Positions 1 to 32,000 of a stretch of 32,000 nt of DNA are shown here, one piece after another (positions within the stretch are counted from its first letter, which is position 1; every line of letters starts with the position of its first letter). The stretch comes from Calothrix sp. NIES-4105 (GTDB lineage Bacteria > Cyanobacteriota > Cyanobacteriia > Cyanobacteriales > Nostocaceae): NCBI GenBank assembly GCA_002368415.1, contig AP018290.1, positions 10,893,121 through 10,925,120 of the forward strand, read 5' to 3'. The position numbers were made by a program, and so were the translations under genes. Below the pieces are notes generated by a model. It saw only the letters and a list, made by a program, of their open reading frames with translations. It had not been told where the DNA came from and did not search any database.

Positions 1-2
1 GT

Positions 3-260
3 GAACTACCTTTTAACATCAAGTCTCCACGTTACGAAGACTATACCCGCGCGAAACTTGGTTTCCCTCAAATTATCTGGCAAACCGAAGTACGTCGCTA
101 TGTACCTCAAGAGAAGAAGGCAAAAGCTGGCGACCCAGCAAACTTCTTGTCTATGGCACAAAGTTACGGTCAAATTGGCAACAACCCACAACGCTTGTCA
201 CCTTTCAACGTTGACATTAACAAAGATGTTCCTTATCGTCAAAAATCTGGCATAAGATAA
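3..260 (+). CDS. cpcG: 3' end of a phycobilisome rod-core linker (CpcG-like) gene, truncated by the window start
   Basis: Frame 3 is open from the window edge to TAA at 258-260. It reads ELPFNIKSPRYEDYTRAKLGFPQIIWQTEVRRYVPQEKKAKAGDPANFLSMAQSYGQIGNN... The PFNxxxPRYxDYxxxKL ... NFLxMAxS pattern matches my memory of CpcG C-terminal regions. The frame-1 GTG ORF in the track (1..255) has an implausible protein composition. Confidence 0.5.
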   Translation, partial: ELPFNIKSPRYEDYTRAKLGFPQIIWQTEVRRYVPQEKKAKAGDPANFLSMAQSYGQIGNNPQRLSPFNVDINKDVPYRQKSGIR

Positions 261-296
261 GATACGCGCAAGCATAACATCTAAATATCTCAAAAA

Positions 297-338
297 TTGG
301 TCATTAGTCGTTAGTCAAGAATCAAGAGTTAAGAGTTG
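297..338. repeat. STRR-like degenerate tandem heptamers (TTGGTCA TTAGTCG TTAGTCA AGAATCA AGAGTTA AGAGTTG)
   Basis: Six consecutive 7-nt units read directly. GGTCATTAGTC (299-309) is the reverse complement of GACTAATGACC (373-383), giving a long-loop hairpin just 3' of the cpcG-like stop. Confidence 0.6.
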
Positions 339-503
339 TACTTCAACTTTCAGCTTTCGGTTCAGGGCTTGAGACTAATGACCTTGGTTTTTAGTGGAAT
401 TAGGAATGAATGAAAACCGCTTTGGTTCTCTAAAAATTAAAATCGTTTATACAACCAGAATAATATTCTCATGCTAATAATGTGTGAAGGTGCGTGTAAT
501 AGG

Positions 504-695
504 TCATGATTTTTTAGGCTTTTCAGCTTTCCAGGTTCCACCATATACATAAAATGGGTTATCCTGACTAATTTTCTGCCAGCAATCAGGACATGTAAAT
601 ACCCAATCACCTTCTTCTTCGTATTTAACTCGGTATAAAACTGGTGCAGGTTGATTACAAAAGTGACAAGGTTTGACGCGCGCTCTGACTGCCAT
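504..695 (-). CDS. Small zinc-ribbon protein (63 aa, CxxC...CxxC)
   Basis: The ORF has Cys pairs CHFC and CPDC about 20 residues apart and a basic tail. Its ATG lies 3 nt after the stop of the upstream 896-aa gene, so the two are probably co-transcribed. Confidence 0.6.
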   Translation of the reverse strand: MAVRARVKPCHFCNQPAPVLYRVKYEEEGDWVFTCPDCWQKISQDNPFYVYGGTWKAEKPKKS

Positions 696-698
696 ATT

Positions 699-3389
699 TT
701 AATGGATTAGTATCGCTAATAGTACTATTATAGCAAATTCAGTAAATAATACCCATTTGTAGACTTTAATTTGCGTTTCTAACTGTTGAAGCTTGAGTAT
801 TAAGTCATTTACTTTTGGTCGCTGTTGTTTTTGTATAAATGTAGCCAAATAGTCATGAACAAGTTGATAGCGGTCGTCAGGATTTGCTGGAATTAAAACA
901 ACAATACCTGCTGCCACAAAAATATTTAAGACTATATCTAATCTACTGTCATCTATGGACGCTTGTTTCCAATTGTTATCGATAATTCTTAACATAAAAG
1001 CTTGTTTCAACTCTGAATGAGTTTTTGCAGGACGAATTGCTTTTTCGTCAGTGAGTAGATATAATAATATTTCTGCTATTTTTTGGTTCTCTTGACCACA
1101 GTCTTGAATAACTTCTTGTAAATAGCGTTTGACTAATTCTTGTTTAGGACCTCGCTGTTGATACTGTAATGATGTTGTAATATTTTCAGTTTCTAATTGC
1201 GCGCAAACGATTTGTAACTCAATTGGTCTTACTTCACCAAATTTAATCGCTAAGTCATCTACTAAACGTTCGATTAAATCTAATTCTAAATGGTGTTTGG
1301 AACGTTCGCTCAGGCGCCCAATTAGTGTTTTTGCATCGTTTGTTGAAAAATTACCTATCTCATATAGAACATTTTTACTCAAAACATCATAACTAATAAT
1401 ATTCATGCTGGGGATACGAATACATTCGAGTAAGTAATGCAAATAATCTTTTCGTAGTGATAAAATAACTTTTACTCCTAGTAAATTTAAACACTCACCT
1501 AAAAAATGAAAAAATTCATATCGCTGCTGATAAGTATTGTATTTAAACAAAAACTCCTCAAATTGGTCAAAAATTAAGACAAATTTGAAATTATATGACA
1601 AAGAGTCTTTGAGAATTTGCAGAAGCTTATCTGGTGTCACTTTCTCGGCTTTTTTATGAATTTTTGTTAGTAACACAAATGCCAGCGCGTTATCTAATTC
1701 ATCAACCCAGCAGTCATAAAATCGCATGTATACTGTGGTGATATTAATATTCGTTTTAATACTTGTTCGTTTTAAAGCCGGAATTAACCCAGCTTGTAGA
1801 AGCGAAGTTTTTCCAACACCAGAATATCCATGAATAACGATAAGTTTATGGTCAGGACGCATAATTCGCTCTAGCAACTGCTTAATATCTCGTCCTCGTC
1901 CAGAAGCTGTAATTTCCGGCGCCAGTGTTTCTTCTAATGATTTATTATCTACAGCATCAATAATTTGCGTTAAACTTGACTGTGGTTTGCGCTGTGCTTG
2001 GATTTTTCCGGCGCCGATAAAAGCTCGAAACCCATATTGTTGTTCGGTCGAACGTATTTCTAACTTACATTTGTAAGCTTCTAAATAGCGGTTTTGTTTC
2101 CAATAAACAGCTTTTAATAGCTGTAAAATTTGAATATATTGAGTTGGATTATCTTTGTTACCAAGAGAACGTGCTTGTAACAAATGTTTGATTGCACGCA
2201 GCGTTTGTCCTAATTTGAGTTCTGAAGATGCAAGCAATAATAAATATAATCCTTGATATTGTGCTGCTGAATCTTTAGTACTATAATGTAGTGCTTGATA
2301 TGCATCTTGCTTTGCCTTCTTCCAAAGTCGTTTACTCAAAGCAACTTCTGCTAAAAAACCATAAACGCGCGCGACTCGTGTAGAGTTACCATAAAGCTTT
2401 TGTAAATCTAAAGCATTTAAAGCCAGACGCTGCAAATCATCCCAAGCTTCTAAACGTTTTAGTGTTTCACCCAGTGGGTTAATAAATTTAGCAACTAAAT
2501 TTAGATGATTCGCTTGGGTAAATATATCAATACACTGTTCAAAAAAGTTTCTTGCTTGCTTTAAGTACTCTTGTGAGTTTGTAATATTCTCAGATTTTTG
2601 ATAATAACACAAACCAATATGAAAAAATAGTATCCCTGCCCGCATTTTGTTAAATAATGTTTTTTCTTGCCTCCAATAAATTAAACTACGCTGGAGATAA
2701 TCTAAGGCAGTATCGATTTGATTATTTAAATAAGCTTGTTGACCGCGCACAAAATCTACACTTGCTTTTAATGAGGGTTGGAGATGGTACTGTATTAACT
2801 GTAAATCATGATGATATCTAATAATTTCGTTACGACGTATGTATCCTATTTGCCAACCAATAGAATATGTATCTGATGCTAGTGCAACTTCAAAAATAGC
2901 ATTGGTGTCACGTTTTAATTGTTTGATTAATTCATCAGTTGTAATGGTAAACTCTATCGTGGTAGCCCAACTTTCAAAATCACTCGATAATCGCATCATT
3001 TTGCCTAAAACTTCGTCGTTAACCCACAAAACAATCGGGAAATTAAAGTTTTTACGGAATTCTTCGCGAATTAGGTTTGTTGCAATTATTAATTGATCTA
3101 AATTTGATACATATTCTAAACCCCATACCATGATTGCTTTTGGTTGCTTTGGTAGAAGCGTTTCAATTTTTTTGTATAAGCTGTTTTCTGTTTTCCTCAA
3201 GCTGAGAACAGGAATTTTAGTGTTTGTTAGTTTTTGCAAGTGTTTGTACAGAACTGAGCGTAATAGAACGTAGTTACAGCGTGCTAGGATTAATCTGAAT
3301 TCATCTTGTGATGCTGAAAGTGTCCATGCTAGCTCTTCTAGCGCTGGAGAAATTTCTAGATGGGCGCCGATTTCTTTTTTGTCTGGCAT
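699..3389 (-). CDS. Multidomain TPR plus STAND-like P-loop NTPase with a C-terminal membrane anchor (896 aa)
   Basis: Walker A is KLIVIHGYSGVGKTSLLQAGLIPAL (aa ~515-540, nt ~1800-1830). Walker B is FVLIFDQFEEFLF (aa ~603-615). VRPIELQIVCAQL follows downstream, and these motifs are typical of cyanobacterial NACHT/nSTAND-type NTPases. Residues ~200-450 are TPR-like helical repeats. The N-terminal ~160 aa resemble an alpha/beta NTPase-like fold without a GKT loop (FRLILARCN ... PIVLWVNDE). The last ~20 aa (WVLFTEFAIIVLLAILIH) form a hydrophobic helix. Confidence 0.8.
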   Translation of the reverse strand: MPDKKEIGAHLEISPALEELAWTLSASQDEFRLILARCNYVLLRSVLYKHLQKLTNTKIPVLSLRKTENSLYKKIETLLPKQPKAIMVWGLEYVSNLDQLIIATNLIREEFRKNFNFPIVLWVNDEVLGKMMRLSSDFESWATTIEFTITTDELIKQLKRDTNAIFEVALASDTYSIGWQIGYIRRNEIIRYHHDLQLIQYHLQPSLKASVDFVRGQQAYLNNQIDTALDYLQRSLIYWRQEKTLFNKMRAGILFFHIGLCYYQKSENITNSQEYLKQARNFFEQCIDIFTQANHLNLVAKFINPLGETLKRLEAWDDLQRLALNALDLQKLYGNSTRVARVYGFLAEVALSKRLWKKAKQDAYQALHYSTKDSAAQYQGLYLLLLASSELKLGQTLRAIKHLLQARSLGNKDNPTQYIQILQLLKAVYWKQNRYLEAYKCKLEIRSTEQQYGFRAFIGAGKIQAQRKPQSSLTQIIDAVDNKSLEETLAPEITASGRGRDIKQLLERIMRPDHKLIVIHGYSGVGKTSLLQAGLIPALKRTSIKTNINITTVYMRFYDCWVDELDNALAFVLLTKIHKKAEKVTPDKLLQILKDSLSYNFKFVLIFDQFEEFLFKYNTYQQRYEFFHFLGECLNLLGVKVILSLRKDYLHYLLECIRIPSMNIISYDVLSKNVLYEIGNFSTNDAKTLIGRLSERSKHHLELDLIERLVDDLAIKFGEVRPIELQIVCAQLETENITTSLQYQQRGPKQELVKRYLQEVIQDCGQENQKIAEILLYLLTDEKAIRPAKTHSELKQAFMLRIIDNNWKQASIDDSRLDIVLNIFVAAGIVVLIPANPDDRYQLVHDYLATFIQKQQRPKVNDLILKLQQLETQIKVYKWVLFTEFAIIVLLAILIH

Positions 3390-3397
3390 TGATTATA

Positions 3398-3471
3398 TTA
3401 CCACAGAGACGCAGAGTACACAGAGAGATGTTTGTTTAATTAACCACAAAGGACACAAAGGACACAAAGAG
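3398..3471. repeat. Intergenic short-repeat block A (TTACCACAGAGACGCAGAGTACACAGAGAG) plus B (AACCACAAAGGACACAAAGGACACAAAGAG)
   Basis: Read directly. B (3442-3469) is the perfect reverse complement of 4888-4915. A (3398-3425) matches the reverse complement of 5073-5100 at 25 of 28 positions. Confidence 0.75.
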
Positions 3472-3485
3472 AAGAGAGAAGATGT

Positions 3486-4853
3486 TTATGGGTAGGAGGG
3501 GGTGTTTCCTAATTCTTCTGCTTCTACTAATATTGGGTTTACGTCAAACCAAGATTCTCCGTTATAGTTACGGTATTCAAAGACTAAACGACTGTGAATG
3601 AGTGTTTGATAATCTTTATCACCGCCAACTTTTTTGCGTATACGGACTTGTCGCAGTAGTTCCCATTCTTCATCACTAATTTGCATTGTCATTTCGTTAC
3701 GACGTGAACGAATTAAAGCTTCGAGAGTTTCTCTTTGCAAGGGCAGTGTTCTTTGGCGTTGAATCCAGTTATTTAATAATCTGAGTAAGTCACGTACATG
3801 ACCACCACTGATTTGACATAAACGGTCTAAACTTTGGGGTGTGTCAAAAATCTTGGTAATTCGACTCAAACGTGTACTAGCGTCTAAATTCGGAAAAGCA
3901 CGCACCAATACCATTTGACGCATCAATTCCATACCAGGTTCACAAGAACTACCATCTTTGTAATGTACTGGCACCATTGGCAACACTCTTGCATCTTCTG
4001 GAAAGCGTTGTGTCAAGTTGTTGTAGTCGTTCGAGAACTTCAGAGCTAACGGCATTGTGTAAACTACATGACAATTCAGCTTGGTTAAATACTCGCTTTG
4101 GTCGATAAATAAATACTCTTGTTGCGGGCGCCCCCAAGGTTTGACACGGTTGTCGATGCGGTCGAGGTTATCAATGATGACGACAAGTCCATTTTTACCG
4201 CGCTGTTTCAATTTTGTAGTGGCAGGTTCTAACAACTCTTTATTTATCGCTTCCAAAAGCTTACTCTTTTGAGGCGCCAGATACTGATTGAGTCGTTCGC
4301 GTAATGTTGCGTCACCTTTAGTTCGGGTTGTAATTTCGCCAATTCCCATAGAGAGTGAAAACTTTTCTTTCTCCGAGTTAAAACCGATATCACCAACAAC
4401 CGGAATTTTTGCTTTTATTCCTGTAACTTCTGCATTCAACACTTTCCAGGCGCCTTGAAGCAATTCCTTAAGTTTATCAGGTTCACTTAACTTGATATCA
4501 ATCAAACTCTGGCTGACGTGACGTGCAACAGCTAACAAAAAATCACCAATATCCACATCTGCCATTTCCAAGTCTTGACTTGACTCAAAGTAAACTACAT
4601 AAAAATTTTCTTTTTCCAATTCTGATTTTAGTTGCAATAATTCGGTAGATTTACCACAGCCAATATGACCAGTAAACAACTGACAAGTTGGTTCTTCAGG
4701 AGAGAAAAAAGTAATATTATCTCTCAACTCCTCAATAATCTTACCACCTCTAACCGTAGAAAAATCAATATATAACTTCTGGTCTTCAATATTATCAAAA
4801 GCCAGCGTTTTACTAGGATTAGTCGCCTGATAAAAAGCACGTAAATCTACCAT
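3486..4853 (-). CDS. P-loop ATPase (AAA+/ORC-like, 455 aa) of unknown function
   Basis: Walker A is CQLFTGHIGCGKSTELLQL (aa ~57-75). Walker B is GLVVIIDNLDRID (aa ~222-234). A sensor-like GGHVRDLLRLL follows, then a helical C-terminal region. No recognisable nuclease, protease or TIR effector domain was seen. Confidence 0.8.
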   Translation of the reverse strand: MVDLRAFYQATNPSKTLAFDNIEDQKLYIDFSTVRGGKIIEELRDNITFFSPEEPTCQLFTGHIGCGKSTELLQLKSELEKENFYVVYFESSQDLEMADVDIGDFLLAVARHVSQSLIDIKLSEPDKLKELLQGAWKVLNAEVTGIKAKIPVVGDIGFNSEKEKFSLSMGIGEITTRTKGDATLRERLNQYLAPQKSKLLEAINKELLEPATTKLKQRGKNGLVVIIDNLDRIDNRVKPWGRPQQEYLFIDQSEYLTKLNCHVVYTMPLALKFSNDYNNLTQRFPEDARVLPMVPVHYKDGSSCEPGMELMRQMVLVRAFPNLDASTRLSRITKIFDTPQSLDRLCQISGGHVRDLLRLLNNWIQRQRTLPLQRETLEALIRSRRNEMTMQISDEEWELLRQVRIRKKVGGDKDYQTLIHSRLVFEYRNYNGESWFDVNPILVEAEELGNTPSYP

Positions 4854-4887
4854 TCTTCTATTCCTTCCTTCCTTTCTTTCTTTCTTT

Positions 4888-4915
4888 CTTTGTGTCCTTT
4901 GTGTCCTTTGTGGTT
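4888..4915. repeat. Repeat B' (CTTTGTGTCCTTTGTGTCCTTTGTGGTT), inverted copy of 3442-3469
   Basis: 28/28 reverse-complement identity. It is preceded by a 30-nt polypyrimidine tract, (TTCC)n(TTTC)n, at 4861-4890. Confidence 0.75.
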
Positions 4916-5072
4916 CGTCATCTAAATAATTCAGTAAATTTACTGTTTACAAATACAAAAAAGCAATAATACTTACATAAAAAATAGATAATCAGAACTT
5001 AATATAATGGTATATTTTTTATCAGCAAAGTGTTTAGTCTATAAAAATACATCTACCAAAAATACTTCTCAT

Positions 5073-5100
5073 CTCTGTGTTCTCTGTGCCTCTGTGGTAA
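5073..5100. repeat. Repeat A' (CTCTGTGTTCTCTGTGCCTCTGTGGTAA), inverted copy of 3398-3425
   Basis: 25/28 reverse-complement identity by eye. Related units occur at 11851-11877 (CTCTTCTGCGTGTCTTTGCGGTAA) and 25061-25098 (CTTTGCGTCCTTAGCGTTCTTTGCGGTT). Confidence 0.65.
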
Positions 5101-5136
5101 AAATTATTTATACTCCTACAGAGGCATAAAGCAACA

Positions 5137-6399
5137 ATGAGTAACATTACCTGGGCGCCAAATAATAAACGGCGTATCAAAGCAATCTTAGTAGTTATCT
5201 TCGTATGGAGTGCAGTAAGTTTGATGCACTTAATACCCGTGACACAGTGGATAATAATAGGATTAACAATAATTTTGACTTGGCAAACAGTAAGAATGCT
5301 AGTTGCAAAACCAAAGACTTTGGCGCCATCCCAAGTTTTACCTACAGTATCAATCTTGGTTCCAGCTAAAAATGAAAGTGCTGTCTTACCTAATATCGTT
5401 ACAAGTTTGTTCAACCTAGACTATCCAGCTTCACATTTAGATATTTGGGTTATTGACGATGGCAGTACAGATGATACCCGTGAATGCTTGAATAAACTAC
5501 AGTCTCAATTTCCAAAACTACAAATTCATCATCGACAATTTTCTAGCGGTGGCAAATCTGGTGCCTTAAATGCAGTATTTCCACGTTCCACAGGGGAAAT
5601 TATCCTCGTTTGTGATGCTGACGCACAACTTCCCATTAATTTTCTACGGCAAATAGTTTTCCTGTTTGAAAACGAAACAGTTGGTGCTGTGCAGGTACGC
5701 AAAACGATTGCTAACCGTAATGTTAATTTTTTAACTCGCTGTCAGCAAATGGAAATGAGTTGTGATGCTTGGTTACAAACTCATCGTATTGCAGTTTTCG
5801 GAATGACTGAACTTAGAGGAAGTGGCATGTTTGTACGTCGCCATTTGCTAGAAAAATGTAATGGTTGGAATGAGAATACCGTTACCGATGATTTAGACTT
5901 GACATTTAGACTTTATATAGCAGGAAGCGAGATTGAATTTCTTACGGCGCCTACAATTGAAGAACAAGGAGTAATAACCTTAGAACAACTTTGGCATCAA
6001 CGCTATCGTTGGTCACTTGGAGGTTATCAACGCTATTTAGATTATTTTCCGCAAATACTAACTTTAGGTTGGAATAAAGAAATAGATTTATTATTATTTT
6101 TATTACTACAGTTTATCTTACCAATTGGACTAATCCCTGATTTACTCTGGACAATTTTTTATAGTCACCATCCAGTTTTGTTTCCGCTTCAAACTCTTCT
6201 GGGTATAATTCTTACTATTGGTTTCGTTACAAGCCTATACCAATTCCAAAATTTACGCGGATGGTCTTTATTATCGGCAACGCTTCAGGGTTCCGTTTAC
6301 ATGCTGCACTGGATACCAGTTATGATTCTGACCACTCTCAGCTTATGTATAAAGCCTTCTCAGTTAAACTGGGTAAAAACAGAGCATTATGGAAATTAA
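5137..6399 (+). CDS. Family-2 glycosyltransferase (processive, membrane-embedded type)
   Basis: N-terminal TM helices. GT-A motifs VSILVPAKNE, VIDDGSTDDT and VCDADA (DxD). QRYRW (QxxRW) is followed by several C-terminal TM helices. Confidence 0.85.
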   Translation: MSNITWAPNNKRRIKAILVVIFVWSAVSLMHLIPVTQWIIIGLTIILTWQTVRMLVAKPKTLAPSQVLPTVSILVPAKNESAVLPNIVTSLFNLDYPASHLDIWVIDDGSTDDTRECLNKLQSQFPKLQIHHRQFSSGGKSGALNAVFPRSTGEIILVCDADAQLPINFLRQIVFLFENETVGAVQVRKTIANRNVNFLTRCQQMEMSCDAWLQTHRIAVFGMTELRGSGMFVRRHLLEKCNGWNENTVTDDLDLTFRLYIAGSEIEFLTAPTIEEQGVITLEQLWHQRYRWSLGGYQRYLDYFPQILTLGWNKEIDLLLFLLLQFILPIGLIPDLLWTIFYSHHPVLFPLQTLLGIILTIGFVTSLYQFQNLRGWSLLSATLQGSVYMLHWIPVMILTTLSLCIKPSQLNWVKTEHYGN

Positions 6400-6401
6400 T
6401 T

Positions 6402-8117
6402 ATGCTAGACCTGATAATTAAAAACGGTTTAGTTTTTGATGGCTTAGGAACGGCGCCTGTTCGTAGAGATATTGGTATTCAAAATGGGCAAATTGTCAAT
6501 ATTGCTTCATCGTTATCTATGGAAGCACGTGAAATGATTGATGCAACTGGGTTATGGGTAACACCTGGTTTTATCGATATTCATACGCACTATGATTTAG
6601 AGGTGGAGATTGCACCAGGACTAAGTGAGTCGGTACGTCATGGTGTTACAAGTGTAGTCATTGGTAATTGTAGTTTATCTGTAGCAATCGGGGCGCCGCA
6701 AACACTAGCAGATATTTTTCAGCGAGTTGAAACGCTTTCGCATCGACTAATTGAGAAATGGTTACAAAAATCTGTATCATGGCAAACTCCCAAAGAATAT
6801 TTACAGCATTTACAGCAGTTGCCATTAGGACCAAACGTAGCTGCAATGTTTGGACATAGTGCATTACGCGCGCATGTTATGGGGTTAGAACGCAGTTTAA
6901 AAGCTCAACCCAATGAACAAGAGTTAAAAACAATGCGGGATATTGCAGCAACTGCATTAGATGCTGGATTTATTGGTATCTCTATAGATATGTTTCCTTG
7001 GCATTTAATGAGCGGTGAATGGAGTGGTTGTACGATTCCATCGCAACATGCTCAATATAAAGAATACGTAATGCTGGCAAATTTGTGTCGTCAACGCGAT
7101 AAAGTCTTTCAGGTAACTCCCAACTTACAGCGACTTGCTTCGTTTTGGGAGATCTTTCGGATGAGTCTAGGAAAAAAACCTTTGCGCTTAACTGTACTTT
7201 CTGCTTTAGATGCTGTCCACAATCGTAAACTATGGCGGGTTTTCTCTCCTATCCTATTTATTTGGAACCGAATATTTAGAGGTAATGTCCGGTTTCAAAC
7301 TTTAACAGAACCTTTTACTATTTATTCCAACGGTTCAGTTACACCTTTATTTGAGGAATTCAAGAGTGGTGTACAACTCAATGGTTGTCAGTCAAGAGAA
7401 GAACGTCAACAATTATGGACATCACCTGGTTTTGTTTCCCAATTTCGGCGAGACTGGTGCAATAAATGGCGCCAATCATTTCATCGTCAGTTAGAACATA
7501 TGGAAATTGTAAGTTGTCCGGATGAAATATTTTGGCAGGGACTAAGTTTTGCCGAAGTCGCGCGTAAAAAACAGCAAGACCCTTTAGATTTTTTTATCGA
7601 AGTACTACAGTTATATGATACAGATTTACGGTGGGTCGCAACAGGCGCCAATGACCGACTCGAACCAAGAAAAGCGATGATGGCACATCCCCATATTTTA
7701 CCTGGATTTACTGATGCAGGGGCACATGTGCGAAACCTAGGATATTATGATGGCGCCTTGTCTTTACTTAAACAAGCTGTTGTCACACAATTTATGAAAC
7801 CAGAAACAGCCATTCATCGTGTTACCGGAGAACCTGCTAACTGGTTTCGTTTAAATACGGGAGTAATCAAGATTGGCGCCAAAGCCGATATAATTATTAT
7901 CAACCCTGATGCACTCAATCAGCCAATTAGCCCACAGGTAGAAGTTTTTGACCCAGTACTCAATGGTGAACTGCGAATGGTCAAACGTGGTTCAGAAGAA
8001 ATTATCAAAGCTGTATATATAAATGGAGTAAAAGTTGTTGAGCAGGGTAAACCAAATGAACGCTTAGGTCAAGAACGACTGGGAACAGTTTTATATAATA
8101 AATTAACAAATGACTAA
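6402..8117 (+). CDS. Amidohydrolase of the D-aminoacylase / N-acyl-D-amino-acid deacylase family
   Basis: MLDLIIKNGLVFDGLGTAPVRRDIGIQNGQIVNI ... TPGFIDIHTHYD is the typical N-terminus and metal-binding HxH of this family. I chose the ATG at 6402, 2 nt after the GT2 stop. The 6261 start in the track would overlap the GT2 gene by 139 nt. Confidence 0.8.
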   Translation: MLDLIIKNGLVFDGLGTAPVRRDIGIQNGQIVNIASSLSMEAREMIDATGLWVTPGFIDIHTHYDLEVEIAPGLSESVRHGVTSVVIGNCSLSVAIGAPQTLADIFQRVETLSHRLIEKWLQKSVSWQTPKEYLQHLQQLPLGPNVAAMFGHSALRAHVMGLERSLKAQPNEQELKTMRDIAATALDAGFIGISIDMFPWHLMSGEWSGCTIPSQHAQYKEYVMLANLCRQRDKVFQVTPNLQRLASFWEIFRMSLGKKPLRLTVLSALDAVHNRKLWRVFSPILFIWNRIFRGNVRFQTLTEPFTIYSNGSVTPLFEEFKSGVQLNGCQSREERQQLWTSPGFVSQFRRDWCNKWRQSFHRQLEHMEIVSCPDEIFWQGLSFAEVARKKQQDPLDFFIEVLQLYDTDLRWVATGANDRLEPRKAMMAHPHILPGFTDAGAHVRNLGYYDGALSLLKQAVVTQFMKPETAIHRVTGEPANWFRLNTGVIKIGAKADIIIINPDALNQPISPQVEVFDPVLNGELRMVKRGSEEIIKAVYINGVKVVEQGKPNERLGQERLGTVLYNKLTND

Positions 8118-8523
8118 AAATCTCAGAAATACTATAAATAATAATATCAAAGACCATCCATTTACAGAATACTGGGACATATTTGTTCTTAAACATCAGC
8201 ACCCTATAAACATCGCCTTTCATATTCTAGGAATATTTGTATTTTACAGTTTACTATTAAGCACCGTTTATTTCCACAACGTTTGGTTACTCTGCGCTTT
8301 ACCTCTCACACAATTAATAGGTTTGACTGGTCATTTATTATTTGAACGCAGCCATATTGATATACAAGATGCAGTCTTCACTTTGCGCGCGTCTCGTTGT
8401 CTAGGAAAAATGCTATGGAGAGTTATACTAGGGAAATATAAACAGGACGTTCAACAACGGTTGGATGTATTATGTAACTTTTCACATACTTACCCCTTAT
8501 CGGCGCCAAGGGATTGCGAGTAA
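8110..8523 (+). CDS. Mpo1-like / DUF962 membrane protein
   Basis: YWDIFVLKHQHPINIAFHILG fits the HxxxxNxxxHxxG signature of DUF962. It is followed by TM helices and a second His-containing segment (GHLLFERSHID). The ATG overlaps the preceding gene by 8 nt. Confidence 0.7.
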   Translation: MTKNLRNTINNNIKDHPFTEYWDIFVLKHQHPINIAFHILGIFVFYSLLLSTVYFHNVWLLCALPLTQLIGLTGHLLFERSHIDIQDAVFTLRASRCLGKMLWRVILGKYKQDVQQRLDVLCNFSHTYPLSAPRDCE

Positions 8524-8536
8524 AATGATTGTATTG

Positions 8537-8669
8537 CTCTTAGGGACTTCCAAAAATTAAATTTTCCCAGAATGTGGGATGGGCATCCTGCCCGTCTCAT
8601 ATACAGGGCGGGCTTTTGACGCCCACCCCACAATAAAATTTTGGGTATTTAATTGGAAGTCCCTTAGAG
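8537..8669. mobile_element. MITE-like hairpin repeat (~133 bp) with imperfect terminal inverted repeats
   Basis: CTCTTAGGGACTTCCAA (8537-8553) pairs with TTGGAAGTCCCTTAGAG (8653-8669) at 15 of 17 positions. The internal core is CCCAGAATGTGGGATGGGCATCCTGCCCGTC ... GACGCCCACCCCAC. Core-related copies occur at 12721-12746, 14364-14389 (inverted) and 24516-24560. Confidence 0.55.
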
Positions 8670-8946
8670 GACATTCTAGGGTACTTTATAATTCTATAAA
8701 AAACTAGGTTTTACTGAGTTTTTTTGTTAACATGTTGTAATAAAAACAATCAATTTGCCTATAAACAAGGTTTCTTTACGTAAGTCCTAATATTAAGATT
8801 TATCTAAATTTAAGTATATTTACTGAATAGTATCAGTAATAATAACTGTTAAAATCTAAATATACGGTAGAGCTTGTTGACAATGCTGCAAAATGCAAGG
8901 TAAATGTATCATTACAAGCATTGTATAACCATTACCATTCTCAATT

Positions 8947-9915
8947 GTGTATATGAATGAATTAAGTAGCTACAAAAATAGAATTTTCTCAAACTTATAC
9001 AATAGTCTTTATGAGAATTACAAAGGTTTAACCAAAAATCCTAAATGGCTATTAATGCGTAAAATATCTCGATTTCAACTTGGTCGAGTCATTATGCATT
9101 TTTTTACGCAAAAAAGTAAATTATCTCAATTAACCATAAGTGAAGATAATTCATATTTTACAAACCTTAATGTTTCTAACGTTGTCAACGAATTGAAAAG
9201 CAAGGGAGTTGTTTTAAACATCACTCTACCTGAACATTTAGTTCAAGAAATCTTACAATTTGCTGAATCTACAGTTTGTTACGCAAACCGAAAATCAGAA
9301 TTAGGCTTTTATTATCATCAAAAGGAACAAGCGCAAGCTCAGTCTAAAAAACAGTTTATAGTAGGTAGCTATTTTAACACAGCTTCGGATTGTCCTGCTA
9401 TTAATAAAATGCAAAGCGACCCTATATTATTAGAGATAGCTACTCAATATTTAGAGCGAGAACCAGTACATCAAGGTTCGTTACTTTGGTGGAGTTTTCC
9501 TGGAGAAAGAACTTACCAACAACTTAGTTCTAATGGTCAACTTTTTCACTATGACTTAGATGATTATCGTTTTCTTAAATTCTTTTTTTATTTAACTGAT
9601 GTAGATGAACAAAGTGGACCTCATATCTGTGTTCGTGGCAGTCACAAGCAAAAAAAGCTTTCACATCTGATACTGCGGAAACGGGAAACAGATGAAGATA
9701 TCATCAAATATTATGGTTTAGAATCTTTAGTTACTATTTGCGGTAAAGCTGGTTTCGGATTTGTGGAAGATGGATTTTGTTTTCATAAAGGAGTTCCTCC
9801 TATCAATAAAAATCGTTTAATCTTACAACTAGAATTTGCCACAACTGACTATGGAATGCAGCATGATATTAGAGAGACTTCAGTATTAAAATGCATTCAG
9901 ACAAAATTAATGTAG
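8947..9915 (+). CDS. PhyH-like Fe(II)/2-oxoglutarate-dependent dioxygenase
   Basis: LFHYDLDD carries the HxD facial-triad motif. FFFYLTDVDEQSGPHICVRGSHK matches the PhyH-type 'enGpl.v.pGSH' segment. A distal His lies in CFHKG. The start could instead be the ATG at 8953. Confidence 0.7.
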   Translation: MYMNELSSYKNRIFSNLYNSLYENYKGLTKNPKWLLMRKISRFQLGRVIMHFFTQKSKLSQLTISEDNSYFTNLNVSNVVNELKSKGVVLNITLPEHLVQEILQFAESTVCYANRKSELGFYYHQKEQAQAQSKKQFIVGSYFNTASDCPAINKMQSDPILLEIATQYLEREPVHQGSLLWWSFPGERTYQQLSSNGQLFHYDLDDYRFLKFFFYLTDVDEQSGPHICVRGSHKQKKLSHLILRKRETDEDIIKYYGLESLVTICGKAGFGFVEDGFCFHKGVPPINKNRLILQLEFATTDYGMQHDIRETSVLKCIQTKLM

Positions 9916-9936
9916 AGACGTTACATGTAACGTCTC
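9915..9936. terminator. Perfect 22-nt palindrome GAGACGTTACATGTAACGTCTC between convergent genes
   Basis: Read directly. It overlaps the TAG stop of the dioxygenase and lies 35 nt from the stop of the convergent 259-aa gene. There is no U-tract, so it may be a dispersed hairpin repeat acting as a bidirectional terminator or RNA stabiliser. Confidence 0.45.
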
Positions 9937-9970
9937 CACCGACACGGGCAATTAATTAGATATGATATGA

Positions 9971-10750
9971 CTATTTAATTTCCACAGTTAATTTATAGCT
10001 AGCATTACCGCGCGTTCCTCCAACTACAATTTTATAATCTCCATTTGCTGGGAGTTTTCCGCTCCAAGTTGTTACTCCTTCCTTGATAGTTTTACCATCA
10101 GGTGCGATGACATCGAATGCAGCATTTTTTTCCAAAGAAGTAATTTTCAAATTCATTCGCTGTCCTCGCTTGGCGCCAACTAAGTAGGTGTCGCGCTCAC
10201 CTCTAATTACAGATTGCTCTATTGTCTTCGAGTTAGTACCATTAGCAAACTTGATTCGTACAGCCTTTCTTGTTGGTGCTGTTTCTTCGCTAGAAGCTCC
10301 ACATTTGGCTCTAGTAAAAGATTCTCTACCTGTATTTAAACTAGATTCGGTAATTGTCCAGGTTGCTTGAGTATTTTGAGTATCGTTTTCAATCTTAGTG
10401 ACAATTCTTAGTTTAGCTTTATCACCAGCTAATTCTCCTGTCAGCGTTTGTTGGTAGGAAGTATAATAACTTTCAGCAGGATTCTGAATAGTTGCTTGCA
10501 CAGTACCATTAACTTTATTGGTAGCACTAATATTCACTGTGGCACTTGCATCAAGCGTTTTTGTTTTAGCGGAATAGCAATATGTACCAGGCGCCAATTT
10601 TTTACCAGCTTTATTTTTATAAGTTGTAGATATAGCAGTTGCTGTATTGGGTTGAGTGGATGCGCTTGCAGAATTGGAATTTAGGGTTAAACTCGTCGAG
10701 CATAAAAGAGTAATAACAGCAGCACTACGTAAAAACAGTTTATTTATCAT
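9971..10750 (-). CDS. Secreted protein of unknown function with a C-terminal beta-sandwich-like (PPC-like) module
   Basis: Signal peptide MINKLFLRSAAVITLLCSTSLTLNSNSASA. The mature region is Thr/Ser/Asn-rich. The C-terminal segment YLVGAKRGQRMNLKITS...FDVIAPDGKTI...GKLPANGDYKIVVGGTRGNASYKLTVEIK resembles pre-peptidase C-terminal-type domains. Confidence 0.65.
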   Translation of the reverse strand: MINKLFLRSAAVITLLCSTSLTLNSNSASASTQPNTATAISTTYKNKAGKKLAPGTYCYSAKTKTLDASATVNISATNKVNGTVQATIQNPAESYYTSYQQTLTGELAGDKAKLRIVTKIENDTQNTQATWTITESSLNTGRESFTRAKCGASSEETAPTRKAVRIKFANGTNSKTIEQSVIRGERDTYLVGAKRGQRMNLKITSLEKNAAFDVIAPDGKTIKEGVTTWSGKLPANGDYKIVVGGTRGNASYKLTVEIK

Positions 10751-10881
10751 GATTTTTAGGATTTGCGCTTTGATATCGTCGTAAATAGTAAAACAAGCTG
10801 ATTATCGCTGATTACGGAAAAAATCCAGGTAAAGCGTAATACATTTTTTATATTCATCACTAAGTGGCTTAAAGATAGATA

Positions 10882-11667
10882 TTACTTCTTCTGCTTCTTT
10901 TTCTTTTTGAACAACTGCTTAAATTTAAGAGAAAGAGGGTTAAAATCAAAGACTTTGCCAGTACTAAACAACTGAAAACCGAATGATATAGCCGCAAACG
11001 ATGCAAGAACAGAGAAAAGAGACACTGAACCAATGATCTTACCATTGGCGATAAATATAGCAATACCTAACCCTATTAAAATCCATCCCAACCTACGTTT
11101 ATCTTTTCCACCGTAATTTAATAGAATTACTCCGACGATACACAGTATAGTACCAGGCGCGCTACGTAAGTAGATACCAACATATATTTTCGTACTCAGA
11201 AATATAATCCCGCCAATAATCAGCCCTAAGCCAAGTAATTTACTAGCAATTGTAATTTCTGATTCAAAGTCTGTATCATCCGAATCTTCTTCATCTTCAT
11301 TCGTGACAATTTTTGTTGGCGCGCTGCCACCTTGTTGCCGAAAGATGAAACTTACCTTATCACCTTGTCCTAATGAAATCTTGTCACCAAATTTTATTGG
11401 TTGAAAAACTTTAGGTTGCAGTTTAACGCCATTTACATAAGTACCGTTAGAACTACCTAAATCAGTAATTTGATACTCTGAGCCATTAACCCAAATTTGT
11501 GCATGGACACGCGATACAATATCAGCATCTGGAAAACCAGACACATCAATATCCGGCTGCTTTCCATCATCGCCAGGTTTGCCAATCAAAATTACAGAAA
11601 GATTTGCAGGCAACACCAACCTTTCATTCGTTTGGAGATGATAAAGTTCTAAAGATACACTCTGCAT
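10882..11667 (-). CDS. FHA-domain protein with C-terminal transmembrane region and poly-Lys tail
   Basis: FHA signature ILIGKPG...DIDV...VSRVHAQI...YQITDLGSSNGTYVNG. An acidic linker is followed by about 4 predicted TM helices, ending FKKKKKQKK. Confidence 0.8.
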   Translation of the reverse strand: MQSVSLELYHLQTNERLVLPANLSVILIGKPGDDGKQPDIDVSGFPDADIVSRVHAQIWVNGSEYQITDLGSSNGTYVNGVKLQPKVFQPIKFGDKISLGQGDKVSFIFRQQGGSAPTKIVTNEDEEDSDDTDFESEITIASKLLGLGLIIGGIIFLSTKIYVGIYLRSAPGTILCIVGVILLNYGGKDKRRLGWILIGLGIAIFIANGKIIGSVSLFSVLASFAAISFGFQLFSTGKVFDFNPLSLKFKQLFKKKKKQKK

Positions 11668-11956
11668 AGTTATGAAGACTCTTTTTTACAAGTGTCTCCA
11701 CATATACAGAATTTGAGAAGCGAGAAAACCCCTAAATACGTAACTAAATATTGCAAATCATACTATGTATAAAAAGTGGCATTAGCTTTGATGGTGTTGC
11801 TGGTGCAGAAGGACGGTTTGATGAAGTGCGACAATTCCAAATTTTTCCTTATCTCTTCTGCGTGTCTTTGCGGTAATTTGTTGTGTAGAACAAGATGTCA
11901 AACGCGCGGAAGCATTAATTCAACTCGCTCAACTTGGCTCATATGATTTGAAAATG

Positions 11957-12535
11957 TTATTCTTGTAGTTCAAACTCAACATTATCGTAAATATCTGCTA
12001 GAGTAATTTCAAATTTGACAGAATTTAACGAAATCGTCGCATTCTCATCGTCATATTCGGAAAATATCCATTTATTATTATCAGTTTTGGAATATTGCTC
12101 AACGTGTATTGTATACTGGTCAATCAAAAGATACTCTTGAAAGCTTTCGATTGTCCGATAAGCACTAAATTTTTCATCTTTATCGTTACTTTTTGTAGAT
12201 TTTGATAATACTTCAGCAATGATTAGTGGATTAATAATAGTATCTCTACGTCCTTCTTGAAGCTCTAAAGGCTTTTTAACTACCATCACATCAGGATAAG
12301 TATGAATTCGCTTTTTAGGAATCCATAATCTTTGGTCTGTCATAAAAACCCGATGATGACGCTTCAAAGTAGAGTTGAGCGCACCGCTTAGGTTGAGAGC
12401 AATCTGGTTGTGATTTGGTGTTCCGCCTGTCATAGAAATTATTGTACCATCAATGTACTCATGACGCTCTTGAGAATTAACTTCGAGTTCCAGGTATTCT
12501 TCGGCTGAATAGTGCCTTTGTTCTTGCGAAATCAT
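11957..12535 (-). CDS. Uma2-family (DUF820) putative endonuclease
   Basis: SAEEYLELEVNSQERHEYIDGTIISMTGGTPNHNQIALNL ... IAEVLSKST is the characteristic Uma2 pattern found at high copy number in cyanobacteria. Confidence 0.8.
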   Translation of the reverse strand: MISQEQRHYSAEEYLELEVNSQERHEYIDGTIISMTGGTPNHNQIALNLSGALNSTLKRHHRVFMTDQRLWIPKKRIHTYPDVMVVKKPLELQEGRRDTIINPLIIAEVLSKSTKSNDKDEKFSAYRTIESFQEYLLIDQYTIHVEQYSKTDNNKWIFSEYDDENATISLNSVKFEITLADIYDNVEFELQE

Positions 12536-12745
12536 AAAATTCTAGTCCTAACGGTTAGAAATGATTCTTTTATACTATACACATTAATATATAAGTAAAA
12601 TCGTATCTAATAACTATGGTTAAATAGGTTGCCAAACAATTAAGTTAAGTTAATTCTTTATTAGGTGGTCATGATTTTCATCTATGACCATCCTAAATAA
12701 AAAATATCCAAAATGTTCTTGTGGGATAGGCATCAAAAACCCGTC

Positions 12746-13741
12746 CTACACCCTATAACCGCTTTCAATAGAGACAGCTTGGTCTGTTGATTTTGGTAGT
12801 GAATTAGCTCGTACCGCGCGGAACATCCCAAAGCGGCAAAGGCCAGTGCCGAATGCTAACCGCATTAGTAGTAAAGTAGGTACTTCGCGTAAAGATTTAA
12901 TAAAACCAGATATCCCAAAACGTACCAGTCCAGATGGTCGAGCTACTCCTTGCCAGATCGAATCTATCCATGAAGGAAGTGTTTGTTGCGTCCAATCTGC
13001 CGTTATTACGTTTCCCTCAACTAGTCCCGTTGCCTCTAAAAGTTCAGAAAAGCCTTCAATGCTGGAAAAAGCCGGATGAGACCATTGATCTAATAGTTGC
13101 TGCATTACTGGTTTTTCCCAAAAATTCAAAGGCGCCTGTCGGTCGTCCCTTTGGTTCCAGTCTGCCACAACAAGTATTCCACCAGGTTTTAACACCCTGA
13201 TTAATTCTTTAGCAAAAACGGCTTTATCTGGCATATGTGGTCCAGCTTCAATCGACCAAACTACATCAAAACTAGCATCTGGGAAAGAAAGTGCCATCGC
13301 ATCATCCACTAAAAATTGCACATTCAGTTCATCAGAAGTTAACTGCTGCGCGCGTTGGACTTGTTGCGGACTGATTGTAACACCCGTAACTGCAAATCCA
13401 TAATCCCGTGCTAATATGCGACTGCTACCACCAATTCCACAGCCTACATCCAAAAGCGTGGCGCCGTATGGTAATTTATCTAAACCACCCCAACGTACCA
13501 TTTCATCTACAAAATCAGATTTAGCAACCAGAAAATCCTTCCGTTGCGGTGGTGAACCATAATGACCCAAGTGGATATGTTCACCCCAGTAAAACTCTAA
13601 AATACCGTCTTGAGTCCATTCATCATAGGAATTAGCTACAGAGTTAGATGATTGATAACGCCGAGCAGTGATTAAATATAATGCAATCAAGAACGTCAGT
13701 ACTGCAACAACTAGTCCCAGCGCAGAAAGATACAGACTCAT
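12746..13741 (-). CDS. 2-methyl-6-phytyl/solanesyl-1,4-benzoquinol methyltransferase (MPBQ/MSBQ-MT, Synechocystis sll0418-like)
   Basis: Near-colinear match to my memory of Sll0418: an N-terminal TM helix, then YDEWTQDGILEFYWGEHIHLGHYG, the SAM motif LLDVGCGIGGSSRILA, DDAMALSFPDASFDVVWSIEAGPHMPDKAVFAKEL, ILVVADWNQRDDRQ and LCRFGMF. Confidence 0.85.
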   Translation of the reverse strand: MSLYLSALGLVVAVLTFLIALYLITARRYQSSNSVANSYDEWTQDGILEFYWGEHIHLGHYGSPPQRKDFLVAKSDFVDEMVRWGGLDKLPYGATLLDVGCGIGGSSRILARDYGFAVTGVTISPQQVQRAQQLTSDELNVQFLVDDAMALSFPDASFDVVWSIEAGPHMPDKAVFAKELIRVLKPGGILVVADWNQRDDRQAPLNFWEKPVMQQLLDQWSHPAFSSIEGFSELLEATGLVEGNVITADWTQQTLPSWIDSIWQGVARPSGLVRFGISGFIKSLREVPTLLLMRLAFGTGLCRFGMFRAVRANSLPKSTDQAVSIESGYRV

Positions 13742-13949
13742 TCTAATAAACCTTAATATTTCTTTACAATTTTATCCTATAAGCAGGCTAAAAGTATCTG
13801 TAAACCTCTGTTTGTTGAGTGTAAGTAGTTTGCTAGATTGTGGTTATTCCCTTCCTGGTGAAATACAAGTAATAAGAAATGGTAAGTTTTGTTTGCTGTG
13901 CTACTAACCTGATACTCTAAATTAGAAGTTATGTATTACAAGATGTAAG

Positions 13950-14123
13950 ATGCCAACTGCTGAACAAGGTATTAGATGTGTTATACTAAGCCAAACTTTA
14001 ACTAATACTCTTACGCCTATCTTTATTGTCCGGCTTGATGAACGTACAGGTAACTTGTTTATGCTGGCAGGCGATACTATAGAAATAGAGATTTATCGTA
14101 ATGGTTTGTGGAGGTTCTTGTAA
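13950..14123 (+). CDS. Small conserved-looking protein (57 aa), first of an overlapping pair
   Basis: ATG at 13950, TAA at 14121-14123. The protein reads MPTAEQGIRCVILSQTLTNTLTPIFIVRLDERTGNLFMLAGDTIEIEIYRNGLWRFL. It is below the ORF-track size cut-off. Its stop overlaps the next ATG (TAATG). From memory it resembles the cyanobacterial DUF6888 family. Confidence 0.45.
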   Translation: MPTAEQGIRCVILSQTLTNTLTPIFIVRLDERTGNLFMLAGDTIEIEIYRNGLWRFL

Positions 14124-14332
14124 TGAAACCTGAATTTAGTGCTATGACCAAAGCGGAGCTAAGAAGTTACGTCATTGCTCACCCCAACGATAACGAAGCA
14201 TTTTACATTTTTGTAGACCGCTTTACATCTGAAGCATCCCCAGAAACCTTTGATATCCCAAATTCTAGTGATGAGATTGAGAAAGTGGAAATTTTAATTA
14301 GGCAGAAACTGGAACAGACAAAAACTAGTTAA
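14123..14332 (+). CDS. Small protein (69 aa), second of the pair (DUF6887-like)
   Basis: MKPEFSAMTKAELRSYVIAHPNDNEAFYIFVDRFTSE... From memory it resembles a short family common in cyanobacteria. The ATG at 14123 is preferred over the GTG at 14108 because of the TAATG coupling. Confidence 0.55.
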   Translation: MKPEFSAMTKAELRSYVIAHPNDNEAFYIFVDRFTSEASPETFDIPNSSDEIEKVEILIRQKLEQTKTS

Positions 14333-14431
14333 GCTAATGTATGTCTAAGCTATATATTAGGGTAGGGCAATTAAAGGTGCCCATCCCACTCATTGTTTGA
14401 ACACGCACACACTTTAACTTCTATCATTGGG

Positions 14432-14699
14432 TACATCTGTTATATCCGTTGCCCACTTTCACCAACCATAATTCCCCGTCCTGTCAAAGCTACATACACT
14501 AAGTTTGGTGTACGCATATCACCTTCCATATAAGTAATCCCTGGAAACTGTAATATATCCGGGTCACTAATATGAATCCATGATTTGCAATATCTTCAGA
14601 TTTGTATATTGCGTCTTTAGTTGCTTTATTTACATAATTATAGACGTAGATATACGGCTGCTTATTTGATTTACCTTTGCCAAAATTTATAAATTCACA
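14432..14699 (-). pseudogene. Orphan, frameshifted copy of the last ~86 codons of the BNR/GH74-like gene (displaced 3' end; att-flank repeat)
   Basis: Colinear with 21921-22189 at roughly 88-90% identity by eye. A 1-nt deletion (GATTTGCAATATC versus GATTTACCCATATC) breaks the frame. It is not attached to any upstream coding sequence. Confidence 0.8.
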
Positions 14700-14765
14700 T
14701 CTTTTTTGTGGAGTTCCCTAAATGAAATTGTGACATCTCCTACACCAACCGCAAGTTATGTCGTT

Positions 14766-14825
14766 TACAACGTCTACAACGTAGTTACAGTAAGAGTTTA
14801 TCGTTGTTGTCATTTTCTACAACGT
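14766..14825. repeat. Three direct copies of TACAACGT near the left end of the element
   Basis: Copies at 14766-14773, 14775-14782 and 14818-14825, the last reaching the first base of the dnaB-like stop codon (14825-14827). Candidate recombinase-binding or iteron-like sites. Confidence 0.35.
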
Positions 14826-16153
14826 TAAGCTCTACCATATTTATCAGATAAGTCAACATCGCTGAAATTTCCTATATCTGTTTCAAATAATACCTTACAC
14901 ATGCCTGTAGCACCATTACGATTTTTAGCTACATTTATCTCCATTACTCCTTTATCTTGTGTGTCTGGATTATAATATTCGTCTCGATAAAGAAGTAACC
15001 CAATATCCATATCTTGTTCTATATCACCCGAGTCTTTAATATCAGCTATTGTTGGGCGTTTATTTGTTTGATTCTCCACACCTCTATTAATTTGGGCTAG
15101 TGCTATAAATGGCACATTAAATTCTTTGGCAATGTCTTTAAATGCACCAGAAAACTTACCAACTGCTTGCGCTCTATTACCTGCCGCTCTATCCCCAAGT
15201 TTTTGAATATAATCCATTACTACTAAACCTAAACTTCCTTTAGAGGACTGAACTCTTCGCAGTACAGAAGACACCCTTGAAGGGTTTTGGATACTAGCTG
15301 GCGTATCATCAATAATAATAAGTAATTGGTTTAAAGCTACTACAGCTTGTTTTAAATTATCCATTTCGTCTCGATATATCTGATTGCTCATCAGCCTACT
15401 AGAATCAATACCCGAATGCATTGCCAAAAATCTTTTAGTTAACTGCGATTTAGACATTTCCGCAGAAAAGAAAACAACAGGTAGTTGTTGATGGATTGCA
15501 ATATGATTAGCAAAATGGCAACCTAACCAGGTTTTACCCATTGATGCCCTAGCAGCGATTACAATTAAATCCTGTTTATTTAATCCTCCTATTAATGCAT
15601 CTAAATCTTTTAATCCAGTAGAAAAGCCTGGAGTATACCCTTGTTGTAATTCATCAAATACTTCTCTTATCGACTCACTTATTAGTTGTGGTTGAAATTT
15701 ATCTTGCTTGTTTGCTGTTAAATTAAAAATTTTATTCTCTGATTGTTCTAGGACTGCTTGAACTCCTTGTGTTGTATCGTAGCCTAATTCCACAATTTCA
15801 TTACCAGCCCTAATTAGCTGCCGACGCAGGTATTTATCCAAAACAAGCTTTGCTAGGTTATCTATATTTATAGCTGATACTATTTCAATTAATTGAGCTA
15901 GCTGATTCTTCCCACCAACTTTAGTTAATAGTTTATGGTCGGATAACCAAGATGTAACTGTTACTAAATCGGTTGGTTTACCCTGATGGTATAATTCTAA
16001 TATTACTTTATAAATTTGTTGGTAAGCAGGAACGTAAAATGCTTCTGGCACTAAAATATCAGCAATTCTACCAATAGCATTTGGGTCTAACAAGCAACCA
16101 CCAAGTATGTCTGATTCTGCTTCAATAATTTGTGGAGGTATTTTATCATTCAT
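14825..16153 (-). CDS. DnaB-family replicative-type DNA helicase (element-encoded, 442 aa, intein-free)
   Basis: N-terminal DnaB domain (PPQIIEAESDILGGCLLDPNAI...PAYQQIY...GKPTDLVTV). Walker A is IVIAARASMGKTWL and Walker B is LVVMDYIQ. ALAQINRGVENQTNKRPTIADIKDSGDIEQDMDIGLLLYRDEYY is the canonical DnaB C-terminal signature. Its ATG overlaps the upstream stop (ATGAATGA). Confidence 0.9.
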   Translation of the reverse strand: MNDKIPPQIIEAESDILGGCLLDPNAIGRIADILVPEAFYVPAYQQIYKVILELYHQGKPTDLVTVTSWLSDHKLLTKVGGKNQLAQLIEIVSAINIDNLAKLVLDKYLRRQLIRAGNEIVELGYDTTQGVQAVLEQSENKIFNLTANKQDKFQPQLISESIREVFDELQQGYTPGFSTGLKDLDALIGGLNKQDLIVIAARASMGKTWLGCHFANHIAIHQQLPVVFFSAEMSKSQLTKRFLAMHSGIDSSRLMSNQIYRDEMDNLKQAVVALNQLLIIIDDTPASIQNPSRVSSVLRRVQSSKGSLGLVVMDYIQKLGDRAAGNRAQAVGKFSGAFKDIAKEFNVPFIALAQINRGVENQTNKRPTIADIKDSGDIEQDMDIGLLLYRDEYYNPDTQDKGVMEINVAKNRNGATGMCKVLFETDIGNFSDVDLSDKYGRA

Positions 16154-17018
16154 GGGGTTTATCCATATCTATAAAAATATTACTAATTTCTGCCAGTTCA
16201 GTTATAGACACTAGTGTTCTGTCTGAATCGGCATGAGATAATGTTTTTGTTACTGGCTGTGCTTCAATATTTTTTGAAGTAGATTTTTGCGATGAAGGAG
16301 AAGGCTCCCATTTCTCTCTGATTGCTTGAACAACTAAACCACCTATGTTGTTAACATCGTTCTGTTGGATATACTGCTCAACTGCTAAAAGTGACCTAAT
16401 TACCTCTTGCTCATCCAAAGATGTAATAAGTTTAGTAAGAGTAGAATTAAGTTTAATTTCTAAGCTCTCTAGTTTTTGGTGGATTGATTCAGGTATTTCC
16501 TTCCCTTTACGAGAGACTTTTGTAATTGGTATTACCCTTTGAGGTATTTTAGATTCAAGATTAGCTAATTCCTGTTTTAATTCTTGAACCTCATGTGTTA
16601 GTTTTTCATTTTCTAACTTTAAACGTTCAGTTAAATCATTTGCTCCTTGCATCTGATAAAGCTTACCAGTAAGCGATTCGTTAATTTTTCGTAACTCATC
16701 AATTTCTACTCTCAAACGCTTATTTTCTTCCCTCAATGTTGAAATAATTACAGTTTTAGAGTTATCCGATGCTGGCGGAACTTCCTTAAGTTTAGGCTTT
16801 TGTTTCTGCTGGTCACGTAAAGTTTCAATTCTATTTCTCAAATCTTCCTGCTTGTACAAGTAAGCAGTCGATACATTAGCAGCAGTAGCAACAGATTTAA
16901 AGCTAATTATTTGACCCTGTTTTATCATCCTCTCAAGTGCTTTCTCCACTCGTTCTGCTGTTATGAGCGCTTTCTGTGCTGCCGCCTCTTGTAAAGCTTC
17001 TATCTTCTTATTAGTCAT
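16146..17018 (-). CDS. TnpC-like accessory protein: N-terminal HTH-like segment plus long coiled coil (290 aa)
   Basis: The N-terminus (ALQEAAAQKALITAERVEKALERMIKQGQIISFKSVATAANVSTAYLYKQEDLRNRIETLR) resembles the small third gene of Tn554-type three-gene modules (DUF6262-like, from memory). Residues ~90-160 are heptad-rich (ENKRLRVEIDELRKINE...LKLENEKLTHEVQELKQELANLE). The ATG overlaps the upstream stop (ATGACTAA). Confidence 0.55.
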   Translation of the reverse strand: MTNKKIEALQEAAAQKALITAERVEKALERMIKQGQIISFKSVATAANVSTAYLYKQEDLRNRIETLRDQQKQKPKLKEVPPASDNSKTVIISTLREENKRLRVEIDELRKINESLTGKLYQMQGANDLTERLKLENEKLTHEVQELKQELANLESKIPQRVIPITKVSRKGKEIPESIHQKLESLEIKLNSTLTKLITSLDEQEVIRSLLAVEQYIQQNDVNNIGGLVVQAIREKWEPSPSSQKSTSKNIEAQPVTKTLSHADSDRTLVSITELAEISNIFIDMDKPHE

Positions 17019-18603
17019 TATCTGCCTCCAAGGTTTTAATTACTTTCTCTAAGTTGTCTTTGATAGGCGTATTTTTATGAACTTGTAGCTGCCAACCACA
17101 ATTCTGGGCTTTTTCTAAAACGTTGTTAGTGCGCTCTAAAGTATCTTTTAGAATGGGCAGGAAGTTTTTGTTTGTTCTCCAGTGTGGGCAGTTGTAGCAG
17201 CCATCAAAACCAGGAATATCACAATCTCCTAATACCTTGGGTCTAGCACAATAACCATGCTCCAATGCTCTGGCTTGCACATTTTTTTTGAACCACTCTA
17301 AATCATCATTACTAGAGAGTATCGTTTCGTCTAATTCAGTAGTTTCACCTTGGAAATTAACTACTTTTGATTCGTGATACTTTTCAACTTCTTTTCTGAG
17401 CGTTTCATCATGAATGTGAGCATATACCATTGTCATCGTTGGCGATTCATGACCTAAATAGCGCTGAACAATATGTTGTGGAACACCATTATTTATCATG
17501 CGAGTTCCAACTGTATGTCGAAATTGATGAGTCTGAAAATTCCAAGTTTTGCCTGTGCTTTCGCAAATGTTAAATTGCTCTGCTAAACGTTTTAAATGAT
17601 TAGCAAATGATTGGTCTGACATAACTCTAGGTACAGGAACAAATTTTGAAGATGCTTTTCTTCCACAAAAAAGGTACTTATAATCTTTACCAAAATTCTG
17701 TTGAATATAAACCTGCTGCTCTTTAATAACTTGAGCAAGTTCTATAGATATAGGTAGGGTTGTTTCAAAATTCATCTTCCAACGCATAAATTGAATAAAC
17801 CACCCACCCTTATTATCTTGTTTGAGGCAATCTAACCCTAGTTGACATAGCTCACCTATCCTCAAACCACATTCTTGAATAACTAATACCATTCGCATTA
17901 TTGGCTCTGGTAATACATCTAAGTGTTGATTTAGTTGTCCAATAACCTCTTCTGGAATATAACGAGGTAAAGCCTTATCGCGTTTTGGATAATCTTCTTT
18001 GCGTACCAAATAAGGTTCAACTGTAAACCATTTATTAGCGGAACCGACTTCAAACAAGGATACTAAAGCAGAAATACACTTACCTTTAGTTATTTGAGCC
18101 AATGATTCTTTGTTGAGGTAAAACAAATAATTAATGATTACTTCCCTAGTAATATTTTCTATTTTGTTTATCTCAGGCTGATTCAACAAGAATTTTGAAA
18201 AATAACGAAATCGATACAAAAAAGATTGTAAGCTTTGAAAACTGCTTGTCTGACTAGCTTTGTACTTAATAAATTTTTTAATGTATACCTTTAACCACTC
18301 TTGATAAATATTCCGATTAAAGTTAAGTTTATCTCCATCATTACTGTGAAGCTTAACCTGTAAACCTAAATCAGCAGCAGTCCATACATCATCGCTTTTC
18401 ACTAGTTTTTTGCGATTAGCGAAAGGAACAAACTGAGCGTCGCAATTTTTACACCGATATCTTTGTTTTCCTGATTTTTTAAACCCTGCTTTTATATAAT
18501 TATCACTTCCACATTTTGAGCAAACAATTTGTGCTGGTAAAACAACCTGAAGTTCTGTTTTTACTTGAAGTTTCTGCTCTAATTTATTGTTCATTTTCAC
18601 CAT
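17011..18603 (-). CDS. Large tyrosine recombinase (Tn554 TnpB-like) with N-terminal zinc ribbon and C-terminal Cys cluster
   Basis: Catalytic residues are GLRIGELCQL (Arg), HQFRHTVGT (HxxR) and LGHESPTMTMVYAHI (His...Tyr). The N-terminal zinc ribbon is CSKCGSDNY...YRCKNCDAQF. The C-terminal Cys cluster is HGYCARPKVLGDCDIPGFDGCYNCPHW. The start is ATG 18603 or 18594, and either overlaps the upstream gene. Confidence 0.85.
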   Translation of the reverse strand: MVKMNNKLEQKLQVKTELQVVLPAQIVCSKCGSDNYIKAGFKKSGKQRYRCKNCDAQFVPFANRKKLVKSDDVWTAADLGLQVKLHSNDGDKLNFNRNIYQEWLKVYIKKFIKYKASQTSSFQSLQSFLYRFRYFSKFLLNQPEINKIENITREVIINYLFYLNKESLAQITKGKCISALVSLFEVGSANKWFTVEPYLVRKEDYPKRDKALPRYIPEEVIGQLNQHLDVLPEPIMRMVLVIQECGLRIGELCQLGLDCLKQDNKGGWFIQFMRWKMNFETTLPISIELAQVIKEQQVYIQQNFGKDYKYLFCGRKASSKFVPVPRVMSDQSFANHLKRLAEQFNICESTGKTWNFQTHQFRHTVGTRMINNGVPQHIVQRYLGHESPTMTMVYAHIHDETLRKEVEKYHESKVVNFQGETTELDETILSSNDDLEWFKKNVQARALEHGYCARPKVLGDCDIPGFDGCYNCPHWRTNKNFLPILKDTLERTNNVLEKAQNCGWQLQVHKNTPIKDNLEKVIKTLEADND

Positions 18604-19699
18604 CTCTTGCTGCCAAATACTTGTCGTACTCTATCCGTAAATCGTTATCTGTTAAATGCACATAGGTATTAATGGTGGTTTGAATATCTGTATGTCCTAA
18701 CCGTTTTTGCACATACGCCATTTCCCAGCCTGACCTGATTAATTCTGTTGCATGAGTATGTCTCAATAAGTGTGGATTAACTTTTATGTCAGTTTTTTTA
18801 GACAATCTCCTAAATAAACTATCAACAGTTTTGTAACTTAATGGTGTACCAATTTTTCCCTTTCCCGGAGCTTGAATAACTACAAAAACAAAGTCACAGT
18901 CAATATCTTCTGGGTACTCGTCAATTAAATAAGCTGAGTACCATTGCATAAGTTCTTTACTAACATGAACTATCCGTTCTACTCCAGATTTAGCTCTAAC
19001 GTAGTTAATATTATCTAATCTTGGTACAACATGAATCTCATTGTTTTTACCTGTAACCATATCTTCATGTCTCAGCCCCAGAGCCTCCCCTATTCGTAGC
19101 CCTGTTTCGTATAACAACCTGACTAAAAATTTATCTCGTAATGTGTTACAAGCGGAGACTAATTTGTTAACTTCTTCAGCAGTTAAACATCCAGGGAATT
19201 TTTTCGGCTCTTTAATTTTTAGCAACCGCGTTTTAACTTCTTTCCCTTTACTTATATGGTGTAAAAAAGGTTTATATTTACGACCTGGCTGTAATTGATA
19301 GCGATAAACATAAACGTCAACTTCTTTGGTTACTTCAATACGTTCTTGAAACTCATAAAATCCACAAACAGTTGTTAAACAGTGATTAATTGTTTTCTCG
19401 CAACGTTTGGAAACTTGTGGTTGGATAGATAATACTCCTGAATTAGGATTTCTCAGCCAATGGATAAAGTTTGATAACTCCTCCATATTTATCTCAAACC
19501 AACTTAGCTTTGAATCCTTTAAGAACGCCCAAAACAGCTTCAGGTTATGAGCATAAGTTTGAATCGTATTTGGAGAACGCCCTACACTGTCTAAATAATG
19601 CAAGTACTTTTGAATTGGCTCAATGGGTAAATAGTCATCGTCCAGTACCATCCAAACCGGACGGTCGGTGTCTGGGATGATACCCTTTTGAACTTTCAT
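18584..19699 (-). CDS. Tyrosine recombinase (Tn554 TnpA-like, ~371 aa)
   Basis: A core-binding-type N-terminal domain (SPNTIQTYAHNLKLFWAFL). Catalytic residues are GLRIGEALGLRHEDM (Arg), HLLRHTHATELI (HxxR) and LGHTDIQTTINTYVHL (His...Tyr). I prefer the ATG at 19699 (MKVQKGIIPD...), which is preceded by GGGGGCAGTGAG, over the 19765 start in the track. Confidence 0.85.
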   Translation of the reverse strand: MKVQKGIIPDTDRPVWMVLDDDYLPIEPIQKYLHYLDSVGRSPNTIQTYAHNLKLFWAFLKDSKLSWFEINMEELSNFIHWLRNPNSGVLSIQPQVSKRCEKTINHCLTTVCGFYEFQERIEVTKEVDVYVYRYQLQPGRKYKPFLHHISKGKEVKTRLLKIKEPKKFPGCLTAEEVNKLVSACNTLRDKFLVRLLYETGLRIGEALGLRHEDMVTGKNNEIHVVPRLDNINYVRAKSGVERIVHVSKELMQWYSAYLIDEYPEDIDCDFVFVVIQAPGKGKIGTPLSYKTVDSLFRRLSKKTDIKVNPHLLRHTHATELIRSGWEMAYVQKRLGHTDIQTTINTYVHLTDNDLRIEYDKYLAARDGENEQ

Positions 19700-19823
19700 C
19701 TCACTGCCCCCAATACCGATATTTACGCTATAGACGTAGTTTACTATAAAGCGTAAATATGACAACAGCGTAGTGATAAAACTTAATATCAGCTACGCTG
19801 TTGTTGTTGTTGTTATTTATAAT

Positions 19824-21233
19824 TTAATAAGAGATAACTTGCGGTATAGTGTAGGCATCCGAAAGAGTCTTTTTCAAGATATCAATGATTTCCTTCGCGG
19901 TACTTTCTTCCATAGTTCCAACTACAGAAATCTTCCCACTACGGCGTCTTATTCTGGGGAAAATGCCCAACCCCAGTCGCTTCAAATTAATAGAGGCATT
20001 AATGTCTCTATCAACTTTCAACATTTCTTTCTCATCCCAATATTCTGGAATATCAGTATCAGTAAAAACTATTTCATTCCGATAGCTGAGAACTTGGGAA
20101 GAATACGCAGGATTTTGAGGTATTACAACGGCTCCAGCTTTTCCGGCTATGTGACCCAATATCTCAAAAAACTGTCCAAAAGCAGCATCCATCCAAGACT
20201 TATTCAATCCCGACTTTGCAGATTGTCCATTTGGCAAATATTTACCATCTTCGTCTTGTTTGGGTGCATTTCTTTTGCTCAAACCTTGTAAATTTAACTT
20301 TTCTGGGAAAAATACTTTCTTCCCAGTACGGACTAGTTTGTGAGCAGTTTTATATTGAAAATCTTTACGACTTCTAGCTATTTTTTGATGCCGTCGAGCT
20401 TCTTTTTTAGCTAGTTTACGTCGTGACTTACTGCCACGTTTACGTTTATTTCTATCTATCGAAATTTTGTCTAGTTTGTGCTGATTCCTGCGTAAAGATT
20501 TTAAACTTGCTAATTTAGTCCCTTCAGATGTTGCTAGATAATCATCTTCGTGCAAAACAGCATCTAATCCTATTGAATTTTCCCATGTTGGGGTAATTGA
20601 ATCAGGATTAAATTCCGGCACAGAAGTATCTTCTAGGCACATTTGCATGTACCAACCGTCAACCTTTTTAGTTACACCAACTTGTTTTAATTTAAAACCA
20701 AGTGGCAACGGTCGATGCATTCTAACTTTAACAACTCCAAGTTTCGGCAGACGCAAATAAAGCCAATTCTTACGAACTAGTTTTATCCAATCATCATTTG
20801 CACTTGCGAATGTCATGGTTCGGAAACTCGCTTCTGTTTTAAAGCGTGGTTTACCTGACCGCTTACCATTACAATCACCAAGAATATAACGAGCGAAAGC
20901 TTCATCAACTCGTTTACAAATATCCTGAAGGATAGTTGAGTCAACACGAGTAAAATCAAGCAATTCCCCGCTATGCATTACCCGAACCAAGTCTTGCTTG
21001 ATAATGGGTAATTGCAATTTCTGATTGTAATAATTTGGGCGATTCCCAAACAGTGTTGGAAATATTTCTTTCCACTGCGGAAATGCTTGTAATTGCAAGT
21101 GATTATTCTGCCACCAAGTGAAGCGTTCACCCAACTGACGGTTATACCAGTAACGGGAGATCCGCAACCAATCATTAAGCTCTAGCTTTTGATTAGTGTC
21201 TGGATAAAATTTATACTGGTATGTAGTCTTCAT
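19824..21233 (-). CDS. tnpB: IS605-type TnpB (RuvC-like RNA-guided nuclease family), variant without zinc-finger cysteines
   Basis: The start is MKTTYQYKFYPDTNQKLELNDW (ATG at 21233). The RuvC triad candidates are IGLDAVL (Asp), VFFPEKLNLQGL (Glu) and KVDRDINASINL (Asp). Between NPAYSSQ and DRDIN the usual CxxC...CxxC is replaced by VLSYRNEIVFTDTDIPEYWDEKEML. Confidence 0.85.
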   Translation of the reverse strand: MKTTYQYKFYPDTNQKLELNDWLRISRYWYNRQLGERFTWWQNNHLQLQAFPQWKEIFPTLFGNRPNYYNQKLQLPIIKQDLVRVMHSGELLDFTRVDSTILQDICKRVDEAFARYILGDCNGKRSGKPRFKTEASFRTMTFASANDDWIKLVRKNWLYLRLPKLGVVKVRMHRPLPLGFKLKQVGVTKKVDGWYMQMCLEDTSVPEFNPDSITPTWENSIGLDAVLHEDDYLATSEGTKLASLKSLRRNQHKLDKISIDRNKRKRGSKSRRKLAKKEARRHQKIARSRKDFQYKTAHKLVRTGKKVFFPEKLNLQGLSKRNAPKQDEDGKYLPNGQSAKSGLNKSWMDAAFGQFFEILGHIAGKAGAVVIPQNPAYSSQVLSYRNEIVFTDTDIPEYWDEKEMLKVDRDINASINLKRLGLGIFPRIRRRSGKISVVGTMEESTAKEIIDILKKTLSDAYTIPQVISY

Positions 21234-21255
21234 AAACGCTCCGACAAGAGCGTAA

Positions 21256-21284
21256 TTGACTTGGTGTTTGAATATGGTTATACT
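21256..21284 (+). promoter_or_regulatory. Sigma70-like promoter for tnpA (TTGACT, 17 nt spacer, TATACT)
   Basis: -35 TTGACT at 21256-21261 and -10 TATACT at 21279-21284 with a 17-nt spacer. It lies about 18 nt upstream of the GTG at 21302, in the divergent tnpB/tnpA spacer. Confidence 0.4.
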
Positions 21285-21301
21285 ATCAAAGTGTTTATAC
21301 G

Positions 21302-21721
21302 GTGTCAAGCGTGAAAGAAGATTTTATTTCCCGTGCCAGAGGGGTGTCAGACCTCAAGGCACATTTGGTGTTGACTACAAAGTACCGTAGAAAAGTATTT
21401 ACAGGAGAAATGATTAATCGGCTGCATGAAATACTGAAAGAACTATTGAAAAAATGGGATTGTGAAGTGGTTGATTTTAACGGCGAATCTGATCATGTAC
21501 ACTTGCTTTTTCGTTACACTCCACAAACTGAACTACCCAAATTTATTAATAACGTTAAGACTGTCACAAGTCGTTACTTACGCAAAGAATTTGCTGATAG
21601 AATTAATCAATTTTATAAAAAAGATGTTCTTTGGAATGGCTCATATTTTATTGCATCGTGTGGAGGCATAACAGTTGAAACACTTAAAAAGTATGTCGAA
21701 TCCCAAAACAAGCCTGAATAA
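21302..21721 (+). CDS. tnpA: IS200/IS605 Y1 (HUH) transposase TnpA
   Basis: LKAHLVLTTKYRRKVF, the HUH motif SDHVHLLF and the catalytic-Tyr region NGSYFIASCGG. The start is GTG 21302 or GTG 21311. Confidence 0.85.
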   Translation: MSSVKEDFISRARGVSDLKAHLVLTTKYRRKVFTGEMINRLHEILKELLKKWDCEVVDFNGESDHVHLLFRYTPQTELPKFINNVKTVTSRYLRKEFADRINQFYKKDVLWNGSYFIASCGGITVETLKKYVESQNKPE

Positions 21722-21928
21722 TTTGTCAAAAATACAACGGGAGCATCCACTTGTTCCTAATTAATCAGGAATTTGGTGGAAGGGGCGTTATATTTTTGAC
21801 TGCCTTATATCCCGACACCAACCACTTCGTGGTATGGTGCGGGGCTTACGGCAAGAAGCTAAATTAAATATGTAGTGTTGGGTTCCGCAAAGCCTTCACC
21901 CAACCAACGAGTTTATCCGTTACATCCG

Positions 21929-24490
21929 TTATATCCGTTGCCCACTTTCACCCATCATAATTCCCCGTCCTGTCAAAGCTACATACACTAAGTTAGGTGT
22001 ACGCATATCACCTTCCATATAAGTAATCCCTGGAAATTGTAATACATCAGGGTCGCTGATACGAATCCATGATTTACCCATATCTTCAGATTTATATATC
22101 GCGTCTTTAGTCGCGTTATTTACACGTCCAAATATGTAAATATACGGATGTTTATTTGATTTACCTTTGCCAAACGTTATAAATTCACAGCTATTAACTG
22201 ATGTGATTTTATTAAAAGTCTTTCCACCGTCAGTTGAATGATACAAAGGATTTCCATTTACATCTTCAGGGTTACGCGCGAAACTTATCCAAATGTCTCC
22301 TTGTTGTGTAGGATTACTTATAATAGCAGGGCGAATTAGCCAACCAGGAAAATTACTAGCTGCACTTTTATTCCAATTGGCGCCACCATCATTACTATAA
22401 TAGAAGCCATCAACATTGAAGTAATAGAAAGTTTTACCTTGGGGGTCTTTTCTATCTGCTGCTAAAATATATGAACTTAACCAAGGATTAATACTGTTTG
22501 ACCATGATTTAGGTAAAGCTTGGTAGTGAAGATGGTCGTTGTTTTTTTCGTCAAACGGTTGAGGTGGGGGATTATAATCTAAATTGCGCGCAATTCTCCA
22601 AGTTTTACCACCATCATTAGTATAGTGTGTCCAAGTTCCCCAAGTTGGCGCCCATACCATATTTTGCGGATTAGTTGGGGACATGGCAATTTGTCCACCT
22701 ATTGCATAAACTTTCTCTTTTCCTGACTTGTCACTTTTCCAAAGTTCTTCTGTAGGGATAGACTCGAATGCTTTCCAAGTTCGACCATTATCGCTAGTTA
22801 CACCATGTATTCCCCAAAACCCTTGCCATTGATGAAAACCTACAAACGCCGCATAATCAGGATTATTGTAGGAATAGTCCATTCCTGTTGCACCTGCTAC
22901 GTGAGGAAATGGAACGGGATATACTTTCCAGTCAGGGTTTGCCGATTTGAAACTAGGATTAATAAGTACACCTTGTGGGCTAATACTTTTTGTTGGTACT
23001 TCATAGCGGCTAACATGGCGAAACCCTATTTTATCTTGTGTAGCGCTTAATAAATCTGCACCCCCTTGTGCTTTAGGTTTGGGTGGTACCCGCACCATAT
23101 TTGAGTCTAATTCTTCTAAATTATTCATCAACCATTGGTAAACAGGAGTTTTAACCGTCACATCATCACTACTTGCAACTCCCCAACCGTTTGTCCACCA
23201 AACTTTTTTTAAATTACTTGGGTCAAATATAATTGATGCGGCGCCAGTTGAAGCGTAAGATTGATAGTAGCCTGGTGCAGTAGGATTCACTTTATCCTTG
23301 GGATTGTTTGCATCAAAGGCGCCCATATACATTGTTTGTTTATTCCAACTTTGTCCACCATTGGTGGACATATAAACAAACTTATCAGCAACTGCCATTA
23401 TTGTGTTAGGTTGATTTGGCTGTACGGTAATAGCTGAATAGACTCTTTCTTCTGCATCAGGTGTGATAGATGTCCAATTACCATTACTATACTTACGAAT
23501 ACTTCCTGATGTATTTTGACCATTACCACCCCAAGTTCCAAATGCTACATATAATGTTCCATCACTAGCAACTGCCGCGCGTAAAGGATTATTGGCGCCT
23601 TCAATATTATTCCACGAATTACCACCATCAGTACTGCGCCAAACTCCGCTGCCATGAACACCTACATATATAGTTTGTGTTTTACCTATACTTTTTGCTT
23701 TGTCAAACACAACAAATGTAAAACCAGGTATATCTTTATTTTCCTTACCATCTTTTTGATATTCTGGCAGACTACTAGGTTCAGGTAAATTACCTGTAAC
23801 GCGCGTCCAATCTGCATTACCGTCTTTTCTCCATAGACCATCACGTCGCGAAGCAAAGTAAATTAATTCTGATTTATTTGGGTCAACTGCTAACCGTTCC
23901 CCTGTATCTGAACGATATGCTTGATTTGGGCCAACATAAATATTATGTTTCCCTAAACCTGTTGGTTGCCATGTAACACCTTTATTACTAGATACTAATA
24001 TTTCACCTGAATATTTATATTTAAGCTTTTCTTCATCTTTAAAAGTCAAATTATTACGATTTATGGCAGCATAGACACGACTTGTCAATCCATCAACAGT
24101 AATACTTTCTACGCCAATTCCACCAGAGGAGAAATTAGTATCAAACATGTCCATCAAAGGCAACCATGTTTTATTCTCACGGTCAAAACGATAGGCGCCA
24201 CCAATATCAGTACGAACGTATACATCATAAGGCGAAGTTGGATTAATTACTAAACCTGTAACATAACCCATTCCTTGAATATTCACATTGCGCCAAGTAA
24301 ACAAGTTATTTCCTTGTGTTGACCTTATAGGTACTGGTGGAGGTGCTTTTGCGCGTACTAAAACAGGTGCTTGTACTGTTTCATTTTGAACACCCTCCAC
24401 AACAGGAGCTTGTGTACAAGCGTGTAAATTTAATAGTACTAACACACTTGCTGTCAATTGTAATAAGAATAAAATTAGGCGCCGTTTCAT
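21929..24490 (-). CDS. BNR/Asp-box repeat, double beta-propeller lipoprotein (GH74-like / sortilin-Vps10-like glycosidase)
   Basis: Lipoprotein signal MKRRLILFLLQLTASVLVLLNLHAC. At least 8 Asp-box motifs (SxDxGxTW type): SSNKGVTW, STDGGNSW, STNGGQSW, TSDNGRTW, TNDGGKTW, SNDGGANW, STDGGKTF and SEDMGKSW. Its last 86 codons fall within the right copy of the element-flanking repeat. Confidence 0.8.
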   Translation of the reverse strand: MKRRLILFLLQLTASVLVLLNLHACTQAPVVEGVQNETVQAPVLVRAKAPPPVPIRSTQGNNLFTWRNVNIQGMGYVTGLVINPTSPYDVYVRTDIGGAYRFDRENKTWLPLMDMFDTNFSSGGIGVESITVDGLTSRVYAAINRNNLTFKDEEKLKYKYSGEILVSSNKGVTWQPTGLGKHNIYVGPNQAYRSDTGERLAVDPNKSELIYFASRRDGLWRKDGNADWTRVTGNLPEPSSLPEYQKDGKENKDIPGFTFVVFDKAKSIGKTQTIYVGVHGSGVWRSTDGGNSWNNIEGANNPLRAAVASDGTLYVAFGTWGGNGQNTSGSIRKYSNGNWTSITPDAEERVYSAITVQPNQPNTIMAVADKFVYMSTNGGQSWNKQTMYMGAFDANNPKDKVNPTAPGYYQSYASTGAASIIFDPSNLKKVWWTNGWGVASSDDVTVKTPVYQWLMNNLEELDSNMVRVPPKPKAQGGADLLSATQDKIGFRHVSRYEVPTKSISPQGVLINPSFKSANPDWKVYPVPFPHVAGATGMDYSYNNPDYAAFVGFHQWQGFWGIHGVTSDNGRTWKAFESIPTEELWKSDKSGKEKVYAIGGQIAMSPTNPQNMVWAPTWGTWTHYTNDGGKTWRIARNLDYNPPPQPFDEKNNDHLHYQALPKSWSNSINPWLSSYILAADRKDPQGKTFYYFNVDGFYYSNDGGANWNKSAASNFPGWLIRPAIISNPTQQGDIWISFARNPEDVNGNPLYHSTDGGKTFNKITSVNSCEFITFGKGKSNKHPYIYIFGRVNNATKDAIYKSEDMGKSWIRISDPDVLQFPGITYMEGDMRTPNLVYVALTGRGIMMGESGQRI

Positions 24491-24633
24491 CCGCTTACCT
24501 ATGAATATAAAATATCCCAGAATAAATTATGCCGTAGGATAGGCATCTCGCCTGTGCTACAAAAGAATTTATTTTATACTACTAGTGTGTAATATTATAA
24601 TACATGACATAAATAGATTTATATTTAACAGCT

Positions 24634-25041
24634 ATGGTGACGTACAAAAGCGATTTGAGCAATGTAGACTGGGATGAGATGAAAACGACTCTCAATAAAG
24701 ATGCCTTTGATAATGGCAGAACTCCCCAACAGCTTCAAGTATCTTTTCAAAACAGTTATGCAACTTGTATTGCTTATATTGATAACCGTATAGTTGGTAC
24801 TGCGCGCGTATTATCAGATGGTATTTGTAACGCTTATATAGTCGATGTTTGGACTTTCACACCTTATCGGCGCCAGGGTATTGCAAGTAAAATGATTACA
24901 TTGCTAATGGAAAAATTACCAGGGCAGCATGTATCTTTATTTACTGATGATGCTTTGGAATTCTATAAAAAACAAGGTTTTACTGAACGTGAAACCTGTA
25001 TGGAAAAAGTTGTTGGTAGATGGTTAGTAAATCATTTATAA
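24634..25041 (+). CDS. GNAT-family N-acetyltransferase
   Basis: 135 aa. The acetyl-CoA motif A is VWTFTPYRRQGIASKMITLLMEKL (R/QxxGxA), and the C-terminal segment is FYKKQGF. Confidence 0.8.
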   Translation: MVTYKSDLSNVDWDEMKTTLNKDAFDNGRTPQQLQVSFQNSYATCIAYIDNRIVGTARVLSDGICNAYIVDVWTFTPYRRQGIASKMITLLMEKLPGQHVSLFTDDALEFYKKQGFTERETCMEKVVGRWLVNHL

Positions 25042-25595
25042 AATTTTCAATTTGTTCTTCTTTTTCTTACTTTGCGTCCTTAGCGTTCTTTGCGGTTTAT
25101 TATAAACCTAGATAATTAATTCCGTATAAATAGTTCTTCTGTCAATACTTGGAGTTTGTATTGTGTTCACAACTATGAAGCACAGCAGAATGATAAACAA
25201 ATCGCAAAAACTATACTTAAGATAGATGTAATCTGTAAATGGTTAACCCGTGTTGATTCTCTAAAGTATTTTAATGAATACGCACGCTTCTTTCCTAGCT
25301 CACCGGAATGCACCATCAGCTTATTGAGAATAAAAAAGCTTATAATGCTTATTCTTACGTAGGGTAGGCTTAAGCCACAGAAGCGATTATTGAGAAGGTG
25401 TAAGATGTAAGCTAGCTCTTTACTAGCTTTAAGCTATAATTTAACACTTCTGACTACGAGGATTTAAAAGGATTTCAGTATAATTGGATTATGTCGTTGC
25501 AAAGCTTGATTTTCTCAATTGCGATTTTATCCTTGGAAGACGCTTTGCTAATGCTATATATTAATAAAAAATTTATCTTTACGGGAATCTCTCTG

Positions 25596-25877
25596 ATGAA
25601 ACGTGCTTTTCGCAAATATCACCGCGTAATCGCTATTATTGTTTCTTTACCTGTGGCTATAACTGTATTGACTGGGATAATTGTAACTATGGTTGGTGAG
25701 TGGGGTGTCAATATCGGACTAACTCGCCATGTCCTGTTAAGTATTCACACAGGAGAAATATTTCACCTCGAAGGGATTTACCCAATTTTAAATGGATTGG
25801 GGTTAATTGGGTTATTGGTAACGGGGTTGAGTATGTCAGGTTTGTTTGGTAAAGCCACCCGTCCACAAATAAAGTAA
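25596..25877 (+). CDS. Small PepSY-associated-TM-like membrane protein (93 aa)
   Basis: MKRAFRKYHRVIAIIVSLPVAITVLTGII ... SIHTGEIF ... GLIGLLVTGLSMSGL matches the RKxHRxxG...TG / H.G pattern of PepSY_TM helices. The ATG at 25596 is preferred over the 25491 start in the track. Confidence 0.55.
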   Translation: MKRAFRKYHRVIAIIVSLPVAITVLTGIIVTMVGEWGVNIGLTRHVLLSIHTGEIFHLEGIYPILNGLGLIGLLVTGLSMSGLFGKATRPQIK

Positions 25878-26619
25878 GTTTTAAATGTCTTGCTGCCAAG
25901 ATTGTCCTTTGTCTTCACTGCCAAAATTAATCCGCCAATAATAATTGTTTTTTTGATTCATGTTAATCATTTTTAACTTGCATCCACCAATGTAATTTTT
26001 ACAGTTTGTTTTAATTCATTAAATTGATATATATGTTGCTCCTGAAGCTTTTATCACGTCGAACGTGCGTATTGAATTGCAAGCAACCGTATAAACGATA
26101 AGTTAATAACTTATGAAGAAACAACTTAAATATACAAATTTCATTTATAGTTACTATTTATTCGTTAAAATTTTATTATTTACGATTTAATTTAGTATTT
26201 CACATTTGTGTCAACTATATCAAGTCTAAACGTTAATTTTAAATTAATTCTACATATTAAGCATAATGATCACAAAGTAAAAACTCGTAAATAAAGTATT
26301 TTTTATACTTAGTTTTGGATTGTACTTAAGTATACGCATAAAGATATATTAACTACTTTATACCAGCAGCGCGTTCGTTACTCCGTAGTGTAGTTTATAA
26401 CACCAAAGCCTAAATCTCACTAGTTATTGACTCGCACGCCTAAAAGGAGACACCATAAATAATCCGCAACAATTAACCTATTAGATCACTACCAAGACGC
26501 TTACTACCATCTAAAATTAAAAAAGGTTTGATTGTGGGTAAATTGCAGTAAAAAGAAGTAGCAAAATCTGATACCGTAACTAGTAAAAATAAATGTAATA
26601 TTTATTACATATAACCGCT

Positions 26620-29028
26620 ATGAGAATTATCGTAGTTGAAGATGATGATTTAATTGTTGCAGCGTTGGTCAAGGCTTTGAATGACCAGCATTATACTGTT
26701 GATTTTGCAACAGATGGTGAAGCCGCTTGGGAGCTTATGGACTGCTTTACCTATGACTTGATATTGCTCGATGTGATGCTACCTAAGCTTGACGGAATTA
26801 GCCTTTGTCGAAAATTACGCGCTATCGGCAACAAAACGCCAATTCTTTTATTAACAGCCCAAGACACTAGTACTAGTAAAGTAATGGGTTTGGATGCAGG
26901 CGCCGATGATTATCTTGCCAAACCTTTCGATTTTAAAGAATTATTAGCTCGTATACGCGCTCTACTGCGTCGAGGTGGTTCAAGCTTACCACCAATGCTT
27001 TCTTTTCATAACTTACAACTTGACCCTAGCACTTGCCAAGTTACCTGCGATGCTCAACTTTTACATTTAACACCTAAGGAATATAGTCTACTTGAGCTTT
27101 TTCTCCGCAATACGCAGCGAGTATTTAGTTGCGGAATGTTGATTGATCATCTATGGTCATTTGAAGAACCCCCCTCAGATGATACAGTACGGTCACACAT
27201 AAAGGGATTACGTCAAAAACTTAAAGCTGCGGGAGTAAAGAGTGATGTAATTGAGACAGTTTATGGTATCGGTTATCGCCTCAAAGGAACCGGGAAGGAA
27301 GCTACCAACACGCAAACGCGCAAACACAAAGAAGTCGAAAGGGAAAAAAAACTATTCATATGCGAAGCAAAACCACAAATCCATTCATCTGCGTTAACGC
27401 AATTTTCTGGAGGAAAGCAAAATCAAGTTGTAACTGGTGTCTCTCAAGTATGGGAGCAGGTTGCAGAAACTCTCAGCCAGCGTATTACTGTAATTGAGGA
27501 AGCCTTAAGTATTTTATTACAGAATAAACTGCTGAGTGAGGAAGCGCGAGCAAAAGTTAAGCAAGAAGCTCACAAGCTGGTTGGTTCGCTAGGGATGTTT
27601 GGTTCAGATAAAGGTTCTTATGTAGCTAGTGAGATAGAATCTTTGTTTGTAAATAAAGGGATGCTTGATAGTTCGCAAATCATCCGCTTTTCTAAATTAG
27701 TTGGTAGTTTGCGTGACTGTTTGCAAAGCATGAATGGCACAGAAATTCCTGACATGTCAGATGAAACATTCAATAATGGTCCTTTACTGTTGATTGTTGA
27801 TCAAGACACGGAATTTACAAGTAGTTTGATATCCTGTGCAAGTAGCTGGGGTACAAGAGTGCAAGTTACTCCTAACCCCATTGCAGCTAAGAAACTAATT
27901 GGAGATTTGTGTCCTGATGTTGTATTACTTGACCTTTCCTGTAGCGATACAGCAGAAAAAGCTCTTGGGTTATTAGTAGAATTAACTAGCCGTACACCTC
28001 CATTATCAGTTATTGTTACTACCGCACAAGATAGTTTGATTGACCGCGTTAAAATTGCGCGTCTTGGTGGACGTGGAGTTTTACAAAAACCTGTGTCAGA
28101 AACCCAAGTTTTAGAAGCAGTGACTCAAATACTGCAAAATAGTTGCTCACAAGAAGCGAAGGTAATGGTTATAGATGATGACCCGCAAATATTAACTGCC
28201 CTCGATACTTTACTTACACCTTGGGGTGTGAAAGTTTACAGCCTTGATAATCCTTCTCGCTTTTGGGAAATGATGACAGCAGTAAATCCCGATTTATTAA
28301 TTTTAGACGTAAAGATGCCTGAAGTTAATGGTATAGAATTATGCCAAGTTGTCCGCAGTGACGCGCGTTTCAGCGCACTACCAATTTTGTTTCTGACGGC
28401 ACAGAATGATACTAAGACAAGGCAGGAGGTGTTTGCAGCTGGCGCCGATGACTATATAAGCAAGCCAATTGTCAAAGTAGAATTAGTAACACGCATTCTC
28501 AACCGTTTAGAGAGAACTCGTCTATTAAAGAGTTTAGCAGAAACAGATGTTCTAACTGGTGTTGCTAATCGCTATAGATCTATCCAAGAATTGACTCGGT
28601 GTATACAGTGGAGCCAAAACTATCATCAACCGTTTTGTTTTGCAATTTTAGAAATAGATAAATTCAAGCAAATTAACCAGCAGTATGGTTATGCTACAGG
28701 AGATTCTATTTTATCTCGGTTGGGTAAAATTTTACGGTTAAATTTCCACTACGAGGATGTAGTTGGTCGTTGGTCTGGTACCGAATTTATTCTTGGAATG
28801 TGTGGTATGACTAAAGTGGAAGGTCAAAGGCGCCTATCTGAAGTCATTAAAAATCTACGCCAAGTACAGTTTACAGTTAATAGTGATAACCGTTTTAGTG
28901 TTAATTTTAATACAGGATTTGTTCAGTATCCTGAAGATGGTGCCGATATCGACACTTTATATAGAGTTGCAAGTGAAGCTCTCGAACGCTCAAAAGTAGC
29001 AGCACAAAATCGATTGTTAAATAATTAG
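26620..29028 (+). CDS. Composite response regulator: REC, OmpR-type wHTH, HPt, REC-like, REC, degenerate GGDEF (802 aa)
   Basis: REC1 is MRIIVVEDDD...LILLDVMLP...LLLTA...AKP. The wHTH is LTPKEYSLLELFL...VRSHIKGLRQKL...ETVYGIGYRLK. The HPt-like segment is QEAHKLVGSLGMFG. REC2 is LLIVDQD...VVLLDLS...VTTA...QKP. REC3 is VMVIDDD...LLILDVKMP...FLTA...SKP. The GGDEF domain is DVLTGVANRY...GDSIL...GRWSGTEFIL, with SGTEF in place of GG(D/E)EF. Confidence 0.9.
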   Translation: MRIIVVEDDDLIVAALVKALNDQHYTVDFATDGEAAWELMDCFTYDLILLDVMLPKLDGISLCRKLRAIGNKTPILLLTAQDTSTSKVMGLDAGADDYLAKPFDFKELLARIRALLRRGGSSLPPMLSFHNLQLDPSTCQVTCDAQLLHLTPKEYSLLELFLRNTQRVFSCGMLIDHLWSFEEPPSDDTVRSHIKGLRQKLKAAGVKSDVIETVYGIGYRLKGTGKEATNTQTRKHKEVEREKKLFICEAKPQIHSSALTQFSGGKQNQVVTGVSQVWEQVAETLSQRITVIEEALSILLQNKLLSEEARAKVKQEAHKLVGSLGMFGSDKGSYVASEIESLFVNKGMLDSSQIIRFSKLVGSLRDCLQSMNGTEIPDMSDETFNNGPLLLIVDQDTEFTSSLISCASSWGTRVQVTPNPIAAKKLIGDLCPDVVLLDLSCSDTAEKALGLLVELTSRTPPLSVIVTTAQDSLIDRVKIARLGGRGVLQKPVSETQVLEAVTQILQNSCSQEAKVMVIDDDPQILTALDTLLTPWGVKVYSLDNPSRFWEMMTAVNPDLLILDVKMPEVNGIELCQVVRSDARFSALPILFLTAQNDTKTRQEVFAAGADDYISKPIVKVELVTRILNRLERTRLLKSLAETDVLTGVANRYRSIQELTRCIQWSQNYHQPFCFAILEIDKFKQINQQYGYATGDSILSRLGKILRLNFHYEDVVGRWSGTEFILGMCGMTKVEGQRRLSEVIKNLRQVQFTVNSDNRFSVNFNTGFVQYPEDGADIDTLYRVASEALERSKVAAQNRLLNN

Positions 29029-29100
29029 TTAAATTATTTATAAATTGGCTAAATTGGCTGACAGCACCATATGTATTTGATGCCAACTAATGGAGGCTAT

Positions 29101-32000
29101 ATGCCGGAATTATTACATAACTTTTTTACTACAAACTACTTTATTCCTCACGGTCATTGTTATCTTTGGAAACCCGGATTGGTATCGCTGCATGTAACGT
29201 CTGATATGCTAATTGGTATAGCATATTATTCAATACCTATAACCTTATTTTATTTTGTTAAAAAGCGTAATGATTTACCTTTTAACTGGATTTTTCTACT
29301 ATTTGCAGCTTTTATTATTGCTTGTGGAACAACCCATTTTATAGAAATATGGACGCTTTGGCATCCAATTTACTGGTTATCAGGAACAATCAAAGCAATT
29401 ACAGCAGTAGTTTCAGCGTATACTGCAATTGTCATGGTATGTTTAATACCTCAAGCTTTAGCATTGCCTAGTCCAGCGCAATTAAAAGCAGCAAACCAAG
29501 AGTTACTACAGCAAATCATTGAACGTCAAAAAGTTGAGGAAGCTTTACGTCGCGCGCACGACGAATTAGAAATTAGAGTTCAGGAACGGACGACGGAGTT
29601 AGAGACAGCGAACCAAGCATTACAGACAGAAATTAACGAACGTAAACAAGCGGAATCAGCACTTTCTGAAAACGAGCAATTGCTGCGGACTGTGTTAGAA
29701 AACCTACCTGTAGGTATTTGGATTGCTGATAAAAATGGGCAAATCTTGCAAGCAAACCCCGCAGGACAGCAAATTTGGTCAGGCACCAAGTATGTTGGTA
29801 TAAACGAATGTGGCGAATACAAAGGTTGGTGGGAGTCTACAGGTAAACAGATTCAAATTGAGGAATGGGCATTATTTAAGGCAATTATGCGCGGAGAAAC
29901 TTCAATCAATGAAGTCATCAAGATTCAATGTTTTGATGGAAGTTACAAAACTATCCTCAATTCAGCCCTACCGATTTGGGATGCTAAACAAAATATACAT
30001 GGTGCAATTGTCGTTAATCAAGATATTACTAATATCAAACGCACAGAAGAGGAATTACGGCGCCAAAATTTACGCTCGCAACTCTTTGCAGAAGTGACGC
30101 TTAAAATTCGCACCTCTTTGCAAATTGAAGAAATTCTTCAAAACACAGTCACCGAGGTACAAAGAATTCTTCAAGCAGACCGGGTGTTAATTTTTAAACT
30201 TAATTCAGATGGTTCAGGAAGAGTTGTTCAAGAGTCAGTAGTTCCAGGTTGGCAAGTCACCCTTGGATTGGATATTTTTGATCCTTGCTTTGAACGAACA
30301 TATTTGCAAAAATACCGTCAAGGGCAAATTACTGCTATTACTAATGTTGAGGATGGTAGCATTCGACCTTGTTATGTTGAGTTTCTCCAACAATTTGGTG
30401 TTAAGGCAAATTTAGTTGTACCTATTTTTGTTAGGGAAAACCTTTGGGGCTTGCTAATTGCTCATCAATGTGAGGCGCCACGCCAGTGGACAGAGTTTGA
30501 GCTAACACTATTAAAACATTTAGCAGATCAAATAGGCATTGCTTTGTCCCAGGCTCAACTCTTAGAACAAGAGGTTGTACAGCGTCAAGAACTAATGTAT
30601 TCTCAACAAGAACTACGTGCCATGAGTGCTGCTCTCGAAAGCGCAGTAGAGGGTATTTCTCAATTAGATACTTCTAGCCGTTATATAAAAGTTAACCCAG
30701 CGTATGCCACAATGCTAGGTTATCAACCAGAGGAATTAATTGGCATGAAATGGCAGCAAACGCTTTACCCTGAAGACCAGGAAAAACTTATTGCTGCTTA
30801 CCATCAGATGCTGACTAACGGCAAAGCTGAAATCGAAGCTAGAGCTGTACGAAAAGATGGTTCGGTTTTTGATAAGCAAGTAGTAATGGTTAAAGCTCAT
30901 AACCCGCAACAGGAATTTATTGGGCATTATTGCTTTATGAAGGACATTAGCGACCGTCGAGAAGTAGAACGTCTCAAAGATGAATTTGTCTCGATAGTTA
31001 GCCATGAATTACGAACACCGTTAACTTCAATTTCAGGCGCCTTGGATTTGCTAGCAAGTGGTATCCTACAAACTCAACCTGAAGAGCGAGCGCGAATGTT
31101 AAATATTGCCGCCAATAATACAGACAGGTTGGTACGTTTAATTAATGACATTCTCGATATCGAACGTATCGAGTCTGGCAAAATTCAAATGACTAAACAA
31201 ATCTGCAATGCTGCCGACTTAATGACTCAATCAGTAGAAGTTGTAGAAGAAATGGCTCTTCAAGCAGAATTAATATTATCAGTTTCTCCAATAAGCGCGA
31301 ATATTTGGGCAGATAGCGACCGTATTATCCAAGTTTTCACTAATTTACTCAGCAACGCTATTAAATTTTCCTCAAGAGGCGCCACGGTTTGGTTAAGCGC
31401 AGAAATCCAGGAAGATAAAGTAAATCGCTCACCCTCTCCTTATATCCTTTTCAAGGTGCAAGACCAAGGACGAGGCATACCAGCTGATAAAATCGAATCA
31501 ATATTTGAGCGCTTTCAGCAAGTCGATGCTTCTGACTCACGCCAAAAAGGTGGAACAGGCTTAGGTTTAGCTATTTGTCGAAGTATTTTACAGCATCACG
31601 GCGGCTCAATTTGGGCTGAAAGCACATTAGGTGTAGGCAGTACTTTCTTCTTTACATTGCCAATGCTATCAGAACCCCACAACGATGTAGATTTTGAAGA
31701 ATTAGGCGCCCCATTAATATTACAGTGTGATGATGACCCCGATGTTAGGGCTGTAGTCCAAACCATGCTACAACGGCAGGGTTATCGCGTATTAACAGCA
31801 GCATCAGGATTAGAGGCAGTAGAAATGGCAGTTCAACAACATCCAGCCGTAATAATTCTTAACTTAATGATGCCCGGTATGGATGGATGGGAAACTTTAG
31901 CAGTTCTCAAACAGCGGACAGATACCCAAAACATACCAATTATAATTCTTAGTGGTTTGTTTCCCGATATAAACCAGGGTTTACCTACTGGTGTCAGCGA
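29101..32000 (+). CDS. Hybrid sensor histidine kinase: ethylene-binding-domain-like TM region, coiled coil, PAS, DXCF/CBCR-like GAF, PAS, HisKA, HATPase_c, REC (open at window end)
   Basis: It is not in the ORF track because it has no stop within the window. I translated ATG 29101 (GGAGG at 29092-29096) to 32000 and found no stop. The N-terminus FIPHGHCYLW...SDMLIGIAYYSIPITLFYFVKKRNDLPFNWIFLLFAAFIIACGTTHFIEIWTLW parallels Arabidopsis ETR1 ([53 protein letters not shown]), including the Cu-ligand Cys/His (CGxTH). The GAF domain is FDPCFERTYLQKYRQGQITAITNVEDGSIRPCYVEFLQQFGVKANLVVPI...LWGLLIAHQC. The H-box is SIVSHELRTPL, followed by an N box and GTGLGLAICRSIL. The receiver is ILQCDDDPDV...ILNLMMPGMDG. 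Confidence 0.9.
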   Translation, partial: MPELLHNFFTTNYFIPHGHCYLWKPGLVSLHVTSDMLIGIAYYSIPITLFYFVKKRNDLPFNWIFLLFAAFIIACGTTHFIEIWTLWHPIYWLSGTIKAITAVVSAYTAIVMVCLIPQALALPSPAQLKAANQELLQQIIERQKVEEALRRAHDELEIRVQERTTELETANQALQTEINERKQAESALSENEQLLRTVLENLPVGIWIADKNGQILQANPAGQQIWSGTKYVGINECGEYKGWWESTGKQIQIEEWALFKAIMRGETSINEVIKIQCFDGSYKTILNSALPIWDAKQNIHGAIVVNQDITNIKRTEEELRRQNLRSQLFAEVTLKIRTSLQIEEILQNTVTEVQRILQADRVLIFKLNSDGSGRVVQESVVPGWQVTLGLDIFDPCFERTYLQKYRQGQITAITNVEDGSIRPCYVEFLQQFGVKANLVVPIFVRENLWGLLIAHQCEAPRQWTEFELTLLKHLADQIGIALSQAQLLEQEVVQRQELMYSQQELRAMSAALESAVEGISQLDTSSRYIKVNPAYATMLGYQPEELIGMKWQQTLYPEDQEKLIAAYHQMLTNGKAEIEARAVRKDGSVFDKQVVMVKAHNPQQEFIGHYCFMKDISDRREVERLKDEFVSIVSHELRTPLTSISGALDLLASGILQTQPEERARMLNIAANNTDRLVRLINDILDIERIESGKIQMTKQICNAADLMTQSVEVVEEMALQAELILSVSPISANIWADSDRIIQVFTNLLSNAIKFSSRGATVWLSAEIQEDKVNRSPSPYILFKVQDQGRGIPADKIESIFERFQQVDASDSRQKGGTGLGLAICRSILQHHGGSIWAESTLGVGSTFFFTLPMLSEPHNDVDFEELGAPLILQCDDDPDVRAVVQTMLQRQGYRVLTAASGLEAVEMAVQQHPAVIILNLMMPGMDGWETLAVLKQRTDTQNIPIIILSGLFPDINQGLPTGVS

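Follow-up and report, generated by a model that had tools for sequence, protein, structure and literature searches.

In most cyanobacteria, the highly iterated palindrome (HIP) known as HIP1 (GCGATCGC) goes together with the methyltransferases DmtA (GATC) and DmtC (CGATCG). An anomaly involving GGCGCC in Calothrix was first noticed by Robinson et al. 1995, and Elhai 2015 (Life 5:921, PMC4390886) described GGCGCC as the alternative HIP of Calothrix PCC 7103 and Calothrix D253. The same paper gives a HIP density of 1,000-2,000 per Mb and reports two GrCGyC methyltransferases, and no strictly GGCGCC-specific enzyme, for PCC 7103. Like HIP1, GGCGCC is a GC-rich palindrome that spread by substitution instead of insertion, is kept between related genomes and is lacking from mobile DNA. 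It differs from HIP1 in having 6 bases and no GATC core, whereas HIP1 has 8 bases with a GATC core.

The 32,000-nt stretch of DNA analysed here (the window) had been predicted, from its letters, to carry an alternative GC-rich palindrome in place of HIP1. This is borne out, and the composition of the window matches the published PCC 7103 case in every detail. The hexamer is the same and so is its density (about 1.2-1.9 sites per kb here); HIP1 and CGATCG each have a count of 0 across the 32 kb, in agreement with the earlier failure to see HIP1 by eye; GATC stands at ~0.15-0.2 of expectation; and the other GrCGyC forms are depleted, with 1 GACGCC/GGCGTC observed against 3.4 expected (~0.3 of expectation) and 0 GACGTC against 1.9. 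The corresponding PCC 7103 locus is syntenic with the window and holds 35 GGCGCC in 22.5 kb. However, the window comes from a different, sister species, whose BNR gene shows ~87% nucleotide and 86% amino-acid identity, and the observed/expected ratio (O/E) of CGCGCG is about 1 in the PCC 7103 locus compared to 13 in the window.

An exact count yields 37 GGCGCC sites, which is the figure that had been approximated by eye, and the coordinates read by eye were off by no more than 1 base. The first sites are at 1313, 1918, 2010, 3363 and 4127 and the final one is at 31705; the site at 13460 is the last to the left of a long motif-free gap and that at 22379 is the first to its right. The number of sites expected per strand is 1.3, 1.8, 5.2 and 14.6 under Markov models of order 0, 1, 3 and 4, respectively, order 4 being the maximal order for a hexamer, and the Poisson probabilities of at least 37 sites are 2e-40, 8e-35, 1e-19 and 6e-7. 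The O/E values for orders 0, 1 and 3 are 29, 24 and 7, and no hexamer in the window has a higher O/E than GGCGCC. The original prediction had named the lack of an excess over a third-order model as the outcome that would count against it; given 37 sites where 5.2 are expected at that order, the enrichment therefore stands. Host DNA of the window carries 1.53 GGCGCC per kb, and this GC-rich palindrome, an extreme O/E outlier, belongs to the HIP class. The count of the related alternating hexamers, put at about 18, needed correction: there are 11 GCGCGC and 17 CGCGCG, which makes 28 overlapping occurrences at 20 loci. The features of the window are as follows.

1-14431, no strand: host chromosome, left part, with 21 GGCGCC (1313-13460) and 13 loci of alternating CG, each 6 bases or longer; genes for an nSTAND/NACHT NTPase, a KAP-type ATPase, a GT2 glycosyltransferase, an amidohydrolase and Mpo1-like, PhyH-like, FHA, Uma2, SAM methyltransferase (small-molecule type) and DUF6888/DUF6887 proteins
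14432-14699, minus strand: left copy of the 269-bp direct repeat, in which the BNR gene 3' end is present as a frameshifted pseudo-copy
14700-21920, minus strand: mobile element, 7.2 kb, with 0 GGCGCC, 0 CGCGCG/GCGCGC, 0 HIP1 and 0 GGCC
14825-16153, minus strand: DnaB-family replicative helicase, element cargo, with an 8-nt overlap between its start and the DUF6262 gene end
16146-17018, minus strand: DUF6262 protein, third gene of the recombinase trio (Pfam DUF6262 match, no NCBIfam match)
17011-18603, minus strand: large tyrosine recombinase, Tn554 TnpB-like, with an N-terminal zinc ribbon and a Phage_integrase match
18584-19765, minus strand: small tyrosine recombinase, Tn554 TnpA-like, with a Phage_integrase match
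19824-21308, minus strand: IS200/IS605-type TnpB of the RNA-guided endonuclease family (OrfB_IS605 and guided_TnpB models)
21302-21721, plus strand: IS200/IS605 Y1 transposase TnpA (PF01797, E 2.5e-41; NF033573)
21921-22189, minus strand: right copy of the 269-bp direct repeat, where the BNR/sialidase-like gene (21929-24490) has its functional 3' end
22190-32000, no strand: host chromosome, right part, with 16 GGCGCC (22379-31705) and 7 alternating-CG loci; genes for the BNR/sialidase-like protein, a GNAT protein and a multi-receiver GGDEF response regulator, and a long ORF leaving the window end

The 32-kb window contains no DNA methyltransferase gene. The gene at 12746-13741 encodes a small-molecule SAM methyltransferase.

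The GGCGCC sites occupy all three reading frames (18, 7 and 12 sites), as had been claimed, but the accompanying claim that they occur in coding as well as non-coding DNA does not hold. All 37 lie inside long ORFs, and the 3.86 kb of host non-coding DNA in the window has 0 sites compared to 5.9 if sites were placed uniformly (P 0.0016). Non-coding DNA is also more AT-rich and has fewer near-cognate precursors. Given that every site is coding and that half of the sites encode Gly-Ala, the excess could be suspected of merely following from the usage of codons, dipeptides or amino acids, or of stemming from a dispersed repeat family. This is almost certainly wrong. Outside the motif, GGC makes up 12% of Gly codons and GCC 8% of Ala codons, so only ~0.25 of the 28 host Gly-Ala pairs would be written GGCGCC by chance, and 18 of the 28 are. 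The other two frames are used too, the sequences flanking the sites are mutually unrelated and show no conservation when compared, the excess survives the fourth-order Markov model, and in other Nostocales the orthologous genes code for the same peptides but do not contain the motif. We rejected the by-product explanation on these grounds.

The trait is common to six relatives of the window genome, namely PCC 7102, 7103, 7716, HK-06, FI2-JRJ7 and C42. In the Dulcicalothrix / Calothrix PCC 7103 clade, GGCGCC takes the place of HIP1 as the lineage-specific highly iterated palindrome. The O/E of GGCGCC is ~25 in the window and five relatives. In 112 kb from five relatives, there are 0 HIP1 and 0 CGATCG sites, 5 GACGCC/GGCGTC where 16.7 are expected, and 0 GACGTC where 9.2 are expected. 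The other Nostocales sampled (917 kb) avoid GGCGCC, with an O/E of 0.13, and are rich in HIP1 (487 sites). HIP1 and GGCGCC are mutually exclusive in 78 loci, the sole exception being a 6.7-kb HIP1-type island within GGCGCC-type DNA of C42, which without this island is GGCGCC-type.

Orthologous alignments reveal how the sites were made. No indels occur at the sites, and the orthologous codons in HIP1-type relatives and outgroups read GGT GCA, GGA GCA and similar. GGCGCC therefore arose by point substitutions in existing sequence, mostly in Gly-Ala pairs (GGN GCN to GGC GCC), with no repeat unit involved, and some of the conversions altered the amino acid. Conversion took place on one ancestral branch, once Calothrix relatives of the HIP1 type had split off and before any divergence among the seven sampled species of the GGCGCC type, a placement backed by a tree, and HIP1 was lost on the same branch. 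Since the origin of the clade, the sites have been retained far better than neutral sequence: 66 of 75 (88%) are conserved, whereas the figure is 41% over all other hexamers and 33-41% over those rich in GC. Among the nine variants seen at conserved sites, eight read GGTGCC or GGCACC, which are CpG transitions, so GGCGCC is lost mainly through C-to-T change at the central CpG; this bias is no more than an indirect hint of methylation in vivo. These two variant hexamers are not depleted (O/E ~1.1). Over ~8 kb of alignment, the window lineage has no GGCGCC of its own, and the motif has barely been gained since the clade species split. Clade extent, site age and site conservation are worked out here and not drawn from Elhai's paper.

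The original prediction also described a stretch of ~8.9 kb free of GGCGCC and GCGCGC, and exact counting upholds it: there are 0 GGCGCC from 13466 to 22378, a gap of 8,919 bp, and alternating-CG hexamers are absent from the 7.2-kb element. For 37 uniformly placed sites, the probability that the largest gap reaches at least 8,919 bp is 2.4e-4, and at the host rate of 1.6 sites per kb the Poisson probability of zero sites is 6e-7 for the gap and 9e-6 for the element. By comparison, the 270 other spacings, drawn from the host parts of the window and six related loci, fit an exponential distribution (CV 1.02, KS p 0.21) and have a maximum of 2,973 bp. The average spacing elsewhere had been estimated as ~0.66 kb, which is of the right order of size; the exact mean outside the gap is 0.61 kb and the median is 0.415 kb. 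The gap had further been said to coincide with the element. The element, in the 14.4-21.9 kb interval, is indeed without GGCGCC, unlike the host, but the gap is wider, also covering ~1 kb of host sequence (13466-14431) as well as the BNR gene 3' end. GC content does not distinguish the element (0.33-0.39) from the host (0.33-0.42, 1-kb windows).

The element resembles Tn554 of Staphylococcus in its pair of adjacent tyrosine recombinase genes, which overlap one another (18584-19765 and 17011-18603) and are followed by a third small gene, the overlapping DUF6262 gene, and in the lack of any convincing pair of terminal inverted repeats across its two ends. One homologue is labelled 'Tn554, transposase B' by its source database, and there is weak DNA similarity to recombinase genes of Enterococcus and Staphylococcus. 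The nearest homologue of the large recombinase is just 76% identical. Unlike Tn554, the element holds a DnaB helicase and an IS200/IS605 pair, Y1 TnpA together with TnpB, as a conserved six-gene unit, and where Tn554 inserts without target duplication, the element sits between the copies of a 269-bp direct repeat taken from the 3' end of its target gene. This arrangement looks more like Campbell-type or integrase-type integration. The recombinase trio is also found in Nostoc 7524, an ENA contig, Stanieria and PCC 7716. The Stanieria plasmid pSTA7437.01 carries the same six genes in the same order, with a DnaB at the same position that is 63% identical to that of the element, and Nostoc PCC 7524 has a related unit as 99.96%-identical copies. 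The gene order on both sides is retained in five relatives (loci L002-L005 and L055, the last being the PCC 7103 locus), and in every one of them this site lacks the element. The motif-free stretch is therefore a horizontally mobile element that inserted in the window's own lineage.

The element had been called recently acquired foreign DNA. Its mobility, the empty site in five relatives and the six genes on the Stanieria plasmid sustain this description except for the word "recently". The two repeat copies are 89% identical, and 17 differences, spread evenly over codon positions, are derived in the left copy. This decay corresponds to ~6-7% neutral divergence since insertion, which suggests that the insertion is not very recent. 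Since the window lineage gained no GGCGCC of its own in ~8 kb, the absence of the motif therefore dates the element only as later than the ancestral expansion. A different reading of the gap is that a promiscuous element actively avoids restriction-type palindromes: GGCGCC would be a restriction target in most Nostocales, where its O/E is 0.13, and a host-hopping element would have been purged of it. The element has 2 GATC where 17.9 are expected (O/E 0.11) and no GGCC, and its relatives in Nostoc 7524, the ENA contig and Stanieria likewise have a GATC O/E of 0.1-0.3 and no GGCC in every host, as well as no HIP1 although these hosts are HIP1-type. Because this family avoids GATC and GGCC in all hosts examined, its lack of palindromes may partly reflect avoidance and not youth. 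Nevertheless, avoidance in place of late arrival is an improbable account of the GGCGCC gap. Composition alone predicts 0.3 GGCGCC in the element, so zero requires no avoidance; a related copy on a PCC 7716 plasmid holds 2 GGCGCC, one of them by change of GTTGTACC to GTGGCGCC, and has thus begun gaining the motif; and the empty sites in relatives make the insertion lineage-specific either way. None of the five Gly-Ala dipeptides of the element is encoded by GGCGCC. Taken together, we are highly confident in identifying the palindrome as the GGCGCC already known from Calothrix, which is old, extends across the clade and was made by substitution, and in reading the gap as a mobile element that arrived later.

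What drove the expansion is a less certain matter. We think it probable, though by no means assured, that the clade's alternative HIP was written in one ancestral episode of substitution with a methylation-linked driver, and that the element came later and was left unconverted. The specific mechanism of methylation-linked biased repair has, in our estimate, slightly less than an even chance of being correct. In such a process of repair or mutation, a cytosine methyltransferase would mark GG(m)CGCC, mismatch correction at or near methylated sites would favour the methylatable sequence, and near-cognate hexamers would thereby ratchet to GGCGCC wherever protein coding tolerates it. DNA entering after the episode would keep its chance density of ~0.3 sites per 7 kb, and the 7.2-kb element, integrated at the BNR gene 3' end with its 269-bp repeat left behind, would be such late, unconverted DNA. 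In E. coli, Dcm/Vsr very-short-patch repair has been proposed to raise CCWGG and lower CTWGG (Bhagwat and McClelland 1992; Merkl et al. 1992). The proposal for GGCGCC is alike in that repair biased to the methylatable sequence would shape the abundance of a methyltransferase site, and the main site variants here are the deamination products GGTGCC/GGCACC. The GGCGCC effect is far larger, however (~25-fold), and the predicted depletion of T variants is not seen. A simple Vsr-type T:G-to-C:G drive would deplete GGTGCC/GGCACC, unless decay of the 25-fold enriched parent refills them, and their O/E thus counts against biased repair. Likewise, a purely mutational drive would not obviously predict the lack of non-coding sites.

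The high conservation of the sites fits selection on them equally well. According to this alternative, the sites are kept by natural selection for function, with GGCGCC as the clade's private version of a self tag, dependent on methylation, that would make homologous DNA more readily taken up or recombined in natural transformation. Such a tag is the current candidate function of HIP1, and the element would lack GGCGCC because it has not experienced that selection. Purifying selection on HIP1 was argued by Xu et al. 2018, and in the literature HIP1 with DmtC methylation boosts transformation in Synechocystis 6803 and Synechococcus 7002. Neisseria and Haemophilus uptake sequences would be analogues of the tag. 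Like these sequences (DUS of Neisseriaceae, USS of Pasteurellaceae), GGCGCC is a short, lineage-specific motif that occurs at ~1 per kb with random, Poisson-like spacing, is tolerated in coding frames, even where conversion changed the amino acid, and is lacking from recently imported DNA; uptake sequences are, however, neither palindromes nor methylation sites, and for GGCGCC an uptake role is a candidate only. We consider selection as the explanation unlikely, given the absence of new sites in the window lineage and of sites in non-coding DNA. Biased repair and selection are compatible processes that sequence by itself cannot separate.

The window is also enriched in another palindrome, CGCGCG. 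The window genome and C42 show it strongly and the five close relatives weakly, and most of the positions that it occupies are lineage-specific. A tentative, and rather doubtful, reading is that HIPs arise in short, enzyme-specific episodes, two of which are recorded in this clade: GGCGCC, which expanded a single time, along the branch where HIP1 was erased, and is by now frozen and no more than maintained, and CGCGCG, which is younger and still expanding.

Because the replacement of HIP1 by GGCGCC is already published, the window raises no new question by itself; the origin and function of HIP1-type palindromes have been a question in cyanobacterial genomics for 30 years. What is gained is that the trait characterizes an entire clade, with seven species or more, and that the HIP1 switch falls on a single branch and the sites are of old age and actively preserved. 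Against this background, imported DNA is conspicuous in both its forms, as a motif-free transposon here and as a HIP1-type island in C42, and given this sharp contrast the clade is well suited to asking which methyltransferase or repair activity writes such motifs. For annotators of these 11-Mb genomes, the contrast is also a simple marker of imported DNA. If HIPs do arise in episodes, the gene content of CGCGCG-rich and CGCGCG-poor members of the clade could identify the HIP-writing enzyme, and the mosaic of GGCGCC-type, HIP1-type and motif-free DNA would serve as a dated barcode of imported DNA.

An exact count over the window, whose G+C content is 37.0%, places GGCGCC at 37 sites (1313, 1918, 2010, 3363, 4127 ... 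13460, then 22379 ... 31705). The expectation per strand is 1.3, 1.8, 5.2 and 14.6 occurrences under Markov models of order 0, 1, 3 and 4, respectively, order 4 being the maximal order, and no hexamer in the window has a higher ratio of observed to expected occurrences (O/E). The third-order model gives a Poisson probability of 1e-19 for at least 37 sites, and the fourth-order model gives 6e-7. Thus, the massive over-representation described in the original prediction holds against a third-order expectation and is confirmed as a real, highly significant feature. The exact count also bears out the statement that HIP1, the usual cyanobacterial highly iterated palindrome (HIP), was not seen: HIP1 (GCGATCGC) and CGATCG each occur zero times in the 32-kb window.

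The GGCGCC sites fall in all three reading frames (18, 7 and 12 sites), as had been predicted, but they are not spread over both coding and non-coding DNA. All 37 lie in long ORFs, and the 3.86 kb of non-coding host DNA, i.e. of the chromosome outside the mobile insertion described below, contains none, compared with 5.9 expected under uniform placement (P = 0.0016). No shared flanking sequence was found around the sites, so GGCGCC is not a dispersed repeat. Within host genes, 18 of the 28 Gly-Ala dipeptides are spelled GGCGCC; outside the motif, only 12% of Gly codons are GGC and only 8% of Ala codons are GCC. The unrelated flanks and the rarity of GGC and GCC elsewhere led us to reject a repeat family or codon bias as the cause.

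For comparison, we retrieved 77 loci, one genome per species, that encode the BNR/sialidase-like protein found at 21929-24490. The five close relatives, with 86-87% amino acid identity (Dulcicalothrix desertica PCC 7102, Calothrix sp. PCC 7103, PCC 7716, HK-06 and the metagenome-assembled genome (MAG) FI2-JRJ7), carry 35-44 GGCGCC sites per 22.5 kb and zero HIP1. Approximately 50 loci from other Nostocales (917 kb) contain 487 HIP1 sites and just 12 GGCGCC sites (O/E 0.13). A sixth relative, the MAG Calothrix sp. C42_A2020_038 (C42), has raw counts of 22 GGCGCC and 6 HIP1 at its locus, L006. All of the HIP1, CGATCG and dense GATC of this locus are confined to a 6.7-kb block (L006 1952-8676; 6 HIP1, 9 CGATCG, 27 GATC and no GGCGCC) that encodes a TonB-dependent receptor, a periplasmic binding protein, an AraC regulator and a DUF2887 protein. 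Because of this confinement to one GGCGCC-free block, we rejected the idea that C42 is an intermediate between the two states and regard it as a GGCGCC-type genome with a HIP1-type island. The block looks like an import from a HIP1-type cyanobacterium; chimerism of the MAG contig is a less likely explanation. In the BNR gene tree, the topology is (C42,(window,(the five relatives))), with a HIP1-type uncultured Calothrix as the sister (200/200 bootstraps), which maps the switch from HIP1 to GGCGCC to a single branch.

Alignment with the five relatives is possible over approximately 8 kb of the window (83-87% nucleotide identity), which includes 15 window sites. GGCGCC is conserved in 66 of 75 comparisons (88%), compared with 41% for other hexamers and 33-41% for GC-rich hexamers, and eight of the nine variants at GGCGCC sites are the CpG-transition products GGTGCC or GGCACC. 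The sites are preferentially kept and decay chiefly at the central CpG, a pattern that would be expected if that cytosine were methylated. None of the 22 GGCGCC alignment columns in this comparison is unique to the window lineage; therefore, the sites are old and predate the radiation of these species. At orthologous positions in HIP1-type relatives, Gly-Ala is spelled with ordinary codon pairs (GGT GCA, GGA GCA, GGT GCT), and some positions carry codons for other residues (GGA ATT, AGC ACC). GGCGCC therefore arose through substitutions, some of which changed the amino acid.

The alternating hexamers CGCGCG and GCGCGC, which had been estimated at about 18 occurrences together, occur 17 and 11 times, at 20 loci (48, 677, 1199, 2366 ... 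29551) that all lie outside the GGCGCC-free gap. With 1.3 and 1.8 expected in host DNA, respectively, they are 6- to 13-fold enriched there, and the inserted element contains none. The enrichment is comparable in C42 (11 versus 0.9 expected) and on a PCC 7716 plasmid (12 versus 1.7) and weak at the chromosomal loci of the five relatives (1-7 versus approximately 1.2); other Nostocales avoid CGCGCG (O/E 0.28). A single degenerate motif, SGCGCS, covering GGCGCC and CGCGCG was rejected because GGCGCG/CGCGCC, which is not palindromic, is not enriched (2 versus 2.8 expected), which makes CGCGCG a separate palindrome. Five of the six aligned window sites are not common to the five relatives, and two are common or nearly common to C42. 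Unlike GGCGCC positions, alternating-CG positions are mostly lineage-specific. Our literature search found no report of CGCGCG enrichment. We hypothesize, from small numbers, that CGCGCG is a younger HIP that is still expanding.

The gap in GGCGCC sites extends from 13466 to 22378 (8,919 bp). A gap this long has a probability of 2.4e-4 if 37 sites are placed uniformly, and zero sites in it have a probability of 6e-7 at the outside-gap rate of 1.6 sites/kb. The longest of 270 other spacings, taken from the host parts of the window and the six related loci, is 2,973 bp; the distribution of these spacings is consistent with an exponential one (CV 1.02, KS p 0.21). The gap and the DNA outside it do not differ in G+C content. 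The gap had been said to coincide with a recombinase/DnaB/IS element; it is real, but it extends beyond the insertion, a 7.2-kb segment (14700-21920) that encodes six genes:

14825-16153, minus strand, DnaB-family helicase, its start overlapping the DUF6262 gene
16146-17018, minus strand, DUF6262 protein
17011-18603, minus strand, large tyrosine recombinase
18584-19765, minus strand, small tyrosine recombinase
19824-21308, minus strand, TnpB
21302-21721, plus strand, IS200/IS605 TnpA

Self-comparison of the window shows that this segment lies between copies of a 269-bp direct repeat (14432-14699 and 21921-22189, 89% identical). The right copy is the genuine 3' end of the BNR gene, and the left copy is a fragment with a frameshift. 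A Logan contig (run DRR315833) that is 100% identical to the window over 4,586 bp ends within the left copy, at 14496, where the repeat would be expected to break the assembly. The six-gene block is absent after the BNR gene in all five relatives; in PCC 7102, FI2-JRJ7 and PCC 7716, the Uma2 gene (window 11957-12535) comes within 0.4-1.4 kb after the BNR gene. A plasmid of Stanieria cyanosphaera PCC 7437, pSTA7437.01 (L083 1704-8314), carries the six genes in identical order and orientation. Nostoc PCC 7524 (L079 6754-12429) has a 5.68-kb unit, in 99.96%-identical copies, that comprises the two recombinases and DUF6262 (the trio) with TnpA/TnpB and without DnaB; TnpA/TnpB lie on the opposite side of the trio, so that the cyclic order is the same as in the window. 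The Stanieria gene order and the inclusion of TnpA/TnpB in the Nostoc unit make it unlikely that the IS200/IS605 pair is a separate insertion beside a recombinase element, although the low identity of the TnpB proteins (37%) counts in the other direction. On these grounds, the block is a mobile element, a conserved unit of six genes that was acquired in the window's own lineage; the stretch without the motif is this lineage-specific insertion.

For the large recombinase, the closest homologue has an identity of just 76%, and one homologue bears the label "Tn554, transposase B". At the DNA level, the element is weakly similar to recombinase genes carried by Enterococcus and Staphylococcus plasmids. 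Neither convincing terminal inverted repeats of the element nor any hits in tRNA and Rfam scans were found. Identity is only 37% for the TnpB proteins but 64-71% for the recombinases; TnpB travelling with a Tn554-like recombinase trio may constitute a distinct cyanobacterial mobile element family.

The element contains no GGCGCC, and none of its five Gly-Ala pairs is spelled this way. Host density would predict 11 sites (P of zero, 9e-6), whereas composition alone predicts 0.3. Zero GGCGCC is thus the normal state of unconverted DNA, and the host is the unusual part. Since the window lineage has gained no GGCGCC in the 8 kb aligned after its split from the five relatives, the absence dates the element only to after the ancestral expansion. 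Polarization of the repeat-copy changes with six relatives assigns 17 derived changes to the left copy, distributed evenly among codon positions (4, 6, 7), plus the frameshift, and 8 to the right copy, chiefly at third positions. This decay serves as an independent clock and corresponds to a neutral divergence of approximately 6-7%, or about 0.3-0.45 times the window branch; alternatively, the repeat fragment came in already diverged on a circular intermediate. Thus, of the original view that the element is recently acquired foreign DNA, "foreign" is well supported and "recent" is not. Element relatives residing in HIP1-type hosts lack HIP1, and element relatives avoid GATC and GGCC in every host examined, so part of the absence may reflect the family's avoidance of palindromes. 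This avoidance is a family trait, shared by relatives in HIP1-type hosts, and we therefore rejected it as a guide to the donor. A related trio on the PCC 7716 plasmid, which is GGCGCC-rich (48 sites in 34 kb), has two GGCGCC sites, one of them via GTTGTACC -> GTGGCGCC; thus, resident copies begin conversion.

Several other features of the window were observed. The SAM methyltransferase gene and DUF6888/DUF6887 pair (12746-14332), which separate Uma2 from the element in the window, are absent there in the five relatives, except that 112 bp of the methyltransferase gene persist as a remnant in FI2-JRJ7. A 39-bp inverted repeat (3442-3480 and 4878-4915, 95% identical) around a KAP/STAND-type ATPase gene (3486-4853) might indicate a small cassette capable of moving or inverting. 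Two short direct similarities of 87-91% (8492-8538 with 24859-24905, and 8684-8717 with 24953-24986), each with a GGCGCC site, join the region past the Mpo1-like gene to the GNAT gene. In HK-06, the GNAT gene adjoins the amidohydrolase/Mpo1 block, and the similarities are probably a rearrangement remnant, with a GNAT fragment left behind at 8.5 kb. A GC-rich intergenic inverted repeat at 8570-8640 (GGGCATCCTGCCCG ... CAGGGCGGGC ... GCCCACCCCACA) could represent a terminator or a small dispersed repeat.

The phenomenon is the one reported for Calothrix PCC 7103 by Elhai 2015 (PMC4390886), with GATC reduced to 16% of expectation, a CGATCG methyltransferase gene that is truncated, under-represented GACGTC, GACGCC and GGCGTC, and two GrCGyC methyltransferases, none strictly GGCGCC-specific. 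The window reproduces every compositional feature of that case (O/E 0.21 for GATC and 0.29 for GACGCC/GGCGTC; GACGTC 0 versus 1.9 expected), in agreement with the original proposal that this lineage, as published for others, swaps HIP1 for an alternative GC-rich palindrome. GATC depletion is graded over the clade, from approximately 0.4 in C42 through the window value to 0.12 in the five relatives. Restriction-type palindromes are strongly avoided in the whole window (GGCC 2 versus 37 expected, GATC 14 versus approximately 75), with zero counts for GGATCC, GGGCCC, CCGCGG, CCCGGG, CGGCCG, GCCGGC, GCATGC, GAGCTC, GTCGAC, GACGTC, CTGCAG, CCATGG, TGCGCA, ACCGGT, TGGCCA, AGGCCT and ACGCGT.

Elhai proposed a methylation-dependent mismatch-repair ratchet (PMC4390886). 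Biased repair linked to methylation, which would generate GGCGCC, is tentatively the likeliest mechanism in our view, at a little under even chances. Its main rival, which we consider rather unlikely, is that selection for a "self tag" function maintains GGCGCC; the sequence data are compatible with both and cannot separate them. A 2026 preprint reviews newer evidence for an increase in natural transformation by methylated HIP1 and makes the case for a function in DNA uptake or recognition. A simple Vsr-type drive predicts depletion of GGTGCC/GGCACC, and the window has none (O/E 1.1), which speaks against such a drive and leaves the repair model in general form only. No DNA methyltransferase genes are encoded within the window, and the cognate GGCGCC methyltransferase of the original proposal is hypothetical for this organism. 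The replacement of HIP1 by GGCGCC is a published, lineage-specific phenomenon of which the window is a further example, and here it is clade-wide, ancient and conserved.

Follow-up and report, generated by a model that had tools for sequence, protein, structure and literature searches.

STAND NTPases of the nSTAND1 type (Pfam PF20703) are bacterial NLR-like proteins. Kaur, Burroughs, Iyer & Aravind (2021, PMC8195603) defined their clade as part of predicted counter-invader systems in multicellular bacteria. The MoxR-vWA ternary conflict systems form a second described group, divided into VMAP, iSTAND and FtsH classes (Kaur et al. 2020, PMC7159879). Two further points of comparison are the KAP family P-loop NTPases (Pfam PF07693; Aravind et al. 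2004, as relayed in PMC8195603) and DS-41 protein 1, a defence ATPase from DefensePredictor (PMC13092281).

The window analysed here is a stretch of 32,000 nucleotides from Calothrix sp. NIES-4105. It contains three co-oriented ORFs on the minus strand: gene A (NIES4071_99360; 3486-4853), encoding a predicted active AAA+ ATPase of 455 aa; gene B (699-3389), encoding 896 aa; and a gene for a 63-aa CxxC...CxxC zinc-ribbon protein (504-695). The ORF coordinates give gaps of 96 nt between A and B and 3 nt between B and the zinc-ribbon gene; these gaps, the orientation and all motifs quoted in the first-pass annotation are present in the sequence.

B resembles the nSTAND1 NLR-like proteins in that its nSTAND1 domain is complete and the Walker motifs are intact, and its family shares their tripartite organisation (N-terminal module, NOD, variable C-terminal repeats), their concentration in filamentous cyanobacteria and their self-similar WD40 and TPR arrays. 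Unlike them, it has a P-loop-less AAA+ domain and TPR region in the N-terminal slot, rather than a TIR, caspase, trypsin or EAD domain, as well as a TM helix after the NOD and, nearly always in the family, a dedicated upstream ATPase gene; the window copy also lacks a C-terminal sensor. As in the MoxR-vWA systems, an active AAA+ NTPase (A) is paired with a protein bearing an inactive NTPase domain (B), the distribution favours multicellular bacteria, and the FtsH class likewise has an inactive ATPase followed by an active one. However, there is no MoxR, vWA or VMAP gene at the locus, A falls outside the MoxR clade, and the pseudo-AAA+ domain of B has no Pfam match. Newly recognised here is this pseudo-AAA+ N-domain, which had no name, in a conserved A-B pair that matches no named defence system.

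Conservation of the A-B pair

A followed by B is a robust, widely conserved two-gene module of cyanobacteria. A gene with the N-domain of B lies directly downstream of A, on the same strand, at 72 of the 84 informative A loci (copies with at least 700 nt downstream). For copies with at least 3 kb downstream the figure is 56 of 64, and in 54 of those nSTAND1 is present too. A was found upstream of all nine B genes examined (seven intact, one frameshifted, one a deletion remnant). These counts uphold the earlier view of the two unrelated NTPase genes as a functional-looking unit. The A stop and B start codons overlap at five loci (L009, L012, L108, L110, L112), which suggests coupled translation. 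Eleven orphan A genes, for example adjoining aroE or ftsQ-ftsZ, indicate that A can persist without an adjacent B. A paralogous pair at L015 and L016 consists of an A-like gene and an N-domain+TPR gene lacking nSTAND1, so the conserved unit is A with the pseudo-AAA+/TPR module. A-like domains also occur in fusions: one follows a STAND-like NTPase+TPR protein (L013), and another makes up the last 390 aa encoded by the third gene in a VMAP-MoxR operon (L113; 26% identity over 416 aa, E 1e-26), a position that is the effector slot of such operons (Kaur et al., PMC7159879).

The zinc-ribbon gene does not share this pattern. Its product, with CxxC motifs at aa 10 and aa 35, belongs to a family of 27 clusters and matches no Pfam family above threshold. 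The three genes had been presented as a trio, but in a co-occurrence test set beforehand the third gene did not travel with the other two: among A-B loci it is found only in those of the Calothrix clade, downstream of B. From this distribution it is probably a lineage-specific co-oriented neighbour rather than a component of the module. We think it quite improbable that the Calothrix clade has a true three-gene system, with the zinc ribbon taken on as sensor or regulator in place of the one that the short-form B has lost. Such recruitment would fit the co-orientation and 3-nt gap, and the recurrence of the gene downstream of B in eight further Calothrix-clade loci, only beside short-form B. 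Yet other short-form B genes (L009, L012, Rivularia PCC 7116) have no such neighbour, the spacing to B varies, with an extra ORF in between in L008, and the gene is missing from all 80 metagenome loci that the A profile retrieved. In Nostoc, Tolypothrix and Plectonema the family has a conserved position of its own, following a ycf81-PIN (Ycf81_N+PIN) gene, and neither A nor B is close by.

Domain architecture of A and B

A motif search placed the Walker A motif of A, GHIGCGKSTEL, at aa 62 (aa 62-70) and the Walker B motif, VVIIDNLDR, at aa 224-232. The two are ~155 residues apart, close to the roughly 150 residues stated when A was first described as a second, unrelated ATPase, and enclose a soluble insert of ~150 aa. 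Canonical KAP proteins have TM helices within this insert. A shares with the KAP family a DxLDR-type Walker B, the long insert and a Pfam match that is only marginally above threshold (23 bits, cut-off 20), but a hydropathy scan found no TM or hydrophobic segment in A (highest KD19 of the insert, 1.03), and its modelled fold is Orc1/Cdc6-like with a winged helix. A also matches ATPase_2 (E 7e-7). The AF2 model of A is of moderate confidence only (pLDDT 65.6); the best Foldseek matches to it are archaeal Orc1/Cdc6, 2qby_A (2.2e-5) and 2v1u, with ORC, HslU, CED-4 and RdrA ranking lower. The modelled A is thus an AAA+ ATPase of the KAP/Orc1-Cdc6 kind, predicted to be active, with a lid of helices and, at the C-terminus, a winged helix. 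A is 70-89% identical across many cyanobacteria, across orders (3454 matches); the Walker motifs do not vary, even among paralogues at 27% identity. Conservation is highest in A, the constant partner of the module, followed by the N-domain and then nSTAND1 or TPR. The family has several paralogues per strain, with at least five A copies on plasmids of Nostoc UHCC 0302.

The N-terminal domain of B (2796-3389, minus strand; aa 1-198) contains the motifs FRLILARCN at aa 31 and PIVLWVNDE at aa 118. Its AF2 model (pLDDT 85, pTM 0.80) shows a five-stranded AAA+ core with lid helices and no P-loop, LILARCNY occupying the Walker A position. The top Foldseek matches in the PDB are all AAA+ proteins (RAD17-RFC at 3.7e-6, Yta7, ORC, Hda, TnsC, RuvB, ClpC, IstB), and the model agrees with the earlier reading of an NTPase fold lacking a P-loop. 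No Pfam family was matched by any of 30 members searched, and a sequence search found no relative in the PDB. We conclude from the model that the domain is a predicted inactive AAA+ fold representing a previously unnamed family, with 1863 representative clusters at E<=1e-3; it is the best conserved part of B. The best structural matches of both A and the N-domain are to ORC, RFC/clamp loaders, TnsC and IstB, which provide a precedent for co-assembly of active and inactive AAA+ subunits. Unlike in those proteins, there is no DNA-replication context, and the likeness is at the level of fold without sequence homology; a mixed ring of A and N-domains would be hypothetical.

A predicted helical, TPR-like region follows (1920-2795, minus strand; aa 199-490). 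Most homologues have a precomputed PF13424 match, and the equivalent region of the L015 paralogue has canonical TPR (E 6e-45), but in the window copy the TPR_12 match at aa 384-438 is weak (28.2 bits, below the 30.1 cut-off). The nSTAND1 domain (846-1901, minus strand; aa 497-848) is identified by Pfam (PF20703, E 1.6e-29, 104 bits, cut-off 27.1). It contains a Walker A motif GYSGVGKTS at aa 521, a Walker B motif LIFDQFEE at aa 605 and RPIELQIVC at aa 721. The Walker A and B residues are invariant among 114 homologues, and the domain is predicted to be active, as had been proposed from its P-loop. Its winged-helix part includes a hydrophobic stretch at aa 817-835. After a charged, coiled-coil-like segment, B ends in a hydrophobic helix (705-761, minus strand; aa 877-895; KD19 2.13), a predicted tail anchor. 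The same kind of ending, 20-23 hydrophobic residues plus a short tail whose length varies, occurs in all 39 short-form homologues.

Homologues of B are mostly 1200-2000 aa long, and their usual order is N-module, nSTAND1, TM helix and variable C-terminal repeats or sensors: self-similar WD40 arrays, TPR, CHASE2, dCache, cyclase or GUN4. The WD40 arrays reach 13.7 copies of a 123-nt unit at 90-94% DNA identity. The domain order of the 896-aa protein, first regarded as unusual, is that of a truncated member of a family in which most homologues follow the normal STAND order. The window B is a sensor-less short form that keeps the anchor and has lost the C-terminal sensor; this copy is kept in synteny among close Calothrix genomes. 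In long-form relatives the helix at the place of the tail anchor precedes periplasmic CHASE2 or dCache domains, or WD40 or TPR modules, and the constant, best conserved element is A. It is therefore unlikely that the membrane anchor is the output, as had been suggested. Not all C-terminal modules are sensors: the cyclase and a weak GGDEF match, for example, are outputs.

A proposed model for A-B signalling

We propose, at slightly better than even confidence, that A and B form an NLR-like two-gene NTPase signalling module with A as constant partner and output. The NLR-like traits of the family are its variable C-termini, its WD40 arrays and the several paralogues per strain. B would be a STAND switch that its predicted tail anchor holds at the membrane. 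In its relatives, the variable C-terminal module (WD40 array, TPR, CHASE2, dCache or GUN4) would perceive the signal; some relatives carry a cyclase in place of a sensor module. The nSTAND1 domain would then exchange or hydrolyse NTP and oligomerise, thereby clustering the constant N-terminal module of pseudo-AAA+ domain and TPR. This module may serve as an adaptor docking A, which would be assembled or activated through induced proximity and deliver a constant output. The analysis shows the folds and motifs of the domains, the linkage of A with B, the variable C-termini and the independence of the zinc-ribbon gene; from these we infer a physical contact between A and B, the direction in which the signal passes, what A puts out and the biological role. 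No recognisable effector chemistry was found in A beyond the ATPase and winged helix, so A as the output is likewise something that we infer. The short form in the window may be constitutively active at the membrane, or it may serve sensor-bearing paralogues as a hub; having no sensor, this copy may not fit the generic model.

The order of events could also be reversed, A being a MoxR-like chaperone or threshold switch that loads, remodels or disassembles B oligomers, and B providing the output through its variable C-terminus or membrane localisation. We regard this as unlikely. The initiator/loader-like AAA+ fold of A points in this direction, as do the cyclase and GGDEF outputs of some relatives and the overlapping genes, which suggest stoichiometric co-expression. 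There is also a precedent in the ternary systems, where AAA+ partners are thresholding switches and one class has a tandem inactive and active AAA+ component (Kaur et al., PMC7159879). Against it, the L015 and L016 paralogues keep A with the pseudo-AAA+/TPR module in the absence of a STAND or output domain, A-like domains occur as terminal fusions in effector position, and the window B has no output domain except its single helix. The same observations can be explained with A as the output or with A as a chaperone or threshold switch for B.

The defence question and the setting of the locus

As to the role of the module, we give conflict or programmed-cell-death surveillance somewhat less than an even chance, ordinary environmental or developmental signalling a slightly smaller one, and something else a small one. 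The more specific idea of an anti-phage or abortive-infection system, in which B senses infection and death or arrest of the cell is brought about by A or by the clustered C-terminal helices, seems possible but doubtful. It draws on the definition of nSTAND1 among predicted counter-invader systems (PMC8195603), the A-like domain occupying the effector slot in a VMAP-MoxR operon, the highly self-similar WD40 arrays of long-form relatives and the expansion of paralogues on megaplasmids. On Acaryochloris pREB2 the pair sits among HicAB, RelE/ParE, integrase and NACHT genes. Between Walker A and Walker B, 21-29 of 31 A-family members show weak, consistent profile similarity to defence ATPases of similar size (~450 aa): PDC-S20 (a PADLOC candidate), MADS mad8, QatA and DS-41 protein 1. 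However, A scores far below cut-off (23 vs 370 bits for DS41_1), these systems have other partner genes, and no operon structure common to them and A-B was seen. No PADLOC or NCBIfam model came near threshold, which confirms that the locus matches no named defence system. Nuclease, protease, TIR and SIR2 domains are absent from A-B, the pair is absent from phages, and A is highly conserved across orders. Ordinary signalling is where dCache, CHASE2, cyclase and GUN4 modules are typically found, and the window copy lacks a sensor altogether.

The surroundings of the locus point the same way. Among 149 neighbour proteins from 32 loci there was no consistent defence-island context; PADLOC matches were generic only, and the top Pfam families were of the housekeeping kind: phycobilisome linkers, ADH and FtsZ/FtsQ. 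In the window the immediate flanks are housekeeping genes (a GT2 glycosyltransferase, an amidohydrolase, an Mpo1-like protein and a phycobilisome linker), syntenic with the locus in four related genomes, and B diverges in close relatives no faster than the flanking GT2 gene. The first-pass annotation had described a repeat-rich, accessory-looking context, which applies to a recombinase/TnpB element ~10 kb away but not to these flanks. A defence role thus finds no support in the context of these loci or in the rate of change of the window locus; some relatives on plasmids, among toxin-antitoxin and integrase genes, still leave room for a conflict role.

Finally, gene A is bracketed by two nested long-range inverted repeats of 9-nt tandem units. 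Their 3' arms lie in the A-B spacer (3398-3470) and their 5' arms 34-247 nt upstream of the A start codon (4887-5100), and no further copies of the motif were found elsewhere in the window. The inner pair is 29 nt long and 100% complementary; the outer pair, also 29 nt and 90% complementary, is conserved in two other loci (L002 and L003), with 9 nt between the end of its 3' arm and the start codon of B. Cofolding of the upstream region with the A-B spacer gave -120.8 kcal/mol, compared with -55.4 +/- 4.6 for shuffled sequences.

Linkage of genes A and B

The three minus-strand open reading frames described in the first-pass annotation are exactly as noted there: gene A (NIES4071_99360; 3486..4853, 455 aa) and gene B (699..3389, 896 aa) are separated by 96 nt, and a 63-aa zinc-ribbon ORF (504..695) follows B after a gap of 3 nt. 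Every motif quoted for these genes is found in A or B, at a sensible position. The 896-aa protein is 100% identical to one protein of Calothrix sp. NIES-4071. The proposal that the three genes form a trio did not survive comparison across genomes, as the three families fail to co-occur. A and B are together in 86% of loci, and the gene-content model is corrected from a trio to a pair.

B lies directly 3' of A in 12 of the 16 genome loci found with A, including those in an unclassified MAG and, as a degraded copy, in a Desulfatirhabdium MAG. The A profile retrieved over 514 relatives from a metagenome collection, which supplied 80 loci. When all loci are taken together and at least 700 nt of downstream sequence is required, the next gene on the same strand encodes the N-terminal domain of B (N-domain) in 72 of 84 A copies. 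Where at least 3 kb is available downstream, the fraction is 56/64, and 54 of these genes also encode the nSTAND1 domain. Viewed from the other side, A is found upstream of all nine B genes inspected and is intact in seven; it is frameshifted at locus L109 (L numbers denote compared loci from other genomes and metagenomes) and reduced to an internal-deletion remnant in Allocoleopsis PCC 7113. The stop codon of A and the start codon of B overlap in several annotated genomes. The A gene is a nearly obligatory AAA+ partner of B, and the overlaps suggest that translation of the two is often coupled.

Related arrangements are also found. In Tolypothrix and Spirirestis, the gene after an A paralogue (28% identity) encodes a 493-aa protein that joins an N-domain homologue to canonical TPRs and has no STAND domain; at L015 (12866-13351 and 13571-15925), and likewise at L016, genes for a 2TM-domain protein (PF13239) and a 784-aa TPR protein come after such a paralogous A-like/N-domain+TPR pair. 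Locus L013 (8438-11323; Symploca sp. SIO1C2 MAG) encodes a 961-aa fusion of a STAND-like NTPase (AAA_16/nSTAND type), TPRs and an A-like module. It has no N-domain gene, and another AAA_16/nSTAND1-like ATPase gene precedes the fusion. On plasmid p057_J of Nostoc sp. C057 (L113, 1598-6771), an operon encodes a VMAP protein (VMAP-M1 and VMAP-C), a MoxR protein and a 974-aa protein, the last 390 residues of which are a full-length A homologue (E 1e-26) with intact Walker motifs. This third gene sits in the position of the vWA component, and a vWA stretch (VVDEGTSM...FIIISDC) was seen by eye, without a profile match. The vWA component of ternary systems carries effectors at its C-terminus (Kaur et al., PMC7159879). 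HEAT-repeat and FGE-family genes lie downstream of the VMAP-MoxR operon.

Eleven A genes are orphans, some of them beside aroE or ftsQ-ftsZ. An orphan A-like subfamily (50-56% identity), with no adjacent B, occupies conserved housekeeping positions, beside aroE at L060, L061, L063 and L070 and beside ftsQ-ftsZ at L083. At L101, a short ORF after A resembles an N-domain remnant.

The zinc-ribbon family is small (27 clusters). Among 117 loci, it is found downstream of B in those of the Calothrix clade only, and it is missing beside other short-form B genes, including that of Rivularia PCC 7116. Elsewhere it is independent of the pair: its upstream neighbour is a Ycf81_N+PIN gene in Nostoc FACHB-152, Tolypothrix campylonemoides and Plectonema radiosum, where hemN and clpP are close by and neither A nor B lies within 6 kb. 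The 63-aa protein scores 19.4 bits against DUF4428 (PF14471), below the gathering score of 27.8. Its confinement beside B to one clade might reflect lineage-specific recruitment, which we consider improbable; the zinc-ribbon gene is best treated as a neighbour of the pair.

Domain structure of A and B

A matches the Pfam family KAP_NTPase (PF07693) by a small margin (23.0 bits against a gathering score of 20, E 5.7e-5), with further sub-threshold matches to ATPase_2, AAA_22 and nSTAND5. Both Walker motifs of A, GHIGCGKST (Walker A) and the KAP-style VVIIDNLDR (Walker B), are invariant down to A paralogues at 27% identity, and A itself reaches 70-89% identity in Nostocales, Coleofasciculaceae and Trichocoleus (3454 hits). 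KAP NTPases reportedly carry transmembrane helices inserted in their P-loop domain. A resembles KAP NTPases in its marginally above-threshold profile match, but lacks the transmembrane insert and has a fold closer to Orc1/Cdc6. The 150-residue insert between its Walker motifs is polar, with a stretch predicted to be disordered (aa 142-177), and no hydrophobic segment is present anywhere in A (highest 19-residue Kyte-Doolittle mean, 1.03). In an AF2 model, A has a helical lid and a C-terminal winged helix in addition to an AAA+ core; the confidence of the model is moderate (pLDDT 65.6) because the underlying alignment is shallow. The top Foldseek matches of the model in the PDB are archaeal Orc1/Cdc6 proteins, followed by ORC subunits, HslU, mS29, CED-4 and RdrA, and a PDB sequence search with the A profile returned nothing meaningful. 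The acidic C-terminus of A is conserved (…NPILxEAxEL).

Residues 497-848 of B are an nSTAND1 domain (PF20703; 104.1 bits against a gathering score of 27.1, E 1.6e-29). The Walker A motif GYSGVGKTS fits GxxGxGK[ST], the Walker B motif LIFDQFEE fits hhhhDxxE, and the G, K, D and E residues of these motifs are invariant in 114 homologues. By profile match and intact Walker motifs, B is a member of the nSTAND1 STAND NTPases. For the first 198 residues, Pfam returned no family at E<=1 in 30 N-domain members, and neither B nor the N-domain profile has meaningful sequence relatives in the PDB. The AF2 model of the N-domain (pLDDT 85, pTM 0.80) has a five-stranded α/β core with lid helices. Its top Foldseek matches are all AAA+ proteins: RAD17-RFC (3.7e-6), then Yta7, ORC, Hda, TnsC, RuvB, ClpC and IstB. 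These results agree with the earlier description of the B N-terminus as an NTPase fold lacking a P-loop. A loop of three residues ('ARCNY') takes the place of the P-loop, which makes the N-domain a predicted pseudo-AAA+ domain. Pairwise hhalign comparisons of the N-domain, nSTAND1 and A found no relation beyond the P-loop, arguing that the three are unrelated NTPase lineages and not recent duplicates of one another.

Between the two NTPase-like domains, residues 199-490 are helical and weakly TPR-like. B ends 48 residues after the nSTAND1 match, and this segment holds a hydrophobic helix alone: the last 20 residues are hydrophobic, and the predicted tail anchor is kept in 39 of 39 short-form homologues. 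Residues 817-835 were rejected as a transmembrane helix, as they lie inside the winged-helix region of nSTAND1. The idea of a pore-forming C-terminal effector helix was dropped, the family architecture giving no support to it. The repeat or sensor module that follows the nucleotide-binding domain (NOD) in the tripartite STAND/NLR layout is absent from the window copy and present in most homologues.

All 120 homologues listed share the N-domain, the TPR-like region and nSTAND1. What follows nSTAND1 is variable: nothing, WD40 propellers, long TPR arrays, CHASE2, dCache (flanked by transmembrane helices), adenylate cyclase or GUN4, and one relative has a weak GGDEF match. The short forms of Calothrix and Rivularia measure 880-1060 aa and have nothing after nSTAND1. 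The N-domain profile covers 1863 clusters at 50% identity, with most members of 1200-2000 aa, and the B proteins at loci found via A are mostly of 1200-2090 aa. The 'unusual order' remarked upon in B therefore vanishes at the family level, where an N-module is followed by the NOD and a variable C-terminal module. The window B is a truncated, sensor-less version of this layout, and as such the least informative form of the family. The sequences of the locus and its family show an active STAND NTPase together with a pseudo-AAA+/TPR N-module that is constant and a C-terminal module that varies. The domain boundaries and Walker residues are now available for mutagenesis, and short and long forms have been identified for experimental comparison.

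The WD40 arrays of long forms consist of 123-nt units in about 13.7 copies with 90-94% DNA identity (L114, 12606-14287; L112, 12385-14080). Repeats as conserved internally as these are typical of NLR repertoires. The arrays of this putative sensor are subject to concerted evolution or to rapid repeat turnover.

Comparison with known systems and a possible mechanism

Searches of all three proteins and 31 A-family members against PADLOC 2.0 and NCBIfam gave weak P-loop-level matches at most: PDC-S20 (E 2.4e-4) and DS41_1 (23 bits versus 370) for A, TRIP13 (E 0.026) for B, and no match for the zinc ribbon. Pfam detected no MoxR or VWA domain in the ORFs of the window (those of at least 110 aa and the 63-aa gene), and neither domain is one of the most frequent families in 149 neighbours at A-B loci. 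A MoxR-vWA ternary system (VMAP/iSTAND) is thus ruled out by the lack of adjacent MoxR and vWA genes, and an EACC1 system by its different components (a transmembrane protein and a caspase). The locus is not an Avs system, nor any other system in PADLOC or NCBIfam. The literature covered on nSTAND1-6, PDC-S20 and KAP+STAND+cyanobacteria, with subscription journals outside its scope, does not describe the A-B pair or the N-domain. We file the locus as an NLR-like STAND module that combines a new, putative adaptor domain with a partner ATPase of its own; the A-B pair is well supported as a module, widespread and new to the literature covered, and the mechanism proposed for it can be tested.

In animals, plants, fungi and bacteria alike, STAND/NLR proteins have a central part in immunity and in signalling for cell death, and their function is defined by N-terminal effector or adaptor domains. 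In the present family, this slot holds an unnamed dead AAA+ domain with TPRs, and the gene is nearly always coupled to one for a highly conserved Orc1/KAP-like ATPase. When a STAND/NLR sensor binds its ligand, nucleotide-dependent oligomerisation follows, and the N-terminal recruit is activated by proximity. By analogy, the N-module of B would dock A, B would undergo a putative NTP-dependent oligomerisation, and A would be the constant output. Assemblies of active with inactive subunits are common among initiator and clamp-loader AAA+ proteins. As A and the N-domain both match proteins of this kind in structure, contact by heterotypic AAA+ pairing is plausible, and the conserved NQVREEFRK/DFESW surface of the N-domain is a candidate interface; alternatively, the acidic C-terminus of A could bind in the TPR groove. 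A serious rival to A as the output is the reverse order, in which A would act on B as a threshold switch, like MoxR. Should A be the output, the pair would represent a new NLR signalling mode and would offer a testable common mechanism for the large sets of uncharacterised 'WD-40 repeat protein' sequences that filamentous cyanobacteria encode.

A more far-reaching version would make the N-domain a new NLR adaptor that recruits A, as executioner or transducer ATPase, by heterotypic AAA+ pairing, much as Death-fold or TIR domains bring in partners of other NLRs, with the sensor-less, tail-anchored Calothrix form serving as a membrane 'helper NLR' hub for sensor-bearing paralogues. We regard this as unlikely. 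If true, it would be a bacterial counterpart of the sensor/helper NLR networks of plants.

Genomic context and inverted repeats

The A-B pair of the window is flanked by genes for a GT2 glycosyltransferase, an amidohydrolase and an Mpo1-like protein on one side, and by a phycobilisome-linker gene on the other. The same flanks are syntenic in four related genomes, in which A is 86-87% and segments of B are 72-80% identical to the window copy. These values are comparable to those of the flanking amidohydrolase (87-88%) and GT2 (77-78%) genes, and the sequences therefore give no sign of accelerated evolution of A-B. PADLOC, run on 149 neighbour proteins from 32 loci, gave generic hits alone (kinases, HTH, WD40/HEAT). 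The commonest Pfam families among these neighbours are mostly housekeeping ones: phycobilisome linkers, alcohol dehydrogenases and FtsZ/FtsQ. A scan of viral contigs and a tblastn search of phage GenBank entries with A both found no relative. Other copies have a different setting: megaplasmids carry several copies of the pair (at least five A copies over three plasmids in Nostoc UHCC 0302), and on Acaryochloris pREB2 it lies among HicAB, RelE/ParE, integrase and NACHT genes. The family therefore has both core-like and accessory-like members.

The NLR-like traits of the pair and the fusion of an A homologue in a VMAP operon point to a possible role in surveillance for conflict or cell death. 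In favour of ordinary signalling are the dCache, CHASE2, cyclase and GUN4 modules, the extremely high conservation of A and the housekeeping surroundings.

The 'accessory-looking' setting remarked upon in the first-pass annotation may derive from a mobile-element-like block about 10 kb from A-B (14825-21308), which encodes a DnaB-like helicase, a DUF6262 protein, two tyrosine recombinases and an IS605 OrfB/TnpB protein with a Cas12f-like TNB domain. The window also encodes an FHA protein (10882-11667), a Uma2-family endonuclease (11957-12535) and an 802-aa response regulator with three receiver stretches, Trans_reg_C, Hpt and GGDEF domains (26620-29028). It has no Rfam match, and scans for promoters and terminators gave no more than expected by chance.

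Two nested long-range inverted repeats made of 9-nt tandem units bracket A (3398-3470 and 4887-5100). The arms of the inner pair (29 nt, unit CACAAAGGA) are 100% complementary, and those of the outer pair (29 nt, unit CACAGAGNN) are 90% complementary. The 3' arms occupy the A-B spacer and end 9 nt short of the B start codon; the motif does not recur elsewhere in the 32 kb. Calothrix HK-06 (L002) and PCC 7103 (L003) share the outer pair, in matching positions, and five other relatives lack it. Cofolding of the region upstream of A with the spacer gave -120.8 kcal/mol, compared with -55 kcal/mol for shuffled sequences. The nested repeats could form a helix for mRNA processing or translation control, or be a substrate for DNA inversion or gene conversion.

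Finally, phycobilisome-linker or cpeS/cpeT genes adjoin A-B pairs of three B subtypes (short, CHASE2 and GUN4). The loci concerned are L017 (3166-3933), L002, L008, L010, L019 (15363-20389), L109 (1-2185) and L117 (1992-3113). This adjacency may reflect old synteny or hint at a link to pigments or tetrapyrroles. One B protein has a C-terminal GUN4 (tetrapyrrole-binding) domain, and the Rivularia PCC 7116 locus has a ChlI-like Mg-chelatase AAA gene upstream.

Follow-up and report, generated by a model that had tools for sequence, protein, structure and literature searches.

A repeated gene end in Calothrix sp. NIES-4105 encloses a Tn554-family transposon nested in an IS200/IS605 element and appears not to be its attachment site

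How did two diverged copies of the end of one gene come to lie on either side of tyrosine recombinase genes in Calothrix sp. NIES-4105? We analyzed a stretch of 32,000 nucleotides (the window; contig AP018290.1, assembly GCA_002368415.1, positions 10,893,121 to 10,925,120), in which the terminus of a gene for a BNR-like protein is present twice. A first-pass annotation had read the whole 7.5-kb block as a single element that was integrated at the 3′ end of the gene by its own tyrosine recombinases, with a crossover at AAATTCACA (TGTGAATTT in gene orientation), the right copy (R) being a replacement carried by the element and the left copy (L) the displaced native end. Several observations fit this reading: DNA coding for recombinases is flanked by direct repeats of the gene terminus, the insertion is absent from relatives, and one copy is intact while the other is decaying. 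The features of the locus are listed in Table 1.

Table 1. Features of the repeated gene end and of the DNA between its copies, with positions counted within the window
Feature	Position	Strand	Evidence or remark
BNR/Asp-box, Sortilin-Vps10-like (GH74-like, 'sialidase family') gene, 853 aa, intact	21929..24490	-	ORF; Pfam Sortilin-Vps10 and BNR
Right copy (R): last 86 codons of the gene, stop and 8 nt, unbroken with the gene	21921..22189	-	
Spacer between R and IS left end, 57 nt, in neither mobile element	21864..21920	-	Remainder of conserved post-stop motif; weak hairpin GTTGGGT...ACCCAAC
IS200/IS605-family IS, outer element, interrupted by the nested transposon	14729..21863	-	Begins with TTTAGCTTCTTGCCG at 21863 (left end) and closes with GGAGATGTCACA at 14729 (right end)
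IS left-end hairpin	about 21811-21844		-15.9 kcal/mol, z = -4.5
IS tnpA, Y1 HUH transposase	21302..21721	+	PF01797 Y1_Tnp, E = 2.5e-41
IS tnpB, RNA-guided nuclease family, 469 aa	19824..21233	-	Pfam OrfB_IS605 and TNB; PF01385, PF12323, PF07282
IS right-end hairpin, 5′ arm CCTACACTATACCGC	19841..19855	-	5.1 kb away from the 3′ arm
Tn554-family tyrosine recombinase transposon, inner element, 5,082 bp	14756..19837	-	Termini conserved with L046/L047 and others
Small tyrosine recombinase, tnpA-like, 393 aa	18584..19765	-	PF00589, E = 2.8e-38
Large tyrosine recombinase, tnpB-like, 530 aa, with N-terminal IS1/IS1595-type zinc ribbon	17011..18603	-	PF00589; NF050000
DUF6262 protein, tnpC-like, 290 aa	16146..17018	-	PF19776
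DnaB-family replicative helicase, 442 aa, cargo; ORF overlaps tnpC	14825..16153	-	TIGR00665, 464 bits (cutoff 385)
IS right-end hairpin, 3′ arm and tail GCGGTTGGTGTAGGAGATGTCACA	14729..14752	-	
Spacer between IS right end and L, 29 nt	14700..14728	-	No homology to the gene body upstream of R
Left copy (L): orphan frameshifted allele of the last 86 codons and stop	14432..14699	-	

The description of the repeat itself was accurate. L and R are colinear direct repeats with an overall identity of 89% over 269 columns (blastn E = 1e-81), and R indeed completes the intact ORF. The 3′ half of the gene end is better conserved (94% between 14432-14586 and 21921-22075) than the 5′ half (84% between 14590-14705 and 22080-22195). 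The orphan L has its stop at the same position as R but has lost the reading frame, as previously noted, by a single 1-nt deletion at about 14589/14590; it also contains a dense lesion at nt 55-65, which changes IFGRV to VYNYV. Homology is clear from 8 nt past the stop codon, with weak similarity out to ∼19 nt, and at its other limit breaks off abruptly at TGTGAATTT, at 22181-22189 and 14691-14699. R is followed by a post-stop motif, TAACGGATGTAACGGATA, that is common to several orthologues. The earlier statement that everything between the copies is recombinase, helicase or IS DNA was essentially right, as two mobile elements account for 7,135 of the 7,221 nt and leave no more than 57 nt and 29 nt for other sequence. 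Judged by their sequences, R behaves as a gene end still in use and L as one that was displaced and is decaying.

We compared the locus with 41 orthologous loci of the BNR-like gene (identity 53-87%), none of which contains a second gene end or the genes of the elements. In L001, L002 and L004 the gene is directly followed by the Uma2 gene that the window has in its left flank. The relatives thus provide the single terminus without insert that had been predicted for an empty site, except that the predicted junction with the immediate flank (14333-14431) was not seen, a counterpart of this flank being found in no relative examined. Hence, the idea of inserted DNA displacing a gene end is sound in so far as the insert is absent from relatives and the copies behave as a working and a decaying end; the proposed mechanism and element boundaries did not stand, for reasons that lie in the enclosed DNA.

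Alignment with relatives shows that an IS200/IS605-family IS occupies the 86-nt spacer downstream of the BNR-like gene. It encodes the Y1 HUH transposase and TnpB typical of the family and has subterminal imperfect hairpins at both ends; consistent with the family, terminal inverted repeats are lacking, and we saw no target duplication in its flanks. The IS is 86.7% identical at the DNA level to L048 from 21845 to 19841, and homology to three independent IS copies halts at 19841 and restarts at ∼14752. In silico excision of the inner element made the homology to L048, L053 and L054 unbroken from 21865/21863 to 14729/14727. The right-end hairpin reconstructed in this way agrees with those of three intact relatives (CCTACACCACACCGC-TT-GCGGTTGGTGTAGG) and has the same shape, with a predicted stability of -8.8 kcal/mol compared with -12.2 kcal/mol for an intact relative. 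The tail, GTGTAGGAGTATGTCACA, also closes the unit in PCC 7524. TnpB is 100% identical to P0121, and relatives with 88-92% identity have 457 aa and cover 97%; the window protein has a different C-terminal tail because its ORF crosses the 5′ hairpin arm into the nested transposon. With its right-end hairpin split and the 3′ end of tnpB parted from the downstream flank, the IS is probably crippled: a transposon in the loop should block recognition by TnpA and separate the 3′ region of tnpB from the flank that supplies the guide.

The same alignments show that a Tn554-family transposon, recognized by its genes and ends, was inserted later into the loop of this hairpin, between CCGC and TTGCGG. 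Its left end reads TTATCTC (19837 to 19831) followed by (AAC)5, and its right end GACATAA (14762 to 14756). The flanking hexamers, CGCAAG (19843 to 19838) and CTTGCG (14755 to 14750), are not identical, as carry-over allows, and where exactly in the hairpin loop the crossover took place cannot be recovered. The three overlapping ORFs follow the order of the Tn554-family core, small recombinase, large recombinase and TnpC. R248, H359, R362, H385 and Y394 of the large recombinase are invariant among 22 homologues, their catalytic roles being assigned by position only. Over 73% of its length, the protein shares 41.9% identity with the 637-aa integrase of the fexA unit on pH29-46, which, from its gene content, we take to be Tn558; the next gene of that unit, at the position of tnpC, is annotated as 'DUF6262 family protein'.

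Relatives of this transposon point to its mode of insertion. The order of the trio is kept in all of 86 related loci wherever the contig covers the genes, with the tnpA-like gene first wherever the contig extends that far, and dnaB follows the trio in L046/L047, L056, L057, L096 and L104. The family is multicopy with differing flanks (three sites in PCC 7524, two in another genome), none of these copies having a flanking repeat of more than 10 nt, and the presence of near-identical copies (99.9-100%) in different flanks indirectly supports its mobility. Nine of 15 family copies have perfect 6-nt flanking repeats (6/6 hexamers), and none of the 15 has a long one. In two pairs, the left hexamer of one copy is the right hexamer of the other (CAATAG, left of L042 and right of L043; TAGAAG, left of L046 and right of L047), and such a transfer from donor left to recipient right has been described for Tn554-related elements (PMC10214605). 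Targets among the 15 copies are diverse, with hairpin loops and tnpB genes of IS200/IS605 elements recurring. The three-gene system is present in hundreds of cyanobacterial and environmental sequences, and relatives with 35-45% identity occur in soil and peat metagenomes. A review-style paper from 2023 places Tn554-related elements in Staphylococcus and Enterococcus only and states that their host range was never formally investigated (PMC10214605). We consider it fairly probable that the elements described here form a large, undescribed Tn554 branch, in which the large recombinase has ∼1,000 homologues (most of them cyanobacterial, the more distant ones from soil bacteria) and some members carry DnaB. 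This branch would prefer other mobile elements as targets, above all tnpB genes and the loops of subterminal hairpins in IS200/IS605 elements, and so would exploit and disable a structure that the host IS needs to transpose.

The boundaries of the two elements make integration of the block as a unit highly improbable. Because the transposon sits inside the hairpin loop of the IS, the element carrying the recombinase operon, with its family-conserved ends at 19837 and 14756, touches neither copy of the repeat: between it and R lie 2.0 kb of IS plus 57 nt, and between it and L lie 27 nt of IS (hexamer, 3′ arm and tail) plus 29 nt. The limits of the repeat coincide neither with these ends nor with those of the IS (21863 and 14729). 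Since 57 and 29 nt separate the ends of the IS from the repeats and the relatives leave 6-bp footprints, the repeat boundaries are not the crossover sites of these recombinases, and AAATTCACA loses its role as a crossover point. None of the 41 orthologous loci is occupied by a sister element, and the 15 family copies, for all their 6-nt footprints, lack long flanking repeats. In place of one recombinase-driven integration with a 268-bp repeat we find nested elements with ends of their own, and we infer that these recombinases did not generate the repeat by duplicating an attachment site.

What, then, made the repeat? L and R differ with a dS of ∼0.3 and a dN/dS of ∼0.25, or 0.15 without the clustered lesion, values that gene conversion between the copies could distort, given the 94% and 84% identity of the two halves. 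Substitutions in the R lineage fall on third codon positions in 7 of 9 cases. The L lineage gave the same proportion (7 of 9; P = 0.008 versus neutral expectation) outside the two complex lesions, the cluster at nt 55-65 and the indel each being counted as one event, a choice made post hoc; with all 17 substitutions, the bias was not significant (P = 0.17). L and R are each other's closest sequences (89% identity, against at most 87% to any orthologue). Since most lineage-specific sites (9 of 11) are common to both, neither is visibly foreign, and no foreign signature was seen in base composition. Comparison with the orthologues, which had been proposed as a way to identify the native copy, thus established the kinship of L and R and did not single out either: each of the two could be the native one. 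The claim that the host protein now has an element-derived C-terminus is not borne out. From their substitution patterns, L and R look like diverged functional alleles of the 3′ end of the gene.

This pattern bears on the possibility that the last ∼290 bp of the gene were duplicated in situ, with the second copy about 86 nt downstream decaying since and the IS inserted between the copies by chance. The close kinship of L and R, their common lineage-specific sites and their unremarkable base composition would all be expected. However, had one copy been neutral since it arose, a dN/dS of ∼0.55 would be expected, well above the 0.15-0.25 observed, and point substitutions in the L lineage are skewed to third codon positions. 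A tandem duplication also requires that the sequence after L resemble the spacer after R, which it does not, and a dS of 0.3 implies a very old event that is nevertheless found in no related species. We therefore regard an in-situ duplication as unlikely.

The low dN/dS would suit a functional surrogate end brought in by an older, unrelated island, whose own integrase made an attL/attR-like duplication and whose interior was then deleted to about 86 nt before the IS and later the transposon landed. The succession of gene, copy, insert, second copy and flank is the topology of gene-end-targeting elements, and an old crossover could have left the sharp end of homology on the 5′ side, at TGTGAATTT. 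Yet neither an integrase nor any other island gene can be traced, the 86-nt spacer opens with a native-looking post-stop motif that orthologues share, none of the 41 species carries an island at the site, and an additional, near-complete deletion has to be assumed, so that we give this history a low probability.

On balance, we lean towards a locus composed of an IS in the spacer, a Tn554-type transposon nested within it, and a repeat that arose separately, by recombination of two alleles. Tn554-family elements are thought to move by a tyrosine recombinase crossover over 6 bp, whereby the hexamer from the left flank of the donor would be left at the new right flank without a long duplication. 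Two alleles of the 3′ end that had mostly evolved as functional sequence would have been joined in a separate recombination event, most likely when a gene end marked by an IS came in from a closely related Calothrix. The gene side may have been joined by homologous recombination and the other side by an illegitimate join at TGTGAATTT; the downstream region is rearranged differently in each relative and hence would have lacked the homology for a clean double crossover. Alternatively, single-crossover (Campbell-type) integration through the 268-bp homology would have the same outcome. Either way, one copy would have been left as an orphan, later acquiring the frameshift and the clustered lesion. 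Among the relatives, of which the closest are 87-91% identical, we found no donor genome, empty spacer or intermediate.

Overall, our analysis corrects the original claim, as a textbook-looking footprint around recombinase genes was not made by those recombinases, and it would be wrong to annotate an island here that targets the gene end and has an attachment site of 268 bp. The by-product weighs more than the correction: Tn554-family elements are abundant in cyanobacteria and soil bacteria and repeatedly lie inside IS200/IS605 elements, a case in which one family of transposons parasitises a second. Natural copies display the 6-bp footprint rule, helicases are often carried along, and the many natural pairs of donor and recipient sites provide material for studying the unresolved pathway of Tn554 transposition.

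The locus resembles islands and prophages that enter gene 3′ ends with a replacement terminus in its intact end, inserted DNA and orphan diverged copy. It differs from them in that the repeat boundaries match the ends of no element, the sole recombinases are those of a nested transposon, which has 6-bp junctions of its own, and none of 41 species has a sister island. The IS shares with IS608, ISDra2 and IS605 the Y1 HUH TnpA, a divergent TnpB, imperfect subterminal hairpins with a common arm motif and the lack of target duplication; unlike these, the window copy has its right-end hairpin loop occupied by a foreign transposon of 5.1 kb. SEs and GInts are, like the window transposon, non-conjugative elements with several recombinases. 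Their core comprises four genes, one of them for a recombinase-like protein that lacks a catalytic motif, instead of the three found here, and SEs are reported from Gammaproteobacteria only. With Tn554, Tn558, Tn553 and Tn6674, the window transposon has in common the three-gene core in identical order, the absence of a long target duplication and the 6-bp footprint passed from donor left to new right (PMC10214605). In contrast to those Staphylococcus and Enterococcus elements, its hosts are cyanobacteria, its large recombinase bears an N-terminal IS1-type zinc ribbon to which the Firmicute proteins do not align, its TnpC has ∼290 aa instead of ∼120, and its cargo is a DnaB helicase instead of resistance genes. 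Finally, Tn554 targets att554 in radC, whereas the elements described here recurrently enter the hairpin loops and tnpB genes of IS200/IS605 elements.

The duplicated gene end forms a colinear repeat whose two copies align at 89% identity (local blastn E = 1e-81). As the first-pass annotation had stated, the right copy (R) closes an intact 853-aa ORF with its terminal 86 codons and stop, and the left copy (L) carries a single 1-nt deletion that breaks the frame. L has its stop at the same position as R. The sharp 5' limit of the homology at TGTGAATTT is also real. Identity is 94% over the stop-proximal 155 nt and 84% over the remainder; on the 3' side the homology fades 8-19 nt past the stop, and R has the post-stop motif TAACGGATGTAACGGATA in common with orthologues. 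The 853-aa protein had no 100% match in a large protein database that does contain the recombinase and TnpB of the same genome, and its gene may lack an annotation, or carry a flag, in the deposited record.

The DNA between the copies had been described as consisting entirely of recombinase, helicase or IS sequence, and this held except for one short spacer next to each copy. Pfam and NCBIfam profiles showed a single minus-strand operon of overlapping ORFs, adjoined by the transposase genes of an IS200/IS605 element. An exact-sequence look-up of the window TnpB returned no record, and its matches came by homology search. L048, an IS relative with a 90% identical TnpB, aligns to the window IS at 86.7% from 21845 down to 19841 and then breaks off. 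The intact right end of L048 reads CCTACACCACACCGC-TT-GCGGTTGGTGTAGGAGAGTTCACC; in the window the two arms of this hairpin lie apart, with a transposon between them. When we deleted the transposon in silico, homology to L048 and two further independent IS copies (L053 and L054) ran unbroken from 21865/21863 to 14729/14727, and the restored right-end hairpin folded like that of the intact relative. Because the homology is continuous after this removal, the outer element is the IS. Its left end begins TTTAGCTT and its right end closes with GTCACA, and the same two termini bound the unit in Nostoc sp. PCC 7524. The inner element is a transposon within the loop of the IS right-end hairpin, and we regard this nested anatomy as near certain. 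The pair CCTACAC...CCGC and GCGG...GTGTAGG, considered as inverted termini of the recombinase transposon, was discarded because the intact IS relative shows these sequences to be the right-end hairpin arms. The tnpB ORF crosses the first hairpin arm, enters the transposon and encodes 469 aa, compared with 457 aa in relatives; it ends 14 nt inside the nested transposon, and in the intact L048 it finishes within the second arm. The interrupted IS is probably no longer recognised at its right end, and its tnpB-associated RNA would lack the natural flank.

Features of the window and insertion targets of the transposon family
Feature	Sequence	Coordinates	Strand	Details
STAND/AAA NTPase genes	window	699-4853	minus	nSTAND1 with TPR, 896 aa; KAP/ATPase_2-like, 455 aa
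ORF trio	window	5137-8523		420, 618 and 137 aa; glycosyltransferase, amidohydrolase, Mpo1-like protein
Left copy (L) of gene end	window	14432-14699		
Spacer next to L	window	14728 to 14700		29 nt
Outer IS200/IS605 element	window	21863 to 14729		
Second hairpin arm and tail	window	14752 to 14729		GCGGTTGGTGTAGGAGATGTCACA
Inner transposon	window	19837 to 14756		5,082 bp
DnaB helicase	window	14825-16153	minus	442 aa; curated equivalog cutoff passed (464 vs 385 bits)
Tyrosine recombinase	window		minus	393 aa; Pfam/NCBIfam
Tyrosine recombinase	window		minus	530 aa, N-terminal IS1-type zinc ribbon; Pfam/NCBIfam
DUF6262 protein	window		minus	290 aa; Pfam/NCBIfam
End of tnpB ORF	window	19824-19860		
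First hairpin arm	window	19855 to 19841		CCTACACTATACCGC
IS200/IS605 tnpA (Y1 transposase) and tnpB	window			adjoining operon; Pfam/NCBIfam
Spacer next to R	window	21920 to 21864		57 nt
Right copy (R) of gene end	window	21921-22189		
853-aa ORF	window	21929-24490	minus	BNR/Asp-box and Sortilin-Vps10 domains
Hairpin-loop target	window			IS right end
Hairpin-loop target	L042/L043/L044 (PCC 7524)	~8754-8794, ~12562-12592		IS left end; same ACCGC/GCGG stem top
Hairpin-loop target	L046 and L059			common AAAGCCGTCC-hexamer-GGACGGGG hairpin
Hairpin-loop target	L062			
Interrupted tnpB coding sequence	L091, L092, L093			residue ~297
Interrupted tnpB coding sequence	L063, L068			residue ~340
Interrupted tnpB coding sequence	L058			residue ~390

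The earlier proposal of one integrative element that entered the gene end by site-specific recombination, with TGTGAATTT as the crossover point, does not survive this anatomy. The recombinase transposon, nested in the IS, contacts neither L nor R, and long repeats are made by neither element type. Hence, the repeat boundaries are not crossover sites of these recombinases, and the block does not constitute one integrative element. The data argue strongly against these recombinases having made the duplication; at this locus, two nested mobile elements of known kinds lie between two alleles of the gene end.

The footprint of the transposon family agrees with its known relatives. Its conserved termini are TTAT.TC on the left, with an A/T-rich stretch and (AAC)n behind it in cyanobacteria, and GA.ATAA on the right, with GTTGT repeats before it. 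Both junctions were assignable in 15 copies, and nine of them are flanked by perfect direct repeats of 6 nt. In Tn554-related elements, 6 bp of the donor left flank reappear at the new site's right junction (PMC10214605), and the unequal hexamers conform to this rule: the left hexamer of L042 (CAATAG) is the right hexamer of L043, another PCC 7524 copy, and that of L046 (TAGAAG) is the right hexamer of L047. Thus, the family inserts via a 6-bp crossover, without long duplications.

For the large recombinase there are 985 homologues with E < 1e-20; identity is 53-100% among the best 120 of these, and their source, where named, is always a cyanobacterium. The genes for the two recombinases and the DUF6262 protein form a trio that is present at three sites with differing neighbours in PCC 7524 and at two sites in one metagenome-assembled genome. 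The units are sharply bounded and their copies 99.9-100% identical, and this multiplicity in different neighbourhoods indirectly supports mobility of the trio. In these five copies, flanking direct repeats do not exceed 10 nt. Metagenome contigs yielded a further 80 loci, and the order recombinase A, recombinase B, DUF6262 is kept at each of the loci whose contig extends over these genes. Relatives at 35-45% identity are present in soil and peat metagenomes, with the order kept down to 35%. Among annotated plasmids, a fexA-carrying unit, which we take to be Tn558, has a 637-aa integrase to which the large recombinase is ~42% identical, and the gene after this integrase is annotated as 'DUF6262 family protein'. 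We therefore equate DUF6262 with TnpC and consider the module homologous to the tnpA-tnpB-tnpC genes of the Tn554 family. Within the cyanobacterial branch, DnaB comes after tnpC in six or more independent copies (the window, L046/L047 at 12524-13855, L056, L057, L096 and L104), which hints that the helicase has a part in replication or a copy-out step of the transposon. The ORF trio on the far left of the window, examined as a second recombinase module, encodes unrelated functions.

For 7 of the 15 copies, representing five independent targets, the reconstructed empty site folds into a hairpin whose loop holds the hexamer, and at least 11 loci have the transposon within or abutting IS200/IS605 sequence. 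Our impression is that the family is enriched in such sequence over background. The copies at L047 (8259-8789, 16594-18105) and L062 (left flank) appear to lie within reverse-transcriptase ORFs of the group II intron type, and other mobile elements may thus be preferred targets of the family in general. In PCC 7524, a 5,676-bp composite (unit 8754-14429) occurs at two sites, L042 and L044, in the order IS left end, nested transposon, tnpA, tnpB, IS right end. Its outer boundaries are identical at both sites, and thus this IS may still be mobile, carrying the transposon within the left-end hairpin. A simple move in one piece does not, however, account for the inner left hexamers, as these are unlike in the two composite copies (CAATAG vs GCGAAG). 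The third locus, L043, looks like a gene-less miniature version.

The interpretation given in the first-pass annotation is supported in part, on its comparative side: the mobile DNA is absent from all 41 orthologous loci, and so is the second gene end. In three of them (L001, L002 and L004) the BNR-like gene is followed directly by Uma2, the gene of the window's left flank. The DNA downstream of the gene is differently rearranged in each relative, and comparison of window positions 11957-14431 with six orthologous loci (L001-L005 and L039) marks it as a rearrangement hotspot. The DUF6887 and methyltransferase genes are present only in the window in this comparison, L002 has a methyltransferase 3' fragment on the opposite side of Uma2, and L003 runs on into the window's 9900-to-3592 block. 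The two STAND/AAA NTPase genes farther left may be defence-related. In the window, an Rfam scan gave no match and no tRNA genes were found. The closest relative of the gene, P0248/L055 (91%), stops at ~codon 700 at a contig end, so that its terminus is not covered. This locus (Logan ERR10900011, 2472-4583) has a divergent tail at ~codon 700, a few bases short of the contig end, and the gene may be interrupted in that strain too.

Which copy is native was addressed by identity to orthologues, the C-terminal alleles of the ten closest homologues, sliding identity and site patterns, and these four comparisons singled out neither L nor R. The copies are each other's closest relatives, with 9 of 11 lineage-specific sites in common, and the nearest genomes available for comparison are 87-91% identical. 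The 3' third of the gene is shifted in affinity towards the orthologue L005 (Fisher P = 0.009), and L has this shift together with R at 9 of 11 sites, which makes it a regional property and no sign of R being foreign. Base composition of the window showed no anomaly.

We polarised the differences between L and R against six orthologues. Nineteen of the 30 fall on the L lineage, including the frameshift and, at nt 55-65, a dense lesion, and nine on the R lineage, seven of these at third codon positions. Between the copies dS is ~0.3 and dN/dS is 0.25, or 0.15 without the lesion cluster; ~0.55 would be expected had L been neutral since an in-situ duplication. Outside two complex lesions, seven of nine L-lineage substitutions are at third positions (P = 0.008), and the test with all 17 is not significant (P = 0.17). 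The low dN/dS and the third-position bias favour alleles that were both functional during their divergence and were joined later, an origin of the duplication that we hold with moderate confidence. The sequence beyond L is unlike the spacer beyond R, which makes simple tandem duplication unlikely. By the most economical route, an IS-marked gene end would have arrived from a close relative and been joined by homologous recombination on the gene side and by an illegitimate event at TGTGAATTT; the outcome would be equal after a single crossover within the 268-bp homology. An older island at the gene end, later deleted, is a less likely origin. Capture of the flank via read-through of the disabled IS right end was rejected, as the 29 nt between this end and L are not gene sequence.

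The hosts recorded for elements related to Tn554 are Staphylococcus and Enterococcus only (PMC10214605, 2023), and the Tn554 tnpA-tnpB-tnpC trio has a great many homologues outside Firmicutes. A literature search of incomplete coverage returned nothing relevant on cyanobacterial Tn554-like elements, DUF6262 or IS-hairpin targeting. We regard this branch of the Tn554 family and its habits, newly seen here, as more valuable than the gene-end observation itself. The window transposon fits the Tn554 family in its gene trio, homology and 6-bp footprint rule. Unlike the known members, it resides in a different host phylum, its large recombinase has a zinc-ribbon N-terminus (the Firmicute proteins align only from ~residue 131), its TnpC is longer, it carries DnaB as cargo and it inserts into different targets.

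Follow-up and report, generated by a model that had tools for sequence, protein, structure and literature searches.

We found that the window, the stretch of 32,000 nucleotides from Calothrix sp. NIES-4105 analysed here, carries an intact transposon that belongs to a cyanobacterial branch of the Tn554 family. Within this branch, one sub-lineage has a replicative-type DnaB helicase as the fixed fourth gene of its transposition operon, and we tentatively propose that the helicase is linked through TnpC to replication of the element. We put the probability of this reading at roughly 0.45. The Tn554 family itself is known, and what appears to be new is the recurring combination, in many cyanobacteria, of a Tn554-type transposon with its own DnaB. 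In the literature searched there was no description of a DnaB inside the transposition operon of a Tn554-type element, and such an element may show how transposons of this type copy themselves.

Limits and insertion site of the element

The element spans 5,086 bp from its right end (14754) to its left end (19839), and all its genes are encoded by the minus strand. Its limits were set from six identical 3.78-kb copies of a three-gene element with differing flanks in another genome (L018-L023), the end sequences of which also occur in the window (AGTTATCTC at 19831-19839 on the minus strand, and AGTTATGTC/GACATAACT at 14754-14762); three such matches were observed in the window against 0.42 expected. 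The dnaB gene therefore lies within the transposon ends, and these ends also enclose dnaB in L035, L014, L060 and L097. In the left end (19700-19839, minus strand), the terminal inverted repeat AGTTATCTC is accompanied by an (AAC)n run, two inverted ACGCTGTTG repeats (19763-19771 and 19795-19803) that pair as a hairpin, and a weak -35/-10 promoter match (19765-19738); its counterparts in L002, L003, L005, L007, L009 and L035 share 86-98% identity with it. The right end (14754-14824, minus strand) has three ACGTTGTA(G/A) repeats (14817-14825, 14774-14782 and 14765-14773) and the terminal GACATAACT, and is homologous to the right ends placed directly after tnpC in three-gene elements. The terminal inverted repeat is 9 bp long and the subterminal repeats read ACGYTGTWG.

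The element has inserted into the middle of a palindrome that lies at the 3' end of an IS200/IS605 tnpB. The left half of this target (19840-19856, minus strand; …CCTACACTATACCGCA) lies in the last codons of the IS605-type tnpB and matches the right flank in reverse complement, and the right half (TGCGGTTGGTGTAGG…) shares the interval 14706-14753 (minus strand) with the displaced remainder of the IS200/IS605 end. The host IS copy (19824-21721), which is context outside the element, has tnpB at 19824-21308 on the minus strand and tnpA at 21302-21721 on the plus strand, with Pfam matches to OrfB_IS605, HTH_OrfB_IS605, Cas12f1-like_TNB and Y1_Tnp. A preliminary description of this DNA had drawn attention to a duplicated gene terminus beside the element. 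This 275-nt repeat (14432-14705 and 21921-22195) brackets the IS200/IS605 copy in which the element nests, and it is not the attachment site of the element.

The four genes and their linkage

Four minus-strand genes overlap start to stop between 14825 and 19699, at the places given in the preliminary description. Direct reading of the sequence gave the overlaps as ATGAACAATAA at 18594-18584 between the small and the large recombinase and ATGACTAA at 17018-17011 between the large recombinase and tnpC; ATGAATGA (16153-16146) is an 8-nt overlap between the tnpC stop and the dnaB start. The proposal of one operon with coupled translation agrees with this last junction, through which dnaB is coupled in translation to tnpC. 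The HMM scores (109 and 132 bits for Phage_integrase in the two recombinases, 37.5 bits for DUF6262 and 464 bits for TIGR00665) indicate that the four reading frames are genes and did not arise by chance.

The first three genes are true homologues of tnpA, tnpB and tnpC of Tn554, in identical order, which is what the preliminary description had supposed. The small tyrosine recombinase (18584-19699, minus strand; 371 aa; Phage_integrase and SAM_1) is 45% identical to Tn554 TnpA over its full length (E 2e-113), and its start is the ATG at 19699, because the alignment begins at residue 1. The large one (17011-18603, minus strand; 527 aa from the ATG at 18594 or 530 aa from 18603) is 40% identical to TnpB over 460 aa (E 1e-100) and has more than 1000 homologues, nearly all of them cyanobacterial. 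Two additions to the Tn554 plan had been proposed for this protein. The N-terminal zinc ribbon is indeed one, being of the IS1/IS1595 type (NF050000 Zn domain, 41 bits against a cut-off of 28), but the C-terminal Cys cluster aligns with that of TnpB and is not. Ordinary phage integrases were ruled out, since the homology to Tn554 is strong and no relative of the recombinases was found in viral contigs.

The third gene (16146-17018, minus strand) encodes a 290-aa protein that aligns with Tn554 TnpC over the entire length of the latter at 37% identity and scores 37.5 bits for DUF6262, the TnpC family (cut-off 29). It comprises DUF6262 (residues ~9-116), a coiled coil (~85-160), a conserved helical region (~180-245) and a short tail ending LVSITELAEISNIF. 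The coiled-coil extension pointed out earlier is real in comparison with the 125-aa Tn554 TnpC, but it is not specific to dnaB-bearing elements, as essentially all cyanobacterial relatives have this coiled-coil and helical region with or without dnaB. It is the C-terminus that follows dnaB perfectly. All 14 distinct TnpCs adjoining a DnaB of the clade have a short tail ending L-x-x-L-x-x-[LI]-[SN]-x-[IL]-F (in short, L..L..NIF), and in each of the ~43 TnpCs that come without dnaB a W-rich C-terminal domain of 55 aa stands in its place. The quality of an AlphaFold model of TnpC was too low for use.

The fourth gene (14825-16153, minus strand; 442 aa) encodes a full-length, intein-free hexameric helicase of the DnaB family, as had been described. 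Its product scores 464 bits for TIGR00665 (equivalog cut-off 385), matches both DnaB domains in one continuous alignment, retains intact Walker A and Walker B motifs and an intact arginine finger, and matches solved replicative DnaBs over the full length (2r6a, E 8e-85); the SPI-7-type model gave 318 bits against a cut-off of 655. Because the catalytic motifs are ~100% conserved in 114 members of its clade and dN/dS is 0.10-0.15, which denotes purifying selection, the protein is predicted to be a functional helicase. Its identity to cyanobacterial DnaB of the chromosomal type is only 44-48%. In the phylogeny that had been called for, a neighbour-joining tree built without support values, its clade is separate from the chromosomal type and nearest to the DnaBs of other mobile elements. 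Members of the clade adjoin DUF6262 genes only; some are on plasmids, two are identical to each other within a single genome, and one has become a pseudogene.

Conservation of the gene order, suggested earlier as a check, was found in many genomes. A dnaB directly follows tnpC in ~17 distinct loci from several cyanobacterial orders (L004, L008, L012, L014-L017, L035, L060, L075, L081-L083, L093/94, L096, L097 and L148), and an 8-nt overlap of the ATGAxTGA type was kept in 10 of the 13 junctions examined. Calothrix PCC 7716 has two 100%-identical copies of 6,680 bp with dnaB, at 4.76 and 10.19 Mb, which argues that dnaB is carried along when the element moves. Between the window and L035, dS was 0.2-0.3 for tnpC and dnaB and 1.4 for the small recombinase gene, and the large recombinases were only 51% identical, so it appears that tnpC and dnaB were inherited together as a unit across recombinase backgrounds. 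The same DnaB clade was kept by elements that share 42-65% identity in their diverged recombinases. However, ~85% of the loci of the family lack dnaB, including the element present in six copies, so the basic mechanism of the family can do without the helicase. Convergent hints of a replication role were seen in two relatives, of which L001 has a dnaB of a second lineage and L004 a ParM-like gene (ALP_N actin) after dnaB, both inside the element ends.

Possible roles of the helicase

The sequence data favour a role for DnaB that is linked to replication through TnpC, most likely the recruitment of the element's helicase by TnpC to replicate a transposition intermediate. By homology with Tn554 and the SE elements, the two tyrosine recombinases and the TnpC-like DNA-binding protein would pair the element ends, and strand exchange would yield a bridged or circular intermediate. 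The short tail of TnpC, judging from its co-variation with dnaB and the coupling of the two genes, may recruit or load the DnaB hexamer at the recombination complex. DnaB would then bring in the host primase and polymerase and the 5-kb element would be replicated, either by copy-out of a figure-eight intermediate or by conversion or brief replication of an excised circle, and the copy would integrate at another palindrome centre. For the SE elements, and possibly for Tn554, a copy-out that needs replication of a figure-eight intermediate has been proposed (PMC10214605). A separate origin or initiator would not be needed in this scheme; only 71 nt, all of them end sequence, lie between the dnaB stop codon and the tip of the transposon, leaving no room for an origin. 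The tail of TnpC may in part be shaped by the nucleotide sequence needed for the dnaB start that overlaps it, and this counts against the recruitment scheme.

It is possible, though distinctly less likely, that DnaB is a non-replicative DNA motor in recombination, with a function like that of the accessory ATPases in Mu, Tn7, IS21 and Tn5053. It could drive branch migration of a Holliday or figure-eight junction across non-identical cores, dismantle the recombinase complex, or link insertion to forks with extruded palindromes. Kaplan and O'Donnell reportedly found in 2002 that DnaB can surround double-stranded DNA, drive branch migration and dislodge proteins. The coupling, co-variation and conservation fit a motor as well as they fit replication, and insertions of the family lie at the centres of hairpin-forming palindromes, which are sites exposed on single-stranded DNA at forks, and very often at IS200/IS605 ends. 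However, relatives without dnaB have like palindromic and IS605-end targets, and target choice is therefore independent of DnaB. MuB, TnsC, IstB and TniB, with which the preliminary description had drawn an analogy, are likewise nucleotide-dependent oligomeric proteins encoded beside a transposase and expressed with it, but they are AAA+ partners of DDE transposases, whereas the window protein is a RecA-fold DnaB partnering tyrosine recombinases. HMM comparison showed no similarity of the window DnaB to these four, its only matches being DnaB_C, AAA_25 and KaiC, and its complete N-terminal, primase-binding domain and its equivalog-level score argue for a replisome-type role.

About as improbable as a motor is that dnaB is mere cargo without a part in transposition, a passenger of indirect benefit to the host or the element, such as a spare or inhibitor-resistant helicase or an addiction or anti-defence gene. 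The gene lies downstream of tnpC, where Tn554 has spc and ermA and where relatives have unrelated genes (an MT-A70 methylase and a nuclease in L003 and a zinc-ribbon protein in L060); dnaB paralogues are frequent on cyanobacterial plasmids and other mobile elements; and a Chondrocystis plasmid copy split into two ORFs indicates that the gene can be lost. Neither the conserved 8-nt fusion to tnpC nor the lineage-wide replacement of the TnpC C-terminal domain would be expected of ordinary cargo, however, and the joint inheritance of tnpC and dnaB and the persistence of one DnaB clade despite recombinase divergence also speak against it. That dnaB occupies exactly the cargo position of the Tn554 family was counted against the replication-linked reading.

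An integrative mini-plasmid, in which the excised circle replicates itself with DnaB as replication protein and the joined ends as origin, is more doubtful still. The ParM-like gene of L004 would suit it, as would the many family members recovered as element-sized contigs of 4-6 kb, but multicopy repeats explain such contigs: L007 had a coverage of 335x against ~68x for the chromosome, and its contig ends exactly at the element tips. None of the family contigs showed the terminal overlaps that would be a sign of circles, and no RE-LE junction was found in metagenome contigs, a weak negative, since these included only ~18 true ends of the sequence type in question. The element has no initiator, primase or spare non-coding DNA, and the dnaB-bearing L035 stood at chromosomal level (60x against ~68x, coverage taken from contig titles), so there is no steady-state amplification. 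The missing overlaps and junctions and the coverage of L035 weigh against the replication-linked reading too. That the gene is the host's essential replicative helicase merely lying beside a recombinase cluster is very improbable, because, in spite of its equivalog-level score, its RefSeq name ('replicative DNA helicase') and a second dnaB of Calothrix NIES-4071 that was not retrieved, it is enclosed by the ends of a transposon that is itself nested in an IS, and it belongs to the mobile, DUF6262-linked clade far from the chromosomal type.

Relation to known systems

Tn554 of Staphylococcus and Enterococcus, together with Tn558 and Tn6674, shares with the window element the homologous TnpA, TnpB with its Cys cluster and TnpC (DUF6262), the gene order, the overlapping reading frames, the short imperfect terminal inverted repeats and the placing of cargo downstream of tnpC. 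The literature searched places the family only in Staphylococcus and Enterococcus (PMC10214605), whereas the present host phylum is Cyanobacteria. Furthermore, the N-terminus of the cyanobacterial TnpB is replaced by the zinc ribbon, TnpC is 170 aa longer, insertion is into palindromes and IS200/IS605 ends in place of att554, and dnaB is fused into the operon; canonical Tn554 has no helicase, as had been stated earlier.

The SEs/GInts resemble five-gene relatives of the window element (L083, L093/94, L096 and L148), which have an extra integrase-fold gene in the position of Tfp. Unlike the SEs/GInts, the window element has no Tfp-like gene; they are proteobacterial, and none has been reported with a helicase, a word that occurs 0 times in PMC10214605.

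Islands of the SPI-7/PAPI-1 type, cyanobacterial plasmids and prophage-like elements also have both an integrase or recombinase and a DnaB-family helicase of their own, and cyanobacterial mobile elements hold the closest relatives of the window DnaB outside the Tn554 type. However, these elements are large, with full replication or transfer modules and their own initiators (a Rep-like gene lies upstream of dnaB in L029 and L092), whereas in the 5-kb window transposon DnaB is the only non-recombination gene and is coupled to tnpC. Casposons and pipolins, in which we know of no homology to the genes of the window element, are integrating self-synthesizing elements that bring their own core replication enzyme, as here, but this enzyme is a family-B DNA polymerase and not a helicase, and it is accompanied by Cas1 or a XerC/D-like integrase.

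Ends of the element and its place in the Tn554 family

Species-representative genomes were scanned for relatives of the large tyrosine recombinase (recL), and 80 loci encoding such relatives were found, almost all with the trio of small recombinase (recS), recL and the DUF6262/coiled-coil gene (tnpC). One assembled genome carried six identical 3.78-kb three-gene copies (L018-L023) with unrelated flanks, and this comparison defined the ends. At the left end, AGTTATGTC comes first and then an (AAC)n run and a hairpin, and the right end contains ACGTTGTAGA-type repeats and terminates in GACATAACT, so that the element tips are the 9-bp pair AGTTATSTC/GACATAACT. Identical end sequences were located at 19839 and 14754 of the window, and therefore the element occupies 14754-19839 (5,086 bp) with dnaB as an internal gene. 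All four ACGYTGTWG repeats in the whole 32-kb window lie inside these two ends. The dnaB stop codon is 71 nt from the tip; end sequence fills this whole interval and leaves no space in which a separate origin could fit. A promoter and terminator scan gave fewer matches than shuffled controls.

The four minus-strand ORFs claimed in the preliminary description are real, and the three start/stop overlaps between them match its quoted sequence exactly. They are recS (18584-19699, 371 aa), recL (17011-18594 or 17011-18603, 527 or 530 aa), tnpC (16146-17018, 290 aa) and dnaB (14825-16153, 442 aa). In the HMM searches all matches were far above chance: both recombinases matched Phage_integrase (109 and 132 bits), the third product matched DUF6262 (PF19776, 37.5 bits, cut-off 29) and the fourth matched DnaB. 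The exact proteins of the window were also found by protein search in Calothrix sp. NIES-4071. A phage context was ruled out, as no relatives occurred among viral contigs.

As the reference we used the Tn554 on an Enterococcus faecium plasmid (CP131122.1), in which ant(9)-Ia and erm(A) lie after tnpA, tnpB and tnpC. In BLASTP, recS was 45% identical to Tn554 TnpA end to end (367 aa, E 2e-113), recL was 40% identical to TnpB (460 aa, E 1e-100), and the TnpC of the window was 37% identical to Tn554 TnpC across all of the latter (residues 13-121, E 2e-19); RefSeq labels a staphylococcal TnpC a 'DUF6262 family protein'. Because of these three alignments and the shared label, the likeness to Tn554 proposed for the recombinase pair and TnpC is true homology rather than analogy. 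The order tnpA-tnpB-tnpC, the single strand and the close packing are the same in both elements, with tnpA and tnpB of Tn554 overlapping by 4 nt. The defined ends, the short imperfect inverted repeats and the multiple identical-ended copies that characterize the Tn554 family were found here as well. By protein homology, gene order and ends, the element is a member of this family. Two of its supposed peculiarities had to be withdrawn: the C-terminal Cys cluster of recL aligned with TnpB and is conserved in Tn554, and the long TnpC extension was found in nearly all cyanobacterial relatives, with or without dnaB. The N-terminal zinc ribbon of recL is a genuine difference, since the first 70 aa are unlike Tn554 TnpB and an IS1/IS1595-type ribbon takes the place of the Tn554 N-terminus.

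Tn554-type three-protein elements have been reported, in the searchable literature, only from Staphylococcus and Enterococcus (PMC10214605). Our results extend the family from Firmicutes to a large and active cyanobacterial radiation, with more than 1000 large-recombinase clusters and multicopy elements in some genomes. The related SE/GInt elements have a core of four genes, one of which is a non-catalytic integrase-fold gene (Tfp/GinC) between the recombinases, whereas in the window recL follows recS directly. Some relatives have five genes, in which the small and large recombinases are separated by an extra integrase-fold gene encoding 465-485 aa (L083, 5184-6629; L093/L094, 4912-6369; L096, 4438-5886; L148, 565-1962), and recall the IntA-Tfp-IntB-Srap layout of SE/GInt elements. 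These five-gene variants hint at a link between the Tn554 and SE/GInt families.

The DnaB gene and its coupling to TnpC

The window DnaB scored 464.4 bits against the TIGR00665 equivalog cut-off of 385.25, had complete PF00772 and PF03796 domains and aligned over its full length with solved DnaBs. It fell below the cut-offs of the models for phage DnaB (TIGR03600, 373 bits against 499) and for the DnaB of SPI-7-type islands (NF040583, 318 bits against 655), and both assignments were rejected. More than 114 full-length clusters (90% identity) were at least 65% identical to it, all of 432-445 aa, and many of them sit on element-sized contigs. Walker A, the catalytic Glu, Walker B and the arginine finger (ARASMGKT, SAEMS, MDYIQ and NKRP) were 98-100% conserved (n=114 clade members), and dN/dS of dnaB between the window and the Scytonema loci L035 and L015 was 0.13-0.15. 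The nearest proteins outside the clade, 45-51% identical, were other cyanobacterial mobile-element DnaBs or intein-containing chromosomal DnaBs.

Immediately after tnpC, a dnaB belonging to the same clade (62-92% identity) was present in Microcoleus (L004, L075), Chamaesiphon (L008, L016, L017), Richelia (L012), Crocosphaera chwakensis (L014), Scytonema (L015, L035), Nostoc linckia (L083), Calothrix PCC 7716 (L093, L094), Okeania (L096), a Stanieria plasmid (L097), a Chondrocystis plasmid (L148), metagenomes (L081, L082) and the locus L060. The 8-nt ATGAxTGA-type overlap of tnpC and dnaB was kept in 10 of 13 junctions. Calothrix PCC 7716 contained two 100%-identical 6,680-bp copies, including dnaB, at distant chromosomal sites, and therefore dnaB transposes with the element. 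Hundreds of cyanobacterial genes annotated as 'replicative DNA helicase' appear to be transposon genes.

Whether dnaB is present correlates perfectly with the type of TnpC C-terminus. Each of the 14 distinct TnpCs encoded before a clade DnaB ends in a short tail that contains the conserved motif L-x-x-L-x-x-[LI]-[SN]-x-[IL]-F (LVSITELAEISNIF in the window), whereas all of the approximately 43 TnpCs without dnaB have a W-rich domain of 55 aa, F-x-E-W-Y-x-x-A…L-V-x-A-S…W-x-x-F-x-E-M…Y-P-L-E. The sole mixed case was L001, an 8-kb element with the long TnpC domain, in which a frameshifted dnaB from another lineage (39% identical) lies 24 nt downstream. Between the window and L035, dS was 0.2-0.3 for tnpC and dnaB and 1.4 for recS, and the two recL proteins were 51% identical. 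To judge from these divergences, tnpC and dnaB are inherited together. The elements are mosaic, with close tnpC and dnaB, distant recS and another type of recL, and therefore modules recombine between elements. A DnaB that is integral to the element and coupled to TnpC marks out a conserved, apparently undescribed sub-lineage of the Tn554 family.

The recL of L035 is of a different type from that of the window, and no zinc ribbon was aligned in it. The dnaB of L001 (11427-12759; left end 7612, right end 15590) was independently acquired. In L004 an actin-like, ParM-type (ALP_N) gene (14987-16234) follows dnaB within an element whose ends are at 8731 (left) and 20519 (right). The idea that the TnpC tail derives from a Rep protein or helicase loader was rejected, as no such tail was present in the genes that precede dnaB in other cyanobacterial mobile elements (L029, L087-L092). 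The TnpC extension matched no Pfam family beyond DUF6262, its profile search against the PDB returned coiled-coil noise only, and a single-sequence AlphaFold model of TnpC was unusable (pLDDT 54.6).

Possible roles of the helicase in transposition

A copy-out mechanism that requires replication of a figure-eight intermediate has been proposed for SE elements and perhaps Tn554, with no replication factor named and no mention of a helicase (PMC10214605). A DnaB that is hard-wired to TnpC, together with a TnpC domain that is swapped in step with it, points to this replication step of Tn554/SE-type movement. We suggest that TnpC, via its dnaB-specific tail, would bring the DnaB of the element to the recombination complex, and that the element or its circle would then be replicated. 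This is the best-supported reading, and its steps beyond homology and co-variation are inferred. In a more specific form, to which we assign a probability of 0.3, the TnpC adaptor would load the element DnaB at the recombination synapse, with neither an origin nor an initiator involved, a replisome would copy the element out of the donor site, and the W-rich TnpC domain would recruit the host helicase in relatives that have no dnaB. If true, natural evidence that elements of the Tn554/SE type are replicative would be available for the first time, and a new, origin-independent route of helicase loading would be revealed. The dnaB-bearing sub-lineage offers a compact four-gene system and a direct handle on the replication step. 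Counting against replication, neither circles (in contigs and the junction scan) nor amplification (in coverage values) were seen, and most relatives manage without dnaB.

The same co-variation of TnpC and DnaB could also reflect a motor with a non-replicative function. The protein differs from the AAA+ transposition regulators MuB, TnsC, IstB and TniB: there was no IstB/TniB-type HMM match, and the window DnaB hit only the RecA-like families DnaB_C, AAA_25 and KaiC. Alternatively, dnaB may be pure cargo. About 85% of the loci have no dnaB and are bare 3.8-kb three-gene elements or contain other cargo, such as a methylase with a nuclease; the short tail of every TnpC encoded before a clade DnaB counts against this explanation. 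A third possibility is that the element is an integrative mini-plasmid. However, the element-sized contigs checked had 0 terminal overlaps, and a junction of the right and left ends was not found in metagenome contigs, although the latter result is weak because genuine ends of this sequence type numbered only about 18 in the control scan.

It is very unlikely that this dnaB is the host's own helicase, as it lies inside transposon ends, is 44-48% identical to chromosomal-type cyanobacterial DnaB and, in a neighbour-joining tree, groups with all the Tn554-linked DnaBs in one clade apart from the chromosomal type (Acaryochloris, Leptolyngbya, Trichocoleus and others). When the extein part of an intein-containing DnaB (assumed to be from Nostoc) was the query, chromosomal DnaBs of the Acaryochloris and Leptolyngbya type were found, none of them labelled NIES-4071. 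The L029 DnaB (40% identical) was dropped as a chromosomal reference, as it adjoins a Rep-like gene in another mobile element. Members of the clade are also present on plasmids. In plasmid1 of Chondrocystis sp. NIES-4102 (L148), the element-type dnaB (5971-7332) is split into the ORFs dnaB2_2 and dnaB2_1 and the element is further broken up by transposase genes. Because of these interruptions we regard it as a decaying copy, and the split implies that this plasmid dnaB is dispensable there. In L003 an MT-A70 methylase with a PD-(D/E)XK nuclease (12564-14387) lies inside the element.

Insertion at IS200/IS605 elements

The element is flanked by the halves of one palindrome, …CCTACACTATACCGCA and TGCGGTTGGTGTAGG… (19840-19856 and 14738-14753), at the stop codon of an IS200/IS605 tnpB. 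Palindromic flanks without a repeat were found in the window, L018 and L021, and the flank pairs among the window and L018-L023 were CTCTGA and TCAGAG, GTCTTC and GAAGAC, and ACCGCA and TGCGGT. The same 6 nt occurred on both flanks in L005 (TAGAAG), L097 (GGCAGG) and L024 (GAGTAC). Insertion in the Tn554 family is characterized by a 6-bp core brought from the donor site and by the lack of a target duplication, and these 6-nt repeats may be such a core, a target duplication or a shared overlap sequence. Cyanobacterial Tn554-like elements, with or without dnaB, recur at or inside IS200/IS605 (TnpB), often exactly at the 3' end of tnpB. Such insertions were associated with IS200/IS605 at 19824-21721 in the window, 1143-2309 in L097, 7349-7996 in L148 and 20520-21617 in L004, and approximately near 11541 in L033/L036, 13317 in L018/L022 and 9249 in L019. 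The right-end flanks in several metagenome contigs also resemble tnpB coding sequence. This suggests that the hairpin-forming ends or guide-RNA regions of IS200/IS605 are a preferred target, and repeated insertion there bears on the integrity of TnpB guide RNAs in the host genomes.

The neighbouring 853-aa gene, a BNR/sortilin-repeat gene on the minus strand (21929-24490), has a 3' end that is duplicated over 275 nt (14432-14705 and 21921-22195). This direct repeat consists of a 94% and an 84% identical block separated by a 1-nt indel, and its left copy is frameshifted. In the preliminary description this duplicated gene terminus adjoins the four-gene unit. With the tips at 14754 and 19839, the repeat is ruled out as the attachment site of the element, and it brackets the IS200/IS605 together with the element nested in it. 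IS200/IS605 elements insert without duplicating their target. A small DUF6887 ORF (14108-14332, plus strand) lies immediately beyond the duplicated gene end, and a Uma2-like ORF (11957-12535, minus strand) lies further to the left. Pairs of DUF6887 and DUF6888 genes also adjoin another dnaB-carrying mobile element (L090).
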